DNA of 64,000 bases, taken from assembly GCA_040880125.1 (NCBI GenBank), contig JBBDJB010000029.1, positions 12,188 through 76,187 of the forward strand, given 5' to 3'. This DNA is from Pirellulales bacterium. GTDB lineage: Bacteria > Planctomycetota > Planctomycetia > Pirellulales > JBBDJB01. The translations under genes were made by a program, and so were the position numbers. This document shows, in pieces, positions 1 to 64,000 of this stretch; positions within the stretch are counted from its first letter, which is position 1, and the number at the start of each line of letters is the position of its first letter. The notes beneath the pieces were generated by a model. That model ran no database searches. It was not told the DNA's origin and saw only the letters and a list, made by a program, of their open reading frames with translations.

Positions 1-167
1 GCACGAGCGACCGTGTTTGGGTTGACGGCCAATTCCTTGGCCAGTTCCCGCACGCTCGGGATGAGGTCCCCGGTTGCGATAGCGCCGGCAGCGACGGAAA
101 ACATCACCTGCCGAGCGATCTGGTCGTAGACGGGTACGCCGTTGACGGCGTTAACCTGGATGAACAC
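1..167 (-). CDS. GntR-family (YtrA subfamily) transcriptional regulator, runs off the left edge
   Basis: Not in the ORF track. Manual translation from GTG at 167 gives MFIQVNAVNGVPVYDQIARQVMFSVAAGAIATGDLIPSVRELAKELAVNPNTVARA, with the GntR wHTH signature PSVRELA..L.VNPNTV.RA. GAGGAAG SD upstream. Confidence 0.92.
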   Translation of the reverse strand, partial: MFIQVNAVNGVPVYDQIARQVMFSVAAGAIATGDLIPSVRELAKELAVNPNTVAR

Positions 168-188
168 GGCTTCCTCGCTGACAGCGAA

Positions 189-216
189 CTACTGTGCTAC
201 TACGACAGTACAGTAG
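189..216. promoter_or_regulatory. YtrA-type operator (long inverted repeat)
   Basis: CTACTGTGCT-N8-AGTACAGTAG, 9/10 inverted match. Core TGTGCT...AGTACA resembles YtrA-family TGTAC...GTACA boxes. It overlaps the -10 of the gntR promoter. Confidence 0.75.
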
Positions 217-238
217 CGAGTAAGCGTCAGCCTGTCAA
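210..238 (-). promoter_or_regulatory. sigma70-type promoter of the gntR gene
   Basis: Minus strand TTGACA (238-233) - N17 - TACTGT (215-210). Confidence 0.65.
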
Positions 239-458
239 TGAAAATCTGGGCTCAAGCCTAGCGGGAGACCTTGAGCCTTCGCCAGCTGCCACACCGGCAA
301 CAGGTTAGATCATGGCAATCGCCGCCGATGGCGACAACGACCCGAGGTCATGGCCTGCTATCGACATGCAATCGAGGGCTGCCACCGGGACGAATGAGTC
401 GGCTTTCTCGCGGAGCGGGACCGGAGTGTAGCTGCGCCGCGTCTCAGGAAGTGGCGAA

Positions 459-487
459 TTGCCCGTCTTCTAGGGAATGAATAGAAT
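459..487 (+). promoter_or_regulatory. sigma70-type promoter of the ABC exporter/condensation-enzyme unit
   Basis: TTGCCC (459-464) - N17 - TAGAAT (482-487), about 40 nt before ATG 530. Confidence 0.55.
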
Positions 488-529
488 CGAGACGTCTATT
501 CTATTCCCCCGAGCCAGTTCTTCCGCCCC

Positions 530-2419
530 ATGAATGAGCGATTTCCGTCGAGCCGCGAGCAATTCCAGCGAGTCCGCGCGGAACTTCACCACAGCAGCGG
601 GCGGCCGCAGGACGGGGGCCACAAACGACGCGATCGCTCGGCCGGCGCGCTGGTACGGAGCTTTGTAGGCCTATTACGTGGGCAGTATCTCTCGCTCGCA
701 CTGGCGCTGGGGACGCTCACGGTGGCGACGATCTTGGCGCTCGTGCCTCCGGCGGCGACGAAGTTGATCGTCGACTACGTGCTGGGGGATAAGCCTCTGC
801 CAAGCGCCGTGCCGGCTTGGGTGCCGCGCGATCCCTGGCCGTTGCTGCTAGCCGTGGCAGCCACGGTGCTTGTCATTTCGATATTGAAGATAGGAATCCA
901 GATCTGGGGTCGCTGGCACGCGACGCGAATCACGAAACTGTTGCAGATGTCGGTCCGCAAAAAGGTGTTCGCCCACGTCATGCGGTTGCCGCTGCATCGG
1001 ATTCAAGAGCTTAAGTCGGGCGGAGCGGCCAGTATCCTACGTCAGGACGCCGGCAGTGTGGGCGATCTGGTGTTCGGCATGCTCTACAACCCATGGCGGG
1101 CTGTTATCCAGTTGGTCGGCAGCTTCTGCATCCTGGCATGGGTCGATTGGCGGCTGTTGGTCGGAGCGCTGGCAGCCATGCCGATGGTCTACCTGTCGCA
1201 TCGCACTTGGATCTCCCGTATTCGGCCACAGTTTCGGCGGATTCGGTCCGAACGGGAAAGGGTCGACTCGCTCGCCACCGAGGCTTTTGGCGGCATGCGG
1301 GTCGTGCGGGCGTTCGGGCGGCAGCGGGCCGAGACGAGCCGGATCATGCGCGGCAACCATCTCATGGGACGGCAAGAGTTGTACGCGTGGCGGTGGATGC
1401 GAGGCATCGAACTCCTCTGGGAAACGCTGATGCCCTTGGCGGGCGCGGGGCTACTGATCTACGGCGGTTGGCAAGTGATCCAGGGCGCCCTATCACTGGG
1501 CGACCTGGTGATGTTTTTGGCCTACCTGGCGATGTTGCTTGGACCGCTGGGAGTCCTCGCGCAAAGCGCCGCGGAATTTCAGAATGGACTGTCGGGGCTC
1601 GATCGGATTCTCGATCTTCTCGAAGAGCCGCGCGAGATGGAGTCGCAAGCGGCCGTCACGATAAATCGTGCCGGCGTAGCTGGCGGAGTGACGTTTGAGA
1701 ACGTGTCATTCAGCTATCCCGGTTCTAGCACATTTGCATTGGAAGAGATTTCGCTTGACGTGAGGCCAGGCGAAACGATCGCACTGGTCGGCCCGAGTGG
1801 CGGCGGCAAGACGACGCTCTGCAATCTCGTGGCGCGGTTCTACGATCCGACGAGCGGGCGGATTCTACTAGACGGGCGAGACCTGTGCGGCATCGACGTC
1901 GAAGGCTACCGCAATCTGCTGGGAATCGTCGAGCAGGATGTATTTCTGTTCGACGGCACGGTTGGGACAAACATCTCCTACGGGCTCCGGCATTCCACGA
2001 AGGCTCAGATCCGTGAAGCAGCCGTCGCAGCCAATGCCGATAAATTTATCGACGCCTTACCCAGGGGTTATAACACGTTGATCGGCGAACGAGGGGTAAA
2101 GCTTAGCGGCGGCCAGCGGCAGCGGATTGCAATCGCCCGAGCCGTGCTCGCCGACCCGCGCATCTTGATCCTCGATGAGGCCACCAGCAATCTCGACACC
2201 GAGAGCGAACGTACGATTCAAGCAAGCTTGACGGAGTTGATGGAAAACCGCACATGCTTCGTGATCGCGCACCGCTTGAGTACGATCGCTCATGCGGACC
2301 GGATCGTCGTCTTGGAGGAGGGGCGGATCACAGAAGTCGGGGGCCACCAGACCTTGATGGCGACCGACGGCCGCTACCGAGAGATGGTGTTGCTGCAAAC
2401 CCGCCCGGCCGAGGTTTAG
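530..2419 (+). CDS. ABC exporter, fused permease + ATPase (MsbA/MdlB-like half transporter)
   Basis: N-terminal TM bundle; Walker A GPSGGGKT, signature LSGGQRQR, Walker B ILILDEAT, H-loop IAHRLST. Confidence 0.95.
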   Translation: MNERFPSSREQFQRVRAELHHSSGRPQDGGHKRRDRSAGALVRSFVGLLRGQYLSLALALGTLTVATILALVPPAATKLIVDYVLGDKPLPSAVPAWVPRDPWPLLLAVAATVLVISILKIGIQIWGRWHATRITKLLQMSVRKKVFAHVMRLPLHRIQELKSGGAASILRQDAGSVGDLVFGMLYNPWRAVIQLVGSFCILAWVDWRLLVGALAAMPMVYLSHRTWISRIRPQFRRIRSERERVDSLATEAFGGMRVVRAFGRQRAETSRIMRGNHLMGRQELYAWRWMRGIELLWETLMPLAGAGLLIYGGWQVIQGALSLGDLVMFLAYLAMLLGPLGVLAQSAAEFQNGLSGLDRILDLLEEPREMESQAAVTINRAGVAGGVTFENVSFSYPGSSTFALEEISLDVRPGETIALVGPSGGGKTTLCNLVARFYDPTSGRILLDGRDLCGIDVEGYRNLLGIVEQDVFLFDGTVGTNISYGLRHSTKAQIREAAVAANADKFIDALPRGYNTLIGERGVKLSGGQRQRIAIARAVLADPRILILDEATSNLDTESERTIQASLTELMENRTCFVIAHRLSTIAHADRIVVLEEGRITEVGGHQTLMATDGRYREMVLLQTRPAEV

Positions 2420-2456
2420 CCCTCCCGTAATCGCACCTCGTTTAACACCCGGACAA

Positions 2457-3881
2457 ATGCCCCCACCAATGTCGTCTCCGTGCCCAAAGGCGTCCGAATT
2501 GAGTCCCGACGCAGAGCCCGAGGCCGTGTTTCCGCTCCCGTTGACGCCGTTCGAACGGTACTACCAACTGGATGACTCTCGCGAGTATCCCACGACTTTT
2601 CCGGTTGAGATTCGCTTCTCGGGAACGCTCGACCGCCAACACTTTGATTCCGCACTTGATTCCTCCGTACGCCGCCATCCGCTGTTGCGGGCGCGCATCG
2701 ACATCAGCTCCGGCAAACCGCGTTGGGTGCCTGTCGAGCGGACTGAGCCGGAGGTGGACTGGGATGACGAACAAGCGCCGATCATGCACGCTGGCGGAGA
2801 ATTCATCGACCTGGCCTCCGAGCCGGGGCTACGCACCTGGGTTCGCTCGGCGCCGGACCGGGCACGGGTACTGTTTCAGTTTCACCACGCTTGCTGCGAC
2901 GGACTTGCTGCGCTGGAGTTTGTAAAGGACTTTCTGGCATTGTACAAGGCTGCCAGAAGCGAGATGCCCGCGGGTTCGGAGCGAGGCGAGCCGGAATACG
3001 CGTTGCTGCTGCGACGCGGCGATTTCGTCCCCAGGCCGGCGTCGAGGCCATCGCTTGCGGTCACCCTTCGCGACACGTGGTATACGATCAAGGTCTGGTC
3101 GTGGATTCTAATCAAGAAGCCAGTTGTGTTAGCGAGTGGAGAAACAGCCCCGGTGACCGAACGCACGGAAGAGATCCTCGCCTTTGCCACCTCGACATTC
3201 TCGCAAGACGAGTCGCAGACGCTGCGCGAGCGGGCCGCTTCGTTGGGTGCACCTGTCAACGATCTGCTGCTGCGGGACTGGCTGCTCGTGCTGCGCCGCT
3301 GGAATCAGCAGCACTCTGGCACCGGCCGGGGAAGGTTTCGCATCAACGTGCCGGTTAGTGTGCGAACGCGCGACGAAGTGCGGATGCCGGCGGCCAATCG
3401 CATTGGCTACGCATTCGTCACGGACGAGGGCACGGCGGCCGACGACGCCGGATTGCTCGATGTCGTTCTCGAAGAAACGCGGCGGATTAAGCAGTGGAAG
3501 CTGGCACTGTACTTTCTCGGCGGGCTGGCCCTGGCCGGCAAATTTCCGTCGGTCATTCGCTGGGCCCTGCGGCGAAATGCGTCGCTCGCCACTGCTGTGT
3601 TGAGTAACGTCGGCCGCTTCTCGCCCGCAAGGTCGGTCAGGCGAGGGCAGAAGTGGACGTGCGGCGACCTCGTGCTAGAGCGCGTGTGTGGGGCGCCCCC
3701 AATTCGCAAACTGACGCGAGCGGCGATGATCGTTATCGAATATGCCGGCCAGACGACGTTCTGCCTGCGCTGCGATCCTCACTTCTTCAGCGCCGAACAG
3801 ACGCGTGCGCTGCTCGACGCGTACGTGGCGCAGATCAGCCAAACGGTAGATGGCAACAGCGAACCAGACCCCCAGGCGTGA
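2457..3881 (+). CDS. Stand-alone condensation-domain / CoA-dependent acyltransferase (PapA5/C-domain fold)
   Basis: Catalytic HHxxxDG (FHHACCDG), RHPLLRA, VPVSVR and C-terminal LSNVG motifs of the CAT-fold acyltransferases. Confidence 0.85.
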   Translation: MPPPMSSPCPKASELSPDAEPEAVFPLPLTPFERYYQLDDSREYPTTFPVEIRFSGTLDRQHFDSALDSSVRRHPLLRARIDISSGKPRWVPVERTEPEVDWDDEQAPIMHAGGEFIDLASEPGLRTWVRSAPDRARVLFQFHHACCDGLAALEFVKDFLALYKAARSEMPAGSERGEPEYALLLRRGDFVPRPASRPSLAVTLRDTWYTIKVWSWILIKKPVVLASGETAPVTERTEEILAFATSTFSQDESQTLRERAASLGAPVNDLLLRDWLLVLRRWNQQHSGTGRGRFRINVPVSVRTRDEVRMPAANRIGYAFVTDEGTAADDAGLLDVVLEETRRIKQWKLALYFLGGLALAGKFPSVIRWALRRNASLATAVLSNVGRFSPARSVRRGQKWTCGDLVLERVCGAPPIRKLTRAAMIVIEYAGQTTFCLRCDPHFFSAEQTRALLDAYVAQISQTVDGNSEPDPQA

Positions 3882-3890
3882 GCAGCCGTT

Positions 3891-4655
3891 TCACGCGTGT
3901 ACCGCGGCTCCGCCGTCGACTGTCAGCGTTTCACCCTGCACCAAGTCCGACAGGGCGCTGGACAAGAACAGTACACAATTTGCCACGTCGTCGGCGGTTA
4001 AGAAACGATCGCCGGTCATGCTTCGTAGCTTGCGCGAGGCGAATAATTGGTCGGCATAGGGGATGCGCCGGGTCGAGTCGGTCTCGACGAGGCCGGCCTT
4101 CACGATGTTGAGGTTTATGTCCTTGTCTCCCAACTCCAAGGCGAAATGCCGGATAAAGCTTTCCAGGGCAGCTTTCGAGCCCCCGACCGCGCCATACATC
4201 GGCAGCGCCATGTGCGAGCCGTGGCTGGAAATCGCCACAACCTTCGACCGTCCTTCGGCCCGCTGGAACAATCGCACGCTGGCTTGCACCAGGTGGATCA
4301 ACGCCATCACGTTCGTCTTCATCGTCGACTCAAAGTTCCTCTGCGTGATGGCCAGCATCGGCCGGAAGCCTCCGGTCGCGGCGTTGCTCACCAGGATATC
4401 AAGCTTGCCGAACTTCTCGTCGACGAACTCCATCATGGCGTCGATGTCATCCCGCTCGCTGATGTCCGCCTTGACGACCGCCGCATTGCGTCCCATCGCA
4501 GCGATACGCTCGGCGACTTCGTCGGCGGCCGCCTGCGAAGTGACGTAGTTGATAATCACGTCGGCGCCGGCTTCTGCCAGCCGCAACGCACAAGCACGGC
4601 CGATGCCACGAGATCCGCCAGTGACCAGGGCTTTGCGTCCACTCAAGTCGATCAT
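3891..4655 (-). CDS. Enoyl-ACP reductase, FabL-like SDR
   Basis: TGGSRGIG, NAATGGFRP and Y-x6-K (YGAVGGSK) spacing of FabI/FabL enoyl reductases, followed by AALES. Start moved to ATG 4655 (MIDLSGRK). Confidence 0.8.
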   Translation of the reverse strand: MIDLSGRKALVTGGSRGIGRACALRLAEAGADVIINYVTSQAAADEVAERIAAMGRNAAVVKADISERDDIDAMMEFVDEKFGKLDILVSNAATGGFRPMLAITQRNFESTMKTNVMALIHLVQASVRLFQRAEGRSKVVAISSHGSHMALPMYGAVGGSKAALESFIRHFALELGDKDINLNIVKAGLVETDSTRRIPYADQLFASRKLRSMTGDRFLTADDVANCVLFLSSALSDLVQGETLTVDGGAAVHA

Positions 4656-4712
4656 GCTCGTGTCTCTCGCTCGCAAAATATTAACGTAATAGATCCGAGA
4701 TATACGGGAGTC

Positions 4713-5438
4713 TCACGCCGAAGCCGCCATCAAGGGCTGAGAGCTCGCCGCGGCGCATTGGCTTGACATGCCCACCAAATCGGCCAGTGCCGCGAAGTGT
4801 CCGTCGATACGCCAGCTTTCGAGTCTCCGCACCGCCGCCGGGTCGAGGCCCGGATAGCGCGGCTCGCGCCCGGGCACAACTTCGATTCGCCCGGGGGTAA
4901 AGCCCTCGCCACACTGGGCAGCCTTGTACAAGGCCTCCTTCAGCGCCCAAATCTGTTCGACGGTTCGCAAGTGTGCCGGGCTGCTCGCCAGCCACTGCCG
5001 CTCGCGCGGGGAGAGGCTCCACTGCAGGCTCCGCACCATGACATCACCCCGGCAGACCAGGTCGACACCCAGTCTCTGCTCGGCGTCTCGCCCAAGCGCC
5101 ACCAGCACGCCCCGCGATGTGTGCGCAATCGACATCCCGACGTCTACCTTGCAGTCAGTGACATAAACAACCGGACGCTCGCCGTGTCCGAGCGTGGTCG
5201 AGCGCGTTTCGATATGAATCTCATTGGGCGTAATCTCATGTCTGCCCATTTCGTCCAGTAGCGGCAGGAGCATCCGCTTGGCCAGCACCCGGCCGCTCAC
5301 CCAGGTCAGGCGTCGCGTTTCGCAGTGCATGCGGTCACGAGCCCGGCGTTCATCGAGCGAGAGCCATCGCTCGGCCAATTGCGCGCCGTCGTCCGCAAGC
5401 TCGGATAGCCGTGCATATTGGCAGCGGATGCGCGCCAC
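4713..5438 (-). CDS. 4'-phosphopantetheinyl transferase (Sfp/HetI-type)
   Basis: SIAHT, LGVDL and WALKEALYKA motifs. Start placed at GTG 5438, just after the PKS stop, with a GGAG SD; the longer ORF overlaps the PKS. Confidence 0.88.
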   Translation of the reverse strand: MARIRCQYARLSELADDGAQLAERWLSLDERRARDRMHCETRRLTWVSGRVLAKRMLLPLLDEMGRHEITPNEIHIETRSTTLGHGERPVVYVTDCKVDVGMSIAHTSRGVLVALGRDAEQRLGVDLVCRGDVMVRSLQWSLSPRERQWLASSPAHLRTVEQIWALKEALYKAAQCGEGFTPGRIEVVPGREPRYPGLDPAAVRRLESWRIDGHFAALADLVGMSSQCAAASSQPLMAASA

Positions 5439-5440
5439 GC

Positions 5441-8400
5441 CTATCTCCCTCCCGCGCCGACGCGAATCGTGCGGTAGCCGTCGACCTGCAACAGCGGCTG
5501 CTCGTCTTCGCCGAACAATGTGAAGTCGAAGCGGCTGTGTCGCTCGCCGCGCTCGCGGAAAAAAAGACGTAGGATGCAGGTCGCTCCGGCGCGGGGCATG
5601 CGTGCCAGCCGCAGGTGCTCGAACGCGTAAGGCACCTCCAGCACGCCGCCGAACTGCAAGTACAGGAAGCTGCCGCAGGCGACGACGCAGGCGTCGAGCA
5701 CCGCCGGCGACGTTATCCAGTCGGTATCGCCGCGCGGCCCGGCCAGTTCGGACAGCGGCGGAGCGATGATCTTGCCCCAGCCGCCGTCGTATTGGTAGGC
5801 ACACTCTTTCAGGCATCGTAGCGGATCGCCATGAAAGAGCAGCCCTTCGTCCGGATAAGCGTGTGGAAACCATCCCAGCGGAGGCCGGCCGGGTGCATCG
5901 GCATGAATCGGCGAGCCGTCCGCCGTTGTGGGTATGAATCCCTCGACATGCAGCCGGGCCGGATCAATCATGCGGCCTTTGCGGTCGCGCTGCTCGGTCA
6001 GTAAGCGGCAGGCGAGGCCTCCTTCGACCGGGGCCACTTCGACACGCGCCCTGATCGGGCTATCGGTCGGAAAGAGCATGCCGTTTTCGATCCTCACGTT
6101 GCGCAGTTCGGATACTGCCCGTCTGTCCAGTGCACAAGACGCCGCTTCTGCCAGCGACTCCAGCCCGACTACGCCCGGCAGGAATGGCCGACTCTTGAGG
6201 CGGTGCTGGCTCAGAAAGGGATCGCCGAGTGGATCGAAGGCAATATCAGCGATGCCCCCACCGCCTTCGGAGGCGTGCCATGCGGCCACCAGCGGCGGAG
6301 TGCCGGAGTCTTTCTCCGAAACCTCTGCGGACGGGGCGTCGTTGCCGGTGGTAATCTCAACCTCGTAGGGATAGAACCGCCGCTGAAAGAAGCCATCGGT
6401 CACCAGCACTTCGCTGCGGGGAGTGCCGGCCCTCAACTCGTCGATTAAATGGGCCACGCCCTCGGCCGGCGAAATGAAGTCCATCTTGAAGGCGTTCTTG
6501 GTGATTCCTACGCCGTCTGCCAGCAGGGCCATGCCGACCGCGTCCCAGGTTTGCCAATGGAAACAGACGCTGTGGCATTCGGGCCGTCGGGTGCGAAACC
6601 AGCCGCAGAGCTTGGCCAGCATGTCATTGGCCGCGGCGTAGTCGCTCAGCCCGTTGCCGCCGAAGCGGCCGCTCAATGAGCCGAAGCCGACGAAGTAGCG
6701 GAGCGGATCGCCGCTGGTCAGGTGCATCAATGCGAGCGTGCCGCTGACCTTAGGGTCAATCGTGTCGCGCAGCTTGGCGGCCGCGCCGGTGCCAAAGCGA
6801 AAGCTCTTGGCGTAGCCGGCTCCGTGAATGATGCCTTCGATGGCGCCGTCCAGTTCGCGAATGGTCGTCAGCACGCGACCCAGATCGTCCCAGTCGGCCA
6901 CGTCGCAGACGTGATAAGTGGCCTCGACGCCGGCCTGGGCGAACCGGTCGAGCGATTGTTGGATTTCGCGGTCTTTGCGAACCCGGTCCCAGTCGTCGGT
7001 GGGCGATCGCCCTTCCAGCGTCGCCTTTCGCACGATCTCCGACTTGATCGCCTTGAGTTGTTCCTCAGTGCAGTTCTGCCACGGTGTATTCGGTTCCGGT
7101 GCGGGGCTCTTGCCGAGCAGATGCAGCTTGAGTCCATAGCGGCGACCGATCTCCAAGGCAGTTTCGGCCGTGATGCCGCGAGCCCCACCCGTGATGACCC
7201 ACACCCCGCCGCGCGGCAGTTCGCCCACCGGCAGCGCTTCGACCGGCTCGCGCTTTACCCGGACGACCTGGCGGCGGCCTCCGACATATGCAATTTCCAC
7301 CTCGGGCACGTCGGCGGTCAATTCTGCGCACACGGCCTCGGCCAACTCCGCCGGCGGCTCATCGGCCGGGGCATCAATTACCCTCACGTGAAAACGCGCG
7401 TGGTCGTAGCGGTCGTCCTCGACGAAGATCGACTTCAGCAGCCCCGTCAGGGCGCCGCCTTCGGGATTCGGCACGCCGGCATTGAAGCCGAAATCGCCGC
7501 CGAGGGAAATCAGGGCTACCAGTGTCGCCTGGCCTGCTTCCGGAGTCTTGCTAACGAGCTGAAACCACTTCCGCGTCACCCAGTAGGGCAGATAAACACC
7601 GCGCTCGATCCGCGCGGCCGCGGTTGAACAATCGTTCCACGCTTCGCTCGCCACATCGCGGGACGTGGCCAAAACGAGACATCGGGCCGGCGAATGTTCG
7701 AACGCCCGCTCCAACTCGGCACAGGTCGCTTCGGCGTCCGCGCCGGAGGGCAGCCGGTGTACTTGAACGCCGCGGGCAGCGAGGGTGGCGGCAAGCGACT
7801 CGGCATCGGGGTTGTCGCCCAACAAGAACGCTGACCCGGGCAGCGCTCGGGCGGGCGTGGACGCTGCCAACGGTGCGTCGAGCATGTGCATCGTCATGCG
7901 ATCGGCAACTCGCGACGCCGGCGATGCTAGCGAAGGGGATTCCGATGGTTGCGGCACTGCTGTGCCGGGGGCTCCCAACAGATCGTCGCGCTTGGCCACC
8001 TCATCGTAATTGTCCGCGTAGTACCGCTGGTGGTATTCCCAGTCGGTGACGAGCACCTCGGTGGCAGCCGGACGCGTGTACAACTCGCGGAGCAGGTGTC
8101 GCACGCCCGTCCGCTCGGGCATCAGCCGCAGGTTGCTGGCCTTGAGTATGGCCTCCGTGTCGGGTCGCGAGGCCATGCCCACCGCGTCCCAGGGGTGAAA
8201 GTGAATGCCGATCGCATGGACGTCGGGTCGCCAGCCGCGGTACCAGCCGGTGAGCTTGCAAAGCATATCGCTGGCGGCGGCGTAATCGGTCTGGCCATTG
8301 CTCCCCAGCCGGCCACTGATCGAGCCAAAGCCGATAAAATGACGTACCGGATCATCACGGGTCAGGTGCATGAGGTTGTAGGCGCCTAAAACCTTGCTGC

Positions 8401-11400
8401 CCACGGTCGCCTCGACCGTCTGGCGCGTCTTCTTCTCGAAGCGGCTGGCTTGTTCAACGCCGGCGCCGTGCAGAATCCCTTCGATGGGACCGTCGGCGCG
8501 GCGGACATCGTCGAGCACGCGCGACAGTGCCGCACGGTCGGCGACGTCGCAAGCGTGATAGGTGTATCGAACGCCCGCCACCTTGAAGCTTTGCAGGTTT
8601 CGGTCAATCTCGATGGCTTTCGCCACTTGGGCCCAAGCTTCGTTGGGTTTTTTACCGTTCTTGCGGGCATCGACGATCACGCGCGTCCGCAACTGGGCCG
8701 TTTGCTGTTCGTCGAGATTGCGCCAGTCCGAATCGATGGGCTCGGCCGGAGTGGTGCCGATCAGGTGCAGCTTCAGGCCGAAGCGGCGTGCCAACTCCAG
8801 CCCGCATCTGGCGGTGATGCCGCGAGCCCCGCCGGTGAGCACCCAGGTGCCGCCGGGACGGACGTCGCTATGGGTCTCTAGGTCAGCGTATTCCGGCAAG
8901 GCAACCTGCAGGTAGCGCCGACCGTTGACAAAGGAGAGCTCGTAATCATTCGTGCCGTACGCGAGTTCGCGACAGATATTAGTGGCCAATCGGCCGGGTG
9001 ATTCGCCACGCGGAGCATCAATGGCCTTGGCCAAAAATCCCTTTTGCTCACGCATGATGCCGTATTCGAGCAGCAGCGACTTCATCAACCCGGTCGCAAA
9101 TCCTGACTCGGGCGAAGCGACCTTTCCGGAAAATCCCAAATCGCCGCCGAGATCGAGAGTGGTGACGACGGTGCAGTCGCGAAGACGTTTGGCGTCGGCT
9201 GCCAGTTGCATTTGGCGCTGGCACAGGTAATACGGAAGCAGCACTCGCTCGCGATAGACCTGATCGAAGCCCGCCGGATCTGTGCGGTCTGTCAAAGTTT
9301 CATCGCGCAGCCCGGTGAGAAACAGATGCATGATCGGCTGTTGCTGCCAGTGGCGCTCAAGCTCGGTCACGGCCGCCTCGGGCGAGTGGGATTCCGCCAA
9401 TCGCACGACCGTGGCGCCGCCTTCGGTCAACCGCTGGCAAAGTGCGTCGGCAAGCGAGTTGCTGCCACAGACGGCCGCCGCCCCTTTGAAAGCGGGAAAG
9501 TCGGCCGGCTGCTTGTCCCACGGCATAGGAAACATCCGCAGCACAAACCGCATACTCTCGCGATCGTCGGACGAACGGTCGAGCAAGTCGTCGGAGGATG
9601 GGCTCGCCGTTGTCACTTTCGGCTCTGGCGCTAGCTGCGGGGCGGGCGTTTCCTTCGCCGTAGGTGGGGATCCGTTGCTGCCGAACGTAGCTGGGTCGCC
9701 CGCCGGCGCCGCCGGAAGCAACGCCCCGACGTGTACGCGCTGGCGAAGCGTCCCACAGTCGAGCAGCAAGTCGCCTGCGGCCGCGTCGACCACGGCGATC
9801 AGCCGCAAGGTCCCGCGCTCCGGCATGTCGGCTAATGCCTGCAGCAGTTCGCTCGCGGTTTGGGGTGAATCAGAGGCGGTAAGCCGCTGCCGGAGCCAGT
9901 CGAAACGTTCAAGCGATGCTGCCGGCGCGGGTACTGACGCGGTGTGCAGCACGCAATGATTTGTGGCTACGACCGGCCCGGCCGCGTCTTGCTCCGCCAG
10001 GTGTTGGCCGTCGTGCTCGGCCGCACAGAGGCGGCGTTGCGCTTGATGGCTTAAGCACGTCGTCCAACCGCGAGACGTCTTTACGCCTCGTAGGCTGCTG
10101 GCGGCGCGTTCAAGCGTGTCGCTGCGCTGCAGCAGGCCGTCGATGCGCATCGTGGTGGGGTGCGATGCGGAACCGTTCGAGCCGGCGGCGGAATTGAGGA
10201 GTGCGCCGGTCGACGCTGCCAGGCCGTTGGCATTAAGACCCACCAGGCTGCCGACCAGTCCGGCGAAAGTAACCGTGGCACATGCCCACCCCTGGGCTGG
10301 CTCCCGTACGAGCACGAAGGGCGTGAGCACTTCGGTCAGGGCGGCCGGCAATGAGAGCTCACCGACCAAGCCGTGCAAGACGCCCGCGGATGATGCACCC
10401 GGGAGCAGTGCCACCTGAGCGATCCCGGCGGCGAAGTCGCTCTGCACGGTCAGGTTGAGCGCGGCCAGATTGCCCGCCGGCACTTCCAACGCATCGGCCA
10501 ATCCGCGTAGCTCATCCCATTGATCGGTGGTAAAGAAAACCTGAGGGTTGGACCGGGCCTCGGTCGGCAGCGGCAATTCGCCCCAGTCGCCGTCCGTCAG
10601 GTCAGCGACTCGCCGGAGGAGAAGTTGGATCTCCGTTTTTTTTTCCAACCCGTGCTGTCGCCCCATCTCATACGGGGTGCCGCGCACGTGCAGGATATCC
10701 ACTTTTGTCGCGACGCATTCCGCCGTGGCGGCAGCAGTCATTCCAGCAGCACTACTTACCGCGGGCGGTGCAGTCGCGGGGCCAGGCGCCGCGGGCTCGG
10801 AAGCGGCAGGCGTTTGCGTCGGCGCGGCAGTGTCCTTTTGCGGAACTTTGGCCAGGAACTCTACGATGTGGCGCAGCGTGGGAAAATCATCGAGCGTCAG
10901 GTCGTCGGTGGGCGTGACGTCGAAATACTCCTGCAACTCACCGAACATCTGGGCCTTCTTGATGCTGTCGATGCCCAGGTCTGCTTCCAGGTCGGCGTCG
11001 AGCTCGACCACTTCAGCCGGGTAGCCGGTTTGCTCGACGACAAAGTTGATCAAGAACTGTTCGAGCTCGGCAACGTCAACGCCAGAGGCAGCGGGTGAAG
11101 CCGCTTCGGGCGGAGCCGTAGACTGTGGCGACGCAACCGAGGTGGGAGCCGGTACAGCCGCGGTCAGCGGTGCCGATGTAGCAGTCGGTGCAGGTGCTGC
11201 GGCGGGTTCCGGCTGGGGTGCTGCGCCGGACGGTGCTGGGGTGGACGTAGCAGCGCCCTTTTGCGGAACTTTTGCCAGGAACTCCACGATGTGGCGCAGC
11301 GTGGGAAAATCATCGAGCGTCAGGTCGTCGGTGGGCGTGACGTCGAAATACTCTTGCAACTCGCCGAACATCTGAGCCTTCTTGATGCTGTCGATGCCCA

Positions 11401-14400
11401 GGTCTGCTTCCAGGTCGGCGCCCAGCTCGACCACTTCGGGCGGATAGCCGGTCTGCTCGACGACAAAGTTGATCAAGAACTTTTCCAGTTCAGCCAGGTT
11501 CACCGCGCTGGAAGCTGCCGGTTTGGACGGATCGGCCACCGCAGCCGGAGCCGCGACTGCTGGAGCCGAGGATGCCGGAGCGGGGGCAGGTGCTGGCGCT
11601 GGCGCCGGGACTGCTGGTGCCGCGCGATCGATTGCCGCTTGCGCGGGCGCGGTAACTCCGGCGCTTCGACCAGACGGCACGCCCGGCTGCCCATTGCGTC
11701 CGGAACTCTGCCGCATCTTTGCCCGGCGGCGGGCCGTGGCATCAAAGTGCCAAATCTCACCACGCTCCACCGGTGTGACGGCCGCCGGCGCCAGCACCGA
11801 AGTCGTACTCCTCTGCCGATCCATCGCGCCGCTGCACTCCAGCAGCGCTTGCACGCGCATGATTTGCTCGACGCCCGGCCGCGAGGGATTATCGCAGGCG
11901 ATCCCCGCATACTCATGGGCCGCCAAATTACGGCGGTTGAGGCGGCTGAGAGCCTGTTGAGGGCCGACCTCGACGAAGACGGTCGGACCCTGGGCCGCCA
12001 AGTCTCGCACCAGTTCGGCGTAGCGTACCGGTGTCGTCAAGTGGGCCACCAGGTTGCGACCGATTTCGCTTGGATCGCGGATGACCCGGTTCGTCGCCAC
12101 GCTGTACGTGGTCACGCGGGGAGCTTGAAACCTCTCAGCGGCGATCTGCTGTGCGAACCGCGCGGCGGCGTTGGCCATCAAGGGTGTATGGAACGGGCTG
12201 GGTACCGGCAGCATGCGGGTCTCGTACATGCCTACTTGCAACATCTTCTCCAGCTCAGCGAGCGCCGGCAGCGTGCCGCCGACGACCGTCTGGTCGGGGG
12301 CGTTGTGATTGGCCACGAAGACCGGCCCGGCGACGCGTGGCGCCATCTGCTCGATCACTTCCGGCGTGGCGGTGGTAGCCAGCATTCCTCCTTGTCCGCC
12401 CGGGAAAGCCGTGATCGATTCGCACCGATGTCGTGTCACCCGGATCGCTTGCTCCAGATCCCAAGCTCCGGCAGCCAACAGCGCGGGATACTCGCCGTAG
12501 CTGTGACCGGCCACCAGATCGGGCGTGATGCCGTGCTCTTCGAGCGCCGCAGCCACCAGCACATCGGCCAGCAACATCGAAACCTGGGTGATCCATACAT
12601 CCTTGCCCAAGGGCGAAGCTTCGTCCCAGGCCAACTGCGCCCAGCCGGGATAGCCAAGCCGTATCATCACGGAATCGATCTGCGCCTGCCGAGCACGTAC
12701 CGCCGGCACTTCATCCACCAGTTGGCGAAGCATGCCGGTGTATTGCGAGCCCTGGCCGGGGAAGAGGTATGCGATTCGCGTGTCAGGATTGGCCTGGCGG
12801 TAGAAAACGCCTTGCTGCTCAAGCACGGTTTGGGCCGCGGCGTTGTCCATTTGTTTCAGCGCCAGACCGAGTTTCGTCGAAAGCGCCTCTGAGCTATCGA
12901 CTACGATCGCCAGGCGGAAGCGGTCTTCGGACGAGAAACGGCGCCGGCTGGAGGCGTCCAGTGTGCCGGTGTCCGATTGTGCTGCTTCGATTGCCCGCCG
13001 CAGTGCAGCGGCGTCTGCACCGCCGAAGCGGCAGATTCGCCATGTACCCGACATTCGGCCTTCAGAAGTAGCCGCCGATTGAGTCGCCGGCGGAAAAGAA
13101 GGAGCTGCGGCGGCGGCTGTGGGCGCGGGCATGGATGCCGCGGGAGCCGGCGTAGGTGACGAAGCTTGCGCAGATGCAGCGGCCGGTATAGGCGCGGGTG
13201 CGGCGGGTTCTGGCGTGGGCGAGGCGGTTCCCTTCTGCGGGGCCTTCGCCAGAAACTCGACGATATGACGCAGCGTGGGAAAGTCGTCGAGCGTCAGGTC
13301 GTCGGTCGGCGTGACATCGAAATACTCTTGCAGCTCGCCGAACATTTGGGCTTTCTTGATGCTATCGATGCCCAAGTCTGCTTCCAAGTCAGCGTCCAAC
13401 TCGACGACTTCCGGCGGGTAACCGGTCTGCTCGACGACGAAGTTGATCAAGAACTGTTCGAGCTCGGCCAAGTCGACGTTCGCAGGCGCAGGCTGCGCAG
13501 CCGGCGCGGGGTGGGTGGCCGGGGCCAACGCGGCTTCAGACTGCGAAGGAGCCGGTACGGCAGTGGCGGAAGCGGGTGCTTGAGCCGGCGCGGCCGATTC
13601 CCTTTGGGGAACCTTCGCGAGGAACTCCACGATGTGGCGCAACGTGGGAAAGTCATCGAGCGTCAGGTCGTCGGTCGGCGTGACGTCAAAGTATTCTTGC
13701 AGCTCACCGAACATCTGAGCTTTCTTGATGCTGTCGATCCCCAGGTCGGCTTCCAGGTCGGCATCGAGCTCGATCACTTCCGGCGGATAACCGGTTTGCT
13801 CGACGACGAAGTTAACAAGGAACTGTTCCAGCTCGCCCACATTCACACTTATCGCGGCGGCATTGGACGCCAGGGCCGGCGAAGCAGAAGCCGCCGAGGG
13901 AGAAGCCTCCACTTGGGGCGCTGGAGCCGGGGTGGGAGCGGCGCTTGCGACTCGGCTGCCGTACTCGAGAACCGCATGATAGGCCAGCCCACGTGAACAG
14001 GTTCCCACGGCGGCCAGGCGCCGGCCGTCGGCGGTGGTGAGCTCGATGGCCGTCCTCGCCGCCGGCGCCGCCAGCACGTTACCGTGCTCAGTGACAAAGG
14101 GAGCGGCTGCCTTCAGTCCGACCGCGGGCGGCAACTCGCCGTGACTGACCTCCAGCACGGCTTTGAGCAGTGAGACCAGCGACGAGGCCCCCTGCGTGTT
14201 GCCGAGTTGGCCAAGAATTGAACTGAGCAGCAAAGGCCGCGGGCGGCCACCTTTGCCGTACACTTCGGCCACGGCGCGCACCTCTTGTGCCGTGGCGTTG
14301 TTGTCGCCCAGCGCGTCCAGCTCCATAAGCGCCACGTCTGCGGGGCGAGTGGCTCCGTCGCTAAAGGTCCGCTGCATGGCCAGCTCTAGTGCGTGGCCCC

Positions 14401-16804
14401 AGGACGTGGAGTCGTGCGCCGCGCCAACTCCCCGCAGCACGGCGTGGATTCGATCGCCGTCGCGCTTGGCGTCGGCCAGCCGCTTAAGCAGAAAGACGAC
14501 GACGCCTTCGCCCGGCACGTGGCCTTGCGCATGCGCGTCCAGCGGCGAACGTGCGTCGCCCTCAGCCAAGTCGCCGCCGATGGCGAGGCTCTCGTAAATC
14601 GGCCAGCCCATACGGCGCTGGCCCGCGGCGCAGGCCATCAGATCGCAATCGCCGGCCAAGAGCATGTCGATGCTCGTCGAGAGCGCGGCCAGCCCCGAAG
14701 TCTGCCCGGCGTCGATGGCCGCGGCGCCGCCCATCGTGTTCCAGGTCTTGCCGATTCGCGATGCCAGCGAACTGGTGCTGAAGCTGCCAGTTTCGTCGAT
14801 CAGTGCGGGCCAGCGCTTGAGCAAAGCTTCGGCGTAGTTCTTGCCGACCTGGCGGGCCTGTTCCACACTAAAGCCGCGTCGAGTCAACAACGCCTCGAGG
14901 TGGCGCTCCAGCTCGGGCAAACGCAACCCGATCTGCAATTGGAAGGAGAAATCGCCGCCGAACTCCGTGCCCACGACGACGCCCATATTCTCGCGTGGGA
15001 AGGACCTTTCGTGATAGCCGGCGTCCTGCATCGCCTGGTCGGTCGCCTCGAGCAGCATGAACTGCAGGGGATCGGCCTGCTGCACCTGCTTGGGCGGCAC
15101 TTTGTGTCGCTTCCAGTCGTACTCGAAGTTGGCGATGAATGCTCCGCGGAGCGACTTCGGATCGGGAGCGCCCGGCTGAGGCGTTTTCAGCACGATGTCC
15201 GGCCGCCAGCGCTCCGGCGGCACCGGCGTCTTGGGATCGGTGCCGGAGGCCAGCAGGTTCCAGAATGCGGCGGGATTCTCCGCTCCCGGCAGAACGCACC
15301 CCAGCCCGATCACAGCAATGGCCTGCTCCTCGCTGGAGAGCTTTTGCTCCGGCGGACCGGGGACGGCGGCCGCCAGGTCGCGGCTCGACTCAGTGAACTC
15401 ATCGATCACTACATGCATATTGAGCCCGCCGATGCCGAACGCATTGACGCCCGCCCTGCGCGGCTTGCCGTCGGCCCGTTTAGGCCAGGCGACCGGCGTA
15501 GTGGGCACGTAAACCGGCGCCCGTTCCCAATCGATGTTGGGATTGAACTGGCGGATGTTGATCGCCGGCGGCACGATCTCGTTGTTCAGGGCCAGCACGG
15601 ACTTGATCACCCCGGCGATGCCGGCCGTTTCGAGCGAGTGGCCGATGTTCGCTTTGACGCTGGTGATCGGAATTCGCTTGCCGGGCGGCAAGCGCTGCCC
15701 GAGGATCTCGGTCAGCGTGTTCAGTTCCGTGGCGTCGCCTAGCTTGGTGGCCGTTGCATGGGCCTCGACATACTCCAAATCGGCGATATCCAGCCCGTCG
15801 CGGTAGGCACGTTCCATCGCCTTGAGCTGGCCTTCCTTGCGCGGAGCCCAGAGACTCTTCCCTTTGCCGTCGGATGAGACGCCCAGCCCGCGGACAACGG
15901 CCAGCACACGGTCGCCGTCGTCCAGAGCGCGCTTGAGCGTCTTCATGACCAGCGCCACGTAACCTTCGCCGCAGACCAGCCCGTCGGCATCGGCGTCGAA
16001 GGGACGTGTGCCGGTGGCGCTCATCGCGCGGGCGTTCGAGAACAGCACCAGCGAGTCGCTCTTGCAGTCCGATGCCCCGCCGACGATGGCCATGTCGACA
16101 CGGCCCAGTTGAAGAGCCCGGGCCCCCAGCAACATTGCCTGTAAGGACGAAGCACAGGCGGAGTTGATCGCCAGGTACGGTCCATTGAGGCCGAAAGCTT
16201 TGCTGATTGTGCCGGCCACGAGACTGGCGGAGACGTCCGGGGCATCGGCCGTGGGGCGCGGCAACGGTTCGCGCACACGCTGGATAAGCTCGGCGATGAT
16301 CGCCTGTTGTTCGGCTTCGGGCAGCGCGGCGAAATCCGGCACGTCGCGGAGGAACTCGGCGGCCTCCGTGATACAGCTCGAGTAGGTGTGGTCGCCGGCC
16401 TTGGTGCTGCCTTGGGCATGGCCCACGTAGACGCCGGTATTGGGCAGCGGCACGTTGAAAGGATCGATGCCGGCGTGCCGCAGGGCGGAGGCGGCCACGT
16501 CGCACATTAGCAAGTGAGCGATGTCCACCCGTTCCGCCAGCTTTTCATCAATGGGGCAGCGCGTGCGGTCGAACGTGCGGCTGGAGATGATTGCCCCCAG
16601 CTTTGAGTAGGTCTTACCACGTACGCCGACTTTGGGATCGAAGTACATGTCCTGGTCGAGCCGATCCGGTGGCAGCTCCACGACGGCGCTGCGCCCTTCG
16701 ACGAGCATCCGCCAGTACTGATCCAGATCGTCTGCCCCGGGAAGGCGGCAGGCCATTCCTACGATGGCCACAGGAACTTGGTGCGGAAGGTAGGGGTCGG
16801 CCAT
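5441..16804 (-). CDS. Pfa/Hgl-like iterative type I PKS, 3787 aa: KS-KS(Q)/CLF-ACP-ACP-AT-ACP-ACP-C45-like-KR-KR-DH
   Basis: KS1 intact triad (NSACASS, EAHATAT, NIGHSLE). KS2 DAGQTS with both His lost. AT FPGQGSQ/GHSYG/SPFH. Four LGIDSIK ACPs. Two TGGARGI...YAAA KRs. DH DPFLSQHRLKSRPFLPG...DAC. Confidence 0.95.
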   Translation of the reverse strand: MADPYLPHQVPVAIVGMACRLPGADDLDQYWRMLVEGRSAVVELPPDRLDQDMYFDPKVGVRGKTYSKLGAIISSRTFDRTRCPIDEKLAERVDIAHLLMCDVAASALRHAGIDPFNVPLPNTGVYVGHAQGSTKAGDHTYSSCITEAAEFLRDVPDFAALPEAEQQAIIAELIQRVREPLPRPTADAPDVSASLVAGTISKAFGLNGPYLAINSACASSLQAMLLGARALQLGRVDMAIVGGASDCKSDSLVLFSNARAMSATGTRPFDADADGLVCGEGYVALVMKTLKRALDDGDRVLAVVRGLGVSSDGKGKSLWAPRKEGQLKAMERAYRDGLDIADLEYVEAHATATKLGDATELNTLTEILGQRLPPGKRIPITSVKANIGHSLETAGIAGVIKSVLALNNEIVPPAINIRQFNPNIDWERAPVYVPTTPVAWPKRADGKPRRAGVNAFGIGGLNMHVVIDEFTESSRDLAAAVPGPPEQKLSSEEQAIAVIGLGCVLPGAENPAAFWNLLASGTDPKTPVPPERWRPDIVLKTPQPGAPDPKSLRGAFIANFEYDWKRHKVPPKQVQQADPLQFMLLEATDQAMQDAGYHERSFPRENMGVVVGTEFGGDFSFQLQIGLRLPELERHLEALLTRRGFSVEQARQVGKNYAEALLKRWPALIDETGSFSTSSLASRIGKTWNTMGGAAAIDAGQTSGLAALSTSIDMLLAGDCDLMACAAGQRRMGWPIYESLAIGGDLAEGDARSPLDAHAQGHVPGEGVVVFLLKRLADAKRDGDRIHAVLRGVGAAHDSTSWGHALELAMQRTFSDGATRPADVALMELDALGDNNATAQEVRAVAEVYGKGGRPRPLLLSSILGQLGNTQGASSLVSLLKAVLEVSHGELPPAVGLKAAAPFVTEHGNVLAAPAARTAIELTTADGRRLAAVGTCSRGLAYHAVLEYGSRVASAAPTPAPAPQVEASPSAASASPALASNAAAISVNVGELEQFLVNFVVEQTGYPPEVIELDADLEADLGIDSIKKAQMFGELQEYFDVTPTDDLTLDDFPTLRHIVEFLAKVPQRESAAPAQAPASATAVPAPSQSEAALAPATHPAPAAQPAPANVDLAELEQFLINFVVEQTGYPPEVVELDADLEADLGIDSIKKAQMFGELQEYFDVTPTDDLTLDDFPTLRHIVEFLAKAPQKGTASPTPEPAAPAPIPAAASAQASSPTPAPAASMPAPTAAAAAPSFPPATQSAATSEGRMSGTWRICRFGGADAAALRRAIEAAQSDTGTLDASSRRRFSSEDRFRLAIVVDSSEALSTKLGLALKQMDNAAAQTVLEQQGVFYRQANPDTRIAYLFPGQGSQYTGMLRQLVDEVPAVRARQAQIDSVMIRLGYPGWAQLAWDEASPLGKDVWITQVSMLLADVLVAAALEEHGITPDLVAGHSYGEYPALLAAGAWDLEQAIRVTRHRCESITAFPGGQGGMLATTATPEVIEQMAPRVAGPVFVANHNAPDQTVVGGTLPALAELEKMLQVGMYETRMLPVPSPFHTPLMANAAARFAQQIAAERFQAPRVTTYSVATNRVIRDPSEIGRNLVAHLTTPVRYAELVRDLAAQGPTVFVEVGPQQALSRLNRRNLAAHEYAGIACDNPSRPGVEQIMRVQALLECSGAMDRQRSTTSVLAPAAVTPVERGEIWHFDATARRRAKMRQSSGRNGQPGVPSGRSAGVTAPAQAAIDRAAPAVPAPAPAPAPAPASSAPAVAAPAAVADPSKPAASSAVNLAELEKFLINFVVEQTGYPPEVVELGADLEADLGIDSIKKAQMFGELQEYFDVTPTDDLTLDDFPTLRHIVEFLAKVPQKGAATSTPAPSGAAPQPEPAAAPAPTATSAPLTAAVPAPTSVASPQSTAPPEAASPAASGVDVAELEQFLINFVVEQTGYPAEVVELDADLEADLGIDSIKKAQMFGELQEYFDVTPTDDLTLDDFPTLRHIVEFLAKVPQKDTAAPTQTPAASEPAAPGPATAPPAVSSAAGMTAAATAECVATKVDILHVRGTPYEMGRQHGLEKKTEIQLLLRRVADLTDGDWGELPLPTEARSNPQVFFTTDQWDELRGLADALEVPAGNLAALNLTVQSDFAAGIAQVALLPGASSAGVLHGLVGELSLPAALTEVLTPFVLVREPAQGWACATVTFAGLVGSLVGLNANGLAASTGALLNSAAGSNGSASHPTTMRIDGLLQRSDTLERAASSLRGVKTSRGWTTCLSHQAQRRLCAAEHDGQHLAEQDAAGPVVATNHCVLHTASVPAPAASLERFDWLRQRLTASDSPQTASELLQALADMPERGTLRLIAVVDAAAGDLLLDCGTLRQRVHVGALLPAAPAGDPATFGSNGSPPTAKETPAPQLAPEPKVTTASPSSDDLLDRSSDDRESMRFVLRMFPMPWDKQPADFPAFKGAAAVCGSNSLADALCQRLTEGGATVVRLAESHSPEAAVTELERHWQQQPIMHLFLTGLRDETLTDRTDPAGFDQVYRERVLLPYYLCQRQMQLAADAKRLRDCTVVTTLDLGGDLGFSGKVASPESGFATGLMKSLLLEYGIMREQKGFLAKAIDAPRGESPGRLATNICRELAYGTNDYELSFVNGRRYLQVALPEYADLETHSDVRPGGTWVLTGGARGITARCGLELARRFGLKLHLIGTTPAEPIDSDWRNLDEQQTAQLRTRVIVDARKNGKKPNEAWAQVAKAIEIDRNLQSFKVAGVRYTYHACDVADRAALSRVLDDVRRADGPIEGILHGAGVEQASRFEKKTRQTVEATVGSKVLGAYNLMHLTRDDPVRHFIGFGSISGRLGSNGQTDYAAASDMLCKLTGWYRGWRPDVHAIGIHFHPWDAVGMASRPDTEAILKASNLRLMPERTGVRHLLRELYTRPAATEVLVTDWEYHQRYYADNYDEVAKRDDLLGAPGTAVPQPSESPSLASPASRVADRMTMHMLDAPLAASTPARALPGSAFLLGDNPDAESLAATLAARGVQVHRLPSGADAEATCAELERAFEHSPARCLVLATSRDVASEAWNDCSTAAARIERGVYLPYWVTRKWFQLVSKTPEAGQATLVALISLGGDFGFNAGVPNPEGGALTGLLKSIFVEDDRYDHARFHVRVIDAPADEPPAELAEAVCAELTADVPEVEIAYVGGRRQVVRVKREPVEALPVGELPRGGVWVITGGARGITAETALEIGRRYGLKLHLLGKSPAPEPNTPWQNCTEEQLKAIKSEIVRKATLEGRSPTDDWDRVRKDREIQQSLDRFAQAGVEATYHVCDVADWDDLGRVLTTIRELDGAIEGIIHGAGYAKSFRFGTGAAAKLRDTIDPKVSGTLALMHLTSGDPLRYFVGFGSLSGRFGGNGLSDYAAANDMLAKLCGWFRTRRPECHSVCFHWQTWDAVGMALLADGVGITKNAFKMDFISPAEGVAHLIDELRAGTPRSEVLVTDGFFQRRFYPYEVEITTGNDAPSAEVSEKDSGTPPLVAAWHASEGGGGIADIAFDPLGDPFLSQHRLKSRPFLPGVVGLESLAEAASCALDRRAVSELRNVRIENGMLFPTDSPIRARVEVAPVEGGLACRLLTEQRDRKGRMIDPARLHVEGFIPTTADGSPIHADAPGRPPLGWFPHAYPDEGLLFHGDPLRCLKECAYQYDGGWGKIIAPPLSELAGPRGDTDWITSPAVLDACVVACGSFLYLQFGGVLEVPYAFEHLRLARMPRAGATCILRLFFRERGERHSRFDFTLFGEDEQPLLQVDGYRTIRVGAGGR
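10841..13834 (-). repeat. Four near-identical 228-bp ACP-coding repeats (13607-13834, 13238-13465, 11264-11491, 10841-11068)
   Basis: ELE(Q/K)FL(V/I)NFVVEQTGYP(P/A)EV(I/V)EL(D/G)ADLEADLGIDSIKKAQMFGELQEYFDVTPTDDLTLDDFPTLRHIVEFLAK(V/A)P occurs four times, separated by Pro/Ala-rich linkers. Confidence 0.95.
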
Positions 16805-16993
16805 GCTGGTGATTCGCCCGATGTTGCGGGTGTCTAGAGATTCACCTCCGTGGTGCGGACTGTACGCCGCCTACGCGTGCCCTCCGTGGGATGTGGTGCG
16901 GTCGTCGGAAGGAGTCGCCGGAACGCTGTCGCTGCGGCGCTCGCATCAGGCCCCGTCAGAGGCCCGACAACGGGCGACGTCTCCGACGCACGT

Positions 16994-18457
16994 CTAATTT
17001 ATTGCATGCGTTGCTACTCGGTCGCCCATTTGACCGGAAACGACTTTCTCGAAAGCACCTAAGAACTGTTCTAGGCGGCGGCCCTCCTGGTGTACAACAA
17101 GCCGGCCCGAATTGATCGCTGCCTCAACGGACATCTCGCCCCGGGCGAGCTTCGCAAAGGTACGGGCGGAAAGATAGAAGCCACCAGCCGTACCCGACGG
17201 CAAGCCCCACTCGACGCCCGATAGTTCCCCCCCGGAGATGTGCAACTGCCACTGTCCCCCGCCGGGTCCGTTCACCTGCAGGGCGATCGCTTCGCCGGCC
17301 GAGCCTTCCTGCAACGACAGTCCATCAATATGGGCCGCCACATCGAACTCTACCGCCGGCGCTTCATGCCGCGGCGGCATGAAGTTCCGCTCTACCGGGT
17401 AGCGCGACACTCGCAGCAATACGTCGTACGTCATCTTCGGGCACGGCAGGTGCGGAAGCGCCGCCCGAGTGTTGGTCAGGTCGAACTTGGGATCGTCGCG
17501 CCAGTGCGAACGATAGATCGACATGTACTCGTAGAACAACGCTTCTAGCTTGGACAGTTCGGCCTCGGAGACCGAAGTGGCCAAGGGGCGGGGATAGTAG
17601 CGCTCGATCGCGTCGCGGATCACATGTTGAATCTCTGCGATCGGCACCGGATCTGGCGAGGCCAGATGATAGGTCTGGCCGTGATGCTGGGCGTGCGTCA
17701 CCAGTTCGACAATGGCCGCCGAAAGCCAATCGACGGGCACCAGATTCTTGCCTTCGTGCCCTTGCAGGCCGAGCTTGGCGAAGAATCGCTCGTTCATCTC
17801 CTTCACCGGCACGCGGCCCGCGATGGTATAGGCCAACTGAAGCGGAAGGTAGAACCCGTGGAAGTTGGTGACGTAGCCGCTGTGGGAGTCCCCCAGCACG
17901 CTGGCTGGACGGTAGAACGTACGCTGGTCGAGAAAGTCGGCCGCGCGGATCATCTTTTCGGCTTCGAGCTTGCTCTTTTCGTAGACGTTTCCTAGCGACT
18001 GGCCAACGTCGACGTCGGACTCGAGGATCTGGCCCTGGCGAAGCCCGCAAATGTAGGCCGTGGAGACATGATGATATTGGCGGATACCCGCCGTCTGGCA
18101 AAGCCGCAACAGGTTGCGCGTGCCGTCCACGTTCGTGCGAAACGGCTCACCCCGCTTGTCCTCGCGGAAGGTCATGCTTGCCGCACAGCTCAAGATGGTG
18201 CCGCAGTGCTTTGCCAACCAGCGGCGCTGCTCGGCATCGGGGACGACGTCGTCTAAGCACAAGTCGCCTTCGATGATGACGGGGCGAGGTAATGCCCGGC
18301 CGGCTTGCTGCTCCCAGTGACCCAAAATTCCGGCGAGCGTTGCGGGCCCTTTGCCGGGGCGAACCATCGCCGCGACCGGAACGTCGGCCGCCAGCAGATC
18401 ACGCAGCAGATAACGTCCCACGAGGCCCGTGGCGCCTGTCAGAAGGAGGTAGCTCAT
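16994..18457 (-). CDS. Thioester reductase (extended SDR, R/TD domain) with C-terminal SCP2-like domain
   Basis: LLTGATGLVG, NVDGTRN, HVSTAY, YEKSK, RPASVLG, LVPVDW. C-terminal LQVNGPGGGQWQLHI...TFAKLARGEMSVEAAINSGRLVV is SCP2-like. Start ATG 18457 with GGAG SD. Confidence 0.85.
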   Translation of the reverse strand: MSYLLLTGATGLVGRYLLRDLLAADVPVAAMVRPGKGPATLAGILGHWEQQAGRALPRPVIIEGDLCLDDVVPDAEQRRWLAKHCGTILSCAASMTFREDKRGEPFRTNVDGTRNLLRLCQTAGIRQYHHVSTAYICGLRQGQILESDVDVGQSLGNVYEKSKLEAEKMIRAADFLDQRTFYRPASVLGDSHSGYVTNFHGFYLPLQLAYTIAGRVPVKEMNERFFAKLGLQGHEGKNLVPVDWLSAAIVELVTHAQHHGQTYHLASPDPVPIAEIQHVIRDAIERYYPRPLATSVSEAELSKLEALFYEYMSIYRSHWRDDPKFDLTNTRAALPHLPCPKMTYDVLLRVSRYPVERNFMPPRHEAPAVEFDVAAHIDGLSLQEGSAGEAIALQVNGPGGGQWQLHISGGELSGVEWGLPSGTAGGFYLSARTFAKLARGEMSVEAAINSGRLVVHQEGRRLEQFLGAFEKVVSGQMGDRVATHAIN

Positions 18458-18538
18458 GCGGCAGTCTCTTCTCCGGGGGCACCGCTTCCAACCCAGGAAG
18501 CTGCCGCTCTTTGCGCGGGTCAAGTGGCGTGGGTATCG

Positions 18539-18567
18539 ATTCTACTGACGGCTTCGAATGCAGTCAA
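18539..18567 (-). promoter_or_regulatory. Internal sigma70-type promoter upstream of thioester reductase-PKS-PPTase-FabL
   Basis: Minus strand TTGACT (18567-18562) - N17 - TAGAAT (18544-18539). Confidence 0.7.
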
Positions 18568-18633
18568 CATGGGGCATATAAACAGATTGCGGCGATTGAG
18601 GAGATGCTGCCGAGCGCCGTGCTCCGGTGCCCT

Positions 18634-19482
18634 TCACAACCGGGCACGCACGTCAACGGGCATGAACTCACGCTTCTCATCGCGTGCCACGCGACTGACG
18701 CCGACGCGAGGATCATGATTCCACATAATCCACCAGCCTTCGTCGGCCGCCCGGCCCAGCCACTGGGGCTTCCGTTGCCGGGTCACGACCGGATAGGTGT
18801 CGTAGGACAGGTGCCACATGCGGCGCAGATGAATCGTTGATGGACAGATATCGCCCAGGTAGGCAGCCGTTTGGCCTCCGGATTCGAACACCATAGCCAT
18901 ATGGCCGCGGGTGTGGCCGCCGGTGACGTAGCCGGTCAGGCCGGGCACGAGCTGCTGGCCGTCTTCGACAACCATCATCAAACCGGCTTCGTACAGCGGC
19001 AGAATGTCTTGGAGTGGATAGGCAGTCTCCAATTCCGGCAATCGCCCGGTGGCATCCTCCCATTCAATCCGTCCGACCAGGTGCCGAGCGCGCGCGAAGA
19101 TCGGAACGGGGTGCCGGGCGGCATCGAATCGGGTGGCACCACACACGTGGTCGAAGTGCAAATGGCTGAAAACCAGCGTATCGACATCCTCGGGCACTAC
19201 GCCCAAGGCGGCGAGTCCTTCAACGAGCGGCTCGCCTTCCTCCATGTTGTAAAACCGCCGGTCGAGCGGGGCGAACTTGCCGCCGTATCCCGTGTCGATA
19301 AGCACCGTGTGCGTGCCGTCGCGGGCCAGAACGCAATTGTTAGCGCAAGGGATGCGGTTGTAGTCGTCCGGCGGCGCCACGTTCTTCCATACAGTTTTCG
19401 GCACGACGCCGAACATGACCCCGCCATCGAGCCAGAACTGGCCGCCGTTGATCGTGTCGAGCTGCCAGTTGCCGAGATTCAT
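18634..19482 (-). CDS. Metallo-beta-lactamase-fold hydrolase (YtnP-like)
   Basis: LDGGVMFGVVPK N-terminus, LIDTG, HLHFDH, GHTRGH, GD and terminal HDP metal ligands. Confidence 0.9.
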   Translation of the reverse strand: MNLGNWQLDTINGGQFWLDGGVMFGVVPKTVWKNVAPPDDYNRIPCANNCVLARDGTHTVLIDTGYGGKFAPLDRRFYNMEEGEPLVEGLAALGVVPEDVDTLVFSHLHFDHVCGATRFDAARHPVPIFARARHLVGRIEWEDATGRLPELETAYPLQDILPLYEAGLMMVVEDGQQLVPGLTGYVTGGHTRGHMAMVFESGGQTAAYLGDICPSTIHLRRMWHLSYDTYPVVTRQRKPQWLGRAADEGWWIMWNHDPRVGVSRVARDEKREFMPVDVRARL

Positions 19483-19580
19483 CAGGTTCTCAATAAACCG
19501 CGGGACGGTGAACGGCCAAGTGGAGGGCGGTGAAGTGCGTGGAAAGCTACGCCCGCCGTGGAAGGCGTTGGGTTAAGGCG

Positions 19581-21044
19581 TTACGGGAGCTTATCCCGGA
19601 GGATTTTTCCGGCAGGCGAGCGCGGTAAGGCGTCCAGTGGCAGGATCCGCTCCGGCCGCTTGTAATACACCAGGTGTCGTTCGCAATGGGAGCGGATCAA
19701 CTGCACGTCGACGCCCGACTCGACGACCACGGCGGCCTTGATGAACTGGCCTCCGCTCTTGCGGGCAGCGGCGTAGACCTTTACCTCCACAACTCCCGGA
19801 ACCGAGGCGATTACCTCTTCGACTTCCGAGGGGATCACCTTCAATCCCTCGACATTGATCACGTCCGCCTCACGCCCCAGCAGATGAATGTGGCCGCGCT
19901 GGTCGATGCGGGCCAGATCGCCGGTTTCGAACCAGCCGTCGGCGACGGGCGAGGTATCGATCCCATCGCTCGACAGGTAACCGGCCATCATCGACGACGA
20001 ACGGATGAACAGTCGTCCCGCACCCGGCTGGGCGTCCGAGTGTTCCGGGTGGGGCCGCACTTGAGCCTCGACACCATTCATCGGCGGACCGACGCAGCTT
20101 CCCGCAATCTGCGGCTCCTCGGCGGGAGCGACGGTGATGCCGCCGGTTTCGGTCGTTCCGTAGAGGGGACGAATCGTCGTGCCGGACTTGCCGTGAAACC
20201 GCTCGGCCGTCCGCTGCGAAAGAGGGGAACCGGCTGACAACACGGTTCGCACCGCGCCGCGTAAGCGGTCGCCCGCGCCGAACATCAGCACGTCCAACAT
20301 GGCCGGCACCGCGGGCAGGATCGTAATCTGTTCTTGCGCTAATCCCTGAAACACCCGGCCGGACTGGAAGCTGCGCATCGAGACCACCGAGGCGCCACTC
20401 AAAAGTGGAACCATCACGCACATGCCGTACGCGTAGGCGTGACACATGGGGGCCACTGCCATGATCGTATCGGCGCCGGTGACGCCAATCGTTTCGATAT
20501 AATGCCGCGCTTCCTCGGTAGCGGCAAAGCCGGGACGAACGGCTACCTTAGGCTGGCCCGTTGTTCCGGACGTGGGATGCAGCGGTACGCCGGGCAGCGA
20601 CGCGTAGTCGCCATTAAATCCGGGCGAGTCAGGCGAGAGCCGGGCCGCCGAAAGTTGCAACCAATCGGCCGCTGTGAACGTGGTGGCGGCGAGCGATTCG
20701 GTCTCAAAGTCGCCCGGCGGGAGTTCGTCGGCCAGCAGCAATTCGGCGCCGAACCGAAGCGCGGTGCGTTTCAACTCGGTGGGCGGAGTCTTGGAGTGAA
20801 CCAACAGCGGCGAGCCGCCACTAGCCAGGATCGATAGCAGCGTCGCTACGAATTGCGGGCCGTTGCCGACGGAGACGACCACCCGCTGGCCCGGCGCAAG
20901 TCCCCAGGATGCTAACTGTGCGGAGAGCGCTCGGCGTGCGGAGTGAAAGCCCCACGCGTCGACGACCAGATCCCGGTCCAGATCCACGAACTTGCCGCCG
21001 TATCCTTCGGCAGCGTCCAGGATAGGCAGCGGCGAGGTGTCCAT
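19581..21044 (-). CDS. Class I adenylate-forming enzyme (acyl-CoA/acyl-AMP ligase)
   Basis: TSGTTGQPK P-loop, YGTTETG, TGD, GR.AD.I and C-terminal PRSPAGKI. Confidence 0.9.
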   Translation of the reverse strand: MDTSPLPILDAAEGYGGKFVDLDRDLVVDAWGFHSARRALSAQLASWGLAPGQRVVVSVGNGPQFVATLLSILASGGSPLLVHSKTPPTELKRTALRFGAELLLADELPPGDFETESLAATTFTAADWLQLSAARLSPDSPGFNGDYASLPGVPLHPTSGTTGQPKVAVRPGFAATEEARHYIETIGVTGADTIMAVAPMCHAYAYGMCVMVPLLSGASVVSMRSFQSGRVFQGLAQEQITILPAVPAMLDVLMFGAGDRLRGAVRTVLSAGSPLSQRTAERFHGKSGTTIRPLYGTTETGGITVAPAEEPQIAGSCVGPPMNGVEAQVRPHPEHSDAQPGAGRLFIRSSSMMAGYLSSDGIDTSPVADGWFETGDLARIDQRGHIHLLGREADVINVEGLKVIPSEVEEVIASVPGVVEVKVYAAARKSGGQFIKAAVVVESGVDVQLIRSHCERHLVYYKRPERILPLDALPRSPAGKILRDKLP

Positions 21045-21046
21045 TC

Positions 21047-22402
21047 TCAGGCAAGTAGCACGGCTCGAGCCCCATCCTCGATCCGCTCCAGCACGACGGA
21101 GACGTCACCGTGCGAGTGTGCGGTCGAAAGGAATAGCGGCTCGAACTGGTTCGGGTGGAAATACACGCCCGACTGCTGAAGCTGATGTTGAAAGCGAATG
21201 TACTTGTCGAAATCGCAGTAGCGGCGTACGTCACGATAATTGGTGATCGGACCCGCGTCGCCATGGGTCAACAGCAGCGAGATCATCGGGCCGACGTGGT
21301 GTACTCGATGCGGAATGCGCAGTCGAGTGAAGATCTCCTCGACACCGTTGGCCAAGGCCGTCGACACGCTTTCCAAGTGGTGATAGATGGCCGGGCCATT
21401 GGCTTGCAACTCGTCCAGGACGGCATCGGCGGCGGCCATGACCAGGGAATTGCCCGAGTAGACGCCGCCGTGGAACAGGCGCCCCTCGACGATTGACTGC
21501 ATGACTTCCCGAGTGCTGCCCAGGGCGGAGATCGGGAAGCCACCACCTAGCGCTTTGCTGAGGATCGTGATGTCGGCCTCGACGCCGAACCGCTGTTGAG
21601 CGCCGCCCGGCGCCACTCGCATGCCGGTGATCACTTCGTCAAAAATTAACAGTGCGCCGTGCTCGTGAGTGAGCGCCCGCGCGACATCGAGATAGTCGGC
21701 ATTCGGCGGTACAACGCCGCCGTTGCCCATGACTGGTTCCATGATTACCGCGGCCACAACGCCGGCGTGGTCGGACAGGCACTGCTCGAGCGCTTCGGGC
21801 GAGTTCCAGCGGCAGACCAGCACGTCGTGCGGCGCGCCGTTCATCCCCAAGGTTCCCGGCATAGCGGGGCCGTACGGGCCTGCCGGCAAGTCCTCGAGCG
21901 GGGCATGGTAGCGATTGAAGATCGCGTCGCTCGACCCGTGGTAATGCCCCTCAAAGGCGACGATGTACCGCCGTTGGGTAAAGGTTCGGGCCAGTCGCAA
22001 CGCCGCGGCGATGGCTTCGCTGCCGGTGCTGGAAAACCGTAGCAGTTCGATGTTCGGGTAAAGCAGCTTGACTTTCTCGGCTACGCGAGCCGTCAATTCG
22101 GCCGGGAAGCCCAACTGGCTACCACTTTCGGTGAGTTGTCGCACTACCGCGTCGATCACCCCGGGCGGCCGATGGCCGAAGATCAGCGGTCCGTAGGCCA
22201 TGTTGAGGTCGATATACTCTTGTCCGTCGACATCCCAAATCGTGGAGCCCTGACCGCCGGTAGCCACCAGGGGCAGGTGATAAGGCAGGACGCGCATGGT
22301 GCTGTTATCGCCGCCTGCGATGCTTTGGCGAGCGCGTTCCAACTGCCGCTGGGAGTTACTGGAAGTCGCTTCGAACAACTTGCCGTTTGTTATTTGCATC
22401 AT
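21047..22402 (-). CDS. Class III PLP aminotransferase (GSA-aminomutase-like)
   Basis: YIDLNMAYGPLIFGH, STGSEA, FEGHYHG, MEPV, LIFDEVITG, SKALGGG. Confidence 0.9.
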   Translation of the reverse strand: MMQITNGKLFEATSSNSQRQLERARQSIAGGDNSTMRVLPYHLPLVATGGQGSTIWDVDGQEYIDLNMAYGPLIFGHRPPGVIDAVVRQLTESGSQLGFPAELTARVAEKVKLLYPNIELLRFSSTGSEAIAAALRLARTFTQRRYIVAFEGHYHGSSDAIFNRYHAPLEDLPAGPYGPAMPGTLGMNGAPHDVLVCRWNSPEALEQCLSDHAGVVAAVIMEPVMGNGGVVPPNADYLDVARALTHEHGALLIFDEVITGMRVAPGGAQQRFGVEADITILSKALGGGFPISALGSTREVMQSIVEGRLFHGGVYSGNSLVMAAADAVLDELQANGPAIYHHLESVSTALANGVEEIFTRLRIPHRVHHVGPMISLLLTHGDAGPITNYRDVRRYCDFDKYIRFQHQLQQSGVYFHPNQFEPLFLSTAHSHGDVSVVLERIEDGARAVLLA

Positions 22403-22500
22403 GTCCGGACTGCTCGAGATCCTAAAAAGGCCGCCGAATGCAAAGCTACAAACCCCGCTTTAGACGCACTAGTCATCGCATGATTCCCAGATTACCACGC

Positions 22501-22528
22501 ATTATCGCGCATGAATGTGTGGTGTCAA
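22501..22528 (-). promoter_or_regulatory. Candidate sigma70 promoter at the head of the aminotransferase-ligase-hydrolase unit
   Basis: Minus strand TTGACA (22528-22523) - N16 - GATAAT (22506-22501), about 100 nt upstream of the aminotransferase start. Confidence 0.5.
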
Positions 22529-22689
22529 GCGGCACGGACTGGGGTGAAAAGGAAAAAAGGGCGGGCTTTTTTGGTAGTTCCGATAACCGACGCCCGCGGT
22601 GTTTGCCGAGGTCGCGGGCACGCGGTTCGGGTGATGGTCGGCGTCGACTCGCGCTTCTCCCAATGATGATCACGCGACGGCCTGTGCCA

Positions 22690-25196
22690 TCACTCGTAGG
22701 CGATCGCTGCGAGCAGATCGAGCCGTGCGGCGCGGCGCCCCGGCCGCCATGCTGCCACCACCGCGATTACCAAGCAGCCCCCGGCATTGGCAGCCAGCAA
22801 CCACGGGTGAAGCTCGAATGGGATCGAGCGGCCGAGCACCGGCTCGTTGCAGACATGGATCACTGCCGCCGTCGTGATTCCTCCCAAAGTCCCCATAAGT
22901 GCCCCGAACAGCCCCAGCAGCAGCGACTCGCAGAAGACTAACTTCCGCACCTGCGCCTGGGTCATGCCAATGATTCGCAGGAGTCCCAGTTCCCGGGTTT
23001 GCTCCAGCACGTTCATTACCAGCGTATTACTGACTGCCGCGCCGCCGATCAGAAAACCGACGGCCAACAGGCTCCACAGTGCCGCCACTACACTATTGAT
23101 CAGGCCGTCGAGCTGGCGACGCATGTCGGCAAACGACTGCACGAGGATATTTTCCTCGGCCAACAACTCTTCCAGTTCCGCCACGAGCTTCCCAGCGGGG
23201 ACGCCAGGGGCCGCCTCGACGATATAGAACTCGGCTGGGCCCAGGGCGACGATCTCTTCGGCCACCACCCTATCGAGGTACGCCACCTGACCGCCGAGCA
23301 AGTAGTCGTTGACGATCTGGGCGACGCGCGGCGAACTCGTCCGTCCCTGAAACTCGAGCCGCACGGCGTCACCCACTGAGAGGTCGAGCCTGCGGGCGAG
23401 CATGTTGCTGATCACAACTTCGCCCTCCGCCATTCGACTTCGCAGCGATTCATCCTCCGCCGGGGATAGTTCCCACGGCAGCGCCAACTCCGGCGGAAAA
23501 TCGCGAACAACGCAAATAGCAGGCATCCCGTTCGCCCGACCGGAAAGCAGGCGCATTTCCACGACGTGGCGGACATCCGGCAGAGCGGCCACCTCGGCGG
23601 TGATATCCCGGCGATCCTGCGACGCAGCGGTATCGTCGCGAGCCGCGGGGTCCGTGAGAAACACATCGCCTGAGAGGGAGCGTCGGTGCCAGTCGCGGAC
23701 GTCGTTCACGTTGTTGACGATGGCGGTACCCAATCCCAGGCCTGCGCTGAGCGCGACGACGAGTACGCCGACGGTCAGCCCGGTGCGTGTGGAGCGTGCC
23801 AGCAATTGCTCCGAGGCCAGGCGTCCTTCGGTTTTGAGCAGCGGCGAAAGCAACCAGCGGATCGCCCGCAGCACCGGCCGGCCCGCGGCCGGGATGACTG
23901 CAATAAAGGCTACCAGCATCAGCAATCCTGCCGGGATCGCCCACTGCGGCGCAAGCCGCTCGACAGCAACTAGCGCGACAAGCAACACGGACAGGCACCA
24001 GGCGGCGACCCCCGCGGCTGTTGCCCAGAGCGGAAAATGTTCGGAACGGCGAAGCTCAAGGTCGCCCAGGGCCTCGACCGGCGGTACATTCCGCGATTGA
24101 ATCGCCGGCACGAGGGCGGCCAGCAGAGCGACCGCCGGCCCCAACGCCATTGCCCCGGCAAACTCCGAAGTCGAGATCTGCCCAGCCGGGATATCAACCT
24201 CGAGCAGCGCTCCCATCGCACCTGCGAGAGCCCGCCCCAGCCACCATCCCACGGGAGCCCCCAGCGCCGCACCGGCAAATCCCAGGCCGGCGCCCTCGAC
24301 CAAGTGCAATCCGAGAACCTGCCGACGAGTGGCCCCCAGCACGCGCAGTACGGCCAGGTCGTGTCGCCGCTCGCTGAAGTTGAGCCGAACGGTGTTGAGG
24401 ATGATAAACGCTGCCATCGCCATCGACAGCGCACCGGCCAGGCGCAGAGCCAGTTCCGTCGATTGCAGTGTCGTGTCGATCGTCTCCAGCGGATCCGCCG
24501 GCTTTTGCACGACTAATTCGTCCGGCAACTGAGCGGCTACGTCGGCCAACACGCCATCACGATACTCGCGAGAGGCGACCACTATGCGCAGGCGATCGAC
24601 CCGGCCACTGAGCTGAAAATATTCCTGTACGGCCGACAACGGCATCACGACACCCGCGGCCGGAGCGAACTGCGCCAACGCCGAGGGGTCGGCCAACCCG
24701 ACAACAGTCATCGATTTCGGCCCCCGACGAGTGATGACTGTCAAGCGATCGTTCACCGCCGCCTTCATGCCCTCGGCGACATCAGCAGAGAGCACGACGT
24801 CATCCGGGGCCGAGGGAGCACGCCCCTCGACCAGGTCAAGCGCCGCGGCCACCTTCTCGTCGCCGGACGGCAGCCCCAACAGCACAGTGCGAAAACGCTG
24901 GCCGTGCACGCGTGCGAGTGCCGCGCGTGTGGCAAGGGGGAACACCCCCTCGACGCCCGGCAATTCGGACACGTCAGGTACGTCGGCCAAAGCGAACCGG
25001 TCGCCGGAAACTGCGACGATTTCCAGCGAGGGATGTTTGTCGACTTGTTTCGACAACCTCGCCACGCCCTGACGCACGCTCGACTGCGCAAACCCGGTAC
25101 CGAGCACGGCCGCTACGGCGGTGGCTACGCTGACGATAGACAAAATGGCTCGCCCGGGCCGCTGGCGCCAGGAGCGCGCAATCACGTGCAAGAAGC

Positions 25197-25200
<4 letters not shown>
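22690..25200 (-). CDS. ABC transporter permease, duplicated FtsX/MacB-like
   Basis: Two repeats of TM + periplasmic domain + 3 TM, with ERRHDLAVLRVLGA and EQTRELGLLRIIGM motifs. Confidence 0.9.
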
Positions 25201-25922
<722 letters not shown>

Positions 25923-26150
25923 CAAAGGCTTCCGAGAGTGCCGTGTGCGACGTATGGCGGGGGGCGATCACACGCAAATCCCGACGGTTGCCTGCCACGC
26001 GGCAGCCCGTGGAGGATCAGGTCTCGCGGGGCGCGCAAGTTACCGCAGATTTCCTAAATTGCCAATCATACATTAAAATCCTGGCTTGGCGATGGGCCGG
26101 TCATGTGACCAACGCCCCCGATTCCATTCCCGTTTGCCCCCGCGCTGAGC

Positions 26151-28016
26151 TTGATTGTGACGATTCGCTGTACGCTTTTTATCATCGGGCTATCCCTGAC
26201 TGCTATTCCAGTCCGCGCTCAATCGGTATCGAGTGTCGCCCAGCATGCACCGGCAGACACGTATCTCGCGATTGCTAGCGGCGACGTGGCCGCGACCTGC
26301 CAGGAGTTTCAAGGCACGAGCATCGGCCAGATGCTTGCCGGGGCTGACTTTGTTCCGCTGATCGATGAGTTGCGGCGCCGCGAATCGGCCGGCCCGTTGC
26401 ATCTGCGTCCGGCCTTTGGCTTCGACTGGGACGAATTGCAACAACTTCATGCTGCCGGCGGGCTGTTCATCTTTCCAATGCCTGGCGACAAGCAGGGGGC
26501 CGCCTGGATTTTTGGCGGCACTCCGTCGACGGAGGCTTCCAACCCCTGGGCATCCGCTGGGCAATATTTTCAATCGAAGGGCTTCTCACGTTCGAGCGAG
26601 CGCCGCGGCGCTGCAACACTGACGGTGTTCCGGCCGCCCCAAGACAGTTCTTACGACGAAGTGCCTGCGCAGTTTCTCGGCGATGGATTCTATGGTCTGG
26701 CAAATTCGCCAACAGCGGCTGCAGCCGTATTGGATGTTCGGCGCAAATCGTCGCTGGCAACAACGGCAGCATGGCAACAAACTGTCTCCGAAGGCAACGC
26801 TAACGCGCCTGGAGACGGCGACGTTGCATTTGTGATACGGCCCATGGAGTTGTGGCAACTGCTGAGGCGCGCCGAGGAAGAACGGCAGGCTTCCGGCGCT
26901 GAGCCGTCCGCTCGCGAGTTGGATGTGGATGAGCCGAGTCGCGATCCGCTGGCATCGAGCCGGCGGTTGGGCTTCGGCGGAGTTACCTCTCTGGCCGGAC
27001 GTGCAAGCTTTCCGGCCGAAGCGGAACTCGACTGGGGGATTCATCTTCGCGTCACCGTCGAGCAACCGCTGCCCAATGCGCTGAGGTTGCTGCAGTTCGA
27101 GTCGGGGCCGATGCCACCGCTGCCGGAGTGGATTGGCGCCGACGTGACCAGTATGAGCTTTTGGCGATGGGACTTTCCCACGGCAATGAAGGGGTACGGC
27201 AATCTGTTCGACGAAGCCAACGAGCCCGGTCCGGACGGCTTAGGGCTGTTCGAGGACATGCTCGACGGCCTGCGCGACGACCCTGAAGGCGTGCAGGTCG
27301 ACCTCCGCCGCGACGTCTTCGCGCAACTCGGCCCCACCATCTTGAACATCACGGATCGAAAGGGGGTACGCACTGAGCGGCAGCCGAACGGAGACCGCAC
27401 GCTTTATGTCGTTGAAGTCCGCGACATCGAAAAGCTTTCCCAAGCATTGAGCGACTTCTACCGGGGGGACAATCGGGTCACCAGCACGCAGCAAGGTGCG
27501 TACCGGGTGTGGGACGTGCCCGAGGGCGCGTCGCTGTTTGTCGAGGGTGAAAGCGACTCGGTTGTAAGCGTGCGGGTTTTGGCATTGGGAGAAAACCGCA
27601 TGCTATTTGGCACGGACGTCGACTTGCTGCAAACCGCTTTGACGGGCCGTTCGGACGGCGATCGGCTAAACGACGACGCCACCTGGTCGCGGCTGTGGCA
27701 TTCACTGCGGGCGCGGCATGGGGACATTGCCGCCATGTGGGCGCTGGCTCGACTCGGCCAAGTGCTTGAGCCGTCGTACATCGGCGCCACATCGCAGCAG
27801 GCGAGCGACGACGAGCAGCCGCCTACTCTCACCGGCACGCTGTGGCGCATTGTGCTGTTCGGAACGGCGGACGAAGAGGCCGAAGTGCCCCTGGCAGCCG
27901 CCCCCAACTATGCCCGTGTGCGCACCTCGTTGCCTCGGGCAGGTATGGTTATCAAGCCTACCGACGGGGGCTGGACAGTTGACGTAGACGCTCAGCGCGA
28001 AGACACCGCACCTTGA
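26151..28016 (+). CDS. Secreted hypothetical protein
   Basis: 621-aa ORF with signal-peptide-like N-terminus (LFIIGLSLTAIPVRA|Q) and globular composition; no catalytic motif recognised. Confidence 0.75.
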   Translation: MIVTIRCTLFIIGLSLTAIPVRAQSVSSVAQHAPADTYLAIASGDVAATCQEFQGTSIGQMLAGADFVPLIDELRRRESAGPLHLRPAFGFDWDELQQLHAAGGLFIFPMPGDKQGAAWIFGGTPSTEASNPWASAGQYFQSKGFSRSSERRGAATLTVFRPPQDSSYDEVPAQFLGDGFYGLANSPTAAAAVLDVRRKSSLATTAAWQQTVSEGNANAPGDGDVAFVIRPMELWQLLRRAEEERQASGAEPSARELDVDEPSRDPLASSRRLGFGGVTSLAGRASFPAEAELDWGIHLRVTVEQPLPNALRLLQFESGPMPPLPEWIGADVTSMSFWRWDFPTAMKGYGNLFDEANEPGPDGLGLFEDMLDGLRDDPEGVQVDLRRDVFAQLGPTILNITDRKGVRTERQPNGDRTLYVVEVRDIEKLSQALSDFYRGDNRVTSTQQGAYRVWDVPEGASLFVEGESDSVVSVRVLALGENRMLFGTDVDLLQTALTGRSDGDRLNDDATWSRLWHSLRARHGDIAAMWALARLGQVLEPSYIGATSQQASDDEQPPTLTGTLWRIVLFGTADEEAEVPLAAAPNYARVRTSLPRAGMVIKPTDGGWTVDVDAQREDTAP

Positions 28017-28029
28017 CGACAGGTAGACG

Positions 28030-30165
28030 ATGCACAGCAAGCGGGTAAACCATCTGATGACTTTCCACCTGTGTGGTGCCGCCGCGGCCTGCCGCGCGCT
28101 AATCGCCGTACTGCTCGCGCCGGCCGTCGCGTCTGCACAAATCGATACGCCGGCAGCCAGGCAGGCCCGTGCGGCGCTCACCGCCGTGGGCGAAGCCTAT
28201 TCACAGCGGCCGGAGTGGCCGCGTTTGTGGGAACAACTCGGACTGCCCGACGTCCAATACGAACTGCAGGCCGGCGAGTCGGGCAATCCCGCCGTGTTAG
28301 AGGCAGCCGTGCAGGTGTTGCGCTCCGGCAGCGCTGCGCGGGTCAACGATCCGCCACTTGTGCGGCTGGCCAGAACGCTCGAGATCCGGGCGCGGGACCT
28401 GACGCCGCTCCCGGCCGCCGACTGGCCTGCCGCCTGCCGGGATCAGGCCGCAGATTACGCTCCGGTGACGGACGAAGCTCTCGACGCGGGTGGCCGAGAG
28501 TTCTCGCGCCGGTTGAACCAGTTCGCCGCCTGGTTCCCAGCGGCAGCACAAAACGGCAGCTCCTGGAACGAATTCCTCTTTTGGGAAGAAACTCGTCGGC
28601 TGGCAACGCCGGAAGCGGCGGCCACGAGCGCAGCGACGCTCGATCGCCTAGAGACGCGCTGGGCCAGCGCGCCGAGCGTGTGGGATGCCGGCTTGTTGTA
28701 TGAAACGTCCCTGGCGGCGCGGCAGTACATCCGGCTGCTGCGTTCGTATCAAAAGGGCGAGACCGCCCAGCAGCATGCCGCCGCATGGAACGCATTGGCC
28801 GACCAGCTCGAAGCCATGCCGGATGGTGAAACCGACACCTCGCAGGTCGCCGCGGCCGTGAACGAGCGAGAAAGCCTCGGCCAGGCCTCTCGGCTCACCG
28901 CTTCGATCCGACGCGCGCTGTCGCTGCCGAATCTCGTCCTCCACGTGCCGACCGACTGGATCGAAGAGCAACTCGCCAGCACAGTCGACGAACCCTACGA
29001 AGTCGGCGGAGTGTTTGCCGGCACGTATAGCCGCGGCAGCGGAAGAATGGTGGGCACGCTGCGCGGCATCGTGTTGCCCTCGGAGGCGGTGGGGCGGTGG
29101 CTGATGCGATTCGACGGCACATCGACGGCGCGGACGTCCGGCTCCAGCGACCGCGTCTATGTTGCGAGCAGGGCGACAACTCGTCTGGCGGCGTTAAAGC
29201 CGTTCATGCTCGATGCCCGTGGACTGTCGCCGGGGAATGCACTGGCCACAGCTTCCACGTCGATCCAGTACGAGCAAATTGACGCGCCGGGCATCCTTGC
29301 CATGAGGCGTAACGCGGCGGTCCAGGAAACCTATTCACGCCGCCCCCAGGCCGAAGCCGAAAGCGCGGCCTATGCCCGCAGCTCGATTGTCGAGCAGATG
29401 AACGCCGAAGCCGACCAGATCGCTCGCGAGTTCAACGATTCGTATCATGCACGATTTCGGGATCCGCGCGTTAAGGCGCACCGACCGAGTCCCGACGTGC
29501 GGGTACGCACGTTCAGCGGTGTGCTGCGCTGGGAATGCCGGCTGGAAGGACCACACGACTTTGCCGCCCCTACGCCACCCCCTGCGTACGAGCCCGGCAG
29601 CGAAATCGTGATGAGCCTGGCCGCCTCGGCGCTGGAAGAACAGGCGGCCGTCACGCTGGGCGGCCGCGCGATGAGCGGAGATGAAATGTCAGAGTCGCTG
29701 GGAAGTTCGCTGGTCCGTGACAGCGAAGATGGCGGCGACGATGTCCACGTCACTTTCGAACCCGACCCTTGCGACGTGAACTTCGAGGATGGCGCGGTTC
29801 ACGCCCGGCTGTACATCACCAAATTTGACGCTGGCGACGTGCAGTATCCGGCCATGACGGTCGATCTCGCCTACAGGCCCGAGGAACGGGACGGCGAGGT
29901 GGTGTTCGTCCGCCAGGGGCGGCTGCGCGTCTCTCCGCTGACACGCGAGGGCGATAATGCGCCGACGATCAGCGGACGCCAGCAGGCGCTACGCCTGGCC
30001 GTGCAGCGGAGGTTGGAGAGATTGCTTCCCGACGAACTGCGTTGGTCGGAGGCGTCGGTGCCGCTGCCTGGCGAGGGCGACGCCGTTTTACAGCTCGAGC
30101 GAGTCCGGCTTATTGGCCCCTGGTTGCAGATGGGCCTTTCGGCCACAGTGCCCAGCGGGAGCTAG
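28030..30165 (+). CDS. Secreted hypothetical protein (helical N-half, beta-rich C-half)
   Basis: 711-aa ORF, GAGG-like SD, signal peptide ending VASA|Q, 13 bp after the upstream gene. Confidence 0.75.
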   Translation: MHSKRVNHLMTFHLCGAAAACRALIAVLLAPAVASAQIDTPAARQARAALTAVGEAYSQRPEWPRLWEQLGLPDVQYELQAGESGNPAVLEAAVQVLRSGSAARVNDPPLVRLARTLEIRARDLTPLPAADWPAACRDQAADYAPVTDEALDAGGREFSRRLNQFAAWFPAAAQNGSSWNEFLFWEETRRLATPEAAATSAATLDRLETRWASAPSVWDAGLLYETSLAARQYIRLLRSYQKGETAQQHAAAWNALADQLEAMPDGETDTSQVAAAVNERESLGQASRLTASIRRALSLPNLVLHVPTDWIEEQLASTVDEPYEVGGVFAGTYSRGSGRMVGTLRGIVLPSEAVGRWLMRFDGTSTARTSGSSDRVYVASRATTRLAALKPFMLDARGLSPGNALATASTSIQYEQIDAPGILAMRRNAAVQETYSRRPQAEAESAAYARSSIVEQMNAEADQIAREFNDSYHARFRDPRVKAHRPSPDVRVRTFSGVLRWECRLEGPHDFAAPTPPPAYEPGSEIVMSLAASALEEQAAVTLGGRAMSGDEMSESLGSSLVRDSEDGGDDVHVTFEPDPCDVNFEDGAVHARLYITKFDAGDVQYPAMTVDLAYRPEERDGEVVFVRQGRLRVSPLTREGDNAPTISGRQQALRLAVQRRLERLLPDELRWSEASVPLPGEGDAVLQLERVRLIGPWLQMGLSATVPSGS

Positions 30166-30434
30166 TGAGGCGAGGATAGCATCGATTACCAGTGGCGGCA
30201 TTTCATTGACATCTTCATGTGCCAGATGCTGCCCGGGGACCCGCTTTTCGGCAGGAATTGCCAGGCGGACGTGCCGGTCGCGCTTCTGGCCCGATGCCCC
30301 AAGGTCGATGCCCCTGAATCACTTTCGATCTCGAATGGGGAATCAACCTACGCTTCCTACCAGGGCGATCTGGCGCTTTCGATGTGCATTGGAAATTTGT
30401 GTGGCCCGAACTAGAGCCAGACGGGGGACGGAGC

Positions 30435-31277
30435 ATGAACGTGCCCCGAGCGCCGCGTAGCGCTATCGTCACAGGAAGCGCGAATGGACTTGGCCGTGCC
30501 ATCGCGGTCCGGCTGGCTCGAGATGGCTGGCGACTTGCGCTGGCCGACGTTGACGATGAGGCAAATGGCGAAACGCTCGCGCTAGTGGAATCACAGGGAG
30601 GAGCTGGGCAAGTTGAGCATTTGGATGTCACCGATCCGGTGGCATGGCAGCGCCTGGTGGACCGTTTGCGCCGGGACTGGCCGACGCTCGACCTGCTCGT
30701 AAACAATGCTGGCGTTGCCACTTCCGGTCGAATCGGGGAGCACACGCTGGACAACTGGCGTTGGATAATCGACATCAATTTGTTCGGGGCCATCTATGGA
30801 TGCCACCATACTGTGAACTGGATGAAGGAGAACACGCGCGGAGGGAACATTGTCAACATCGCGTCGATCGCGGCCGTAATGTGCGCTCCAGATATGGCAG
30901 CGTACAACACGACCAAGGCGGGGTTGGTTGCGCTTTCGGAAACGCTTTACTCCGAATTGCAACCAGCTAACATCGGAGTCACCGTCGTTTGCCCTGGATT
31001 CGTGCAGACAAATATTCTTGATCGAGCCCGCTATCGCAGCCACGCTCAACTTGAATTTGCCGCGCAGTCGATGCGCTTCTCGCGTCTATCGGCCGACCAG
31101 TTGGCCGATCGACTGATGCGAGCAATTGAGCGAAATGAGCTCTATCTTTTTCTACCCTTCAGCGCGCGGTGGAATTGGTGGAGCAAACGCCTCGCGCCAC
31201 GGTGGTATTTGAATGCCATTGGGCGTAGCTTTCGAAAGCTATTCTCTGGTGACGTCGCAGATCAGCGCAACGAATAG
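30435..31277 (+). CDS. Short-chain dehydrogenase/reductase (classical SDR)
   Basis: TGSANGLG, NNAG, YNTTK, CPGFVQT. Start at ATG 30435 after GGAG. Confidence 0.9.
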   Translation: MNVPRAPRSAIVTGSANGLGRAIAVRLARDGWRLALADVDDEANGETLALVESQGGAGQVEHLDVTDPVAWQRLVDRLRRDWPTLDLLVNNAGVATSGRIGEHTLDNWRWIIDINLFGAIYGCHHTVNWMKENTRGGNIVNIASIAAVMCAPDMAAYNTTKAGLVALSETLYSELQPANIGVTVVCPGFVQTNILDRARYRSHAQLEFAAQSMRFSRLSADQLADRLMRAIERNELYLFLPFSARWNWWSKRLAPRWYLNAIGRSFRKLFSGDVADQRNE

Positions 31278-31351
31278 CCAGATGAATGCCGCCACCGCGA
31301 CCCTCTCCGGAATGCGGGCTGTGGGCTCCCCAAGATTTTCTTCGGATTTTA

Positions 31352-31378
31352 TGTCCCCCCGGCGGCCGGGCTCCCGCT
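31352..31378 (+). promoter_or_regulatory. Candidate ECF-sigma promoter TGTCCCC-N16-CGCT, copy 1
   Basis: Identical motif and spacing recur at 32369-32395; AT-rich tract just upstream. Confidence 0.6.
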
Positions 31379-31475
31379 TGGTCAGTTAACAAGGGACGAC
31401 ACGACCGGCCAAACGGCCGCGAAAAGTCGCCCAGGACCAAAACCACACGGGAAAACGAGACTCAGGAGCCCAATC

Positions 31476-32228
31476 ATGACCACTCGCAGCCGCAACACCA
31501 CGATCGTCGCCGTCGCCCTTCTCGCCCTGATTACCGCCGCTCAGGCCCAGGCCGGAAACCCCTTCGACAACGTCCGCAAAGTCATCAATCACGTCGAGCA
31601 CGCAGTCGGCGGCGGTTCGAACCAGATTCTGCCGTACCCGCTGCCCTATCCGCAGCCGTGCCCGACTCCCAACCCCTATCCGCAACCGCAGCCGCAGCCG
31701 TGGCCGGTTCCCGAACCGCAACCGCAGCCACAGCCCGTTCCGGCCTCCTACTTCCTCGGTGTATACACGTCGACGGTGCCGGTCGGGCAGGGCGGAGCAG
31801 TGGCCAGCGGTCCGCAGGTGCGAGTGGTCCCCGGCTACGAGCAGCAGGTCTACGGGCAGCGGGTGAACAATATTGTTCCGAATTCCCCCGCCTTCCATGC
31901 CGGCCTGGAGCCGGGCGACGTCATCATTAACGCCAATGGCTACTCGATGGATAGCGATCAGCACCTCCGGGCCGCTATTGCCGACTCGCAGGGCTACCTG
32001 GAAATGCAAATCCTCGACAGCCGCAGCGGACAGATCGTGTTGGTGGTCGCCGAGCCCGAGGCTCAAACCCCGGCCGCGTATGCTGTGAATCCTGCTCAGC
32101 CCCAGACGGGCGGCACGATTCAGCCCGCCAGCCAGCCGCAAGTTCTGCAGAGCAGCGGTCGGCAGACCCTCGGCACGCAAACGCTGCAGGGTACCGGCGG
32201 CCGTCGTCCTCCGGTTCGTCGCCGCTAA
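31476..32228 (+). CDS. Secreted PDZ-domain protein with Pro/Gln repeats
   Basis: AGGAG SD; signal peptide (AQA|Q); PYPQPQP repeats; PDZ motif YFLGV...VNNIVPNSPAFHAGLEPGDVIINANG. Confidence 0.88.
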   Translation: MTTRSRNTTIVAVALLALITAAQAQAGNPFDNVRKVINHVEHAVGGGSNQILPYPLPYPQPCPTPNPYPQPQPQPWPVPEPQPQPQPVPASYFLGVYTSTVPVGQGGAVASGPQVRVVPGYEQQVYGQRVNNIVPNSPAFHAGLEPGDVIINANGYSMDSDQHLRAAIADSQGYLEMQILDSRSGQIVLVVAEPEAQTPAAYAVNPAQPQTGGTIQPASQPQVLQSSGRQTLGTQTLQGTGGRRPPVRRR

Positions 32229-32262
32229 GCGTGAGGGCTTTCAAGCACGTTCCACTCAACGA

Positions 32263-32297
32263 GTCGCCGGTCCTTTCGAGGGCCGGCGGCTTTTTTT
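32263..32297 (+). terminator. Rho-independent terminator
   Basis: Stem GTCGCCGGTCCT / TTCG loop / AGGGCCGGCGGC followed by T7. Confidence 0.9.
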
Positions 32298-32368
32298 ATG
32301 CGCGCACAAGCTCGCGCAGGATGTGCGGTTAGGCGGATTGGAAAACATCGAAGAAATCAAAGAAACGC

Positions 32369-32395
32369 TGTCCCCTACGGGTGGCCGCCCTCGCT
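32369..32395 (+). promoter_or_regulatory. Candidate ECF-sigma promoter TGTCCCC-N16-CGCT, copy 2
   Basis: Same motif and spacing as 31352-31378; lies after the terminator, so this gene needs its own promoter; A-rich tract upstream. Confidence 0.6.
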
Positions 32396-32515
32396 GGTTG
32401 TAGTAACGGCGGCCCGAGCGTGCTCTCGCAAAACGCACGACTGCCGCTGACTCGAACTTGCAGGTCCGGTGGAGGGCCTGGTTCACACGTCCACACAAGT
32501 ACGGGGAGAATCGTC

Positions 32516-33610
32516 ATGTCTCGCAAACTACTCGCCACGATGCTGCTGGTTGGATCGCTTCACGCTGCGGCGGTACAGGCTGTCGAGCCTCGCCGTTCGC
32601 CGGCACACAGCGGCACGGGCTCCGCCGCGTCGACCGTGCTTCCGCGGTTACAGCGGGGCGCGAACGGTCAGGTGATTGCTCGCAACTGGAATCAACAAGC
32701 ACAACTGGGAGGACAACGGCCGGCGGCCCGACTTCAACCCGCGCAGCCCAGCACGAGCGTCAATCCGCAGCGACTCGCCGGGCAATATCCGCAAAACGCC
32801 TGGAAGCGCGGCGCCGGTCGATTCAAGGCGGTGAACGGCCGTGTGGTCGCTCCCCGCGCAAACCTCAACGCCGCCAATCCGAACCGCATGGCGGGCCAGT
32901 TCAATCAGAATGCCTGGAAGCGCGGCGCCGGTCGGTTCAAGGCAGTGAACGGCCGCCCGGTCGCTCCCCGAGCAAATCTCAACGCCGCCCATCCGAATCG
33001 CATGGCGGGCAAATTCAATCAGAACGCCTGGAAGCGCGGTGCCGGTCAATTCAAGGCAGTGAATCCCAAATCGACGACACGATTGGCCGGTGGCAGCCGT
33101 GTCGGCACGGGCGCTGCGAAGAAGTTCCTCAAGAGTGCCGGGACTGCCGGTGCCGTGGTTGGAGGAGCCGGGCTGGTGGCCGGCGCGGTGTCGCAAGGTC
33201 GGCAGCTCGATGCCGATCTCCGTGCGGGTCGCATCACGCAGGCCCAGTACAATCGTGCTCAAGCGACTGGTGCCCTGAACGTCGCCGGCGGCGCACTGGC
33301 CATCAAGAAGATGAATCCTGCCAGCATGGCGATGAACGTGGCCATCGGCACCGATCCGATCAGCCTCGGCGTCGATGCTGTCGGGGATCTGATCAACGGC
33401 ACCAACAACGCCCAGACATCGATCGATAATATCGGCCGCACTCTGGACGGGCATGCCAAAGGCGTGGAGAAGCTGGTGACCAATCCGTCCGGCTGGGCCC
33501 AGGACACGGGCAAGAACATTGAGAACACGGCCAAGGACGTCGGCAAAACGGTAGATAACGCGGCCAAGGACGTCGGCAACTTCGTGGGCGGCATCTTCGG
33601 CGGCAAGTAA
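32516..33610 (+). CDS. Secreted cationic repeat protein of unknown function
   Basis: GGGGAG SD before ATG 32516; signal peptide (AVQA|V); 38-aa tandem repeats; Gly/Ala hydrophobic middle; amphipathic AKDVG-repeat C-terminus. Confidence 0.8.
   Translation: MSRKLLATMLLVGSLHAAAVQAVEPRRSPAHSGTGSAASTVLPRLQRGANGQVIARNWNQQAQLGGQRPAARLQPAQPSTSVNPQRLAGQYPQNAWKRGAGRFKAVNGRVVAPRANLNAANPNRMAGQFNQNAWKRGAGRFKAVNGRPVAPRANLNAAHPNRMAGKFNQNAWKRGAGQFKAVNPKSTTRLAGGSRVGTGAAKKFLKSAGTAGAVVGGAGLVAGAVSQGRQLDADLRAGRITQAQYNRAQATGALNVAGGALAIKKMNPASMAMNVAIGTDPISLGVDAVGDLINGTNNAQTSIDNIGRTLDGHAKGVEKLVTNPSGWAQDTGKNIENTAKDVGKTVDNAAKDVGNFVGGIFGGK
32762..33066 (+). repeat. 114-bp coding tandem repeat, about 2.7 copies
   Basis: Units start at 32762, 32876 and 32990 and encode (N/H)PxR(L/M)AG(Q/K)(Y/F)xQNAWKRGAG(R/Q)FKAVNGRxVAPRANLNAA; the third unit is partial. 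Confidence 0.92.
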
Positions 33611-33642
33611 AACCCCTGCAGCCTCCGGCGCTGAATGATTCG

Positions 33643-33680
33643 AGGGAGCCGCTTCCACCGGAGGCGGCTCCCTTCGTTTC
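33643..33680. terminator. Hairpin terminator between convergent genes
   Basis: AGGGAGCCGCTTCC - ACC - GGAGGCGGCTCCCT followed by T-rich sequence on the + strand. Confidence 0.75.
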
Positions 33681-33692
33681 GTGTTTGCGCGG

Positions 33693-35915
33693 CTAGCGAC
33701 CGTCGCGATCCGCTGGTTCCAGCGCGACGACCACCCAACCGGTGTCGGCGACATTCGCCGGCCGGCCGTGAATGATGACCGGCTCCATGGCGGCCAGGTG
33801 GGGCGCTTTGTCGACCGGATCAACGAAGCCCTCGAGAATGCTCGAGCGTGCCTCGCCGAACAGCCGGCCCGGGCGGATGCGATCACGGCGCAACGACAAG
33901 GCCATTTGGAGAGTATCGGCACTAAGTCGAGGCAGGTTGCCATCTTCACCGCGTACGCCCAGCTCCGAATGATGCAGGACCAGTCCCGGCTCGTCGTCGA
34001 GCTGGTCGACGCGGGTGTCCACCAGCATTGCCCGGCGGCCGATGGCGAACTCGCCCAGTTCCACGCACATGCCCAGAATTCCGATCCGCTGCCGTTCGGC
34101 ATCCTCGGTGGGGCCACTCCAGATAGGCACGGAAAAGGCCACCATCAACGTCGCCGTGTTGGTACTCTCGTAGACGGCGGACATGTGGACGATTTTGTCC
34201 GCCAGCGGTCGCAATCCTTCCGTCTCCGGCGAGCCGGGCGGCAGGTCGCGGCCTCGTCCGTGAAAATAGTCCCGGTGCTGATAGCTCGCGCCGATGCTTT
34301 CCGCCTCCGGCACGCGGGCGAGTTGCGTTCCTTCAATGGCGTTGAGGATCCAACTTGCCGTCTTCACCGAGGAGTTATTGGCGATGTACCGTTTATCGAG
34401 CCACGTCTGGATGTCTTCCTGGACCTCAGGGTCGGGCATTCCGCTCTCGAGAAGTCCGCCGTTCACCTGCTGCATCAGTTCCTGCAACCGCGGCGAGGCG
34501 GCCTCGGACTCCATGATGCGCCACCGGAGTTCAATCTCTTGGGCGACCGACTTCGCCAGGAAGAGCGCCGAGGAACGCAGGTTGTCCCGACGTGCGACCT
34601 CGGCGACGTATTGCGCCGATTCAGCATCCTCGCGGGCAGTTCGCTCGTTTCCGGCCAGCTTGCCCAACCAAAGTGCGGATATCGCCACAATGATCATGCA
34701 AGTGAGCAGCCCGATCGCGGCAACCTGTGCCGCTAGGAGATGTCGCCGCGCGAACCGCGCCACTTTGCTCGACAGAGGGTCGGCCATCGCTTGAATTGGT
34801 TCGTCGGCCAGGTAGCGTTCCAGATCCTCGGCCAGTTCGTACGCGGTGAGATACCTTTGCGAAGGCTGCGTCGCCATCGCCTTTCGGCAGATGGCCTCCA
34901 ACGCGCGGGGGACATCCGAAGTGATTTCCGTCGGCCGTGGAAGCCGGCCTTCGACGATCTTCGTCTTAATCTCCATGAGCGACTCGCCCGTGGCCGGCGG
35001 TACGCCGGTGAGAATCTTAAACAGCGTCGCGCCCAGGCTGTAAACGTCGCTCGCGGGCGTGGGTGCCAGCTCGGAAGCCTGTTCCGGGCTCATGTACGCC
35101 GGCGTTCCAGCACCGAGGCTGGAAGAACTGCCGGAACTGCCGGAGCGCGGCATAAGCGTATTTTCGCCGCTCTGGCGGAACCGTTCGTCGCGCATCACCG
35201 GCGAGGCCAGCCCCCAATCGACGATAATTGTTTCACCGTACCGGCCCAGCAGGATGTTTTCCGGCTTGATGTCCCGGTGCACGATGCCGCGGTTGTGTGC
35301 GTAGGCGATCGTCTTGCAGACCGAGACAAAGCTCTGCAGCAGCCGGCGGTGCTCCACACTCTGTGCGTCGTACCGCGGATGCTCGCCCTGGAAGCAGTGG
35401 CCGATCGCCTCGTCGAGCGTCATCCCATCGATGAAGCGCATGGCGTAGAACAGCCGTCCGTTCGAGTCCTCCCCCACGCCGTACAGGGGAATCACGCCGG
35501 GGTGTTCGAGCCGGCCGGTGACTTCGGCCTCAAGTGAGAACCGCTGCCGCGCAGCGGGGTCGCCGGCCAGCGTAGCGTGAATGAACTTGACGGCCACCTT
35601 CCGATGCACCTCGCGGTCCTCACCGACAAACACGGCGCCCAAGCCACCCTTGGCGTGAAACTCCAGCGAGGCGACGTGCGATGTGATCGTGAGCTGATTA
35701 TCGTCGGCCTCGCCTGAGTCGCCGTCCATGCGGAATTCGATCGATTCGATCGCGGCGGTGCGGGCGCGCACTTCGTCGAGCAAGTCGGGGTGCGCTTGAC
35801 AGAGAGATTCCAAACGGACAGATTCGCCGCGCTGACGGGCATCCTCCCACTGGTCGAGGAGATCTTCAATCAGATCGTGATCGGTCTTGGAAATCGTGCT
35901 GGCTTTCCTGGGCAA
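33693..35915 (-). CDS. Membrane Hanks-type Ser/Thr protein kinase with C-terminal Cache-like sensor domain
   Basis: GGLGAVF, VAVK, HRDIKPEN, DWGLA, GTPAYMSPEQ; one TM helix; dCache-like RDYF...SAVY...VAFSVPI...GWVVV. TTG start uncertain. Confidence 0.9.
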   Translation of the reverse strand: MPRKASTISKTDHDLIEDLLDQWEDARQRGESVRLESLCQAHPDLLDEVRARTAAIESIEFRMDGDSGEADDNQLTITSHVASLEFHAKGGLGAVFVGEDREVHRKVAVKFIHATLAGDPAARQRFSLEAEVTGRLEHPGVIPLYGVGEDSNGRLFYAMRFIDGMTLDEAIGHCFQGEHPRYDAQSVEHRRLLQSFVSVCKTIAYAHNRGIVHRDIKPENILLGRYGETIIVDWGLASPVMRDERFRQSGENTLMPRSGSSGSSSSLGAGTPAYMSPEQASELAPTPASDVYSLGATLFKILTGVPPATGESLMEIKTKIVEGRLPRPTEITSDVPRALEAICRKAMATQPSQRYLTAYELAEDLERYLADEPIQAMADPLSSKVARFARRHLLAAQVAAIGLLTCMIIVAISALWLGKLAGNERTAREDAESAQYVAEVARRDNLRSSALFLAKSVAQEIELRWRIMESEAASPRLQELMQQVNGGLLESGMPDPEVQEDIQTWLDKRYIANNSSVKTASWILNAIEGTQLARVPEAESIGASYQHRDYFHGRGRDLPPGSPETEGLRPLADKIVHMSAVYESTNTATLMVAFSVPIWSGPTEDAERQRIGILGMCVELGEFAIGRRAMLVDTRVDQLDDEPGLVLHHSELGVRGEDGNLPRLSADTLQMALSLRRDRIRPGRLFGEARSSILEGFVDPVDKAPHLAAMEPVIIHGRPANVADTGWVVVALEPADRDGR

Positions 35916-35921
35916 CGTGGA

Positions 35922-36542
35922 TCATTCGCCGGGGATTTCTCCATGCAGGCGCTGGTGCAACAGTAGCTTCGCGGAGCGCCACAGCCGCTTCACGTGCCGC
36001 GGCGAGACGTCCAGCAGCTTGGCCGCTTCTTCCTGGTTCATTTCGTGGTACCACAGCAGGTCGACGACCTCGCGCTCGCGCTGCGGCAGCTCTTGAACGG
36101 CGACGTGAAATTCGGCCCACTCCTGCATGCGGCGCGGATCCTGGCTGACTTCGGCCCGATCGTACAGTTGCGGCTGAACGGAACCTTCGGCGGCCGCCGG
36201 GCGACGCTGTGTGAAGTGATTGGCGCCCAGCCCGTGCGGGCCGTGATAATGGCGGCACATGTCGATCAGTTCGCGCCGAATTTGCAAAGCCGCCAGCCGG
36301 AAAAAGTGCCGCATGTCGGTGATCTGAACTTGGTGCAATGCCTGATAGAGTCGCAGCGAAGCGTTCTGCAGGATATCGTCCGTCTGTTCCCAACGGCCGA
36401 CGCGCTCGTACTGGTTTTTCATCTTCCGCGTCATCCGCAAAAGTCGGTCGTACGCATAGTTGATCAGTTCGCCCCGCACGCTCGTATCGCCAGCCTTTAT
36501 CTGGACAATGCATCGCTCGATCCCGACGGTGGCATCAGACAT
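35922..36542 (-). CDS. ECF RNA polymerase sigma factor (kinase-associated type)
   Basis: Region 2 QTDDILQNASLRL...IRRELID; region 4 LPQREREVVDLLWYHEMNQEEAAKLLDVSPRHVKRLW; directly upstream of the kinase. Confidence 0.92.
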   Translation of the reverse strand: MSDATVGIERCIVQIKAGDTSVRGELINYAYDRLLRMTRKMKNQYERVGRWEQTDDILQNASLRLYQALHQVQITDMRHFFRLAALQIRRELIDMCRHYHGPHGLGANHFTQRRPAAAEGSVQPQLYDRAEVSQDPRRMQEWAEFHVAVQELPQREREVVDLLWYHEMNQEEAAKLLDVSPRHVKRLWRSAKLLLHQRLHGEIPGE

Positions 36543-37021
36543 TGCGTCCCTTCGTGAAGGCATCAAAGATTTTGGCAACCAGATCACATCAGTGGGGCCC
36601 CTGGCGTTCCAGATTCCCGGCCTAGATTATGCGTAAACGAACGCTTCGCAGCCAGGCGCCGCCGCCAATTGTAAGCAAAATTGACAAATTCGCTCACGGC
36701 TGACCTTTTCTATGCGCATGAATCAAGGGCGCGACGGCAACTCTCGTGCTGGCCGGTAATGAGACTGGTGCAGCGATGGCACGAATGGCACGTGCGAGTG
36801 GTCGACGGCTCCACCAGGAACGTGACCGACACGCCGGAGAATCAAGGGATAACCGCAAGCGCCTGGCCAGAGCCATGTCTGCGCTTGCCCGATGGCCCGC
36901 ATGATGGTCGGTGCCCCCGCTCTTCGCCCAACAGCAGGCTCGGCAGCAGAGCTGGCCCTGTTATTTCAGTGGTCGGTGAAGAAGCTCAGCCCGCGCTACC
37001 GACTCTATAAAACGGTGGTGC

Positions 37022-37306
37022 TATGATCATGGCTGTATCTTCATCAATGCCGCTGTCAACTTCCCCCATCCGCATCACCCGGCACATCAGTCGGCCTGTA
37101 AGGCGAAAGCTGATGGCGTTGCGTTGCTCAGGGATCTCGGGGAGCGTGCCGGCGCCTCGGATCCGCTAGCCTTGGCTCAAGAGATCGACATGGTCATCGA
37201 AGGTGCGCTGATCACCCACCAGGTCGCCCCCGACTGCGACGTCTGCGCAATCGCCCGCCGCACTGCCGAGACGCTGATGGAAAAATACCTGGCCGCGGCA
37301 GTCTAA
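37022..37306 (+). pseudogene. Remnant of a TetR/AcrR-family regulator (C-terminal domain only)
   Basis: In-frame YDHGCIFINAAVNFPHPHHPAHQSACKAK...ASDPLALAQEIDMVIEGALITHQV...ARRTAETL*. Upstream there is an in-frame TGA (36977) with no start codon and no HTH. Confidence 0.75.
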
Positions 37307-37541
37307 CCCGCGGTCAAACTGTCCTAATGGCGCCCCGCTGCATGGCATCAATAAACGCTGCCCGGACCCCGTGGATTGCCCAGTTTTCCGTCCGGCGTCG
37401 ACAAAGGGGCACAGATTCGGTCGCTCAAGACGGAGATGCATATTGCCAACGCGCTGACGCACGCCTGCGCCCGGGCATCGCCCTATGTACTTCAGAGACT
37501 TGACCTTGTCCGATGTTGAGGCGTAGCTAATATCTTCGGCT

Positions 37542-38975
37542 ATGACACTACTGCGTCTATTCCGGAGGGCTCTCCAGGGTGGGTGGCTCATCGGCATGCT
37601 GACGCTGGGACTGGTGGGATGTGCGGGTCAGCAAGTTGCCTGGACGGTGGCGCCGATCCAACAGGCAGCTCCGTTTTCGCCCAGTGGCCAGGCCGACATG
37701 CCCGATCTCTGGTGGATCGCACTGGACGATCCGGCGCTGAATCTCCAGATCGACCATGCCCTAGGTGGCAATTTCACGCTCGCCGCCGCCTGGGAACGAA
37801 TGCGCGCTGCCCGCGCCCTGGCCCGGCGCGAAGCATCGGACCTTTGGCCGGATGTTGACGGATTCGGTGAAGCCGCGGGCTCGTTCAGCACCGAGGGGCC
37901 AGATGAATCGGAGTTCGCGCTGGGCGTCGATGCTGCCTACCAGGTGGATCTGTGGGGGCAAATCCGATCGCGCGTCCAAGCCGAGCGCCTGCGGGCCGCG
38001 GCGACGCTGGCGGACTACCACGCCACGGCGCTGACGCTGTCGGCCGACGTCGCCCGCACGTGGTTCGCACTCATCGAAGCGCACGCCCAATTGGCGCTGC
38101 TCAACGAACAGATCGAAACCAATGTCACTGTGCTCGGACTGCAAGAATCGCGATTCGCGGTGGGGCAGATTCGCCTTGCCGATGTGCTTCGCCAGCAGCA
38201 ATTCGTCGAGTCGACGCGTGAGCAGGTAGTGGTCGTGCTATCACAGATCGCCGAGCTGGAACACCTGTTGGCGGTGCTACAAGGCCGTGCGCCACAGGAG
38301 ACGAGCTATGACACCGGAACGTTGCTGCCCGATCTGCCGCCGCTGCCTTATACCGGCCTACCCGCAGAACTGGTCAACCGGAGGCCCGACGTTCGCCGCG
38401 ATTACCTCGCGCTGGAGGCCGCCGATCGCGATCTGGCGTCGGCCATCACCGCACAGTACCCCCGCATTAATCTGACGGCATCGGTGGTCACCGCCGCGGA
38501 AGATCCGGGGAATCTATTCAACGAATGGATTGCCTCGGTCGCGGGCCAGATCATCGGGCCGCTGTTCGACGGCGGGCAACGCCGTGCCGAAGTCGATCGC
38601 ACCGCCGCCGTCGTCCGTCAGCGCCTCGCGGAGTACGGCCAGACGGTGTTGATCGCCTATAGCGAAGTCGAAGACGCCCTCGCCCGCGAGCAGTACCAGC
38701 GCGAGCGCATCGCGCTGCTCAACACGCAGCTCGATCTGGCCCGGCGGGCTTCCGTGCGGTTGCGCGAGCAATACATCTTCTTCGGCGAAGAGACCGATTT
38801 CCTCGACGTGCTGAGCGCGACGACCGTAGAGCAACGCTTGCAGCGCGAGACGTTGTCGGCGAGACTGGACTTGATACTGACCCGCATTGCGCTCTACCTC
38901 GCCCTGGCCGGTGACTTCGAAGGCCCCGCACTAGAGCCGGTTGCCACCCCCGCTCCGGAGCACGTCCCGCAATGA
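37542..38975 (+). CDS. RND efflux outer-membrane lipoprotein (NodT/TolC family)
   Basis: Lipobox LVGC; [27 protein letters not shown] motifs. Confidence 0.92.
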
Positions 38976-40204
38976 GTGACGCCCCGAAACCGCGACGAAA
39001 ACGGCACTGGCTTCGCATCGTGGGAACGGTAGTCGCCTGCCTTTCGATTCTGGGCGCGGCCGCGGCCGCGATTGTGGTGATCAACAAGACCGAGCCGACC
39101 GCACAACAGATCGAGTTAACGCGCAAGTCCGCAGCGCTGGTCGAAACGATCACCATTGAACGGGGCACGTACCGGCCTCGCCTGGTCGTGCTCGGCAACG
39201 TCCAGCCGGCGCAGGATGTAATTCTCAGCTCGCGGGTGAGCGGGCAGATCGTCGAGCAATCACCCGCGTTCGTGCCGGGTGGGACGGTGCGCCAAGGAGA
39301 TCTGCTGCTGCGGATTGACCCGGCCGACTTTCAAAACACACTGGCCGTACGCCAAAGCGAACTACATCAGGCCCAGGCATCACTGGAGATCGAGCGGGGT
39401 CGCCAGATCCTGGCAAAAAAGGAGCTTGCCCTGCTGGAGGGTTCGATTGACGAGGCGAACCGCTCGCTGGTGCTGCGTACCCCGCAGCTTGAATCAATCC
39501 GCGCCGAAGTGGCCGCAGCCGAGGCGGCAGTGGAACGGGCGAATCTCGACCTCGAGCGCACTCAAGTCAGGGCTCCATTCGACGCCCAAATCCTCAGCCG
39601 CTCAGTCAATGTTGGCTCGCAAGTCGCGCTTGGCGATGCGCTGGCCCGACTAGTCGGCATCGATGAATACTGGGTCATGGCATCTGTGCCCGTCCGCAGT
39701 CTACGCTGGCTGCAGTTTCCCGACGCCGATGGCCAAGGCTCGCCAGTCACCTTGCGCAATCCCGACACATGGCCCCCCGGCGTGCAGCGCCACGCGCAGG
39801 TGTTCCGTATGATCGGCACCGTCGATCAGCATACCCGGTTGGCCCGTGTGCTGATCACCGTGGCTGACCCGCTGGCGCGCAATACCGACGCCCCGCCCCT
39901 GATCGTCGAAACGTTGGTCGAAGCCCACATTGAGGGCCGGCCCATCGAAAACGTCATTCGACTCAGCCGCGCCTACATCCGCGAGCGGGACACGGTTTGG
40001 GTCATGAAAAACGGCATGCTGGACATTCGCCAGCCCGAAGTCGTCTTTCGCGACGCCCAGCACGCCTACATCGGAGAAGGTCTGCAAGCCGGCGACGAGG
40101 TGGTAACCACCACGCTAGCCACCGTCGCCCAAGGAATCGGCCTCCGCAAGACGAACGTCCTGCCCGAACAAAATCAGAATGCGGTCGGGGAGACGGCGGA
40201 TTGA
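38972..40204 (+). CDS. RND efflux periplasmic adaptor (MFP)
   Basis: N-terminal TM, lipoyl half-motifs (VSGQIV...[14 protein letters not shown]; VRAPFDA), coiled hairpin; ATGA overlap with the upstream gene. Confidence 0.92.
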
Positions 40205-43200
40205 ACCAGGATCATTCGAGCGTCGACGTCCAGCGCGGGCCCATCGCCTGGATGGCCCGCAACTCCATGGCGGCCAACTTGCTAATGGTCATCCTCCTGG
40301 GGGGCGGGGTATGGGCGGCCGCTAACATGCAGAAGGAAGTCTTCCCGCAGTTTCAGTTGGATATCGTCGAAATCACCGTCAGCTATCCCGGCGCCGCGCC
40401 GTCGGAAGTCGAGCAAGGCATCCTGCGACCGGTCGAGGAAGCAGTTCGCGGCGTCGAGGGCATTCGCGAGATCACCAGCGAAGCGGAGGAAGGCCAGGGA
40501 ACGGTGCTCATCGAGCTGTTGGCCGGCGAGCAGCGGATGAAGGCGTTTCAGGACATCCAACAGGCGGTCAGCCGCATCCGCACATTCCCTGACGACATCG
40601 AGCAGCCAGAAGTAACTCTGCAATCCGAGCAGCAGGAAGTGATGGAGATCGGGCTGTACGGCCCGGTCGACATCTGGACGCTGCGCAAGCTTGCCGAGCA
40701 GTTGCGCGATCAGTTGCAGGCGCACGATCAGATCACACAGGTCGAACTGAGCCGTGTGCCAGAGTACGTCACGCACGTAGAGATTCCACGTCAAAGGCTA
40801 CGCGAATACCGGTTGACGCTGCCGGATGTTGCGCAAATCATTGAGAACTCGAGCGAAGATATCGCGGCCGGCGCGGTGCAGACGAGCGCGGGCGAGATTC
40901 TCCTCCGTGTCAAGGCGCGCAAGCAGTGGGCGGACGAGTTCGCAGGCATCGAGGTCGTCACTAACTTGGGCGGATCGGTCGTGACGCTAGGTGAGATCGC
41001 CACCATTCGCGACGGCTTCGAGGAGGAGGGTTTTCACTCGCAGTTCAACCAGACGCCCTCGGTCGAGCTGAACATTTTCCGCGTCGGTTCCCAATCTCCG
41101 CTCGATGTCGCCAATGCCGTCGAGCAAACGATGCGCGAATTCGAGAACGCCTTGCCGCCGGGCGTTCAGTGGCGGATCGACAGCAACAACGCCGAAGAGT
41201 TCCGCCGGCGACTTAATCTAGTCGTCGAAAACGGGCTAATGGCGATCGTCATCGTTCTCTTGATCATGGCGCTGTTCCTCGAGTTTCGCCTGGCGTTCTG
41301 GGTGATGATGGGCATGGCCATCTCGTTCATCGGCGGTGTGCTGTTCCTCCCCCTGGCCGGGGTCAGCATCAACATGATCTCGCTGTTCGGCTTTCTCGTC
41401 GTATTGGGGATCGTGGTTGACGACGCGGTCGTGGTCGGCGAGAACGTTTACGAACAGCGGCGGGAACATGGCGACTATCTGACCGCCGCGATCCAGGGCA
41501 CGCGGGAGATGGCCGGCCCGGTTACGTTCAGCATCCTGACCAACATCGTGGCGTTCGTGCCTTTGATGTTTATTCCGGGCGAGACGGGTAAGTTCTGGAG
41601 CCCTCTGCCGGTGGTCGTCATCATCGTCCTGGCTCTGTCTCTATTCGAGGCGCTGTTCATCCTGCCGGCTCACCTGGCGCATACTTCGGCCGCCGGGCGG
41701 CAAAGCGGTCTGGGCGCCTGGCTCCATCGGGGCCAACAGGCTTTCAGTCGGTGGTTCGACCGCGTTGTCGATATCGTCTATCGGCGCATTCTCGTGTTCT
41801 GCCTGCGGTTTCGCTACGTCACGGCCTGCTCGGCGCTCGCCCTGTTTCTCGTTATTGGAGGCTATGCCACCAGCGCGCATATGGGCATGATTCTCATGCC
41901 TGAGGTCTCCGCCGATGAGATCGAGGCCGGCGTGCGACTGCCGGTCGGCACCACTCCGGATCAGGCGGCGAGAATCGCCGATGCGGTGACCGATGCCAGC
42001 GTGCGGATGTTTGAGCGCCACAACCTTTACGAGGTGGCCGAGGGCATTAAAACCAACGTGCGAGGGCAGAACTTTATCGACGTCGAGGTCGTGCTGAAGC
42101 CGCCGGATCAGCGCGACATAACAGCCAATGAAGTCATTCAACTCTGGCGGGATTCAATCGGCGACTTGCCCGGCGTCGACCAGATCACCTTTGAGGCCGA
42201 GAGTGGGCCTGGTGGCTTTCGGCAGGACATCAGCGTCGATCTCAGCCACAGCGATATCAACGTCCTCGAACAGGCCGGTCAGGAGTTACTCCAGCGTGCG
42301 GAGCGGTTCTCCAATGCCCGCGATGTTAACGACAACTACAACAAGGGCAAAACGCAGATCGACTTTCGTCTCCGCCCGGAAGGCAAGGCTCTTGGCCTAA
42401 CCGACCGAGGCGTCGGGCAGCAGCTACGCGGCGCTTTCTACGGCTCGCTGGCCCTTCGCCTGATGCGCGGTACGAACGAAATCGAAGTCCGTGTGAAGCT
42501 GCCGAAAGAACAGCGAGAAGATATCCACAACCTGGAAGACCTGGTCATCCGTACGCCGACCGGCGTGGAAGTGCCGCTTGTGGACGTTGCCGACGTCGAG
42601 ATCAATGAGGCGTTCACTTCGATCAATCGGCGCGACGGTCGGCGCGTGATCAACGTCTCGATGGACATCGAGCCCAAGAGGGCCGTTACGCAGGTGATCA
42701 CAGCGCTGCAGACGGAGCTACTGCCACAGTTGCGAAACGATTTTCCCGGTATCACCTGGACCTTCGAAGGCAGCAGTGCTGAGATGCGCGAAGCGACCGC
42801 CTCTCTCTGGGGTTGGTTTGGCCTGGCGATAGCGGTGATTTACGCGCTGCTGGCCATCGCCTTTCGAAGCTACATTCAGCCGCTGATCGTGCTGCTGGCG
42901 ATTCCCTTCGGCATCGTCGGCGCCGTCATCGGCCACATCATGCTCGGATATGATCTGTCGCTCGTCAGTCTCATGGGCGTGATCGCGCTGTCCGGGGTCG
43001 TGGTCAACGATTCGTTGATCATGATCGACTACGCCAACCGCCACCGGGGGGATCACCCGGCATACGAAGCGATCCTCCAGGCGGGGCTGCGGCGGTTTCG
43101 GCCGATCATGTTGACCACGGCCACGACCTTCGGTGGGCTCATGCCGATTATTTTTGAGACCTCGCTTCAGGCACAGTACATCATTCCCATGGCCATTTCG

Positions 43201-43308
43201 CTAGGCTTCGGAATCTTGTTCGCCACCGCAATCATCCTGGTGCTGGTACCGTGCATGTACCTCATCCTGGAAGACGCCCGGCGGAGTGCCTTGGCAACAC
43301 GTGACTAG
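40201..43308 (+). CDS. RND efflux inner-membrane transporter (AcrB/AcrD/AcrF family)
   Basis: [27 protein letters not shown]. Start placed at TTG 40201, overlapping the MFP stop (TTGA), with GGAG SD. Confidence 0.93.
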
Positions 43309-43381
43309 CCTGCCGCCTCGACAGCCCGTGTTGGATTCGTCGGCCGCGCGTACGCGGATGCGCATTGCAACCCCGACCATG

Positions 43382-44806
43382 TTACGGCTGTACCGTCACA
43401 ACCGCTCGGCCATACGACCAGAGCTTCGGCGTGCCGTCGTCAGTCACTTCTAGGATGACGTGGATGGTGGACGGCCGTGAAACCTGTGGTGCGATTAGCC
43501 GGGTCGTCGGCGCCTCGACCGAACTAAAGGTGACGTTGTCGGGAAACCGTTTAGCATCTGGATCTCGCAAGGTACTTGCCTCTTCATAGATCCACCAACG
43601 GTAACCAATTCTATCGCCATCGGGGTCGCTAGAGCCCTCCGCGGTTAGCTCGACAGTGTCACCCGGTTTGGCGGCAATCTCAATCACACTCGTCGTTTTG
43701 TCGCCATTGAGCGCCGCCATCGGGTTATGGTTCGCCTTGTTGAATTCGTCCGCGACGCACCAATCCATGCGTGCGGCAAAATCGCTTTGGAAATGCTCAC
43801 GCCACCGCCAGATGGTCGCGCCATTGCTCGTCTCTGACCGGCCATTGTCATCCGATGTGACCGTGTCGGCGGAATCCGTCCAGATCGGGCGCGGTTCGCC
43901 GTTGGGCTGAGCAAGCTCATAGCGTCCGCCCCAGCCGCCGTAGTCGGGACGCACGTGCCACGCTAAACCGTTGTTGATCAATCCCAGGAAAGACGGCGTG
44001 TCGCCTTCCATGATGTACTCGACTCGCGGATAGAGAGCTCCAAGAGGGCCGTGATTCTCGATGATGTTTTCTTCCAGCCACGGATTATCCACCATCGCGA
44101 AATGATGCATCACGCCCGTCTTACGCATGCGGTCGCCAGCGATGCCATTCCACGTGGCGCGACCGTAGTCGCCGCCAGGTGAGACGATGTAGAACAGGGA
44201 AGGGAACTGGGCACGGATCCATGGCCCCGCATCGTCCTGATCGGAGATCGTGTAAACGCGAAGCTTGCTGACAAATTCCGCGACGGCGGCGTCATCTCGC
44301 GACTGCTTCACGTCCCATAGGGCCTGAGCCAACGTATTCGCTCCGCCCCATACGGTGACCCACACGGGTCGCTCGTCCCGCTCGTCGATGACTTTAATGA
44401 GGTGCCGTGAACCGGCCGAACTTTTGCGGTCGCCGACGGCGGCCATGCCGTATTTCGGCTGCCCGGTCTTTGTCACCGCACGCAACTGATCCGCTGCCGG
44501 ATAGCCCTTGGCATGTATAATCAGGTTGTCGCGCACTTCCGCAAAGGCATCGATTTGCCGGCGGATCAGATCCTCGCGTGTGGCGGTTCGAAGATGGGTC
44601 GACGTCGTGGCGATCAGGCCCTCGATGTCAAATTCGTTCGAGTAAACCAGAAAGCGAACGAGTGACTCTTCGTCATCCGGCTCGTTGGAGATGTCGGTCA
44701 GCACAACGACGCGCTGCCGCGAGTCTGTCGAGTCGGATTCTCCGAATGATTCAGCGCCGAACACTACGACCAGGACAAGGAAGAACAAGGCGGGAGCGAA
44801 TTTCAT
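43382..44806 (-). CDS. Secreted DUF1593 / nucleoside-hydrolase-like domain protein with C-terminal Ig-like domain
   Basis: Signal peptide; VLTDISNEPDDEESLVRFLVYSNEFDIEG, WGGANTLAQAL, EGDTPSFL, GGWGGRY, DFAARMDW, SSDPDGD. Confidence 0.88.
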   Translation of the reverse strand: MKFAPALFFLVLVVVFGAESFGESDSTDSRQRVVVLTDISNEPDDEESLVRFLVYSNEFDIEGLIATTSTHLRTATREDLIRRQIDAFAEVRDNLIIHAKGYPAADQLRAVTKTGQPKYGMAAVGDRKSSAGSRHLIKVIDERDERPVWVTVWGGANTLAQALWDVKQSRDDAAVAEFVSKLRVYTISDQDDAGPWIRAQFPSLFYIVSPGGDYGRATWNGIAGDRMRKTGVMHHFAMVDNPWLEENIIENHGPLGALYPRVEYIMEGDTPSFLGLINNGLAWHVRPDYGGWGGRYELAQPNGEPRPIWTDSADTVTSDDNGRSETSNGATIWRWREHFQSDFAARMDWCVADEFNKANHNPMAALNGDKTTSVIEIAAKPGDTVELTAEGSSDPDGDRIGYRWWIYEEASTLRDPDAKRFPDNVTFSSVEAPTTRLIAPQVSRPSTIHVILEVTDDGTPKLWSYGRAVVTVQP

Positions 44807-45250
44807 AATTGACCCAGTGGTTTGGAGATAAAATCACGTGCGGGAGCAACGGTGATCGTGCGGTCCACCGGTAGAGTTGCGATACCAAATGTTGACGGAG
44901 TTTGCAAATCCCCGCATCCGCGACAATACCTTGGGCGCAATTCCCGGTAAAGCGTTTCTCCTTCGGCATTGCGGGAATTAGGCGGCCCCCCCGGCCGGCG
45001 AATTGAGGAAACCATCCGCTGGATCGGGCTGTGTACGACTGTTACGCGGCCGAGCCCGGCAGACGTGCGACGCAATTGGTTGAGACAACTGCCCGGCGAT
45101 GGATTACTTTGTACGGGAGGAGGGAGGCGGTCGTGCAGCCGAACGCGTGTGCCAGCGCCCGCTGATGACGCCATCCGCTTGAGAGACGGTGCCGTCCGAA
45201 ATACGTGATCTGATCTCCATCCCGTGTAACAGCCTAGTGGCCATAAGGCA

Positions 45251-48200
45251 ATGAACTCAATGCATTTAACACACCGACTTTGGCGGCTGCTTTTCGTCTG
45301 CCTCATCGCGGTTTTTACAGAGCACAGTCGTTGCGCCGCCGCCGAATCGGATGATGCGGATCAGATCGAGTTTTTCGAGTCGCATATCCGACCGGTACTC
45401 GTGGAGCACTGCTACGAATGTCACAATTCGGTCGACTTGGCCGAGGGCGGACTGGCAGTCGACCATCGCGAGGGTTTTCTCGCTGGCGGCGACGGCGGCA
45501 AGGTGATCGTACGCGGCAATCCGCAGGAGAGCCGCCTGCTAGCCGTCCTTCGCCATGAAATCGATAGCCTGGAGATGCCGCAGGGGAGAGCGAAGCTCGA
45601 AAGTGAAGTAATCGCCGATTTCGAACGGTGGATCGCAATGGGTGCATTCGATCCGCGAGACGCGCCGCCCTCGGCGGATGAGTTGGCTGCCGCAACCTCT
45701 TGGGAAGCAACGTTCGAGAAGCGGAAGAACTGGTGGAGCTTTCAGCCCCTGGTGGCACCGGCATTGCCGGCGTTGGATGCCGCCGACTGGTCCGGCCACC
45801 CCGTGGATCGTTTCATATTGGCCAGGCTTGAGGAAAGCGGGCTAGCCCCGGCGCCGCCGGCCGACCCCGCTACGCTCGTACGACGATTGTATTTTACCTT
45901 GATTGGCCTGCCGCCGACTGCGGACGAGGCGGAACACTGGCAATCGGTCATCGCCCAACCGGGCGGCTATGAGCAACTCGTCGACCATCTGTTGGCTCGA
46001 CCGCAATTCGGTGAGCGATGGGCCCGGCATTGGATGGACTGGATTCGATACGCCGAATCGCACGGCTCCGAAGGTGATCCTACGATTGACAATGCTTGGC
46101 ACTATCGCGACTACCTGATTCGGGCACTGAACGACGACGTTTCCTACAGTCAACTCGTACGGGAACATGTCGCGGGCGATTTACTGGAGCATCCCCGCAT
46201 TAACGCGTCGCTGGGCATCAATGAGTCACTCATTGGGCCGGCGCATTGGCGGATGGTGTTTCACGGCTTCGCCCCGACCGACGCGCTCGAGGAACGCGTT
46301 CGCTTCACCGACGATCAGATTAATGTCTTCTCAAAAGCATTTCTGGGACTCACCGTCTCCTGCGCGCGGTGCCACGACCACAAATTTGATCCGATTAGCC
46401 AGAAGGACTACTACGCTTTGTTCGGTGTCTTGGCATCGTCTCGGCCGGCCCGAACGGCGATCGACTTGCCCGAAAAGATCGGCCGACACCAGGAAGCGCT
46501 CCTGTCCCTCAAGGCCAGGCTTCGAAATGCGGTCGCCGAGGACTGGCTGGTAGCGGTGCAGAGGACTGCCGAGAAGCTGGCCGAGTTCCCCCCACCCAAC
46601 CAAAATGCAGGCCAGCCGCCGAGCGAGTCATTGGTAAGCCCATGGCTGATGACTCGAGACGAGGTCGCCAACGGAACTGACTTCGAAACGGCGTGGGGAA
46701 AGCGCATTGAAGCAGTTCGGCGGAAATTGAACCAGTGGATGGACTATCGTAGACACGACTACCTCCGGCGGTGGAATCTTGCGGACGCGGAGGATTATCA
46801 AAATTGGTATCCCCACGGTGCCGGTTTGAAGCCGGATCCACAGCCAGCAGGGGAGTTTTCTATCGCGGCGATCGGTGACCGGGTTCTGGTGGGAATCTAC
46901 CCGGCCGGAGTTTATTCTCACGCGATCTCTACGAAACATCCCGCCCGATTGACCTCCCCGGACATCGCGCTTGTCGGTGAAAGCGAACTTTGGGTGCACG
47001 CGATTGGCGACCCCAGCGCCAGCCTCCGCTACGTCGTTCAAGATTATCCGCGATCTGGTACCGTATATCCCGTAAACCAGCTCTCGGACCAGTGGCGCTG
47101 GCAGCGTTTTGACCTGTCCTACTGGGATGGCGATACGATCCACGTCGAATTGGCCGCCGCACAGGACGCCCCGTTGTTAGTTCGAGACCAACCACGGTCC
47201 TGGTTCGGCGTTCGCGATGCGGTCCTCGTTGCCAAGGGGCAGCCGAGGCCATTGGATTCCGTCGAGCATCTGGCAACGCTACTGGAGGCCGCCGAGCGCA
47301 AACGACCCGCCACGCTGAGCGACCTTGCTGCCCTTTATGAATCGACGATCCGCGCAGCCGTACAATCGTGGAAGGACGAGTGTGTCAGCGATCAGCAGGC
47401 ATTGCTGCTGGACGCGTGTCTGCGGGAAGGCCTCCTACCCAACGCCCTGCAATCACTGCCTACAGCCAAGCCGGTCCTTGCCGAGTACCGGCGGCTCGAA
47501 GGCGAAATCCCCGTTCCACGGCGTGTGCCGGGTCTTGACGAAACGATCGGCCGCGATCAGCCGCTGTATGAGCGCGGCAATCATAAACAGCCTCGCGAGC
47601 CGGTACCGCGGCGTTTCCTGAGCGCCATTGATCCGACCCCCTACAAAACGTCGCTGAGCGGCCGTAGGCAATTAGCCGAAGACCTGTTGCGCGATGATAA
47701 TCCGCTCGCGCGACGTGTTATCGTCAACCGGATTTGGCACCATCTGTTCGGCCGTGGCATTGTTGCTACGCCGGACAATTTTGGTCGCCTTGGCGAGCAG
47801 CCGACGCATCCGGACCTTCTCGACTGGCTTGCAATTCAGTTTGTGAAGGACGGCTGGTCGCTGAAGAAGACGATTCGATTGATTGTTACGTCGAAGACCT
47901 GGCAGCTGTCATCCCACCCGCGTGCAACCGCAAGGCAGATCGATCCCGACAACCTTTGGCTCGCGCGGGCGAACGTCCGCCGACTCGAGGCCGAGGCGAT
48001 CCGAGATTCGCTGCTTGCCGTTACGGGCCAACTTGACGATTCCTTATACGGACCACCGGTGGATGGAGTTTCTTCTCGGCGCAGCATTTATGTTGCCGTG
48101 GTGCGCAATTCGCTCGACCCTTTTTTGCGAAGCTTCGACTTTCCAGAGCCATTCAGTACCGTCGGTAGTCGCGACGTGACCAATGTTCCGGCTCAATCGC

Positions 48201-49351
48201 TGACGCTCATGAACGATGCCGGCGTTGCTGGTCATGCGCGCGCCTGGGCGCAGCGGCTACTCAACGCATCCACTTCGGGAAGCGACGAACAGCGGGTTCG
48301 CACGATGTTTTTGGCGGCGTTTGGCAGGCCGGCTTCCACAAGTGAAATTAGCCGTACCATCGCCTATCTAAACGAGACGCGAAGTCGACTTCTTGCTCGG
48401 CAGCGACGACACGACGAACTGAAGGCGGAAGTTGCTCAGCGGCGAAAGCAGATCGAGCTGGTGATGCATCCCGTCCGGGCGCGACTGCTGATGGAGGCGA
48501 AAAGCAGGTCGAGGGCCCTCAGTGAATCCGCGCCGCCGCCGATCGGACGATGGGAGTTCGAAGCGACGGCAGAAGACAGTGCAGGTAATCTCCATGGTGA
48601 ACTTCGCGACGGCGCAATCGTTGAAGACGGTGCTCTGGCAGTCAGCCGTGGCGGACATGTATTGACAGCACCGCTCCAGACAACGCTGCGGGAGAAAACA
48701 CTAGAAGCCTGGGTCATGCTCGACGATTTGGAGCAGCGCGGGAGTGGCGTGATGACCGTACAAACGCCCGATGGCGTCCACTTCGATGCGATCGTCTTCG
48801 GCGAGAACGCACCCCATCAGTGGCTGGCCGGCAGCAACAACTTTGCGCGTACGCAATCGTTCAACGGAGCCACGGAGACGGAAGCCGCGGATCACGCAGT
48901 TCACGTCGCTATCGCCTATCACGAAGATGGGCGCATCGTCGGTTATCGCAATGGCAAAGCGTACGGGCAGCCCTACCAGAGCAACGGACTGCACGTGTTC
49001 CAGGCCGGCAACACCGTTGTAGGATTCGGTGTGCGACATCTTCCAGCCGGCGGCAATCGCATGCTCGCCGGGCGAGTTCTAAAGGCCCAGCTATATGATC
49101 GTGCGCTAACGGCCGAGGAGGTTGCGATCTCCGCTCAGTCGCTACAAGGCTTTGTCTCCGATCCGATGGTGATGGCCGCGCTTACGCCCGATGATTTAAA
49201 GCTCGTGAATCAGCGGAACGCGGAAATCGCGGAACTGGGCTCCCACGCGAATGCACTGGGGCCAGCGCCAGACGCAGTCGATGACGTAACCGTGTGGACG
49301 GATCTGGCCAGGGCGCTGTTCACATTCAAGGAATTCATTTATGTCCGGTAG
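45251..49351 (+). CDS. Planctomycete PSD1/cytochrome c domain protein (PSCyt1 + DUF1549 + DUF1553 + LamG)
   Basis: [65 protein letters not shown]-terminal EFIYVR; LamG TLEAWV...HVAIAY...LYDRALT. Confidence 0.93.
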
Positions 49352-50774
49352 TTTCTCCCGTCGGCAATTCCTCGAATCTTGCTCGACCGGCTTCGGTGCG
49401 GCGGCGCTCGCCGCGTTGATGTGCGATTCGGCGTACTCGGCGAAACTGCCCACGTCTACGCGTGACCTCGCCAAAACACCACATCACTCCCCGCGCGCGA
49501 AGCGCGTTATCTTTTGCTTTATGTCGGGCGGCGTTTCGCACGTCGATTCGTTCGATCCGAAACCGAAGCTCAAGGAACTGCACGGCCAGCCCATGCCGGT
49601 ACAAGTGGAGCGGACCCAGTTCAACAACAACGGCAGCATCATGGCCAGTCCCTTCGAGTTCGCTCCTTCCGGGCAGTCGGGGCTTGCGGTCAGCAGCATC
49701 TTTCCCGAGATCGCATCGGTCGCGGACGAACTGGCTGTGATTCGCTCCATGACCACGACGGTTAACGAGCACGCTCAGGGAAACTTCTTCATGCACACCG
49801 GCTTCCCGTTCATGGGCTATCCCAGTGCAGGAGCATGGTGCACGTATGGGCTGGGAAGCGAAAACCACAATCTGCCGGGGTATGTTGTGCTGCAAAGCGG
49901 CGGCGCCGTCTCTCCTCACGGGGGAATCAGCCTTTTCAGTAACGGCTTCCTTCCCGCGCATCATCAGGGGTCCATTGTGAATGCCGACGGGCCGGAGGCG
50001 ATTCGCAACATTCGGCCTCGCGACGCGCGGCTCGATCAACAGCGCAGGCTCGATTTCGTCCGCCACTTCGACGAGGCGTTTCTGAACGCCTCGGCACATG
50101 ATGCTCAAGTCGAGGCCGCCATCCAAAATTATGAGACCGCATTCCGTATGCAGTCGGCCGTGCCGGAATTAGTCGACATCTCCGGGGAGACCAGGCAGAC
50201 CCACGAGCTTTACGGCCTCGATGCAGACGATCCGGAGAAGGCGGCCTACGCACGCCAGTGCCTGCTCGCCCGGCGTCTCGTCGAGCGGGGAGTACGGTTT
50301 GTCGAGCTGAGCTGTCTCACCAAGGGCATCGGAGCCGGCGGAGCTGCGAATCCGTGGGACCAGCACGGCGAGCTTGAGAAGGGGCATCGCGCCATGGCAT
50401 TTCAGGTGGACCAGCCGATCGCCGCTTTGATCAAGGACCTGCGTCGCCGAGGGCTGCTCGACGAAACGCTCGTCATTTGGGCGGGCGAATTCGGACGCAC
50501 GCCGTTCTCGCAAGGAAGCAACGGTCGAGATCACAATCCATTTGGCTTCAGTGTATGGCTGGCGGGCGCGGGTATAAAAGGCGGCAGCATTCTGGGGGCG
50601 ACCGATGAGTTTGGTTACCATGTCGTTGAAGATAAATGCACCGTCTACGATCTGTGGGCTACGGTTTTGCATCTATTGGGCGTGGATCACGAGAAGCTGA
50701 CCTACCGCTATGGCGGACGAGATTTTCGCCTGACGGACGTGCACGGTAACGTACTCAACAAGATACTTTCTTGA
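49341..50774 (+). CDS. DUF1501 domain protein with Tat signal
   Basis: SRRQFL; [51 protein letters not shown]. Confidence 0.93.
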
Positions 50775-51226
50775 CTTGACGGCGCTAGCCGCTTGCCGGG
50801 AACTCGGACTCTGCCGGCGACGATGCGAAACCGCGGTTGTCATTGACGCCTCTCCCCAGTAGGCAACGATTCTCAGACTACGCGATACTCGCGGTTGACC
50901 GTTGCCGTTAAACCAACGACGGCGGAAGTGAACTCGTCGCAGGAAAGGCACGTGCGCTTTGATTGCCGCTGGCACAATGGCCGTGCGGGTGCTGCATCCA
51001 GGAGCGTTACGTAGTTTAGCAACAACAATCGAAATTGTGACAACCACGGCGACAACTTTTTCACTTTGCGAATGCGGATGTCCCATCCGCGAGCCCCACC
51101 GCAGGAATTAAAGGCCGCGCCCGAAAGCCTTCCGGCATGCATGGGCAGGCAGCCCGGCTCACCGCTGCGGTACTTTGCATGCACGCAGCCTAACGCGAAA
51201 ACGTTGCACAAGATGCCGGCAGTCCG

Positions 51227-52156
51227 CTACCGCGGCATGAGCTTGCCGGCAGGAGTGCCGGCGCGAAGATCATCGATCATCGCAAGCGTGGCGGCGCGTA
51301 CCGCATCCTGCCATTGGCCCGATGCGAACTTATCTCGATAGTCGGGACGGTCGTGCGCGAATATGATGCCTCGCGAGTTATTCACCACGGCGCCGAAGCC
51401 GCGATCATCGAAGGCGGCCGCGACGTCCGTCGCAGTACCACCCTGGCTGCCGTAGCCGGGTACAAGAAACCACGTATGCGGCATCGCCTGCCGCAGCTCG
51501 GCCAGTTGTTGTGGATGCGTGGCTCCGACCACGGCGCCGACGTACCCGTAACCGCAGGCGCCGGCGGACTGCTCGGCCAGCGAATCCACCATCTTCCCCA
51601 CGTGATGGAACACGGCCTGCCCCTCCGCAACGAGATCTTGCAGCCAACCGCCGCCGGGGTTGGAGGTCTTTACCAGAATGAATACGCCGGCATCGCGCTC
51701 CTCGGCGGTTTGGACGAACGGCTCCAGGCTGTCGGCACCCAAATAGGGACTCACGGTCAGCGCATCGCCAGCAAAGGTGCTTCGCCGGCCGGTGCCGAGC
51801 CATGCGTCGGCATACGCACTGGCGGTCGATCCGATGTCGTTACGTTTGGCATCGAGGATTACCAACAGCCCCCGCGCCGCGGCGTACTGAACGACCTCGG
51901 CCAGCGCTTGCATACCCGGCGGCCCTAGCTGTTCAAAGAAAGCCACCTGCGGCTTGACGACCGGCACCAGCGGCGCGACCACGTCCACAATTCCCTGGCA
52001 AAAGGCGCGATACCCCTCCGCACGGTCGACCGGAGCGGCGTGCTCGGACGTGCGCAATACCGCGGGAAGCTGCTCGTAGCGGGGGTCGAGCCCCACACAT
52101 ACCGGGTTGCCGCGGCGCTGCACGGCTTCGGCCAATCGGTCCATGAAGTGCGACAA
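51227..52156 (-). CDS. pyrF: Orotidine-5'-phosphate decarboxylase (subfamily 2)
   Basis: CVGLDP, KPQVAFFE, DAKRNDIGST, KTSNPG, VVGAT, LVPGYGSQGG, NSRGI. Confidence 0.96.
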   Translation of the reverse strand: MSHFMDRLAEAVQRRGNPVCVGLDPRYEQLPAVLRTSEHAAPVDRAEGYRAFCQGIVDVVAPLVPVVKPQVAFFEQLGPPGMQALAEVVQYAAARGLLVILDAKRNDIGSTASAYADAWLGTGRRSTFAGDALTVSPYLGADSLEPFVQTAEERDAGVFILVKTSNPGGGWLQDLVAEGQAVFHHVGKMVDSLAEQSAGACGYGYVGAVVGATHPQQLAELRQAMPHTWFLVPGYGSQGGTATDVAAAFDDRGFGAVVNNSRGIIFAHDRPDYRDKFASGQWQDAVRAATLAMIDDLRAGTPAGKLMPR

Positions 52157-52243
52157 AACAGCGGTTCCTCAATCGGGGCTGACAGGTGGCGAGTCTTGGA
52201 GTACGGCCACTATACCAGCATCCTTCCGAATCGAGAAAGTCGC

Positions 52244-53131
52244 TCACTCGCTGGGCACGCGTACTGTCAGCGCTTGGGGGCGCACGGTGAAGGTAACCTC
52301 CTTCACATCAACCGCCTCACCGTCGACCGAAAAACGCATTGGCCCGGCCGAGTGGATCACTACCTTGCCCGTACGTGTGTGCAAGACGCGTTCGTTCTCC
52401 AGGTAGTTTCCCAAGAAGAAGTCGGCCGCCATCGAGGCTAGTTCGAGCGGCGAACCGCTGAGTACGACGATAACCTCGAGCAGCCCGTCGTCGGGCGATG
52501 CCTCCGCAGCGACCTCCAGTCCGCCGGCATAGCGGCCATTGCAGACGAGAATGTTCCAGACGTTTTGCTGCCATGCTTCGCCGTGATCGAAGCGGAGGGT
52601 GACATCGTAGCCCTGCAAATCGGCCAGCACGGAGATTGCGCCGCGGAGATAGCACCACGCCCCCATCCGCTGCTTCATCTCCTCGTCGATCGCCTCCTGC
52701 ACGCGGTCTGCATTACCGCCGGTGGCGACATTGCAAAAGTAGTGGCTATGTCCGGCGGTGGCAAAATGGGCCAGATCGATCCGGCGGTCGCGGCCCGAGT
52801 GAAGCAACTGCGCGGCCTGCTCAGGATCGGCCGGAATGCCCAGCGTCGAGCAGATGTCGTTGGCCGTCCCCAGCGGCAGGATGCCCAGTGGCACGTCGAA
52901 ATTGTTGTCGAGCATTGCATTGACGGCGGCATGGACGGTGCCATCGCCACCGGCGGCCACTACTCGCTCGTAGCCCGCGCCGGCCGCCTCGGCCACCAGT
53001 TGCGGCACGGAGTCTCGATCACCAGAGAGTCGTACGTCCACATTCGGCGATTTCCGGAGCGACGCCATCAGCGGTTGGTAGCGCTCCGCCTGGCTCGCCT
53101 CAGAGTTCCAGAGAACGATCGTTTTAGACAC
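52244..53131 (-). CDS. Diacylglycerol/lipid kinase family protein (YegS/DagK-like)
   Basis: AGGDGT, LPLGTAND, NGRYAGG, DDGLLE, VDGE. Confidence 0.92.
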   Translation of the reverse strand: MSKTIVLWNSEASQAERYQPLMASLRKSPNVDVRLSGDRDSVPQLVAEAAGAGYERVVAAGGDGTVHAAVNAMLDNNFDVPLGILPLGTANDICSTLGIPADPEQAAQLLHSGRDRRIDLAHFATAGHSHYFCNVATGGNADRVQEAIDEEMKQRMGAWCYLRGAISVLADLQGYDVTLRFDHGEAWQQNVWNILVCNGRYAGGLEVAAEASPDDGLLEVIVVLSGSPLELASMAADFFLGNYLENERVLHTRTGKVVIHSAGPMRFSVDGEAVDVKEVTFTVRPQALTVRVPSE

Positions 53132-53171
53132 TGTGCGATTCCTTAACGCCCGTGCGGCGTGCCTCTACAGC

Positions 53172-53780
53172 TCAGCGTGGAGCCGCATCCAACTTGGGTG
53201 CCGCCTCCAAGAGACGCTCGAACCAGGCATCCAGACGCTCGCGCACCGTGACCATCTCCCGACTTTCGGCAAGTAGATACCCCTGGCGAATGGCTACGAG
53301 AAAGTCCGCGTCGCGGGCCAATTGTACGAGAGCCGCGCGGCGCTGGTCGTCGAAGTACTCAATTGCGGCATTACCGTCCTCCGCGCGCACTACGTACGTG
53401 TGATCAAACTCCTCGTCCCCGGTAGTGACCGTATCGTCGCGCAACGCCGCGCCAATCTCCGCCAATGCGGGCGCGACCTGAACGAGCTCCAGCCCTTTGG
53501 GCACATGCCCGTGCAACTGGACACCCATGGCAACCTCTTCGACCCCCAGTACGCCGGTATCGGAGCTGCTGTCGGAGACACCAAGTTCAAAGTTGCGGTC
53601 ACGGACGCGGCCAGCCACACGTAGCCGGGGGCGACGCCGGAACTGCAGGTTGTGGTCGCGGGCGAACTGCCTCCACGCGCTGTAGCGCTGGCGTCGCAGC
53701 ACGAGTGTGGTGACTACGATGACCGCGATCAACAGCACAAGCACGAGCGCATAAGTAATTAGCGAAGCGCTGCCTGGCAT
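53172..53780 (-). CDS. Hypothetical membrane-anchored protein
   Basis: Strong N-terminal TM helix, then WRQFARDHNL and TGDEEFD segments; co-oriented with its neighbours. Confidence 0.7.
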   Translation of the reverse strand: MPGSASLITYALVLVLLIAVIVVTTLVLRRQRYSAWRQFARDHNLQFRRRPRLRVAGRVRDRNFELGVSDSSSDTGVLGVEEVAMGVQLHGHVPKGLELVQVAPALAEIGAALRDDTVTTGDEEFDHTYVVRAEDGNAAIEYFDDQRRAALVQLARDADFLVAIRQGYLLAESREMVTVRERLDAWFERLLEAAPKLDAAPR

Positions 53781-54073
53781 GGTGAAACTGTGGACTCGGC
53801 GGACGTTACGATGCTCCGGCGCGACCGCGGTAGCCGCTCCCCTTCATCGTCGAACATAGCCGTCCGCAGGGAAAAAGGGAAGGAGACGGCACGCAGCGCC
53901 GGATACTTGGAAACCCACGATGACTGCATGCGACAGGCCGCCGACGAAGTGGCAGTCTATTTCCACGGCAGCAGCAGAGGGAGCGACAAGCGGCGACAAC
54001 TTGTCCGGCGGATTGCCGCGCTGCCCGAAAGAGCGGCGGGCGCCAGTGCGCTTACAACCAGGGCTACGGAAAG

Positions 54074-54985
54074 TCAGGCGGCCGCCCGTAGCGCACCGCC
54101 GAATTGGAGCGCCACCACGGTGATCTTGTGGCGGATGGCCTTGCGGACGAATTCTTCTTCATCGAGCAAGATGGTGCGCCCTGCCTCGACTGCGAGCATC
54201 CGCGCGCCAGAGGCGATCATGGTATCGAGCGTCCAGAGGCCGATGGTGGGAACATCGAACCGCATGTCCTGTTGCGGCTTGGCGACCTTCACCACGGTGA
54301 AGCCTCCCGCCGGACATATCTCACCGGCGCGGCGAATGCAGGCGTCGGTCCCTTCAATCGCTTCGACTGCCAAAACGGCCCGATCCTTGACGCAGACACT
54401 TTGCCCAACGTCCAACGCGCCGAGTTGTTTAGCGACGTCCCAGCCGAACTCGATATCGCGTTGTTGTTTGGTCGTGGGGTCGCGGCCGACCAGCGTTCCT
54501 TGTTTCACGAGTAGCTCCGGAGCGAAATCGGTGGCCGGTCCGAAAGCGATACCTTCCTGAGCAAAAGCGCCGACAATAGCGCCCAGCAGCGTATCATCCT
54601 TGCGGTCCTTGGTACCGGTAATGAAGTGCGGATAGAAGGTCGCGAGAAACGTCCAGTCGGGCAAATGCTTGAGCCACGCCAGACGCTGGTAGATAAGCAT
54701 CTTGTGGAACTTGCCCGCCATCGTGGCGTGGCGGATGTTGTGTGTCTGCATGAACCGGATCGCACCGCCCAGCTTTGCAAGCCCCAACCACTTAAACTCA
54801 TCGCACAACTCTGCGAGCGACGGATCGGCATGGTCCTTGATCCCCAGGCAGGCGACGTGGCAATTGGCGCGCTTGAGGGCCTCCGCAACGACGATTGGAT
54901 AGCGTCCCCAACCGGCCAACAGACCGACGCGATTCGGCGGCGCGATAGGATCGGCCTGCGGCGATAACGGTAATATTTCCGACAT
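54074..54985 (-). CDS. lpxI: UDP-2,3-diacylglucosamine hydrolase LpxI (DUF1009)
   Basis: VGLLAGWGRYP, DVGQSV, AVEAIEGTD, KPQQDMRFDVPTIG. Confidence 0.92.
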   Translation of the reverse strand: MSEILPLSPQADPIAPPNRVGLLAGWGRYPIVVAEALKRANCHVACLGIKDHADPSLAELCDEFKWLGLAKLGGAIRFMQTHNIRHATMAGKFHKMLIYQRLAWLKHLPDWTFLATFYPHFITGTKDRKDDTLLGAIVGAFAQEGIAFGPATDFAPELLVKQGTLVGRDPTTKQQRDIEFGWDVAKQLGALDVGQSVCVKDRAVLAVEAIEGTDACIRRAGEICPAGGFTVVKVAKPQQDMRFDVPTIGLWTLDTMIASGARMLAVEAGRTILLDEEEFVRKAIRHKITVVALQFGGALRAAA

Positions 54986-55057
54986 TTTGAACTGCTTTGG
55001 TTAATAAGCCTCCGGCAGACGGTCGCCACTCGCCTCGAGCGGCCAGACGCGGCACGG

Positions 55058-56119
55058 TCAAGCCGCGGCGCTGTCGTCGCCTCGCTGGATCATCGCCGTC
55101 AGGCGGGCCACGTCGCGCTCCAGCGCCTTGAGCTCCTTGCGCATCTCGGGCAGCTTCGTCAGCGCGGCCTGCTTCAGCTTTTGCTCGCGTTCGGGCGTGG
55201 CTGGAATTCCGATCATCCGCATCCCGTCCGGGACGTCGTTGGTGATTCCGGCCATGGCCCCCAGCACGGCCCCCTGACCGATGTGCACGTGGTCGCGCAC
55301 GCCGACCTGGCCCGCCATGACAACCCAATCTCCGGTTGTGGTGCTGCCGGCGATCCCGACCTGCGAGCAGATGAGGTTATGGCGGCCGAGGCGGCAGTTA
55401 TGGGCGATCATCACCAGGTTATCGATCTTTGTGCCGTCGCCGATGATCGTGGCGCCGTAGGTGCCGCGGTCGATCGTCGTGTTAGCGCCGATTTCCACGT
55501 CCGCGCCGATTCGCACATGACCGAGCTGTGCGGTGCGATGATGCGCGCCGCCCTTTTGTTTGTACCCAAAGCCATACGCGCCCAGCACGACCCCGGCATG
55601 AATGAGTGTTCTTGGTCCAACCTGCGTATCCTCGTACAGCACGCAGTTGGGCATGATCGTCACATCTTGGGCGATACGGCAGCCACGCTCGATACGCACG
55701 CCGGAGTGAATTATCGCTCCTCGTCCGAGATGGACGTCGTCGTCGATTACCGCGCCTGGATGAATGTCGACGTCCGCTGCGATTTGAGCCGTAGGGCTGA
55801 CATGGGCCGCGGGGCTGATGCCGATCCGCTGGGCCGGCTGCGGCGGGCGAAAGTGAAGGGCAATAGCAGTGAACGCCTCGTGAACATCTTCGGCGACGAT
55901 TGCCGGAATAGAAAGCTGCTGGAGATCGATATCCGCCGGCACGACGGCCGCCGCGGCCGCCACCTCGTGCAACTGGCCCACCAGCGCCGCACGATCGATC
56001 ATCGTCAGCGCCCCTTCGCCGGCCTCGGCCAGCGTTGCGACGTAATCGATGCGGGTTTGACCTTTGCCGACCAGCCGCGCGCGTGCCAAATCAGCCAATT
56101 CTGCCAGCGTTGTCGCCAT
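55058..56119 (-). CDS. lpxD: UDP-3-O-(3-hydroxyacyl)glucosamine N-acyltransferase
   Basis: Hexapeptide repeats; GFGY, EIGANTTIDRG, KIDNLVMIAHN, GQVGVRDH. Confidence 0.95.
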   Translation of the reverse strand: MATTLAELADLARARLVGKGQTRIDYVATLAEAGEGALTMIDRAALVGQLHEVAAAAAVVPADIDLQQLSIPAIVAEDVHEAFTAIALHFRPPQPAQRIGISPAAHVSPTAQIAADVDIHPGAVIDDDVHLGRGAIIHSGVRIERGCRIAQDVTIMPNCVLYEDTQVGPRTLIHAGVVLGAYGFGYKQKGGAHHRTAQLGHVRIGADVEIGANTTIDRGTYGATIIGDGTKIDNLVMIAHNCRLGRHNLICSQVGIAGSTTTGDWVVMAGQVGVRDHVHIGQGAVLGAMAGITNDVPDGMRMIGIPATPEREQKLKQAALTKLPEMRKELKALERDVARLTAMIQRGDDSAAA

Positions 56120-56288
56120 GCGGAGTCCTTTCCAGCGGGCGGCGTAATTTAGGTGATCTGCATCCTTGCGGCGTGATCGTACCGCCGGCCATCCCCGCCG
56201 GCAAGGTCGAAAACGCCCCGGCTGATAGCACGCCAGCTAGCTGAAGAGGCGGCGCGCAAAACCGTACGAAAAACCAGAATTCCGGCAG

Positions 56289-58421
56289 TTAAAAGGCTCG
56301 GGGGATGATGTTGAAGTCCAATGCCAGCACGAACAGCATCAGCCCGATGATGAACACAAAGCCGACCGTGTGGAAGGCGATCACGATTTTCTCGCTGACC
56401 GGCCGGCGGAGGACGCCCTCCAAGGCGAGGAACACCATATGACCACCGTCGAGCAAGGGAATCGGCAGGAAGTTAATCACCGCCAGATTCGCGCTGAGCA
56501 TCGTCAGGAAGATCAACAGCGACGATAGCCCGGCGAACGCCGAATACCCGGCCCCCTTGGCGATGGTGATCGGGCCGCCCAGCATCGTCGGCGAGATCTG
56601 CTGCGATACGAGCTTCTCCAAAAAGCGGAACACCATCAACAGCGAGTCGACCGTTTCGGTCGTGCCCAGGGAGACGGCCTCGCCGAACGTATCCGCGTGC
56701 CGGGTCGCCTCCAGCGGTTGCAGATAGAATCCGCGCTGCGGGATGAAAAACTCGTCCGATTCAATCGGCGAAAGCGTGACCTCCCGGTTCTCCTCGCCGC
56801 TACGCACGGTGAGCTTCACCTGCATGCCCTGCGGTATGATCTGCAGGCGGCTGAAGAAGTGCGGCCAGTTTTCCAGCTCCTCGCTGAACTTCAACGGACT
56901 CTCCGATAGCAGCTCTGCCTCGGTGGAGTCATCTCCTTCCGCGGGAATGAACTCCGCCTGGACGATCTGGTCGCCGGGACGAATTCCGGCGTCCGCGGCT
57001 GGGCTGCCCGACTGTACGCCTTGTACTTTGTTGAGTACGCGGAAGCCGGCTCCCAATGCCGGTGCGGAGAGCGGTGCACCGGGGGCCATCGCCACTTCGT
57101 AAGACCTTGGAACTCGCAGTGGGACAACGACCGTTTCCGGCTCGGATTGTCCGCGTGCTTGGGCGCGGCGCACGGTGAGTGTGACGCTGTCGGCCGTCTC
57201 GGCACGTCGACGCAAGCGATCCGGCAGTGTCATTGGATCTTCAATCGGCTGTCCATCGACTTGTTCGACGACGTCACCTTCCTCAAGGCCCGCCTGCTCG
57301 GCGGGTGAATCGGCCTGGACCGTGGCAATGGCCCCCACGGCCATCACCATTCCCAACCGCTTCATCGGATTGGGAGCGACCTGGATCGTCTTCTCCCGCA
57401 CGTCGACACTGCCGGCTTCGCTGCCGGCGTCGGCCGAGGCGGAGGCCTTCGCGTCGGCCGCGCGCACGACGGTGACCGCCAGCGGCCGATCTACGTTTTT
57501 GGCAAGCATCGCCGCTAACTCGTGATAAGCTTCGATCGGTTGCCCATCGACCGCGACGATGCGGTCGCCGCGCTGGAATCCGTCGGAGACCTGGCCGGCG
57601 GGAAGATGGGCGGCCGCCGGTCGGGGTTCGCCCAGGATCAACGATTCGGACGGCGCAACGCCGATCTTCGGCAGTCCTCGCCCCGTCTGTGGCTTTAGCG
57701 TTAGCTGAATCAACTCGTCTCGCCCCGGTCGCCGGATCGTCAGCGGCACGCCGCGCTCCAGGTCTCCCAGCGAAACGCCGCTCATCAAGTCACGAAATCG
57801 CGGCTGCTCCACACCTGCAATCTCGACAATCTCGTCGCCGACCTGCACGTTGGCTTCCCAGGCAGGCGAGCCGGGCACTACTGCGCCGACCACGCACGGC
57901 GTGTACTTCACCCCCATGCCATAGGCAATCACCGCAAACACAAAGGCGAAGATGATGTTCATGATTACGCCGGCGGAAATAATGGCCATCCGCTGCGGAA
58001 CGCTCTTGGACAGGTAGCTGCGCGGATCGTGAGCGGCCGCATACACGTCGGACGCCTCGGCACTGACTTCGGACTCACGGTCGGTTGAGCTATCCTGCTG
58101 ATCAGATTCGGCGTCCAACCCCTGTGAGCGGCGGTTCTCTTCGGCGATGCGCGCAGGATTGTCGTCCTGGCCGAGCATCTTGACGTAGCCGCCCAGCGGC
58201 AGGATGCCGACGCCGTACTCCGTCTCCCCCCAGTGGACCTTGGCGAGCTTGTAGCCGCCGATGTCGAAGCCGATGTAGAACTTCTCGCACTTCACGCCGC
58301 ACAACTTGGCGACGACGAAGTGCCCCAGTTCGTGAACGAATATGACCAGGCCCAGACCCACGGCCACCTGCAGGATGACCAGGAGCCACTGCCAGAGGCT
58401 CGGATCGGCGGCCGCCAGCAT
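56289..58421 (-). CDS. rseP: Site-2 intramembrane metalloprotease RseP with four PDZ domains
   Basis: HELGH, PLGGYVKM, AGVIMN, NFLPIPLLDGGH. Start placed at the ATG overlapping the dxr stop (TGATG). Confidence 0.93.
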   Translation of the reverse strand: MLAAADPSLWQWLLVILQVAVGLGLVIFVHELGHFVVAKLCGVKCEKFYIGFDIGGYKLAKVHWGETEYGVGILPLGGYVKMLGQDDNPARIAEENRRSQGLDAESDQQDSSTDRESEVSAEASDVYAAAHDPRSYLSKSVPQRMAIISAGVIMNIIFAFVFAVIAYGMGVKYTPCVVGAVVPGSPAWEANVQVGDEIVEIAGVEQPRFRDLMSGVSLGDLERGVPLTIRRPGRDELIQLTLKPQTGRGLPKIGVAPSESLILGEPRPAAAHLPAGQVSDGFQRGDRIVAVDGQPIEAYHELAAMLAKNVDRPLAVTVVRAADAKASASADAGSEAGSVDVREKTIQVAPNPMKRLGMVMAVGAIATVQADSPAEQAGLEEGDVVEQVDGQPIEDPMTLPDRLRRRAETADSVTLTVRRAQARGQSEPETVVVPLRVPRSYEVAMAPGAPLSAPALGAGFRVLNKVQGVQSGSPAADAGIRPGDQIVQAEFIPAEGDDSTEAELLSESPLKFSEELENWPHFFSRLQIIPQGMQVKLTVRSGEENREVTLSPIESDEFFIPQRGFYLQPLEATRHADTFGEAVSLGTTETVDSLLMVFRFLEKLVSQQISPTMLGGPITIAKGAGYSAFAGLSSLLIFLTMLSANLAVINFLPIPLLDGGHMVFLALEGVLRRPVSEKIVIAFHTVGFVFIIGLMLFVLALDFNIIPRAF

Positions 58422-59584
58422 CAAGTACACACCCAACGCGATACCTCCTGTCGCGCCCAGCGGTCGATTCGATGTAAATCGTCGAGCGTGGGCTGCGGAT
58501 CAAAATCGTGATTAGACAACACGCTCCGGCAGGCCGGAACGATATCAGTGAATTTTAGCTCGCCCGCCAGGAACCCGGCTACCGCCGCTTCATTGGCGGC
58601 GTTGAGGACCGCACCGCTGGTGCCACCGCTACGAGCCGCCTGTCGACCCAATTCCAACGCCGGAAACCGCTCCTCGTCGGGCGGCAGAAGCTCCAGCGAC
58701 CACGGCCGCGACAGGTTCAGTTTCTCGGCGATCCCCTCCCTCCGTTGAGGGTAGTCTAGGGCATATTGTATCGGAAGCCTCATGTCCGGAGGACTGAGCT
58801 GGGCAATCAGCGAGCCGTCCCGGTATTCAACCATCGAGTGGATAATCGACTGCGGGTGAATCACCACGTCGATCTGCTCGACATCCATATCGAACAGCCA
58901 GCGGGCCTCAATGATCTCCAGCGCCTTGTTCATCATTGTGGCCGAATCGACCGTGATCTTCGGACCCATGTTCCACGTGGGGTGGGCCAGGGCCTCCTGA
59001 ACCGTCACCTGATCGAGCTGCTCCTGGCTGTGATGCAAAAAGGGCCCGCCGCTGGCAGTCAACACAATCCGAGCGACCTCGCCACGGTTTCCACACCGCA
59101 GGGCCTGAAAAATCGCGCTGTGTTCACTGTCGACGGGGATTAAGCTGGCTCCGCGTCGCCGTGCCAGGGCCGTCACCAGCGGCCCACCCATGACCAATGT
59201 TTCCTTATTCGCCAGGGCCACTTTCTTGCCGGCTTCCAGTGCCGCCCAGGTTCCCCGCAGCCCGGCGGCGCCAACGATTGCGGCGACTACCACCTGAATC
59301 TCAGGGTCGCGCACCACCTGTTCCACGCCTTCCTGGCCAACGAGCAACTGCGTACCCGGTGGCAGCGATGCGACATCGATTCGGCCCGCCGCTTCCGGAT
59401 CAGTCGCCACCACGAAACGCGGCCGAAACCGCCTCGCCTGCTCAAGCAACAGGTCGAGTTTCGCGTGTGCGGTCAGGGCGTGGATCCGCAAGTCGTCACC
59501 GCGAGCTTCGACCACTTCCAGCGTGCTGGTGCCGATGCTGCCGGTCGAGCCGAGAACGGCCACGTTCGTTACAGTTCCAGCCAT
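58421..59584 (-). CDS. dxr: 1-deoxy-D-xylulose-5-phosphate reductoisomerase
   Basis: LGSTGSIG, LANKETLV, PVDSEHSAIFQ, LTASGGPF, HPTWNMGPKITVDSATMMNK, NAANE. Confidence 0.98.
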   Translation of the reverse strand: MAGTVTNVAVLGSTGSIGTSTLEVVEARGDDLRIHALTAHAKLDLLLEQARRFRPRFVVATDPEAAGRIDVASLPPGTQLLVGQEGVEQVVRDPEIQVVVAAIVGAAGLRGTWAALEAGKKVALANKETLVMGGPLVTALARRRGASLIPVDSEHSAIFQALRCGNRGEVARIVLTASGGPFLHHSQEQLDQVTVQEALAHPTWNMGPKITVDSATMMNKALEIIEARWLFDMDVEQIDVVIHPQSIIHSMVEYRDGSLIAQLSPPDMRLPIQYALDYPQRREGIAEKLNLSRPWSLELLPPDEERFPALELGRQAARSGGTSGAVLNAANEAAVAGFLAGELKFTDIVPACRSVLSNHDFDPQPTLDDLHRIDRWARQEVSRWVCT

Positions 59585-59839
59585 TCGGCGACCGGCAGGT
59601 TAAGCGGAAGTGAGGCAGTCGGATCGCCCGGGCCGCTTGCATTCGGCTGCGTGAGCAGCCCAGCCAAGCTGCGGGCGACGGCAATTCGCCGGGTTTATCC
59701 CCCGGCACCACGAACAGCCCGCTAACCGGGCAGAGATTCCGGTCGCAACGGAAAGCGGGATCCTACCCTACGTCCGGCGTCGAACGAACAAACGCCAGCA
59801 ATTTGCTCCGCGCCGGCGAAGAAGGCTAGTCCGTGTCGC

Positions 59840-59868
59840 ATTCTAAGGAGGCCCCCAGTCGCGGACAA
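59840..59868 (-). promoter_or_regulatory. Candidate sigma70 promoter of the dxr operon
   Basis: Minus strand TTGTCC (59868-59863) - N17 - TAGAAT (59845-59840). Confidence 0.55.
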
Positions 59869-60326
59869 GTGAAGTTGGCGCGGCTAAAAGGTTGGCGTCA
59901 CCCGTTCAGATGCGTTGTTTTTTATCGCAGGCAAACCTACGATGGAGGTGACCCCGGCCGTAATCAGGGCGTCAACTGCTATCGCAGTGCGGGTGATTCT
60001 CGCGGCTAAGGGAAAACTCACCGCCTGGGCACTTCTGCGTGGCCGGACTGTGCTTCACTCGGTCTTTAATATTGGGTGTGCCTTCCGGGACTTCGGGACG
60101 GGCAAAATTGTGGCGCTGCCGTGGCGGCGCGATTCTCGCCATGGACGGCGATTCAGCCTCTCGGACAGCGCGACTTGCTCCGAGCATGTGACATGGACAG
60201 TCGTTGCCAAATGCAAGATTGCCTGAGTCCTTTATTGAACTCGCTGCTATCCTCGTCTCTGGTTATTTCCCATTTCCGTGCATTTTTAATCTCCCCTTGA
60301 ATAGACCCGCTTGCGGGTGAGGCTCG

Positions 60327-62429
<2,103 letters not shown>

Positions 62430-62524
62430 TGATTACCACGGTCCGCTGTGGGAAGCGATTTCAGCGTCAGAGGTCCGCACAGCGACCCGGCTTGGTTGGT
62501 GCCACGCGTGAACCCAAACAGTGG

Positions 62525-62926
62525 CTAGAGCGGCCTGAAGTCCGACCAGTTATAGGCTGACCTCAGGGCCAATTTGACGACGCGTGTAATCTCGCGGCCG
62601 CTGACTGGCTTGGACAGGATCGAGAAGACTTCCGCGGCGGTCGCCTGCCGCCGCAAGGTCTCGTCCAGATCGCCGGAGATGAGAATGCACGGAAGCTGCG
62701 ACTTAAACCGCTTCACTTCGCGGATCGTCTCCAGCCCGGTCAAACGCGGCATGTGCATGTCCAACAGCATGAGGTGAATGTCGCGCGAGCGGACGATGTC
62801 AAGAGCCTCGCGGCCATCGCTGGCTTGCAGCGTGCAGAAACCCCACGGCGCCAACAATTCGCCCAGGGTTTGGCGAAAGCCCGCGTCGTCGTCGGTGATG
62901 AGTATGCTAGGAGGTTCTGGCAACAT
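62525..62926 (-). CDS. Single-domain response regulator (CheY-like receiver)
   Basis: ILITDDD, LLDMHMPRLTG, ISG, KP; no output domain. Start at ATG 62926. Confidence 0.9.
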   Translation of the reverse strand: MLPEPPSILITDDDAGFRQTLGELLAPWGFCTLQASDGREALDIVRSRDIHLMLLDMHMPRLTGLETIREVKRFKSQLPCILISGDLDETLRRQATAAEVFSILSKPVSGREITRVVKLALRSAYNWSDFRPL

Positions 62927-63021
62927 CGCTGCGACGGGTCCCAAGAGGAGTTCTCACCGGCACGGGAAACCGGGCGGTGGACTTCTCTATCATGGCCTCC
63001 CGAGTCGGCACAAGGGCAGTG

Positions 63022-63038
63022 AGCAAACGTAGTGCCAA
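63022..63038 (-). promoter_or_regulatory. sigma54 (RpoN) -24/-12 promoter
   Basis: Minus strand TTGGCACTACGTTTGCT = TGGCAC-N5-TTGC with exact GG-N10-GC spacing, about 95 nt upstream of the response regulator. Confidence 0.8.
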
Positions 63039-63700
63039 TACCCTATGGCTCGCACGGCGAACATCGACGCCACGCATTATCTTCCGTAACCCCTGCAACT
63101 TACGGAGCTTCCAAAGGCGGCGTGGCTGTCGGCTGGGCGCCCGGGAAAATGCTGCAAAAGCTGACGGTCGGCGGGGCTTCGCCTGCCATTTAGGCATAAA
63201 GCCGCCGACGCCGCGGATGAGCTGGCGATGAACCATCGGCCCTAACGCCGCGGACACTGCGCCTATTGGTCTCGTGACCTGAGGCGGCGAATTAATCTGC
63301 CGACATCCCATGGACGGATTCTCCCTGGCTGAGTCCGGTACTTCGCAGGCGAAGCTGCGCCGGAATAGAAGCGATGTCGGCTCGGCGTCGTTCGCGTGGC
63401 TCCTAGCGCGACATGAATTACTCACTGAAGCCCGCGCCGGCGTTTGCTTCGAGCCTAGCGGTGGATCGCGATTCCTTCGTTTGCATTGCTCCGTCAGGCT
63501 GGCTTTTCGACCGGTGTCATGAGCCGTATACTGTGGGCAGCGGTGGCTGTGACGAGGCGTGATTCTCCCGAGTGGCGCTCGGGAGTGGCCGTCCCCCCGG
63601 CTTTTGGCCACGCATTCAGCCATCGGTCCCGTGGCTGTTCGTGCACGCAACGGCTGCCCCGGTAACGGACCAGATCAACCCGCGCCACGAAGGAACCGAT

Positions 63701-64000
63701 GTGGACGAAGCCTCTCAGTCATTTTTCGTACGGCATCAGTTTTTGATTCGCCGTCTGCACTCGCTGAGCGGTCTCATCCCGATCGGCGCGTTTCTCGTAC
63801 TTCATCTGGTCACCAACGCCAGCGTCCTGGGCGGTCCGGCGTCGTTTCAGGCGAATGTCGACCGCATCCACTCTCTGGGCGTTATTCTGCCGGTGGTGGA
63901 GTGGTTATTCATTTTCATCCCGCTCATTTTCCACGCCGTAGTCGGCTTCGCGATCATCCAGGGCGGCCTGCCGAACACCGGCAGCTACCCCTATAGCGGG
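63701..64000 (+). CDS. sdhC: Succinate dehydrogenase cytochrome b558 subunit, runs off the right edge
   Basis: Not in the ORF track. From GTG 63701 (AGGA SD): MDEASQSFFVRHQFLIRRLHSLSGLIPIGAFLVLHLVTNAS...FIFIPLIFHAVVG, the Bacillus-type SdhC pattern with heme-ligand His residues. Confidence 0.9.
   Translation, partial: MDEASQSFFVRHQFLIRRLHSLSGLIPIGAFLVLHLVTNASVLGGPASFQANVDRIHSLGVILPVVEWLFIFIPLIFHAVVGFAIIQGGLPNTGSYPYSG

Follow-up and report, generated by a model that had tools for sequence, protein, structure and literature searches.

A conserved gene cluster of Pirellulales-type planctomycetes that may make a nitrogen-containing envelope lipid

A 64,000-nucleotide stretch of planctomycete DNA (the window) carries a gene cluster that is real, conserved and uncharacterised, and whose host group is Pirellulales-type planctomycetes. 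Most likely, the cluster builds a very long fatty chain and releases it reductively. Judging from the gene content, the chain is probably then converted to an amine and acylated, and we infer an amide or ceramide-like product, which may represent an envelope lipid of a new type that contains nitrogen. The entire scheme, a dedicated secondary-lipid pathway of long-chain synthesis, reductive release, amination, acylation by a condensation enzyme and export, is quite possible though short of probable. Its logic resembles those of the zeamine, heterocyst glycolipid and wax-ester pathways. As the original prediction had claimed, no characterised counterpart of the cluster was found in the literature, and all 150 homologues of the condensation enzyme were unnamed or "hypothetical".

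Gene content of the cluster

The ORF list, Pfam and NCBIfam confirmed the nine genes of the original prediction, from the MsbA-like exporter to the aminotransferase, where it had placed them (Table 1). The MsbA-like and condensation genes form a plus-strand pair convergent with the minus-strand run from FabL to the aminotransferase, and packing is tight, with 2-nt gaps and 4-nt overlaps. The cluster probably reaches at least to 25925, with the MacB-type ABC genes included, and perhaps as far as 30165. Among the window ORFs scanned, there was no glycosyltransferase, NRPS adenylation domain, PCP, PfaD-type enoyl reductase (ER) or FabA-type dehydratase (DH), the DH of the PKS matching the FabA model (Pfam) with E 0.095 only; the lack of NRPS, PfaD and FabA-type DH noted in the original prediction was borne out. 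The claim that glycosyltransferases are lacking is true only locally, because the source genome has a second locus, on another contig, where a TR paralogue and a condensation paralogue accompany a glycosyltransferase of the GT28 type, a GT2 and a DegT sugar aminotransferase.

Table 1. Genes of the cluster and its flanks, and domains of the megasynthase and thioester reductase (positions in the window).
Feature	Position	Strand	Evidence
MsbA-like half-transporter ABC exporter	530..2419	+	ABC_membrane + ABC_tran (Pfam)
Stand-alone condensation-superfamily acyltransferase (HHACCDG)	2457..3881	+	Condensation (Pfam)
FabL-type enoyl-ACP reductase, SDR	3891..4676	-	NCBIfam FabL top match
4'-phosphopantetheinyl transferase (PPTase)	4713..5438 (ORF to 5873)	-	ACPS (Pfam)
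Iterative Pfa-like type I PKS/FAS, 3787 aa	5441..16804	-	Pfam, NCBIfam, motifs
PKS: PKS-type DH, aa ~3522-3785	5450..6241	-	PS-DH E 2e-8; PKS_DH_N E 3e-7
PKS: KR 2, aa ~3200-3421	6542..7207	-	KR E 2e-29; K/S/Y residues present
PKS: KR 1, aa 2652-2873	8186..8851	-	KR E 4e-29; K/S/Y residues present
PKS: C45 / isopenicillin-N-acyltransferase-like, aa ~2030-2380	9665..10717	-	NCBIfam C45_proenzyme E 3e-18
PKS: ACP 3 + 4, Ser1806, Ser1947	10835..11497	-	PP-binding; DSIKKA motifs
PKS: acyltransferase, FabD-like, GHSYGE	11927..12769	-	Acyl_transf_1 E 2e-34; FabD 184 bits
PKS: ACP 1 + 2, Ser1025, Ser1148	13235..13837	-	PP-binding; DSIKKA motifs
PKS: second KS-like, aa ~495-897	14114..15322	-	ketoacyl-synt E 4e-42; DAGQTSG
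PKS: KS, active Cys217, aa 11-478	15371..16774	-	ketoacyl-synt E 4e-56; PfaA 291 bits; SACASS
Stand-alone thioester reductase (TR) + C-terminal SCP2-like domain	16994..18523	-	NAD_binding_4
TR: SCP2-like lipid-binding domain, C-terminus	16997..17341	-	weak Pfam; conservation; predicted fold
Metallo-beta-lactamase-fold (MBL) hydrolase, lactonase/esterase type	18634..19482	-	Lactamase_B; HLHFDH motif
Acyl-AMP/CoA ligase, 487 aa	19581..21044	-	AMP-binding
Class-III (HemL-like) aminotransferase	21047..22402	-	Aminotran_3
MacB/FtsX-type ABC permease	22690..25200	-	two FtsX + two MacB_PCD (Pfam)
ABC ATPase, partner of MacB-type permease	25197..25925	-	ABC_tran E 1e-32
Two divergently transcribed secreted proteins, function unassigned, 621 + 711 aa	26151..30165	+	signal-like N-terminal segments

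The domain content of the megasynthase (KS - CLF(Gln) - 2 ACP - AT - 2 ACP - C45/IAT-like - KR - KR - DH) supports the predicted Pfa/Hgl-like secondary-lipid cluster with reductive release. In the second KS-like domain Gln replaces Cys, and this domain is of the chain-length-factor type. Pfam recognised PP-binding in four stretches; their coding DNA copies are 76-81% alike, so that assembly collapse is unlikely. Both KRs look intact by sequence, and KR 2 shows a 39% match to KR 1. The C45-like region had no Pfam match and scored 66 bits against an NCBIfam cut-off of 85, and its profile matched PDB 2x1c with E 3.5e-9. It is probably a degenerate, inactive penicillin-acyltransferase-like domain, because Ile2128 occupies the nucleophile position in the alignment column.

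The FabL-type protein (256 bits, NCBIfam cut-off 328; Y-x6-K spacing) adjoins the PKS in relatives with 61-94% identity and is likely the trans-acting ER for the synthase. The PPTase matched ACPS (Pfam, E 4e-10). Residues 1-145 of its ORF overlap the PKS end and the alignment of relatives begins at residue 146, so the true start is probably the GTG at 5438, 2 nt past the PKS stop. Synthase, FabL and PPTase would together provide all activities for a long, mostly saturated, possibly hydroxylated acyl-ACP.

The TR belongs to NAD_binding_4 (Pfam, E 4e-35) with the motifs TGATGLVG and YEKSK, and its best solved relative is MxaA (PDB, E 9e-16), which reduces fully, to the alcohol. The SCP2 domain proposed for the TR is weak in Pfam (E 0.012), but it held up: the tail is kept in 11 of 12 aligned relatives, and the five top PDB matches of its model (pLDDT 80) were all sterol carrier proteins (E 2e-4 to 5e-4, TM 0.52-0.59).

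The aminotransferase, ligase and MBL hydrolase are called the trio here. The aminotransferase (Aminotran_3, E 5e-61) scored 372 bits for the HemL subfamily (cut-off 398) and 326 bits for GntE in NCBIfam. Its PDB match 4zm3 (E 1e-99) is described as "aminotransferase" without a specific name, and its other closest solved relatives are glutamate-1-semialdehyde aminomutases. The AMT domain of mycosubtilin, which aminates beta-keto thioesters, also matched (E 1e-52), so amination could occur within the chain instead of at its end. A housekeeping HemL role was rejected, since the source genome has a second HemL-like gene elsewhere (37% identity) and orthologues of the cluster gene were confined to the cluster in the 401-genome sample described below; by sequence, it appears to be a specialised paralogue. 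The ligase (AMP-binding, E 2e-45) is closest in PDB to FadD13 (E 4e-38), followed by MenE and malonyl-CoA synthetase. The MBL protein (Lactamase_B, E 2e-19; YtnP lactonase 175 bits, cut-off 425) matched PDB 3esh (E 1e-39) and then organophosphate and lactone hydrolases, which points to the lactonase type and not the glyoxalase-II thioesterase type.

The condensation enzyme (Pfam Condensation, E 5e-13) has its HHACCDG motif at residue 143, and H144, D148 and G149 are invariant across 28 homologues. In NCBIfam it reached only 44 bits for WS/DGAT (cut-off 310) and 26 bits for PapA5 (cut-off 396). Foldseek with its AF2 model (pLDDT 89) returned NRPS C domains, AzeD, SgcC5 and an X-domain (TM 0.53-0.68), so the predicted fold is nearest to NRPS C domains. 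In two other genomes, a member of the family is paired with a desaturase for fatty acids.

Conservation among planctomycetes

The PKS family was found in 15 planctomycete genomes (G000, G017, G022, G024, G413, G218, G299, G314, G426, G439 and G041-G045). The trio accompanies the PKS in nine of them and adjoins it in eight; in G017 the contig breaks off within the PKS, which places the trio on a different contig. The order in the window clade is AmT-ligase-MBL-TR-PKS-PPT-FabL with the condensation gene convergent, and the five genomes sharing this synteny are fairly closely related, with 53-94% protein identity. The close relatives L006-L012 are all labelled metagenome-assembled genomes. On the other hand, G024 and G413 share the gene set at 31-64% identity in the order MBL-PKS-PPT-Rieske-FabL-TR-AmT-ligase-Cond, where MBL is apart from the aminotransferase and ligase but still co-occurs. 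Such recurrence, including two genomes with another order, appears to be more than chance. In one sample of 401 genomes of the phylum, orthologues of the ligase (E<=1e-60) and of the aminotransferase (E<=1e-100) were each found in the same three genomes, all PKS-bearing, and every one was inside the cluster.

The original prediction of co-conservation of the PKS with the aminotransferase, ligase and condensation genes was not refuted. The trio accompanies the PKS in nine genomes but is missing from six (G022, G218, G299, G314, G426 and G439; 99-100% complete) that keep PKS and FabL without the trio. Most of these six have TR and the condensation enzyme, with the condensation gene beside the PKS in four, and G022, G218 and G426 have a TR-PKS-FabL-Cond core. 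By these patterns, the trio is an accessory module, and the wider core consists of TR, PKS, FabL and the condensation enzyme. Since the trio is absent there, the condensation enzyme would not generally depend on an amine and is predicted to work without one in the genomes lacking aminotransferase and ligase.

The transporters differ in conservation. The MsbA-like gene (NCBIfam MsbA 441 bits, under the 602 cut-off) precedes the condensation gene by 38 nt, but it was beside that gene in none of five close relatives (E<=1e-8); it appears to be a non-conserved neighbour specific to the source genome, and its predicted membership of the cluster was not upheld. The MacB-type permease, upstream of the aminotransferase and co-oriented with it, overlaps its ATPase gene by 4 nt, and both are syntenic in all five close relatives. 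No permease orthologue was detected in five more distant cluster-bearing genomes (E<=1e-40). This synteny, confined to one clade of fairly close relatives, could reflect inheritance and not function. The neighbours of the MacB genes included no recognisable membrane-fusion protein. In G024 and G413 an MMPL/HAE3 lipid-type RND transporter adjoins the cluster; the conserved transporter is a MacB-type ABC in the window clade and an MMPL in the second clade. The two secreted proteins beside the MacB genes are syntenic in 5/5 close relatives, have N-terminal signal-like hydrophobic segments and gave no Pfam match; in the Atlas they were DUF3352-like, with a weak partial LBP/BPI-like match (TM 0.43) that is a lead only, and their membership in the cluster is uncertain.

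Proposed pathway and alternatives

We propose that the TR would hold the greasy chain of the acyl-ACP via its SCP2-like tail and release it as an aldehyde, which the HemL-like class-III aminotransferase would convert to a primary long-chain amine. The HHxxxDG enzyme would then acylate this amine or a chain hydroxyl, taking the acyl thioester from the synthase ACPs directly or acyl-CoA/AMP from the FadD13-like ligase, and the MacB-type transporter would move the lipid off the cytoplasmic membrane. The role of MBL is the least clear; it may release or edit an intermediate, an acyl thioester or an ester, that feeds the ligase. This model does not require both ligase and MBL. In trio-less relatives the core may turn the chain into an alcohol and then an ester by wax-ester or PDIM-like logic, and the window cluster would be a version of that core modified to give an amine or amide. 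There are precedents: a terminal amine formed by Zmn14 TR and an AMT is acylated by Zmn19, a stand-alone C enzyme that draws on an ACP thioester (PMC5811116), and TabE reductase and TabA transaminase give a fatty amine (bioRxiv 10.1101/2025.08.11.669332).

An unlikely but serious alternative is that the end product is oxygen-linked, a very-long-chain alcohol or diol or the ester that the condensation enzyme forms from it, perhaps with sugars added by enzymes encoded elsewhere, and that the trio supplies or attaches a starter unit or a small head group, polar or amino, with no amination of the chain terminus. The trio-less core clusters, the placement of TR in the FAR family (NAD_binding_4), the faint WS/DGAT likeness of the condensation enzyme and the second glycosyltransferase-containing locus are in line with it, as are the C28-C35 (omega-1)-hydroxy and dihydroxy fatty acids described for a cultured Pirellulales strain (PMC6995999). 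However, aminotransferase and ligase orthologues are restricted to this cluster type (3/401) and lie beside TR in the window clade, the cluster has no head-group enzyme, and the succession of TR and class-III aminotransferase is an established amine route (PMC5811116). We consider it improbable that the product is instead a zeamine-II-like cationic amino-alcohol, in which repeated amination of beta-keto-ACP, perhaps together with that of the final aldehyde, would yield a (poly)amino chain secreted as a membrane-active antibiotic; the ABC transporters would then export it and protect the producer. The Pfa-like KS/CLF synthase, two KR activities, aminotransferase and stand-alone TR and C enzyme match the zeamine polyamine branch (PMC5811116, PMC13291983), beta-keto-thioester AMT domains are among the solved relatives of the aminotransferase, and two or three exporters are nearby. 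Against this, the aminotransferase is free-standing and not fused to an ER protein, the condensation enzyme has no NRPS/PKS partner, six genomes have the same synthase type without any aminotransferase, and the sequence gives no sign of iterative amination.

Slightly more improbable still is that the ligase loads an ordinary fatty acid on ACP, the PKS only elongates it and MBL hydrolyses the thioester to free a very-long-chain (hydroxy) fatty acid, with a side branch formed by TR, aminotransferase and condensation enzyme. The ligase has FadD13 as its best solved relative, an enzyme that activates very long fatty acids, and PDIM-type pathways join FadD-type ligases, PKSs and a PapA5-type acyltransferase; the very-long-chain (omega-1)-hydroxy fatty acids of the Pirellulales isolate (PMC6995999) would fit this reading too. 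On the other hand, fatty acyl-AMP ligases have an insertion and are longer than the 487 aa of this ligase, self-priming from malonyl-ACP is suggested by the KS-CLF(Gln) pair, the ligase is missing in six genomes with the same synthase type, and MBL is of the lactonase type. That the genes are neighbours by descent only, with no single pathway, is very improbable: the five syntenic genomes are indeed fairly close kin, but the same set is reordered in G024 and G413, co-occurrence is strict in the 401-genome sample and the genes are tightly spaced.

Comparison with known systems

The cyanobacterial heterocyst glycolipid pathway consists of the Hgl synthase, HglB/HetM reductase, HglT and DevBCA exporter and makes a C26-C32 chain. 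It shares with our cluster a Pfa-like synthase, reductive release and a MacB/FtsX-type (DevCA-like) ABC exporter beside the genes. The planctomycete cluster differs in having no glycosyltransferase and no recognised membrane-fusion protein by the MacB genes, in its fused synthase, which is split in Hgl, and in the added aminotransferase, ligase, MBL and condensation enzyme. Mycobacterial PDIM depends on Pps/Mas PKSs, FadD ligases, PapA5, MmpL7 and DrrABC. In both systems a PKS makes long chains that a stand-alone acyltransferase of the condensation type joins, and both have an acyl-AMP/CoA ligase and an exporter, which is an MMPL (G024 and G413) or an ABC transporter, whereas our enzyme scores poorly for PapA5, our PKS is iterative and Pfa-like, not modular, and reductive release and an aminotransferase are present. 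The PUFA synthase PfaABCD has KS, CLF, FabD-like AT, tandem ACPs and a PfaA-like KR with an insertion in common with our PKS, whose parts scored 104-291 bits for the PfaA model. Release here would be reductive, in contrast to acyl transfer in PfaABCD, and since the cluster lacks FabA-type DH/isomerase and PfaD ER, polyunsaturation is not expected. The wax-ester pathway (fatty acyl reductase and WS/DGAT) shares the NAD_binding_4 reductase and HHxxxDG acyltransferase and could plausibly serve as a model of the core clusters without the trio, though here the acyltransferase falls below the WS/DGAT cut-off, with a predicted fold nearest to NRPS C domains, and a dedicated PKS provides the acyl chain.

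For the alkylamine tail of tambjamines, TamA/TamH is a further route besides TabQ/TabJ/TabE/TabA. Acyl thioester to aldehyde to fatty amine, with an acyl-activating step, is the shared sequence (bioRxiv 10.1101/2025.08.11.669332). There a C12 chain comes from primary metabolism and is joined to a bipyrrole, whereas our cluster has a dedicated megasynthase and a condensation enzyme. The heterocyst glycolipid pathway is mentioned in PMC13291983, which together with PMC5811116 also describes the zeamine/fabclavine polyamine branch (Zmn10-14 and Zmn19). This branch shares with our cluster a Pfa-like iterative synthase with KS/CLF, tandem ACPs and two KR activities, a stand-alone TR, an aminotransferase, an amine-acylating stand-alone C enzyme and export genes nearby. 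In zeamine, of Enterobacterales, the aminotransferase is a domain of a PfaD-like subunit and the ER is PfaD-type, and FabA-type DH pairs and an NRPS/PKS partner are present. In contrast, the planctomycete cluster has a separate HemL-like aminotransferase, a FabL-type ER, a single-polypeptide synthase with an extra C45-like domain, and an added AMP-ligase and MBL hydrolase.

Gene organization of the cluster

The genes that the original prediction placed at 530-22402 were recovered as described: the long ORFs match them exactly, and Pfam and NCBIfam confirm each one. The genes on the (-) strand, from the FabL-like reductase to the aminotransferase, converge on the (+)-strand genes for an MsbA-like ABC transporter and a condensation enzyme, the latter starting 38 nt downstream of the former. 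The spacing is tight: the aminotransferase and ligase genes are 2 nt apart, and the phosphopantetheinyl transferase (PPTase) gene probably begins, with GTG, 2 nt beyond the stop of the PKS gene. This start is probably correct because the longer ORF overlaps the end of the PKS gene and relatives align only from residue 146. The G+C content is about 62-65% across this region of the window, and the catalytic motifs are intact in all enzymes checked, namely KS, AT, ACPs, thioester reductase (TR), metallo-beta-lactamase-fold hydrolase (MBL), ligase and aminotransferase. Three DNA sequencing runs (two studies) hold all or part of the window, a further entry of the search being a fourth run listed for its study alone, and none of the sequencing runs found to carry the window was an RNA run. 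The DNA occurs in sediment.

Features of the window and of related loci (L numbers denote loci, with their own coordinates; G000 is the genome of the window and other G numbers are related planctomycete genomes)
Feature	Position	Strand	Basis
MsbA-like ABC half-transporter	530-2419	+	ORF, Pfam/NCBIfam
Condensation-superfamily protein, 474 aa, HHACCDG at residue 143	2457-3881	+	Pfam/NCBIfam, motif
FabL-like SDR, Y-x6-K spacing typical of enoyl reductases	3891-4676	-	NCBIfam, motif
PPTase	probable GTG start 5438; longer ORF to 5873	-	relatives' alignment
PKS, 3787 aa	5441-16804	-	Pfam
C45-like domain of the PKS	9665-10717	-	NCBIfam, profile search
NAD_binding_4 thioester reductase	16994-18523	-	Pfam; TGATGLVG, YEKSK
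MBL-fold hydrolase	18634-19482	-	Pfam; HLHFDH
AMP-ligase	19581-21044	-	Pfam; TSGTTGQPK
Class-III aminotransferase	21047-22402	-	Pfam; Lys283
Two secreted proteins, 621 and 711 aa	26151-30165	+	no Pfam family
Four successive ORFs, 214-409 aa	31286-35537	+	no Pfam family
General efflux system, conservation with the lipid cluster absent: ECF sigma factor gene, then TolC-like outer membrane protein, HlyD-type adaptor, AcrB-type RND pump	35922-43308		
Planctomycete-specific pair: PSCyt1/PSCyt2/PSD1 (DUF1549/DUF1553) with Laminin_G_3, then DUF1501	45251-50774		
Housekeeping block: PyrF-like, diacylglycerol-kinase-fold lipid kinase, LpxI, LpxD-like, RseP-type M50 protease (PDZ), Dxr, FtsH	51227-62429		
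Second TR-condensation locus of G000, contig C53 (L066)	1817-9119		
Condensation homologue and desaturase, G048 and G359	L067 10055-12483; L068 10386-12845		
Rieske-type oxygenase and MMPL/HAE3 RND genes, G024/G413	L004 8099-9262; L005 2134-4443; L061 8201-10420; L062 3333-4493		
Rieske homologue, G218/G426	L058 536-1660; L064 651-1709		

Architecture of the synthase

The PKS domains are arranged as KS, chain-length factor (CLF), two ACPs, AT, two ACPs, a stretch of about 350 residues, KR, KR and DH. Two ketoacyl-synt domains form a KS/CLF pair on an iterative type I enzyme, the first with Cys217 and the second with Gln at this place; the AT is FabD-like (motif GHSYGE), and both KRs retain the Lys/Ser/Tyr residues as read from the sequence. 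Four PP-binding stretches lie in two pairs as tandem ACPs with DSIKKA serines in all four, and since the 300-nt repeats encoding them are only 76-81% identical as DNA, an assembly error is unlikely to account for their count. With scores of 104-291 bits, the PfaA model recognises KS, CLF, AT and the two KRs. The absence of a FabA-type DH/isomerase and of a PfaD-type enoyl reductase (ER) had been predicted and holds for the window ORFs scanned: the DH is of the PS-DH type (FabA scored only E 0.095) and the ER candidate is of the FabL type. No ER domain was found when the PKS pieces were scanned with Pfam and NCBIfam, and the adjacent FabL-type gene is the obvious candidate for a trans-acting ER of the synthase.

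The stretch of about 350 residues between the ACPs and the first KR has no Pfam match. NCBIfam C45_proenzyme matches it at E 3e-18 (66 bits, with a cut-off of 85), and a four-sequence profile retrieved the isopenicillin-N acyltransferase 2x1c at E 3.5e-9; judged by these matches, it is related to the autoproteolytic acyltransferases of family C45. The autoproteolytic Cys is not conserved, the nucleophile column holding Ile2128 in the window and, among distinct relatives, Cys in four (L008, L009, L065 and L002), Ser in two (L006 and L061), Ala in two (L007 and L010), and Thr, Met and Gly in one each. This variation among related synthases suggests that the function is being lost, and in most lineages the domain appears to be a degenerating relic. 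A search of 41 related genomes with this piece found it inside giant ORFs of G017, G022 and G024. Its alignment against named genome records gave 43 loci, of which seven, all from Planctomycetota bins, are PKS-embedded (two of them duplicating loci already found) and the remaining 36 comprise free-standing C45 proteins and unrelated loci. No published description of a C45-like domain within PKSs was found in the literature searched.

Reductase, condensation enzyme and aminotransferase

The TR has an intact Rossmann motif and YxxxK; it would release the chain by reduction, with either a 2-electron or a 4-electron outcome. Its proposed fusion to SCP2 gained moderate support: Pfam detects the tail only at E 0.012, though the five top-ranking PDB matches of its modelled fold (pLDDT 80) are all sterol carrier proteins (E 2e-4 to 5e-4, TM 0.52-0.59). 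The SCP2-like tail is kept in 11 of 12 aligned TR relatives.

The HHxxxDG condensation enzyme of the prediction was confirmed, as its HHACCDG motif is conserved in 28 homologues. The model built from these homologues (pLDDT 89) has the two-lobed, chloramphenicol-acetyltransferase-like fold of C domains, with 255 PDB matches at E<=0.001 and C domains on top. Foldseek ranks NRPS C domains, AzeD (8s6l), SgcC5 and the X-domain of teicoplanin highest (TM 0.53-0.68), and by sequence the solved relatives are only 8s6l (E 3e-8) and one NRPS. The entry 8s6l is labelled 'phthiocerol/phthiodiolone dimycocerosyl transferase' by the sequence tool and AzeD dehydratase of Pseudomonas aeruginosa by the fold library; because of these conflicting names, the 'PapA5' label of the best sequence match should be read with caution. 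Identification as WS/DGAT proper (44 versus 310 bits) or as PapA5 proper (26 versus 396 bits) was rejected. None of the 120 listed of 150 homologues in a 5.8-billion-protein collection has a functional name, and the named sources among those listed are Planctomycetota or Pirellulales metagenome bins.

The aminotransferase was also considered as HemL of the haem pathway and rejected (TIGR00713, 361 versus 527 bits). It is not the haem-pathway enzyme because the genome holds another HemL-like gene (37% identity).

Both the TR and the condensation enzyme occur in other contexts. The second locus in the genome of the window, L066, is a five-gene group. Its (+) strand carries a TR paralogue (38% identity), a glycosyltransferase of the GT28/EryCIII-like type and a DegT-type sugar aminotransferase, and its (-) strand carries GT2 as well as a condensation paralogue (34-35% identity); by gene content it looks like a glycolipid-type cassette. 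In the five genomes of the close clade of the window (G041-G045), the TR paralogue matched the cluster's own TR alone, and the condensation paralogue matched only the cluster's own gene and stray 34%-identical copies (G041 and G045). L066 was dropped as a conserved partner locus since neither paralogue has an orthologue there. In G048 and G359, a membrane fatty-acid desaturase directly follows a condensation homologue (29-32% identity). The TR/glycosyltransferase and desaturase contexts point to lipid substrates for the condensation family, and this gene content suggests that the TR and the condensation enzyme may act as a pair.

Distribution and co-conservation

The KR2-DH end of the PKS matched 60 genomes of a 401-genome sample of the phylum at E<=1e-30. 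Full-length matches at E<1e-120 were found in eight of the 401 (G000, G024, G413, G218, G299, G314, G426 and G439), the remaining 52 genomes having other Pfa-like enzymes of roughly 26-36% identity. Altogether, the PKS family occurs in 15 genomes and is confined to Planctomycetia among the genomes searched. The condensation gene adjoins the PKS gene in 13 of the 15, and the aminotransferase, ligase and MBL genes (the trio) are present in nine. Thus, by gene content, the family is a core of PKS, FabL, TR and usually the condensation enzyme, with the trio as an accessory.

The close clade shares the order of the window in extended form: two divergent secreted proteins, an ABC ATPase and a MacB/FtsX permease, then aminotransferase, ligase, MBL, TR, PKS, PPTase and FabL, with a convergent condensation gene. 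G017 has the same genes divided between two contigs. In a second clade (G024/G413), with proteins 31-64% identical to those of the window, the order is MMPL/HAE3 transporter, MBL, PKS, PPTase, Rieske oxygenase, FabL, TR, aminotransferase, ligase and condensation enzyme. The set therefore recurs in the clade of the window, in G017 and in G024/G413 under two gene orders, so that the predicted co-conservation of the aminotransferase, ligase and condensation genes with the PKS is borne out and not refuted. With cut-offs of E<=1e-60 for the ligase and E<=1e-100 for the aminotransferase, orthologues of each were found in three of the 401 genomes, the same three (G000, G024 and G413) with every match within the cluster, which represent two independent lineages and should not be taken as a statistic. 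G024/G413 have in addition a Rieske-type oxygenase between PPTase and FabL, which the cluster of the window lacks, and an MMPL/HAE3 RND protein by the MBL.

Six genomes have the core without the trio; two of them, G218 and G314, are single-contig genomes of 99% completeness. Neither an aminotransferase nor a ligase orthologue was found anywhere in G022, G218, G299, G314, G426 and G439 (99-100% complete), nor any MBL relative at E<=1e-15 in G022, G314 and G426; the sole MBL relative of G218 is distant and interrupted by a stop. G022 has just TR-PKS-FabL-Cond, flanked by pilus and polysaccharide genes, and G314 has TR-PKS-FabL, with no condensation homologue found with the query of the window. 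G218/G426 have TR-PKS-Rieske-FabL-Cond with one KR and without the C45-like part, the Rieske homologue being 31-32% identical. In the TR tree the trio-bearing clusters form two clades, one joining the trio-less G314 (87/87 support), on a backbone whose lack of resolution leaves one and two gains of the trio alike.

The MsbA-like ABC protein, predicted to be the exporter of the cluster, did not stand: it is absent beside the condensation gene in all five close relatives and was dropped. No orthologue of the MacB permease was found at E<=1e-40 in G024, G413, G022, G218 and G314. The two secreted proteins of the window adjoin MacB-type ABC genes in five relatives; in Atlas, one lies near DUF3352 and the other is weakly and partially similar to LBP/BPI/CETP lipid-binding proteins (TM 0.43).

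Proposed pathway and alternatives

Judged by sequence, the cluster encodes the complete set of activities for iterative, fully reducing chain growth and, in addition, a putative reductive-release enzyme with a lipid-binding tail. We consider it quite possible, though far from assured, that the product is an amine or amide: the TR would free the chain as an aldehyde, the aminotransferase would turn it into a terminal amine, the condensation enzyme would acylate this amine, and the product would be exported. For this chemistry there is direct precedent: Zmn14 of the zeamine pathway reduces the thioester and AMT then forms the amine, to which an ACP-bound acyl group is coupled by the stand-alone C enzyme Zmn19 (PMC5811116), and an acyl-ACP reductase and an omega-transaminase form the fatty amine of tambjamine BE-18591 (10.1101/2025.08.11.669332).

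The amine reading has several weak points. Judging from their gene content, the core-only genomes evidently use the condensation enzyme with no amine at hand. Moreover, the best solved relative of the TR is MxaA, which yields an alcohol. A product linked through oxygen, in which the trio would serve a different step, is plausible but on the whole unlikely. The solved relatives of the aminotransferase are also a weak point, being aminomutases, one uncharacterised entry and an AMT domain, which acts on beta-keto thioesters; the uncharacterised entry, 4zm3, may be a pactamycin-pathway enzyme. A zeamine-like chain aminated internally, as such an AMT domain might do, seems improbable. The amine reading strictly needs neither the MBL, of the lactonase type by family model and PDB matches, nor the ligase. 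Ligase-primed elongation with hydrolytic release would employ both and appears quite improbable. That these genes, tightly spaced as they are, are mere neighbours is highly improbable, as the set recurs in different order at 31-64% identity in G024/G413.

The (omega-1)-hydroxylation pattern is that given by Hgl-type synthases. In a Pirellulales strain grown in culture, the lipids include C28-C35 (omega-1)-hydroxy and dihydroxy fatty acids (PMC6995999). A long, partly hydroxylated chain is a reasonable guess from these two facts, and the family is too patchy (8/401) for the cluster to be a general source of hydroxy acids. As a wider and rather doubtful speculation, some Pirellulales may have a hitherto unknown class of non-glycerol, non-sphingoid, nitrogen-containing envelope lipids, namely (omega-1)-hydroxylated very-long-chain alkylamines that bear a second long chain as N-acyl group ('amide waxes'), built by PKS, TR-SCP2, aminotransferase and condensation enzyme in turn and delivered to the outer layers by the MacB-type ABC and secreted carrier proteins (or MMPL); core-only clusters of other Planctomycetia would make matching ester/diol lipids.

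Significance and comparison with known systems

Planctomycetia have unusual envelopes and few characterised metabolites. The known Pfa-like 'secondary lipid' products are only a handful: heterocyst glycolipids, phenolic lipids, zeamines/fabclavines, megapolipeptins and chitinimines (PMC13291983). The cluster may lead to the genes that underlie the C28-C35 (omega-1)-hydroxy fatty acids of the Pirellulales isolate (PMC6995999), and the amide-wax proposal, if true, would explain the origin of planctomycete very-long-chain hydroxy fatty acids. Since the same core exists with and without the amine-forming module, it offers a natural comparison in which the role of reductive amination in lipid biosynthesis is directly testable. 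The penicillin-acyltransferase-like domain embedded in a PKS, the TR-SCP2 fusion and the FabL-type trans-ER are curiosities of enzymology that may be reused. This family, one uncharacterised cluster family among many, is a solid lead with a built-in natural control.

By its logic, the closest known system is the polyamine branch of zeamine biosynthesis, whose Pfa-like synthase, TR, aminotransferase and stand-alone C enzyme are all present and co-conserved here. Unlike zeamine, the cluster has no hybrid NRPS-PKS acyl partner, and the predicted absence of a zeamine-type NRPS agrees with the scan of the window ORFs, in which no adenylation/PCP module was found. Its parts are also similar to those of the heterocyst-glycolipid, wax-ester and PDIM systems; unlike the first of these, the cluster has no glycosyltransferase. 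The original prediction that the Hgl glycosyltransferase is missing holds for the window ORFs scanned but not for the genome at large, where GT28 and GT2 lie beside the TR paralogue on contig C53. Compared feature by feature, the cluster is a full member of none of these four, as predicted, because it has no NRPS partner, no local glycosyltransferase and no PfaD/FabA-type parts, and its WS/DGAT and PapA5 scores are far below threshold. The accessible part of Shulse & Allen 2011 lists planctomycetes with types I and J alone, both of other architecture, and an alkylresorcinol paper had no information on type I systems. The literature searched gave no account of such a cluster, although cluster tables in supplements might list the family. 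Details that appear new are the accessory trio, the fusion of TR to SCP2, the use of a FabL-type enzyme as trans-ER and a synthase that combines tandem KRs and a C45-like insert in a single polypeptide.

Follow-up and report, generated by a model that had tools for sequence, protein, structure and literature searches.

A single-chain, PUFA-synthase-like polyketide synthase of Pirellulales encoded beside candidate enzymes for release, amination and acylation of its product

'Type I PKS' clusters are numerous in planctomycetes, and genome papers have only counted them. The question raised by the stretch of Pirellulales DNA analyzed here (64 kb, the window) is what such a cluster encodes when its central gene is a single uninterrupted ORF of 3,787 residues, without internal stops, whose product (P0001) does not match the modular type I order KS-AT-(DH-KR)-ACP with one ACP per module. 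Our analyses show that P0001 is a real and intact single-chain enzyme, and indicate that it is probably an iterative synthase of the PUFA-synthase or 'secondary lipid' kind, with release of its chain to an aldehyde that is then aminated and acylated. The locus would provide a concrete route to a long-chain lipid (alcohol, amine or amide) of Pirellulales, and P0001, being a compact single-gene iterative synthase, could be expressed heterologously. Full-text literature searches returned no paper that gives the P0001 family a product or describes its architecture, no characterized enzyme with that architecture, and no PKS with a built-in C45 domain; planctomycete cases might be listed in the supplementary cluster tables of PMC3098273 and PMC13291983, which lay outside the search.

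The order of the domains of P0001, the state of its active sites, its folds, the family it belongs to and the conservation of its gene neighbourhood were established directly. Pfam and NCBIfam scans gave the order KS-CLF-ACP2-AT-ACP2-C45-like-KR-KR-DH on one chain (Table 1). On the whole protein, the Pfam models found were ketoacyl-synt (3.9e-97, two stretches), Ketoacyl-synt_C (2.8e-45, two stretches), PP-binding (1.9e-39, four stretches), Acyl_transf_1 (1.2e-32), KR (5.2e-57, two stretches) and PS-DH (3.5e-07) together with PKS_DH_N (5e-06). An earlier note on this DNA had read this same order on one polypeptide, and its boundaries (KS 15400-16780, CLF 13960-15325, AT 11830-12785, C45-like 9710-10705, KR1 8040-9560, KR2 6395-7910 and DH 5444-6300) are close to those found.

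All four predicted ACPs carry the DSI serine and are approximately 90% identical to one another. At the DNA level the four copies have only 76 to 81% identity to the reference copy, and the ACP2-AT-ACP2 layout recurs in three further genomes (G059, G089 and G140); together these observations rule out an assembly artefact as the origin of the ACP pairs. KR1 and KR2, which are approximately 40% identical, each contain TGGARGIT and the K, S and Y residues. With the NADPH motif and the three residues present in each, both are apparently competent, as judged from their sequences.

Table 1. Features of the PKS locus, with coordinates in the window.
Feature	Coordinates	Strand	Support
P0001, putatively iterative PUFA-synthase-like type I PKS	5441..16804	-	orthologous open frames of 3,753-3,814 aa in G059, G089, G140
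KS, catalytically complete (C217, H349, H389)	15380..16774	-	Pfam 4.4e-56 and 2.2e-32
CLF, KS-like, inactive (Q701, D830, N869, L864)	13955..15322	-	Pfam 3.7e-42
ACP1 (Ser1025 in LGIDSIK)	13616..13840	-	Pfam
ACP2 (Ser1148)	13247..13471	-	Pfam
AT (GHSYG at residue 1433)	11927..12769	-	Pfam 2e-34; FabD TIGR00128 2.2e-52
ACP3 (Ser1806)	11273..11497	-	Pfam
ACP4 (Ser1947)	10850..11074	-	Pfam, NCBIfam
C45-like Ntn-hydrolase-fold domain, Ile2128 at nucleophile position, likely non-catalytic	9785..10702	-	NF040521, AF2, Foldseek, family column
KR1 didomain	8045..9547	-	Pfam KR 1.2e-29; catalytic part 8186-8851
KR2 didomain	6455..7927	-	Pfam KR 2.1e-29; catalytic part 6542-7207
PS-type DH (H3534 in HRLKSRPFLP; candidate Asp D3704)	5444..6307	-	Pfam PS-DH 1.7e-08, PKS_DH_N 3.6e-07
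Sfp-type PPTase	4713..5438	-	Pfam ACPS 4.2e-10
FabL-like SDR, candidate trans-acting enoyl reductase	3891..4676	-	Y161-x6-K168; NCBIfam FabL
Stand-alone condensation/PapA5/WS-DGAT-like acyltransferase	2457..3881	+	Pfam Condensation 5e-13; WS/DGAT 1.2e-11
ABC exporter, fused TMD-NBD	530..2419	+	profile scan
Thioester reductase (TR)	16994..18523	-	NAD_binding_4 3.8e-35; TIGR01746 3.4e-26
MBL-fold hydrolase, YtnP-lactonase-like	18634..19482	-	profile scans
AMP-dependent acyl ligase	19581..21044	-	profile scans
Class III aminotransferase, HemL/GntE-like	21047..22402	-	Aminotran_3 4.9e-61
MacB-type permease	22690..25200	-	profile scan
ABC ATPase	25197..25925	-	profile scan
Two conserved proteins, 621 and 711 aa	26151..30165	+	same place in G059, G089, G140

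Only two KS-like domains are present in the ORF, one of them inactive, and a tblastn search of the organism's own genome places its remaining KS genes on different contigs. The proposal of a single catalytically complete KS was borne out: among 116 family KS domains C217 is kept in 115, and H349 and H389 in all 116. The second KS of P0001 has lost the Cys, both His and the Lys (replaced by Q701, D830, N869 and L864, respectively). The Gln that had suggested a KS(Q) domain is real and sits in 'DAGQTSG' at the active-site position, which in 119 family CLFs is occupied by E (30), D (27), S (21), A (13) or Q (6), among others, and never by C. A decarboxylating loader of the KSQ type was ruled out on the absence of both His and the lack of conservation of the Gln in the family, and priming by decarboxylation is unlikely since both His are lost.

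The KS-CLF didomain was modelled with AF2 (pLDDT 69.9, pTM 0.78, with 215 of the 960 residues below a pLDDT of 50). The model matches the crystal structure of the PfaC KS-CLF, 6RIW (TMq 0.71, TMt 0.73), and among the PDB matches listed all others have a TMq of 0.39 or less; phmmer also matches 6RIW, with a single alignment that covers residues 180-726 (4e-78). The superposition of the model on 6RIW supports a KS-CLF pair in cis. The intramolecular, type II-like pair that had been proposed therefore stands as to its cis arrangement and fails as to its type. P0001 does share with type II PKSs the combination of an active KS-alpha-like subunit with an inactive homologue, including a Gln at the Cys position. 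However, type II enzymes are discrete proteins and their CLFs have a conserved Gln, whereas P0001 holds both halves in one ORF with AT, ACPs, KRs and DH, its family has Gln in only 6 of 119 CLFs and its predicted fold matches PfaC. The pair is PfaC-like, not type II-like. The phylogenetic tree was built from within-family sequences only.

The resemblance to the PUFA synthases (PfaA/PfaC of pfaABCDE) goes beyond the fused KS-CLF didomain and its predicted 6RIW-like arrangement, and includes the tandem ACPs with LGIDSIK, an ACPn-KR-DH block as in PfaA and the Sfp-type PPTase in the cluster. PfaA (TIGR02813) is also the best curated NCBIfam profile for P0001, at 987.4 bits. These likenesses would fit a genuine PUFA synthase that supplies membranes with polyunsaturated fatty acids or with precursors of olefins, but we consider this identity extremely improbable and rejected it on three points: P0001 falls short of the PfaA cut-off (1010.1), a FabA-type DH/isomerase was not found in P0001 (Pfam FabA gave only E = 0.1, 12.7 bits), and no PfaD-family enoyl reductase (TIGR02814) was found in the organism's own genome, which is 91% complete. 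PUFA synthases have two active KS domains, whereas P0001 has one, with everything on a single chain, ACPs on both sides of the AT, and a second KR and an Ntn-fold domain inserted. Release is predicted to proceed via a thioester reductase, and genes for reductive release and amination are conserved nearby.

The architecture is not singular. Homologues of P0001 numbered 931 proteins at E ≤ 0.001 among 2,150 scored. In 121 proteins analyzed, 115 begin with KS-CLF and seven have exactly the domain string of P0001; at least one ACP was detected in 109, in tandem arrays of one to five, and the ACP pair before the AT, found in a subgroup of 17, is the only subgroup-specific feature. An order-wide genome search with an 886-residue part of P0001 found matches to the C45-KR1 part in 54 of 151 sampled Pirellulales genomes at 1e-20. 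P0001 and the Pirellulales family share collinear full-length homology and a common gene neighbourhood. Our results describe a large, apparently uncharacterized family of Pirellulales (Planctomycetota) with the general layout KS-CLF-AT-ACPn-(C45)-KR(-KR)-DH.

The PKS gene is part of a run of nine co-directional genes, from 25925 down to 3891. Neighbours conserved across the family are the TR, the FabL-like enoyl reductase, the PapA5-like acyltransferase and the PPTase, and the clade of P0001 adds the HemL/GntE-like aminotransferase, the AMP-ligase and the MBL hydrolase. Beside the PKS in ten other genomes we found the TR in nine, SDR1 in all ten, the C-domain protein in nine, the aminotransferase-AMP-ligase pair in eight and the MBL protein in eight, with the gene order shuffled. 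Contrary to what had been suggested, the pathway is not condensed into one chain, because enoyl reduction, release, amination, acyl transfer and phosphopantetheinylation are predicted to be encoded by conserved neighbours. In 6 of 14 other genomes (G108, G051, G022, G131, G082 and G050) we found no aminotransferase, AMP-ligase or MBL protein within the stretches examined, which places the amine step outside the family core.

Individual neighbours were assigned from profiles and motifs. The PPTase has a probable GTG start 2 nt past the PKS stop with GGAGG ahead of it, and its homologues span only the C-terminal 55 to 58% or so of the long ORF. In 13 of the 14 other genomes the SDR likewise adjoins the PKS; its top PDB match is 3OIC (180 bits, the next 124) and its best NCBIfam model is FabL, at 256.4 bits. 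Since this score is below the FabL cut-off (256 versus 328), the protein may instead be a ketoreductase. The TR carries GATGLVG and Y181-x3-K185 and a weak SCP2-like C-terminal extension, and its true start is probably Met23. The aminotransferase scores 372 bits against the HemL subfamily and 325.6 bits against GntE, each under its own cut-off; these nearest curated families act on aldehydes. The stand-alone acyltransferase has HHACCDG at residue 143, and its best solved relative is PapA5 (8s6l, E = 3.2e-08 over about 150 residues), an enzyme that accepts acyl chains from a PKS. The MacB permease and ABC ATPase adjoin the cluster also in G059, G089, G140 and G075. The 621- and 711-residue proteins matched no Pfam or NCBIfam family, even at E ≤ 1.

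We infer iterative use of P0001 from its CLF, its tandem ACPs and its likeness to PfaA and PfaC; the roles of the trans enzymes and the product chemistry are proposed in the same conditional sense. The active KS would pair in cis with the dead PfaC-like chain-length factor, and a single malonyl-type AT would load the four near-identical ACPs, two on each side of it. In repeated rounds, the two KRs, the PS-type DH and the neighbouring FabL-like enoyl reductase may process the beta-carbon. The TR would then detach the completed chain from the ACP in the form of an aldehyde, which the aminotransferase could convert to a primary amine. The PapA5-like HHxxxDG enzyme may acylate this amine with a second acyl group that is carried by an ACP or activated by the AMP-ligase, and the long-chain amino or amide lipid so formed may leave the cell through the flanking ABC and MacB systems. 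For the AMP-ligase, starter loading and supply of the acyl donor are both possible.

The ligase, for which a long-chain fatty-acid-CoA ligase is the best NCBIfam model, leads to a different reading in which it loads a preformed fatty acid onto a non-iterative or few-round extender, one to three units are added and release is reductive, as in mycobacterial lipid PKSs. The PapA5-like partner in the cluster, which recalls the Mas/PapA5 system, and the Pks2 and Pks13 models among the NCBIfam matches of P0001 would agree with such a scheme. Mas and PapA5 of mycobacteria resemble our locus in combining an iterative type I PKS with an adjoining HHxxxDG acyltransferase of the condensation superfamily, but the similarity is low, the PKS architecture is different and the acceptor in the P0001 cluster is probably an amine. 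A CLF with one to five tandem ACPs is a hallmark of iterative Pfa-type systems, the ligase is absent beside many relatives, and PfaA remains the best profile; we regard the few-round scheme as rather unlikely.

For the proposed iterative synthase with reductive release, two known systems are instructive. The heterocyst glycolipid synthase (hgl genes, 'Type F' of Shulse and Allen 2011) yields a reduced long-chain alcohol. Its hglC is described as a KS-CLF-AT protein (PMC3098273), and the hgl cluster also includes KS, AT, ACP, KR, DH, ER, thioester reductase and PPTase (PMC11804610); the antiSMASH class 'hglE-KS' is reported for planctomycete genomes (PMC13190842). The hgl functions are scattered over many proteins, whereas the P0001 cluster has no glycosyltransferase and adds the aminotransferase, the PapA5-like acyltransferase and the C45-like domain. 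In the second system, zeamine, which is an experimental precedent, a PUFA-like iterative synthase that has one additional KR works together with a TR, an aminotransferase and a condensation enzyme that stands alone; for zeamine and fabclavine the TR-released aldehyde is transaminated and the amine acylated by that condensation enzyme before ABC export (PMC5811116).

The zeamine precedent also suggests that P0001 could be a polyamine synthase, in which the aminotransferase would aminate not only the final aldehyde but also, time after time, beta-ketoacyl-ACP intermediates, giving a polyamino-alkyl chain. The functions match those of Zmn10-14 and Zmn19 in PMC5811116 one for one (PUFA-like synthase, second KR, DH, ER, aminotransferase, TR, condensation enzyme and ABC export). 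However, Zmn10-12 are described there as separate PfaA, PfaC and PfaD homologues, with the aminotransferase fused to the PfaD-like ER protein and an NRPS-PKS giving the acyl partner. The P0001 cluster has a single-chain synthase, a FabL-like ER, a free aminotransferase whose nearest curated families act on aldehydes, and no PfaD; no NRPS or NRPS-PKS partner occurs among the genes of the window. Given also that the aminotransferase was not found in the six stretches named above, repeated amination is an unlikely explanation, and a single amination of the released aldehyde is preferred.

The remaining segment of P0001 is the C45-like domain. Its assignment is based on NCBIfam and PDB sequence searches and on the predicted fold: the NCBIfam model C45_proenzyme (NF040521) matches residues 2041-2328 with 83.4 bits (cut-off 85), and a Pfam scan of the segment gave no match, PF03417 included. 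The AF2 model (pLDDT 85.8) has as its top Foldseek match isopenicillin-N acyltransferase (IAT) of peptidase family C45 (2x1c, TMq 0.70, E = 9.4e-16), followed by acid ceramidase (TMq 0.69-0.74) and NAAA, which share the fold. As modelled, the domain has a true Ntn-hydrolase fold, and it shares with IAT the motifs GTPYEMGxQHG, ELRGIA and GLNxxG. In P0001, unlike IAT, it is embedded in a megasynthase and the Gly-Cys self-cleavage site is absent, with Ile2128 in its place. The C45-like label given previously thus holds for the fold and not for the nucleophile.

Ile2128 was chosen as the nucleophile position because the family motif G-C-T-Q-F-A resembles G-C-T-T-A-Y of IAT, and because it immediately precedes the first core strand (strand 95-99) in the model. 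The exact position is somewhat uncertain: a single-sequence phmmer alignment puts Cys103 of IAT opposite A2137, nine residues from Ile2128, and a 10-sequence profile was vague in this region; at either candidate the nucleophile is missing. In 91 relatives the column contains Cys (32), Ser (22), Ala (16), Gly (11), Thr (4) and Met (4), among others, and close orthologues have Ala, Ser or Cys with no conservation. The scaffold residues G2042, G2048, E2098, G2182 and N2191 are kept in all 91 relatives and R2167 in 90. Ntn catalysis requires Cys, Ser or Thr at the newly exposed N-terminus. The domain of P0001 is most likely non-catalytic, with a lipid-binding or structural role. That it is an off-loading catalyst in P0001 too, using another residue as nucleophile and passing the chain to an amine, would agree with the Ntn fold, the retention of most scaffold residues and the closest folds being those of an acyltransferase and lipid amidases. 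We find this very unlikely given Ile2128 where Cys, Ser or Thr is needed, the unconserved column in close orthologues, and a TR and PapA5-like enzyme that already explain release and transfer.

A broader scenario, which we offer as speculation and hold to be doubtful as a whole, treats the embedded C45 domain as a new kind of PKS domain. In relatives with the Gly-Cys site, the megasynthase would cleave itself into two parts, with the ACPs on one and the KR on the other, and expose an N-terminal Cys that would catalyse acyl transfer or release of the lipid chain. In the two-KR clade of P0001, such chemistry would have passed to the TR, the aminotransferase and the PapA5-like enzyme, leaving a ceramidase-like, lipid-binding pseudoenzyme that helps to hold the growing chain or to gauge its length, and many Pirellulales would share a new class of amino or amide lipid as the product. 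The family itself forms a natural series of Cys-kept and Cys-lost proteins for studying the role of an Ntn domain inside a PKS, as the Gly-Cys site is kept in all 12 KR-DH-DH proteins and in 12 of the 22 KS-CLF-AT-(ACPn)-C45-KR1-DH proteins.

The polyketide synthase (PKS) of the window, P0001, is encoded by a single stop-free ORF on the minus strand (16804 down to 5441) of 3,787 amino acids. Whole-protein Pfam and NCBIfam scans, together with a scan of nine consecutive segments, returned the same domain order in one uninterrupted reading frame that the earlier note had described, and the domain observation is confirmed (positions are collected in the table below). Pfam E-values across the domains range from 3.9e-97 for the KS to 3.5e-07 for the DH, and the boundaries lie tens of bases from those first proposed, with the start of the AT about 100 bases away. 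An assembly error as the source of the ACP pairs was ruled out, since the four DNA copies (300 nt each) have 76 to 81% identity to the reference copy and the ACP2-AT-ACP2 layout recurs in three other genomes (G059, G089 and G140).

Domains of the PKS, and neighbouring genes found beside the PKS in the first set of 10 other genomes
Feature	Position in the PKS (residues)	Beside the PKS in other genomes (first set)
KS	11-475	
Second KS-like domain	about 495-950	
First ACP pair	Ser1025, Ser1148	
AT	1346-1626	
Second ACP pair	Ser1806, Ser1947	
C45-like segment	2041-2328	
KR didomain 1	catalytic part, 2652-2873	
KR didomain 2	catalytic part, about 3200-3421	
PS-type DH	3523-3785	
FabL-like SDR		10/10
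Thioester reductase (TR)		9/10
PapA5-like condensation-family (C-domain) protein		9/10
Aminotransferase-ligase pair		8/10
MBL protein		8/10

Only one KS is catalytically complete, as had been noted. The triad of the first KS (Cys217, His349 and His389) is kept in 115, 116 and 116, respectively, of 116 aligned relatives. The second KS-like domain, which aligns with the first at 25% identity, carries Gln701 in place of the Cys, Asp830 and Asn869 in place of the two His, and Leu864 in place of the Lys. Because the catalytic position is never Cys in the 119 chain-length-factor (CLF) domains of the family (Glu 30, Asp 27, Ser 21, Ala 13, Gln 6, His 5, and others), this domain is assigned as a dead partner of the CLF type. 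Gln701 is incidental and does not correspond to the Gln that type II CLFs and KSQ loaders conserve. Residues 180-726 match the crystal structure of the PfaC KS-CLF (6RIW) as a single stretch (phmmer, 4e-78). Residues 1-960 were also modelled with AF2 from an alignment of 11 sequences (pLDDT 69.9, pTM 0.78, 215 residues with pLDDT below 50), and the best PDB match of the model is again 6RIW (TMq 0.71, TMt 0.73, 994 columns); among the matches listed, every other structure spans only one half of the model, with TMq of at most 0.39. Both results support a KS-CLF pair in cis. The proposal of an intramolecular, type II-like pair is therefore retained in its first part but not in its second, the nearest relative being PfaC rather than a type II PKS.

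LGIDSIK is present in all four ACPs, the AT motif is GHSYG, and His3534 of the DH lies within an HxxxSxxxxP motif. KR1 and KR2 each have TGGARGIT together with Lys, Ser and Tyr, and their identity of about 40% suggests that the pair arose by an old tandem duplication.

The sole soft element of the domain assignment is the C45-like part, which scored 83.4 bits against an NCBIfam cut-off of 85 and had no match in the Pfam scan of the segment. Modelled with AF2 from 10 aligned sequences (pLDDT 85.8, pTM 0.85), it has an Ntn-hydrolase fold: its best Foldseek match is isopenicillin-N acyltransferase (IAT; E = 9.4e-16, TMq 0.70), followed by the lipid amidases acid ceramidase and NAAA, and IAT was also recovered by sequence searches with the segment (profile E = 5.3e-07). 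In an alignment of the 91 family members possessing the segment, G2042, G2048, E2098, G2182 and N2191 are invariant (91 of 91), and R2167 is found in 90. We take Ile2128, directly before the first core strand of the model, to be the window's residue at the nucleophile position, a column occupied in the 91 relatives by Cys (32), Ser (22), Ala (16), Gly (11), Thr (4) and Met (4). The family motif G-C-T-Q-F-A, which resembles the G-C-T-T-A-Y of IAT, occurs in 12 of 12 KR-DH-DH proteins and 12 of 22 KR1-DH proteins, but in only 6 of 49 two-KR proteins, the type of the window. One relative that keeps the Cys is P0085, whose source name is Maioricimonas rarisocia. A single-sequence alignment places the IAT Cys opposite Ala2137, not Ile2128. 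Since neither candidate position has a nucleophile, we read the domain in the window's PKS as a conserved, non-catalytic Ntn module. We did not find a C45 domain within a PKS described in the literature, where supplementary cluster tables might hold cases.

A full-length homologue search returned 931 proteins at E <= 0.001 among 2,150 candidates scored. The architecture census covered the best 120 of these 931 plus the query (n = 121), with the window's domain segments mapped by BLASTP. Within these 121 proteins, KS-CLF stands at the start of 115 and the C45-like segment is present in 93. Two KRs occur in 64 and a single KR in 56; 12 contain two DHs, and 17 have ACPs between CLF and AT. The window's exact domain string is found in 7, and the architecture is hence not singular. 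Sources of the homologues are Blastopirellula (B. marina among them), Bremerella, Bythopirellula (including B. goksoeyrii), Maioricimonas and Pirellulales MAGs. The names given to these proteins are generic, such as 'type I polyketide synthase', 'SDR family oxidoreductase' or 'C45 family autoproteolytic acyltransferase/hydrolase'. The C45-KR1 part was matched at 1e-20 in 54 of 151 genomes sampled from the window's order. In an unrooted, within-family FastTree of KS domains, the two-KR proteins form one 64-row clade (support 99), and the window's KS sits inside a 10-row clade (support 98) whose members all have ACPs ahead of the AT. Within the PUFA-like synthases, the PKS belongs to a Pirellulales branch that is widespread and uncharacterised. 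Its unusual traits are the fusion of KS-CLF to the remainder of the synthase, an AT with ACPs on either side, and an embedded Ntn-hydrolase-fold domain whose nucleophile is lost in the window's protein.

The KS-CLF didomain also occurs in many shorter planctomycete architectures and seems to be a reusable module in the phylum. Other fusions of it are found in the planctomycete proteins P0232, P0237 and P0241; one fusion adds an ACP and a class I/II aminotransferase (called 8-amino-7-oxononanoate synthase in one source, Stieleria maiorica), and others carry KR alone or TR alone. A split form at L056 (contig C401 of genome G082, 1-15147) consists of a KS-CLF-ACP3 gene and a KS-CLF-AT-KR-KR-DH gene without the C45 segment, with a TR and a FabL-like SDR between the two. 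One family member, P0098 (eukprot g8383.t1), comes from a eukaryotic protein set and has the order ACP-ACP-KS-CLF-AT-C45-KR-DH plus reductase Pfam domains; its origin label could reflect contamination or gene transfer.

Nine genes run in the same direction from 25925 down to 3891, in the order ABC ATPase, MacB permease, class III aminotransferase, AMP-ligase, MBL hydrolase, TR, PKS, PPTase and SDR, and genes for a condensation-family protein and an ABC exporter run towards them on the other side. The likely GTG start of the PPTase lies 2 nt past the PKS stop, with GGAGG ahead. The SDR has a Y-x6-K motif, its best NCBIfam model is FabL (256 bits against a cut-off of 328) and its best solved relative is FabL 3OIC (180 bits; next match 124); it is likely a trans enoyl reductase. 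The TR has GATGLVG and YxxxK motifs, the aminotransferase is nearest to HemL and GntE, and the condensation-family protein has HHACCDG, with PapA5 as best solved relative (3.2e-08). The C-terminal 115 residues of the TR (16997-17341, minus strand) gave weak matches to lipid-carrier families, all below cut-offs (SCP2, E = 0.0049; SCP2_2, E = 0.012; Alkyl_sulf_C, E = 0.22).

In the first set of 10 other genomes the gene order around the PKS is shuffled, yet the neighbours are kept. A second set held four more distant relatives: the PKS is flanked by TR, SDR and C-domain genes in G022 and by TR and C-domain genes in G131, and TR and SDR are also present in G082 and G050. No aminotransferase, ligase or MBL genes were seen in the stretches examined of these four. 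From this pattern of presence and absence, the family core therefore comprises PKS, TR and FabL-like SDR, usually joined by the PapA5-like enzyme, and the window's branch has added amination to it. The earlier reading, right on the KS-CLF core, was wrong on singularity and also on a pathway condensed into one chain, given the co-directional TR, SDR, PPTase and aminotransferase genes and the recurrence of TR, SDR and C-domain genes elsewhere. Adjoining the MacB/ABC pair, two large proteins of 621 and 711 aa (26151-30165, plus strand) matched no Pfam or NCBIfam family and are kept in the three closest genomes.

The PKS would work in the manner of a PUFA or secondary-lipid synthase. It differs from Pfa in scoring below the PfaA profile cut-off, in having only one active KS and in lacking a FabA-type DH, and no PfaD-type ER was found in its own genome (91% complete). 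The function set most resembles the heterocyst glycolipid system, which has a KS-CLF-AT protein and TR release (PMC3098273; PMC11804610), and the zeamine system, which has a TR, an aminotransferase and a condensation enzyme (PMC5811116); both are multi-protein systems, unlike the window's single chain. Among the types A-T of Shulse & Allen, a planctomycete is listed, in the portions available, for I and J alone, and these two have other layouts (PMC3098273). Planctomycetes go unmentioned in a 2026 survey of hybrid PUFA-like clusters (0 occurrences), and planctomycete genome papers and reviews, in the excerpts consulted, count such clusters and go no further.

From the domain parts, the state of the active sites and the conserved gene association, we infer that the AT would charge the tandem ACPs with malonyl units and that the single KS, which the CLF would hold and gauge, would elongate the chain iteratively. 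The reduction pattern would be set by KR1, KR2, the DH and the FabL-like reductase, and with two KRs some hydroxyls could be dehydrated and others retained, as has been suggested for zeamine (PMC5811116). The TR would free the chain as an aldehyde, which the aminotransferase would convert to an amine; this would be acylated by the PapA5-like enzyme and the product exported via the ABC/MacB systems. Two further roles are guesses: loading of a starter or activation of the acyl partner for the AMP-ligase, and editing hydrolysis for the MBL protein.

Elsewhere in the window's own genome (G000), a second locus, L057 (contig C53, 1817-9119), has paralogues of the TR and the PapA5-like protein (38% and 34% identity, respectively) flanking a GT1 glycosyltransferase, a DegT-type sugar aminotransferase and a GT2, and resembles a set for glycolipid tailoring. 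Contig C25 (about 17700-21800) carries another PKS-like gene, smaller than that of the window, with KS, AT and KR matches at 25 to 32% identity to the window's domains. The window also holds an RND efflux set (OEP, HlyD and AcrB; 37542-43308, plus strand) and the planctomycete signature genes PSCyt1, PSCyt2, PSD1 and DUF1501, of which PSCyt1/PSCyt2/PSD1 are fused to a Laminin_G_3 domain (45251-50774, plus strand).

Follow-up and report, generated by a model that had tools for sequence, protein, structure and literature searches.

Why would an iterative polyketide synthase (PKS) carry, between its ACPs and its reductive half, a domain with the fold of an Ntn hydrolase from which the nucleophile is missing, and what might such a domain still do? 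The question is raised by a stretch of 64,000 nucleotides from a Pirellulales bacterium (contig JBBDJB010000029.1), hereafter the window. A first-pass annotation of its sequence had placed a domain of the peptidase C45/isopenicillin-N acyltransferase (IAT) type inside a PKS, and had viewed it as dead but retained, either as a scaffold or as a lipid-binding unit, with its chemistry possibly passed on to a free condensation enzyme.

An Ntn-fold domain within a megasynthase

The domain and the parts of the megasynthase around it are located as follows.

5441..16804, minus strand: PfaA-like iterative PKS of 3787 aa (open reading frame and Pfam)
10847..11065, minus strand: fourth ACP, directly upstream of the C45-like domain (ACP model, residues 1914-1986)
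9710..10705, minus strand: C45/IAT-like Ntn-fold domain, catalytically degenerate (PKS residues 2034-2365)
9821-10684, minus strand: NCBIfam C45_proenzyme envelope (PKS residues 2041-2328)
8186..8851, minus strand: first KR core, downstream of the C45-like domain (PF08659, residues 2652-2873)

The domain order of the PKS, obtained by phmmer with the PKS's own segments, is KS-CLF-ACP-ACP-AT-ACP-ACP-C45-KR-KR-DH, where C45 denotes the degenerate domain; Pfam recognizes KS, PP-binding (four matches), Acyl_transf_1, KR (two matches) and PS-DH. A linker of about 45 residues, poorly conserved (identity 0.42), joins the fourth ACP to the C45 domain. With PfaA and the secondary lipid synthases (TIGR02813) the protein shares the iterative logic of KS-AT-tandem ACP-KR-DH and a 4'-phosphopantetheinyl transferase in the cluster, whereas it goes beyond the PfaA layout (KS-MAT-ACPn-KR-DH) in an extra CLF that is fused to the KS, an ACP set split to both sides of the AT, a second KR region, and the Ntn domain. 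The whole PKS scores 987.4 bits against TIGR02813, below the cut-off of 1010.1, and is not a PfaA-type PUFA synthase subunit by that model and layout. Planctomycete types I and J have been described among the secondary lipid synthases, and a term search of the accessible text of that paper returns neither 'C45' nor 'peptidase' (Shulse and Allen 2011, PMC3098273).

All five motifs that had been read in the segment (VRGTPYEMGRQHG, DELRGLADA, AALN, FAGLVGSLVGLNANGLA and VATNH) are present in the minus-strand translation of 9710-10705, and the family assignment made from them was borne out by sequence models and by structure comparison. Taken alone, the segment matches NCBIfam NF040521 (C45_proenzyme) with 91.7 bits (E 5.3e-26), above the cut-off of 85; scored within the whole PKS, the match covers residues 2041-2328 and falls to 83.4 bits, slightly below it. 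The suggested comparison with PF03417 came back empty, as a Pfam scan of the segment returned no family at E<=1, PF03417 included; NF040521 matches where PF03417 stays silent, and detection of C45 is therefore model-dependent. The family profile retrieves IAT from the PDB (2x1c, E 2.5e-22). The AlphaFold2 model of the domain (pLDDT 92.4, pTM 0.91) is predicted to adopt the alpha-beta-beta-alpha Ntn fold: Foldseek matches it to 2x1c (E 1.6e-18, TM 0.75), to acid ceramidase (4e-14) and to NAAA (7e-14), and VIA-align gives Z scores of 32.4 for 2x1c (rmsd 2.8, 308 of 332 residues), 30.3 for acid ceramidase and 29.9 for NAAA, so that the fold kinship with the latter two, likewise part of the first-pass annotation, stands. 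The homology to C45 is far stronger than chance would give, and we conclude that the segment belongs, by descent as well as by fold, to the C45 (isopenicillin-N acyltransferase-like) Ntn hydrolases.

The position of the nucleophile

Three short features bear on what the domain might still catalyze.

10424-10426, minus strand: GGG codon of Gly94, which precedes Ile95
10421..10423, minus strand: ATC codon for Ile95 in segment numbering (residue 2128 of the PKS), aligned with the Ntn nucleophile Cys
10358..10375, minus strand: H111-G-L-V114-G-E116, replacing the family's H-x-x-N-E-D (family alignment and codons)

The family and structural alignments agree on this register, confirming that Ile occupies the place of the Cys nucleophile. 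In the structural alignments, residue 95 of the predicted model falls on the first residue of those solved mature beta-subunits in which the nucleophile is N-terminal, its equivalents being Cys126 of NAAA (6dxx_B), Cys143 of acid ceramidase (5u7z_B), Cys1 of penicillin V acylase (2pva) and Cys2 of bile salt hydrolases. Two HMMER registers, which set IAT Cys103 opposite Ala104 (phmmer) or four residues off (profile), were rejected because they cross, without opening a gap, a hairpin four residues longer in this family, and because the family and structural alignments both give Ile95. The self-cleavage site Gly-Cys is thus replaced by Gly94-Ile95. An alignment of homologous PKS domains, which the first-pass annotation had called for, places Gly-Cys at exactly these columns for 76 of the 131 representatives, and N-x-D accompanies it every time.

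The Asp of the H-x-x-N-x-D motif partners the amine of the Ntn nucleophile. In the profile alignment the N-x-D column aligns with N-W-D of IAT, and both Asn and Asp are found in 100% of 115 intact sequences; in the window copy the motif reads HGLVGE, as had been noted, with the His kept and the Asn and Asp gone, and the query's clade has V, A or S and E at these positions. Residues at the nucleophile position across the close clade are I, S, C, A, A, A, A, T, C, C, and N-x-D is absent from every member. Those relatives that carry Cys (G537, G522, G534), Ser (G456) or Thr (G417) in this column mostly lack the preceding Gly, and all lack the Asp.

IAT (MEROPS C45; PDB 2x1c, 2x1d and 2x1e) shares both fold and family with the window domain, along with the GTPxExG, ELRGxA, GxNxxG and TNH motifs, and its precursor likewise holds alpha-part and beta-part in one chain. 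It is a free-standing enzyme that cleaves itself at Gly102-Cys103, whereupon Cys103 performs acyl transfer, whereas the window domain is embedded in a PKS and could do neither, because it has Gly-Ile at the cleavage site and lacks the Asn and Asp. A similar comparison applies to acid ceramidase and NAAA (PDB 5u81, 5u7z, 6dxw and 6dxx), which have the same fold (Z 28.8-30.3), act on fatty-acyl substrates and have beta-subunits that begin at the equivalent of Ile95, but which are lysosomal, possess an active Cys nucleophile and are only 14-17% identical to the window domain. As judged from its residues, then, the domain can neither cleave itself at Gly|Cys nor form an acyl-enzyme, since the nucleophile is Ile and the Asn and Asp of N-x-D are replaced, and the window PKS would for this reason remain a single chain.

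Intact relatives and neighbouring genes

The degenerate domain has intact counterparts, and Gly-Cys/N-x-D homologues are common at the same PKS position. Examples (P0012, G594, G421, L099 from Planctopirus hydrillae, and L081) agree with the window PKS in position and architecture, KS-CLF-AT-(ACP)n-C45-KR-(KR)-DH, and show 30-35% identity with the query domain; in them Gly-Cys, N-E-D and other conserved polar residues that the window copy lacks are all present. Many intact copies have a GH3 amide synthetase downstream and no thioester reductase beside them, whereas the window copy adjoins a reductase. Among the 131 representative domains the C45 is preceded by an ACP (64) or AT (35) and followed by a KR (92). 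The insertion is common in Planctomycetota, is also present in contigs labelled as other phyla, and exists in three forms: intact, Cys->Gly and fully degenerate. KS-CLF-AT-(ACP)n-C45-KR-DH is a widespread and apparently undescribed architecture; no description of PKS-embedded C45/Ntn domains was found in the literature covered, which included few subscription-journal papers and no supplementary files. Beside polyketide genes, that literature mentions peptidase C45 only as the stand-alone AzsT/Tri14, in a gene table. A C45 profile search of the phylum yields mostly stand-alone C45 ORFs of about 400 aa, and in three loci (L090, L091 and L101) such stand-alone intact genes adjoin GH3, with no PKS within about 9-10 kb on each side.

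The first-pass annotation had also raised the idea that active homologues split the PKS autoproteolytically, and self-cleavage of the intact copies, common as they are at this PKS position, is plausible. Two kinds of apparent gene breakage were rejected as signs of cleavage: the gene splits at the domain in L080, L083, L086 and L103 coincide with 100-N masks, and the frame breaks in G522 and G534 are many and look like assembly indels or decay.

Around the window PKS lies a cluster composed of the following genes.

22690..25925, minus strand: MacB-type permease and ABC ATPase, the upstream end of the conserved cluster (Pfam; order kept in relatives)
21047..22402, minus strand: class-III (HemL/GntE-like) aminotransferase (profile matches)
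19581..21044, minus strand: AMP-dependent acyl ligase (profile matches)
18634..19482, minus strand: metallo-beta-lactamase-fold (MBL) hydrolase, YtnP-lactonase-like (profile matches)
16994..18523, minus strand: stand-alone SDR of the thioester-reductase type (NAD_binding_4), adjoining the PKS on its upstream side (PF07993, E 3.8e-35)
4713..5435, minus strand: 4'-phosphopantetheinyl transferase (PPTase), its frame overlapping the PKS 3' end (PF01648)
3891..4676, minus strand: FabL-like SDR, probable trans enoyl-ACP reductase (NF005975 FabL, 256 bits, below the cut-off of 328)
2457..3881, plus strand: free condensation-domain protein with an HHxxxDG motif, FHHACCDG (PF00668, E 5e-13)
530..2419, plus strand: ABC exporter with fused transmembrane and ATPase parts (profile matches)

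The reductase scores 92 bits against TIGR01746 (Thioester-redct), below the cut-off, and the condensation protein is weakly WS/DGAT-like (TIGR02946, 44 bits). In the close clade, with six complete orthologous loci, the order ABC-FtsX-aminotransferase-ligase-MBL-reductase-PKS-PPTase-SDR-(condensation) is kept.

A precedent for such a set of genes is the zeamine pathway of Serratia plymuthica, in which the chain is released reductively, then transaminated and finally built into an amide (PMC3547906; also PMC13291983). That pathway and the window cluster both comprise a PUFA-like synthase, a thioester reductase, a class-III aminotransferase, a free-standing condensation domain and ABC exporters (PMC3547906), and the zeamine-type set of four genes lies within a 22-kb span here, a likeness of gene content only. 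They also differ, as the PfaD-like Zmn12 contains the zeamine aminotransferase as one of its domains and that of the window cluster is a separate gene, and as zeamine biosynthesis uses PfaC- and PfaD-like proteins and an NRPS/PKS line, whereas no PfaB-, PfaC- or PfaD-like subunit and no NRPS/PKS line occurs among the ORFs of window positions 1-32000; nor do the parts of the zeamine report consulted mention an Ntn domain, which the window PKS has (PMC3547906).

Neighbouring genes were compared with the state of the domain at 36 loci, 15 of them degenerate, 2 Cys->Gly and 19 intact. A thioester reductase adjoins all 15 degenerate and both Cys->Gly copies and 7 of the 19 intact ones, and GH3, its identity confirmed by Pfam, adjoins none of the former two groups (0/15 and 0/2) and 7 of 19 intact copies; an aminotransferase accompanies 11/15 degenerate and 0/19 intact copies, although the flanks of the intact loci extend mostly 2-7 kb beyond the PKS, so that a more distant reductase or aminotransferase would escape the count. 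The sampling itself is uneven, as the degenerate loci were drawn from a query search inside one order and the intact loci from a pattern containing N-E-D, gathered with a five-sequence alignment and hence biased towards intact N-E-D copies. That loss of the Cys goes with a condensation gene is what the raw counts suggest (14 of 15 degenerate against 4 of 19 intact copies), but the 36-locus tree holds only two changes of state, and the association is inseparable from shared ancestry. Nor is the condensation gene a specific correlate, because the reductase (17/17 non-intact against 7/19) and the aminotransferase track the loss at least equally well, and the notion that it took over the chemistry of the domain found no specific support, the gene also standing beside four intact Gly-Cys copies (G594, G421, L103 and L112). 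With 1-2 independent pairs (sign test p = 1), the independent-pairs test of domain state against reductase is powerless; the associations with reductase, GH3 and condensation gene are all confounded by shared ancestry, with about two independent events behind those with reductase and GH3.

Selection on the domain and its present role

The window copy belongs to a clade of 35 members, all degenerate, with a support of 0.90 on a tree of 177 sequences, on which the domain changes state at least 10 times, degenerate states having arisen several times; the non-intact copies form 13 groups of independent lineage. This clade has lost 34 of the 66 columns that are >=80% conserved in the 115 intact sequences and kept 32, and the close clade shows about 60 newly fixed columns. 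Residues specific to the clade include E21-E25, D35-L44, E116-P120 and C142. Among six full-length orthologues the C45 domain has a mean identity of 0.647, next to 0.634 for the DH, 0.68-0.69 for the KR regions and 0.42 and 0.49 for the linkers flanking the C45, and 139 of its 327 columns are invariant. Its dN/dS values of 0.10, 0.22 and 0.23 resemble those of KR and DH (0.12-0.27) and lie below those of the flanking linkers in 3/3 comparisons where they could be computed, all such values being rough because dS, at 0.8-1.6, is near saturation. By these substitution rates the C45-like domain is under purifying selection, as are KR and DH, and the description of it as dead but retained holds for this reason, the Ile at the nucleophile position and the loss of N-x-D notwithstanding.

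What, then, is being retained? We think it probable, with a good deal of reserve, that the window domain is a non-catalytic, selected fossil (a pseudoenzyme) of a PKS-embedded Ntn domain, with role and release as follows. Its ancestor would have been the widespread, catalytically intact PKS-embedded domain, of which an old clade then lost about half of the family-conserved positions, while purifying selection preserved its fold together with new residues peculiar to that clade. The present role would most likely be non-catalytic, that of an inter-domain scaffold or docking surface with the ACPs on one side and the reductive half on the other. In the window cluster, to go by gene content and the analogy with zeamine, the adjacent thioester reductase would release the chain, after which the aminotransferase and then the free condensation enzyme may produce a lipid of amine or amide type, with export by way of the ABC exporters. 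Where a relative has an intact domain but lacks the reductase, off-loading of the chain as a free acid for the neighbouring GH3 would probably fall to the Ntn domain.

Other roles have to be weighed against that of a scaffold. It seems rather unlikely, though worth keeping in view, that the domain is a lipid-binding unit that keeps hold of the phosphopantetheine arm or of the acyl chain, so as to gate chain length, park the chain or pass it on from the ACPs to the reductase: fatty or steroid acyl groups are ligands of its fold relatives NAAA, acid ceramidase and bile salt hydrolase, it is placed right behind the ACPs, and several residues of pocket type, conserved in intact copies, survive in it (N158, N249-H250, H111, R134, R267 and S264), but so many other polar positions conserved in the intact family are lost (R129, H184, Y228, Y231, D232, H263, R270, and further R292-D293, T296-T299 and S303) that the original pocket appears remodelled. 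The retained H111 and N249-H250, together with a dN/dS as low as that of catalytic domains, could also be taken to mean that the domain is still an enzyme with an alternative catalytic set, for instance a Cys142/His dyad or a Glu116-based hydrolase, engaged in release, editing or acyl transfer without self-cleavage. Candidates for a changed catalytic site, among residues retained or newly fixed, are H111, E116, N158, N249-H250, R134, R267 and Cys142. E116, found in 94% of the close clade, is a conservative substitute for the catalytic Asp, and Cys142, at a position that is mostly His in intact relatives, is shared by 17 of the 18 sequences in the close clade; however, it occurs in only 49% of the 35-member clade and is therefore not a feature of the catalytic loss as a whole. 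As the nucleophile column varies freely (I, S, C, A, T), as expected for an abandoned site, and as we know of no Ntn-fold enzyme that works without a free alpha-amine, continued catalysis is improbable.

Lower still in our estimation, and very improbable, is a decaying relic without function, tolerated since a stretch of 330 residues is not easily removed from the interior of a megasynthase. The loss of the nucleophile and of half the conserved positions, and the repeated origin of degenerate states, would suit it, but decay is difficult to reconcile with a dN/dS near that of KR and DH and below the linkers, an identity of 0.65 against 0.42-0.49 in those linkers, the many invariant columns, a fold predicted at pLDDT 92, and a clade that has persisted through a deep divergence, to about 30-35% identity.

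Thioesterases, reductases, condensation domains and acyltransferases are the known off-loading devices of PKS, FAS and PUFA synthases. Among the devices found in print, in a survey that covered few subscription journals, no Ntn-hydrolase domain forms part of the synthase itself. A bolder extension of the selected-fossil reading, which we regard as possible and put forward tentatively, is that the intact homologues represent an undescribed PKS-embedded Ntn class that would cut the PKS post-translationally at Gly|Cys between ACPs and KR, the new N-terminal Cys then off-loading the chain, as a free acid for GH3 or onto an amine; the window domain would be a fossil of this class, kept as a scaffold after release by the thioester reductase had made its chemistry dispensable. 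The intact, Cys->Gly and degenerate forms offer a natural series for the function of the domain, for a megasynthase split by a domain of its own, and for the conversion of a catalytic into a structural unit. In genome mining, the state of the domain together with a neighbouring thioester reductase or GH3 may predict release chemistry across a large and uncharacterised family of planctomycete lipid clusters.

A C45 domain that has lost its nucleophile

The domain under study lies within the largest gene of the window.

5441-16804, minus strand: PfaA-like iterative polyketide synthase (PKS), 3787-aa ORF

Pfam and NCBIfam models recover two KS-type domains (the second a CLF), four ACPs, an AT, two KR regions and a PS-DH, and TIGR02813 (PfaA) scores 987 bits, slightly below its cut-off of 1010; close homologues are recorded as Pirellulales MAG proteins. 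The four ACPs are near-identical to one another (10847-13850; PKS residues ~985-1190 and ~1800-1990). In the close clade two sit between the CLF and the AT, an arrangement absent from the more distant C45-PKSs, whose ACPs all follow the AT. A PPTase reading frame spans 4713-5873, its start being putative, and shares the final ~430 bases of the PKS gene in a different frame.

The minus-strand reading of 9710..10705 (PKS residues 2034-2365) contains every motif from which the first-pass annotation had recognized a C45 Ntn-hydrolase domain, and that assignment is correct. NCBIfam C45_proenzyme matches the segment alone at E 5.3e-26 and 91.7 bits (cut-off 85), or 83.4 when the whole protein is scanned. 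A Pfam scan of the segment did not detect PF03417; this family is among the Pfam domains precomputed for two homologous PKSs, and its clusters were also reached by a language-model search. An AlphaFold2 model built from 32 homologues is confident (pLDDT 92.4, pTM 0.91) and matches the isopenicillin-N acyltransferase (IAT) precursor 2x1c in Foldseek (E 1.6e-18, TM 0.75) and in VIA-align (Z 32.4, rmsd 2.8 over 308 residues), followed in VIA-align by acid ceramidase (Z 30.3), NAAA (29.9), and then cephalosporin acylases, penicillin V acylases and bile salt hydrolases.

At the nucleophile, HMMER alignments onto IAT are out of register: one sets Cys103 opposite Ala104 of the segment, and a second is four residues off at Cys103 although N-E-D matches IAT's N-W-D, because the hairpin is four residues longer in the C45-PKS family (Cys-to-Asn spacing 20 vs 16). 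The register was set on Ile95 (segment numbering) since two independent results agree. The comparison of homologous PKSs that the annotation had proposed was made on 131 representative, near-full domains aligned by HMM: Gly-Cys falls exactly in the query's two columns in 76/131, with N-x-D also present in 76/76. In structural alignments, mature beta-subunits that start at their own nucleophile begin to match the model at residue 95 (NAAA 126, acid ceramidase 143, PVA 1, BSH 2). The Cys is thus replaced by Ile (ATC, 10423..10421), and the H-x-x-N-x-D motif reads H-G-L-V-G-E, both as the annotation had stated.

Loss of catalytic residues and retention of the domain

A tree of 177 domains, computed with the trait columns taken out, places the query in a clade of 35 whose members are all degenerate (support 0.90). 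A distinct clade of 10 (support 0.94), with Gly for Cys and N-E-D kept, represents another kind of pseudo-domain, unlike the first. There are 11 smaller non-intact groups besides, and the tree requires a minimum of 10 state changes. Within the Cys-to-Gly clade, N-E-D and T-N-H are kept in 9/10, protein P0065 reading N-E-E; the clade holds loci G270 (L074/L075), L098 and L106, and proteins P0018, P0025, P0038, P0065, P0093, P0095 and P0117.

The nucleophile column varies within the query's close clade (I, S, C, A, A, A, A, T, C, C), where no member has N-x-D and ~60 columns are newly fixed. The degenerate clade retains 32 and has lost 34 of the 66 columns that are at least 80% conserved in 115 intact sequences. 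Those retained are chiefly glycines and fold positions, with H111, R134, N158, N249-H250, S264 and R267; those lost include Gly-Cys, N-E-D, R129, H184, Y228, Y231, D232, H263, R270, R292-D293 and T296-T299. Among six full orthologues the C45 domain is as conserved as its catalytic neighbours (mean identity 0.647; DH 0.634, KR regions 0.68-0.69), and the linkers on its two sides stand at 0.42 and 0.49. Estimates of dN/dS, rough as dS is near saturation, are 0.10, 0.22 and 0.23 for C45 vs 0.12-0.27 for KR/DH and 0.17-0.36 for linkers where computable. The window's copy is therefore an old pseudo-domain under purifying selection, in keeping with the earlier view of a dead but retained domain.

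The orthologous PKS of two relatives, G522 (L050/L051) and G534 (L052/L053), is split into many short frames, with two stops inside the G534 C45 match; this could reflect assembly indels in low-completeness genomes or true cluster decay.

Gene neighbourhoods and proposed chain release

When ~35 kb at each of 20 order loci was probed with the window's neighbour genes, the close clade showed a conserved cluster of ABC ATPase, MacB-type permease, class-III aminotransferase, AMP-ligase, metallo-beta-lactamase-fold hydrolase, thioester reductase (TR), PKS, PPTase and FabL-like SDR, with a divergently oriented condensation-domain protein. To these were added 38 loci from species genomes, found by a pattern scan that used an intact-type alignment; most belong to Planctomycetaceae, and Sulfotelmatobacter, Rhodothermales, Omnitrophota and Chloroflexota are each the label of one contig. 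Only embedded copies flanked by 3 kb or more on each side, or with a TR already seen, were retained, and L110 was dropped as it shares a contig with G421, leaving 36 loci.

Neighbouring genes at the 36 loci (degenerate; Cys-to-Gly; intact)
Thioester reductase: 15/15; 2/2; 7/19
Condensation gene: 14/15; 0/2; 4/19
Aminotransferase: 11/15; 0/2; 0/19
GH3: 0/15; 0/2; 7/19

The first-pass annotation had proposed to test whether Cys loss tracks a neighbouring condensation gene, to whose enzyme the Ntn chemistry might have been handed over. The gene is indeed commoner beside degenerate copies, but it also adjoins four intact Gly-Cys copies (G594, G421, L103, L112), and the 36-locus tree holds only 2 state changes (1-2 independent pairs, p = 1), so that a hand-over to this enzyme specifically is not supported. 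None of the four associations is separable from shared ancestry, the two sampling routes or the shorter flanks of intact loci. A reductive-release enzyme adjoins every non-intact copy with context, the pattern one expects if Ntn chemistry could go only once a reductase was present.

After the PKS-(PPTase)-SDR core, TR-less intact loci carry an acyl-acid amido synthetase of the GH3 family, joined in two of them by an O-methyltransferase and a Rieske oxygenase. Three contigs have a stand-alone intact C45 from the same subfamily immediately upstream of GH3; their fetched flanks, ~9-10 kb on each side, contain no PKS. C45-GH3 looks like a conserved module; the order intact C45 (embedded or stand-alone) then GH3 is seen in L081 (15918-20228), L084 (15821-19864), L099 (16239-17987), L109 (14283-16214), L090 (9662-12821), L101 (9650-12864) and L091 (8201-14712). 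GH3 enzymes adenylate free carboxylic acids, which agrees with, without proving, a role of the intact Ntn domain in off-loading the chain by hydrolysis.

For the window's cluster, self-cleavage would be absent, so that the PKS would be a single chain in which the C45 domain may act as a non-catalytic scaffold or docking unit. The domain might instead bind a ligand, or carry a new catalytic constellation (e.g. Cys142). The chain would be released by the TR, transaminated and condensed, and the product probably exported by the ABC systems. The model for this release is zeamine, for which TR release followed by transamination and condensation has been proposed (PMC3547906; PMC13291983).

A wider family of PKS-embedded Ntn domains

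A full HMMER scan of 1.84 billion representatives found 313 proteins with E<=1e-3, of which 123 reached E<=1e-10, long multidomain proteins being the majority among the top matches listed. With the query's own domains as probes, the recurrent architecture is KS-CLF-AT-(ACP)n-C45-KR-(KR)-DH; C45 is preceded by an ACP in 64/131 and an AT in 35/131, and followed by a KR in 92/131. In some relatives (G270 (L074/L075), L096, L097, G594 (L054/L055)) the ACPs are encoded by an ORF of their own and C45 comes directly after the AT, G594 having an additional KS-CLF-ACP3 protein upstream.

The segment finds relatives in 27/201 sampled genomes of the order and 11/401 of the phylum. The window's genome holds no second embedded copy. 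An unrelated C45/choloylglycine-hydrolase (CBAH)-like ORF of 432 aa lies on another contig (C24:~99900-101460; locus L002 1435-2733, minus strand) and carries a membrane anchor at its N terminus, an apparently intact Cys and a GRNLDW motif; comparable ~400-aa stand-alone ORFs match the domain profile in 242/401 sampled phylum genomes.

No description of an Ntn/C45 domain inside a PKS was found in the literature searched, a search whose reach largely stopped short of subscription journals and supplements. The PKS-embedded Ntn domain, with its intact, Cys-to-Gly and degenerate forms, is widespread and apparently undescribed, and it is this wider family, rather than the query copy, that holds the greater interest.

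Follow-up and report, generated by a model that had tools for sequence, protein, structure and literature searches.

A bipartite TGTCCCC-N16-CGCT motif as the probable promoter of a kinase-linked ECF sigma factor in a Pirellulales bacterium

In a 64,000-nt stretch of Pirellulales DNA (hereafter, the window), two adjacent genes for secreted proteins are preceded by the bipartite motif TGTCCCC-N16-CGCT, which is most probably, with a likelihood that we put at roughly 0.8, recognized by the ECF sigma factor encoded close by as its cognate promoter. On the best reading of the data, the promoter belongs to a kinase-controlled planctomycetal ECF sigma factor whose regulon comprises two promoters, perhaps three. 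The existence of the motif, its conservation and its linkage to orthologues of the sigma factor and of the target genes were established computationally, as were, in part from predicted structure, the domain folds described below. In planctomycetes, ECF sigma factors with a partner Ser/Thr kinase number in the dozens, and none of them, to our knowledge, has been characterized. Kinase-linked ECF systems are already known as a kind. The present locus and its relatives supply a promoter consensus, a very small secreted-protein regulon and a predicted sensor fold, and this poorly understood class gains a readable target sequence.

As summarized in Table 1, exact copies of the motif lie on the plus strand upstream of both genes, as the original prediction had claimed, and these two are the only matches in the whole window, against 0.05 expected from shuffles. 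Each copy is preceded by an A/T-rich tract (aagattttcttcggatttta and aaaacatcgaagaaatcaaagaaacgc) and has GGT..AGT..AAC behind it, the offset of TAAC being identical in both; the anticipated surroundings were likewise found. The distance from the end of CGCT to the start codon, expected to be about 100-120 nt, was 97 nt to the ATG at 31476 and 120 nt to the ATG at 32516. Separate termination and a convergent arrangement had also been proposed; in agreement with this, a strong hairpin with a T-run follows each gene (32261-32292 and 33642-33674), and both genes run toward the oppositely oriented kinase and sigma genes. The absence of the motif upstream of the ECF gene of the window was borne out as well, the scoring matrix described below giving no match of at least 8 bits there.

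Table 1. Coordinates of the proposed promoters, the genes and the terminators in the window.
Feature	Position	Strand	Basis
A/T-rich tract, UP-like, before promoter 1	31333..31351	+	sequence; gATTT at -5 to -2 of 28-site consensus
Promoter 1: -35 TGTCCCC, 16-nt spacer, -10 CGCT	31352..31378	+	34.4 bits, genome rank 1
Conserved TA 9-10 nt past CGCT; putative start region, promoter 1	31387..31388	+	28-site consensus
Target gene 1: 250-aa secreted PDZ-domain protein	31476..32228	+	Pfam PDZ_2 1e-7; signal peptide visible
Terminator, target gene 1	32261..32300	+	14-pair stem, then T-run
A/T-rich tract before promoter 2	32343..32368	+	sequence
Promoter 2: -35 TGTCCCC, 16-nt spacer, -10 CGCT	32369..32395	+	18.2 bits, genome rank 2
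Conserved TA; putative start region, promoter 2	32404..32405	+	28-site consensus
Target gene 2: 364-aa secreted protein, three ~39-aa repeats, no known family	32516..33610	+	translation
Terminator, target gene 2, between convergent genes	33642..33674	+	15-pair stem
Sensor: Hanks-type Ser/Thr kinase, one transmembrane helix, predicted periplasmic double-Cache domain	33693..35915	-	Pkinase, model
ECF sigma factor, 206 aa, immediately 5' of kinase gene	35922..36542	-	PF07638, sigma region 4

Taken by itself, the evidence from the window for a shared motif is weak, true but not compelling: when the two 200-nt upstream regions were shuffled, 359 of 5000 pairs still had in common some exact 7-mer with an equally spaced 4-mer. 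A genome-wide scan had been suggested as a check on the original prediction. The strict motif showed no genome-wide excess at N16, with three occurrences in the 4.77-Mb genome against 0-5 at other spacings, and a short degenerate core gave 36-74 matches in each of five genomes with sigma orthologues, much like its reversed control. Since both were at chance level genome-wide, they were replaced by a matrix including the flanks, and the specificity of the site thus rests on its flanks and location. This matrix was built from 10 effective sites, all from other genomes, with the two sites of the window left out, and under it promoter 1 was the best match in the genome (34.4 bits) and promoter 2 the next best (18.2 bits), ahead of a third match at 15.5 bits. 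Even when the core columns were removed, the two sites still ranked first and second among the 52 core matches; the flank-only score of promoter 1 (18.1) was reached by none of 200,000 random positions, and that of promoter 2 was 1.9 (empirical p 0.002).

The score of promoter 2 only slightly exceeds that of the best chance site (18.2 versus 15.5 bits). Among the other matches of the matrix in this genome, C18:60278 and C35:36367 were dropped as targets because they lie inside long ORFs, and C56:28020 because it falls on a terminator-like hairpin. Another, C25:27095, is intergenic but was not counted, being about 500 nt from a gene of 1564 aa and scoring at background level.

It was the evidence from other genomes that raised the motif above chance. 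The pattern TG(T/G)CC[CG][CG]-N16-CGC[TA] recurs next to orthologues of this ECF sigma factor in many genera. In 23 sigma loci (295 kb), TGTCC[CGA][CG]-Nx-CGC[AT] gave 16 matches in 8 loci at x=16, whereas each of the other spacings from x=8 to 26 gave 0-5 matches. Furthermore, 20 more distant, untrained sigma loci (212 kb) contained 11 matches of at least 14 bits in 8 loci, compared with about 0.22 expected from the genome background, and a TGGCC variant was present in four further untrained loci of the first sigma set; in 23 of the 35 untrained loci, no site of at least 14 bits was found in the flanks examined. The site lies directly 5' of the sigma ORF in five loci (L038, L100, L128, L129 and L143) and weakly in a sixth (L098), and in four others (L088, L089, L090 and L091) it precedes a small secreted-protein gene located before sigma. 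The proposed tie between the motif and the adjacent ECF gene was thus upheld by the fixed N16 spacing beside sigma orthologues, and the motif appears linked to the sigma gene in the manner of autoregulation in members of the group, though not in the window. A count of an extended pattern against its reversed control (68 to 97 in genomes with a sigma orthologue versus 140 to 377; odds ratio 1.9, p 0.001) showed an excess that is only suggestive because related genomes are not independent.

Alignment of 28 non-redundant sites revealed an invariant CGC (28/28), and conservation reached about 14 nt past CGCT, up to TA(G)AG, with the TA following CGCT retained as T36 in 20 and A37 in 21 of the sites. 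The sites were always located 35-170 nt 5' of an ORF and in its orientation. In its two-part -35/-10 layout, fixed 16-nt spacer and CG-containing -10, the motif matches ECF-type promoters, whose spacers are about 16-17 nt.

When genome contigs were scanned with the sigma factor, a single relative was identified, G251, the closest one, whose sigma is 73% identical. It encodes two PDZ orthologues (56-58% identity) 45 kb from sigma, each with TGTCCCC-N16-CGCT about 98 nt before the ATG, and a single repeat-protein orthologue 18 kb from sigma, with CGTCCCC-N16-CGCT 119 nt before the ATG. The motif-to-start-codon distances are the same as in the window and the rest of the target upstream regions has diverged; the motif was not found at the sigma locus of G251 itself. 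Its retention 5' of the orthologues of both targets supports the tie of the motif to this sigma factor. In G017, a small PDZ gene beside the orthologous sigma-kinase pair also has the motif, and this is the only genome, among the loci examined, in which homologues of the PDZ or repeat protein adjoin kinase or sigma orthologues. The secreted PDZ protein is a conserved target in three genomes, and a relative possessing a PDZ homologue and lacking a sigma orthologue had no site. Searches of metagenomes for PDZ orthologues, queried first with the protein and afterwards with alignment A3, turned up no relative. For the repeat protein, Pfam gave only a sub-threshold match to DUF1521, no homologue was found among 40 relatives, and a protein atlas search was uninformative. 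In G209, four tandem genes that encode secreted peptides of 41-49 aa with a Cys-x6-Cys loop have this promoter in front of them.

The sites could be genuine regulatory elements with another reader, such as a paralogous ECF sigma factor or a DNA-binding regulator, their proximity to the sigma-kinase pair being incidental. Sigma and kinase paralogues are numerous in each genome and one of the ECF paralogues could read the motif, the G251 sites are 18-45 kb from sigma, and the sigma gene of the window has no site. However, adjacency to orthologues of this particular sigma repeats across many genera, including the 5-6 loci with the site directly 5' of the sigma ORF; the site is asymmetric, lacks dyad symmetry and consists of two parts at a strict 16-nt spacing, as is typical of an ECF promoter; and the site is missing from the relative that has the PDZ homologue without the sigma. 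We therefore regard another reader as unlikely. It is less likely still that the conserved block represents an RNA element or a REP-like unit, as part of a transcribed leader or of a dispersed repeat, and no promoter. The conservation beyond CGCT, the G+C-rich and sometimes palindromic spacers and the location of the four G209 copies within shared 178-nt repeat units would suit such an element, but these units are entire duplicated small genes with their promoters, and outside G209 the copies have only the two boxes in common. Moreover, the spacer sequence is free to vary, no covarying stem is visible in the 28-site alignment, and the sites keep their fixed orientation and range of distance relative to an ORF; an Rfam search of 31000-33800 gave nothing at the gathering score, the sole match at E <=1 being sub-threshold and on a terminator. 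A chance likeness of two G+C-rich upstream regions, although compatible with the shuffled pairs and with the lack of a genome-wide N16 excess of the strict motif, is contradicted by the two top ranks under the matrix from other genomes, the spike at the 16-nt spacing and the distances preserved amid diverged sequence in G251, and is the least credible alternative.

The presumed reader of the promoter was assigned to the ECF (group 4) sigma factors by its matches to PF07638 (Sigma70_ECF, 8e-15, residues 25-214) and Sigma70_r4 (1e-9). The sigma-2.2 motif of its clade is QT[DE]D; in an alignment of 20 sigmas (A1), Thr54 and Asp56 never vary, and 15 sequences have an acidic residue at position 55. 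The linker GPxGxGANHx[TS] contains a conserved Ser/Thr. The acidic DxxD (DAED) motif, whose loss marks the ECF43 type, is half lost here, according to a correspondence of positions made by eye because solved structures aligned only over sigma region 4. No anti-sigma domain was detected in the ORFs neighboring the sigma-kinase pair. A sigma-70 consensus scan 5' of the sigma gene of the window gave nothing, and the promoter of the operon itself was not found because the sigma upstream regions of the window and G251 lack a clear common block.

The kinase gene starts 7 nt past the sigma stop codon, and kinase follows sigma in most orthologous loci. Its product matches Pkinase (PF00069, 1e-31, residues 89-356) and is of the Hanks Ser/Thr type, which adds to the original description of a Cache-domain kinase. 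The Cache assignment itself agrees with the predicted structure: an AF2 model of the C-terminal 314 aa (pLDDT 90, pTM 0.88) suggests a double-Cache fold outside the membrane, in which a long N-terminal helix carries PAS-like modules in tandem. Foldseek returned 143 PDB matches to this model at E <=0.001, headed by the double-Cache domains of DctB, PctA/B/C, Mlp24/37 and Tlp3 (E 3e-9; TM-score by target 0.6-0.7; identity 9-19%), which are carried by histidine kinases or chemoreceptors, whereas the domain here is predicted on a Ser/Thr kinase. Pfam sequence models detected no Cache family in the kinase at E <=0.01.

If the motif is indeed the promoter of this sigma factor, the -35 element TG(T/G)CC[CG][CG] would be read by sigma region 4 and the -10 element (t)cCGC[TA] by region 2, and transcription would start just past CGCT, about 9-10 nt beyond the -10 at the conserved TA(G). 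Sigma would thereby drive two adjacent, monocistronic and separately terminated genes, for the small secreted PDZ protein and the secreted repeat protein, while its own operon would not be under its control in this genome. Its activity would be set post-translationally by the co-transcribed membrane kinase, the periplasmic double-Cache domain of which may bind a putative ligand; the kinase would then phosphorylate sigma, enabling it to engage core RNA polymerase. Thr54 and the conserved Ser/Thr of the linker are candidate phosphosites. That the kinase activates sigma is suggested by analogy with two ECF43 pairs, EcfP/PknT of Vibrio parahaemolyticus and EcfK/PknS of Xanthomonas citri, for which phosphorylation of sigma at sigma-2.2 and the linker is reported to permit polymerase binding (PMC8999054, PMC13147305). 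As in the present locus, an ECF43 sigma is encoded next to a transmembrane Hanks-type kinase, anti-sigma factors being absent from both systems; also common to the two are a Q-T at the same sigma-2.2 place (aligned by eye) and a conserved Ser/Thr in the linker. In contrast, the ECF43 motif, QTTA or STTA, has no acidic residue; two acidic residues are kept in the QT[DE]D of the present clade, and thus its sigma need not depend on phosphorylation. The two also differ in phylum and in Pfam model, and phosphorylation is only proposed here.

The ECF41 promoter, TGTCACA-N16-CGTC, resembles the present motif in its 7-nt -35 starting with TGTC, its 16-nt spacer and its CG-containing -10, but differs in bases (ACA versus CCCC and CGTC versus CGCT). 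Control in ECF41 is exerted through a C-terminal extension of the sigma and not by a kinase (PMC8999054). Counterparts in planctomycetes are the kinase-associated groups ECF59, ECF62 and ECF217 (Casas-Pastor et al. 2021, PMC7826278), the likeness being judged from the written group descriptions. Like them, the present locus combines a planctomycetal ECF sigma with a membrane kinase directly downstream and no anti-sigma factor, and the ECF59s2 and ECF62 kinases are described with one transmembrane helix, as here. For ECF59, a linker of greater length between sigma2 and sigma4 is mentioned, along with 'a conserved TC in -35'; the latter fits TGTCC. Target promoters are listed in that text as 'not conserved' for ECF61, ECF62 and ECF217, with only the TC for ECF59; the classification reports no conserved target promoter for most such groups because only sigma upstream regions were examined. 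Unlike in these descriptions, a full two-part motif and its targets were found here, often on neighboring genes and not on the sigma operon. Neighboring genes beyond the sigma operon can thus yield motifs for groups scored 'not conserved'. The word 'Cache' does not appear in the available part of the supplement of that classification.

A bolder extension, which we consider improbable, is that the module is no stress sensor but a self-sensing secretion circuit, in which the double-Cache kinase would detect the product of its own regulon in an autoinducing, quorum-like loop; the secreted PDZ protein of the window would then be a candidate ligand or co-sensor. This is hinted at because the promoter in G209 precedes tandem secreted-peptide genes. 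Bordering those peptide genes are genes for a C39-like peptidase and for VKOR-DsbA.

As summarized in the table below, the organization of the locus in the window agreed with the original prediction. TGTCCCC-N16-CGCT was found exactly twice, as against 0.05 expected from shuffles, with the predicted positions and spacing, and both copies have an A/T-rich tract on their 5' side and GGT..AGT..AAC on their 3' side, the TAAC being in register. The two downstream genes both end in a strong hairpin with a T-run terminator and converge on a minus-strand operon, in which the kinase gene follows the sigma gene 7 nt on; separate termination and convergence had both been described. The motif had also gone unseen upstream of the sigma gene itself, where no matrix match of at least 8 bits was detected.

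Features of the window and promoter sites of the peptide cluster in a relative
Feature	Position	Strand	Remarks
711-aa ORF	28030-30165		no Pfam match
Short-chain dehydrogenase gene	30384-31277		next after the 711-aa ORF
Site 1, TGTCCCC-N16-CGCT	31352-31378	+	exact match, 97 nt 5' of PDZ gene
PDZ gene, 250-aa product	31476-32228	+	signal peptide, Pro-rich stretch, PDZ domain
Site 2, TGTCCCC-N16-CGCT	32369-32395	+	exact match, 120 nt 5' of repeat-protein gene
Repeat-protein gene, 364-aa product	32516-33610	+	signal peptide, three ~39-aa repeats; no known family
Kinase gene, 740-aa product	33693-35915	-	Hanks-type domain (Pkinase, 1e-31)
ECF sigma factor gene	35922-36542	-	PF07638, 8e-15
Outer-membrane efflux protein gene, then HlyD-type membrane-fusion gene	37542-40204		OEP, 3e-27; pair divergent from the sigma operon, on its upstream side
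Promoter sites in G209 (locus L097)	9031, 9281, 9551, 10514		

The motif match is real, yet taken alone it could be a post-hoc coincidence, because when the two 200-nt upstream regions were dinucleotide-shuffled 5000 times, some exact 7-mer and equally spaced 4-mer were shared by 359 of the resulting pairs, and the strict motif showed no excess at N16 genome-wide (3 occurrences in the 4.77-Mb assembly, with 0-5 at other spacings). We weighed this possibility against the loci of relatives. Sigma homologues at E up to 1e-35 were present in 49 of the 251 sampled genomes of the order, and sigma loci were fetched in two sets (22 with wide flanks, and later 20 more distant), most of which have a kinase gene 3' of sigma. 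A loose scan found TGTCC[CGA][CG]-N16-CGC[AT], with a T-rich tract 5', beside sigma in several genera. When the spacing was varied from 8 to 26 across 295 kb of sequence from 23 loci, the window among them, 16 matches in 8 loci were obtained at N16, including the window's own two sites and four tandem copies from one genome, as compared with 0-5 at each other spacing. In L038, L100, L128, L129 and L143 the site immediately precedes the sigma ORF, as a weak one does in L098; in L088, L089, L090 and L091 it is 5' of a small signal-peptide gene which itself precedes sigma, and in other loci it is divergent from sigma or just past the kinase. Such placement is typical of ECF promoters. The fixed N16 beside sigma orthologues and the placement upstream of the sigma ORF in relatives argue, as originally proposed, that the motif is the target promoter of this kinase-linked planctomycetal ECF sigma, a reading to which we assign a probability of about 0.8.

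As a cross-validation, a position matrix was derived from non-window sites (10 effective ones, the tandem copies being given less weight and a doubtful site omitted) and run across both strands of the whole genome of the window. This cross-genome matrix, answering to the genome-wide scan suggested with the original prediction, placed site 1 first (34.4 bits) and site 2 second (18.2 bits), the latter little above the next and best chance match (15.5 bits). Since it was the core pattern that had served to select the training sites, the core columns were removed for rescoring, upon which sites 1 and 2 still ranked 1 and 2 among 52 core matches (18.1 and 1.9). Random positions had a mean core-less score of -24.9 (sd 9.6), and none of 200,000 reached 18.1 while 0.2% reached 1.9; the flanks thus support site 1 very strongly and site 2 moderately. 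The 20 later loci (212 kb), which had played no part in training, were scanned with the matrix unanchored and gave 11 matches of at least 14 bits in 8 loci. The genome background, in which 5 such matches occur over 4.77 Mb when the window sites are set aside, predicts ~0.22. A site of at least 14 bits was found in 12 of the 35 untrained loci and was missing from 23; in the first set, the untrained G132, G237, G013 and G150 showed the same architecture with TGGCC replacing TGTCC. In the genome of the window, the regulon of this sigma would comprise two, possibly three, promoters.

In G251, the closest relative, the sigma is 73% identical to that of the window and is adjoined by a kinase, and neither a target gene nor a site was found near it. 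Two near-identical PDZ orthologues (56-58% identity) lie ~45 kb from sigma, each with TGTCCCC-N16-CGCT ~98 nt before the ATG (32.8 bits; 97 nt in the window), and the repeat-protein orthologue, 18 kb from sigma, has CGTCCCC-N16-CGCT 119 nt before the ATG (120 nt in the window). In pairwise upstream alignments, the two boxes were the longest conserved runs and the remainder had diverged. Because the boxes are conserved amid diverged regions and the targets are far from sigma, the motif moves with the target genes and not just with their surroundings, and its retention before both orthologues supports the prediction that both genes are targets of the ECF sigma. A PDZ homologue at 33% identity in G001, where no sigma orthologue was found, had no site.

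Several further features of this relative were observed. Its PDZ gene and promoter are duplicated as a near-identical tandem unit of ~4.8 kb (L123, contig C5, 7851-8752 and 12639-13540). The PDZ proteins of both genomes share an invariant basic tail, RRxPVRRR, after ~50 diverged residues, which may act in sorting or be bound by the PDZ domain of the same protein. The kinase orthologue (L108, 8641-10835) aligns as three pieces, abutting or overlapping by a few bases, which suggests frame changes through assembly error or a broken gene, and a 35-residue sigma-like fragment lies at 3831-3935 of the same locus.

Throughout the 251 genomes, TGTCCSS-N16-CGCW-N8-TA had 211 matches as compared with 474 for the reversed control. 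Leaving aside the genome of the window, the 48 genomes that have a sigma orthologue accounted for 68 and 97 of these, and the 202 genomes without one for 140 and 377, respectively (odds ratio 1.9, p 0.001; 0.002 with tandem copies collapsed). Co-occurrence of the pattern with the sigma orthologue is only suggested by these counts, because related genomes are non-independent. As a point against the reading, the short degenerate core was no commoner than chance across five orthologue-bearing genomes, which gave 36-74 matches each, similar to the reversed control. The consensus of 28 non-redundant sites was gATTT..TGTCC[CG][CG]t......gg..Cggc.tcCGC[TA]t.g...a.TAg.g, in which CGC is invariant, T36 occurs in 20/28 and A37 in 21/28; the conserved TA(G), corresponding to the 'AGT..AAC' of the original prediction, is a putative transcription start region, which would put the starts of the two window genes at about 31388 and 32405.

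Other recurrent sequences were also noted. A dispersed repeat starting TGTCCGCAGATGACGCAGAT, present in dozens of copies on many contigs of G160 and G010, inflated the pattern counts in those two genomes. A nearly identical 37-nt stretch, TGTCC(G/C)CGCCCGGATG.TC.GT.CGCTCGGT.AG.TA, is shared by G037, G069, G095, G068 and G003; it probably belongs to conserved coding sequence rather than to a promoter. In the genome of the window, a recurrent palindromic unit, ..GGCTGGCT TGT CCAGCC.., overlapping TGTCCAG (C18:44333, C47:12436, C54:72068, C56:28020 and C31:64145), resembles a family of dispersed hairpins or terminators and seems to have no relation to the promoter.

The enzyme encoded next to sigma is a Ser/Thr kinase, in which Pfam showed no sensor domain. 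A model of its C-terminal 314 residues was made with 16 orthologues (pLDDT 90, pTM 0.88), and Foldseek matched it to 143 PDB chains (E up to 0.001), the top ones being double-Cache domains from DctB, PctA/B/C, Mlp24/37 and Tlp3 (best E 3e-9, TM-score by target 0.6-0.7). The protein would consist, in order, of the kinase domain, one hydrophobic helix and a periplasmic double-Cache-like domain at about residues 430-740, and the predicted fold is in good agreement with its earlier designation as a Cache-domain kinase. No anti-sigma domain was found in nearby ORFs. Alignment of 20 sigmas (the window and 19 fetched loci) identified the motif RWEQT[DE]D, with invariant Trp51, Thr54 and Asp56, and a conserved linker, GPxGxGANHx[TS]. 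In kinase-activated ECF43 sigmas, QTTA or STTA stands where sigma-2.2 otherwise has the acidic DxxD, and phosphorylation there and in the linker turns these sigmas on (PMC8999054; PMC13147305). Considering that the clade of the window's sigma likewise has QT but, unlike ECF43, retains the acidic residues, phosphorylation-dependent activity is plausible by analogy, though unproven.

The kind of system is already known: the ECF re-classification supplement describes planctomycetal groups with a downstream kinase gene, predicted target promoters that are not conserved for ECF61, ECF62 and ECF217, and 'a conserved TC in -35' for ECF59, whose linker is longer (PMC7826278). A full-text search by group name turned up no later study of these groups, and one on dCache, Ser/Thr kinase and ECF together turned up no description of such a system; the motif may have an earlier mention. 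What is new in detail is the motif, its targets and the Cache-type sensor, and these make the kinase-linked ECF system testable.

In G209, four paralogous genes in tandem are each preceded by this promoter. They encode peptides of 41-49 aa that have a signal or transmembrane segment and end in a Cys-x6-Cys loop. On the upstream side of the array is a Peptidase_C39-like gene containing four CxxCxGxG motifs, and on its downstream side a VKOR-DsbA-like gene; the whole (L097, 7800-11700) looks like a secreted disulfide-peptide cluster under this sigma.
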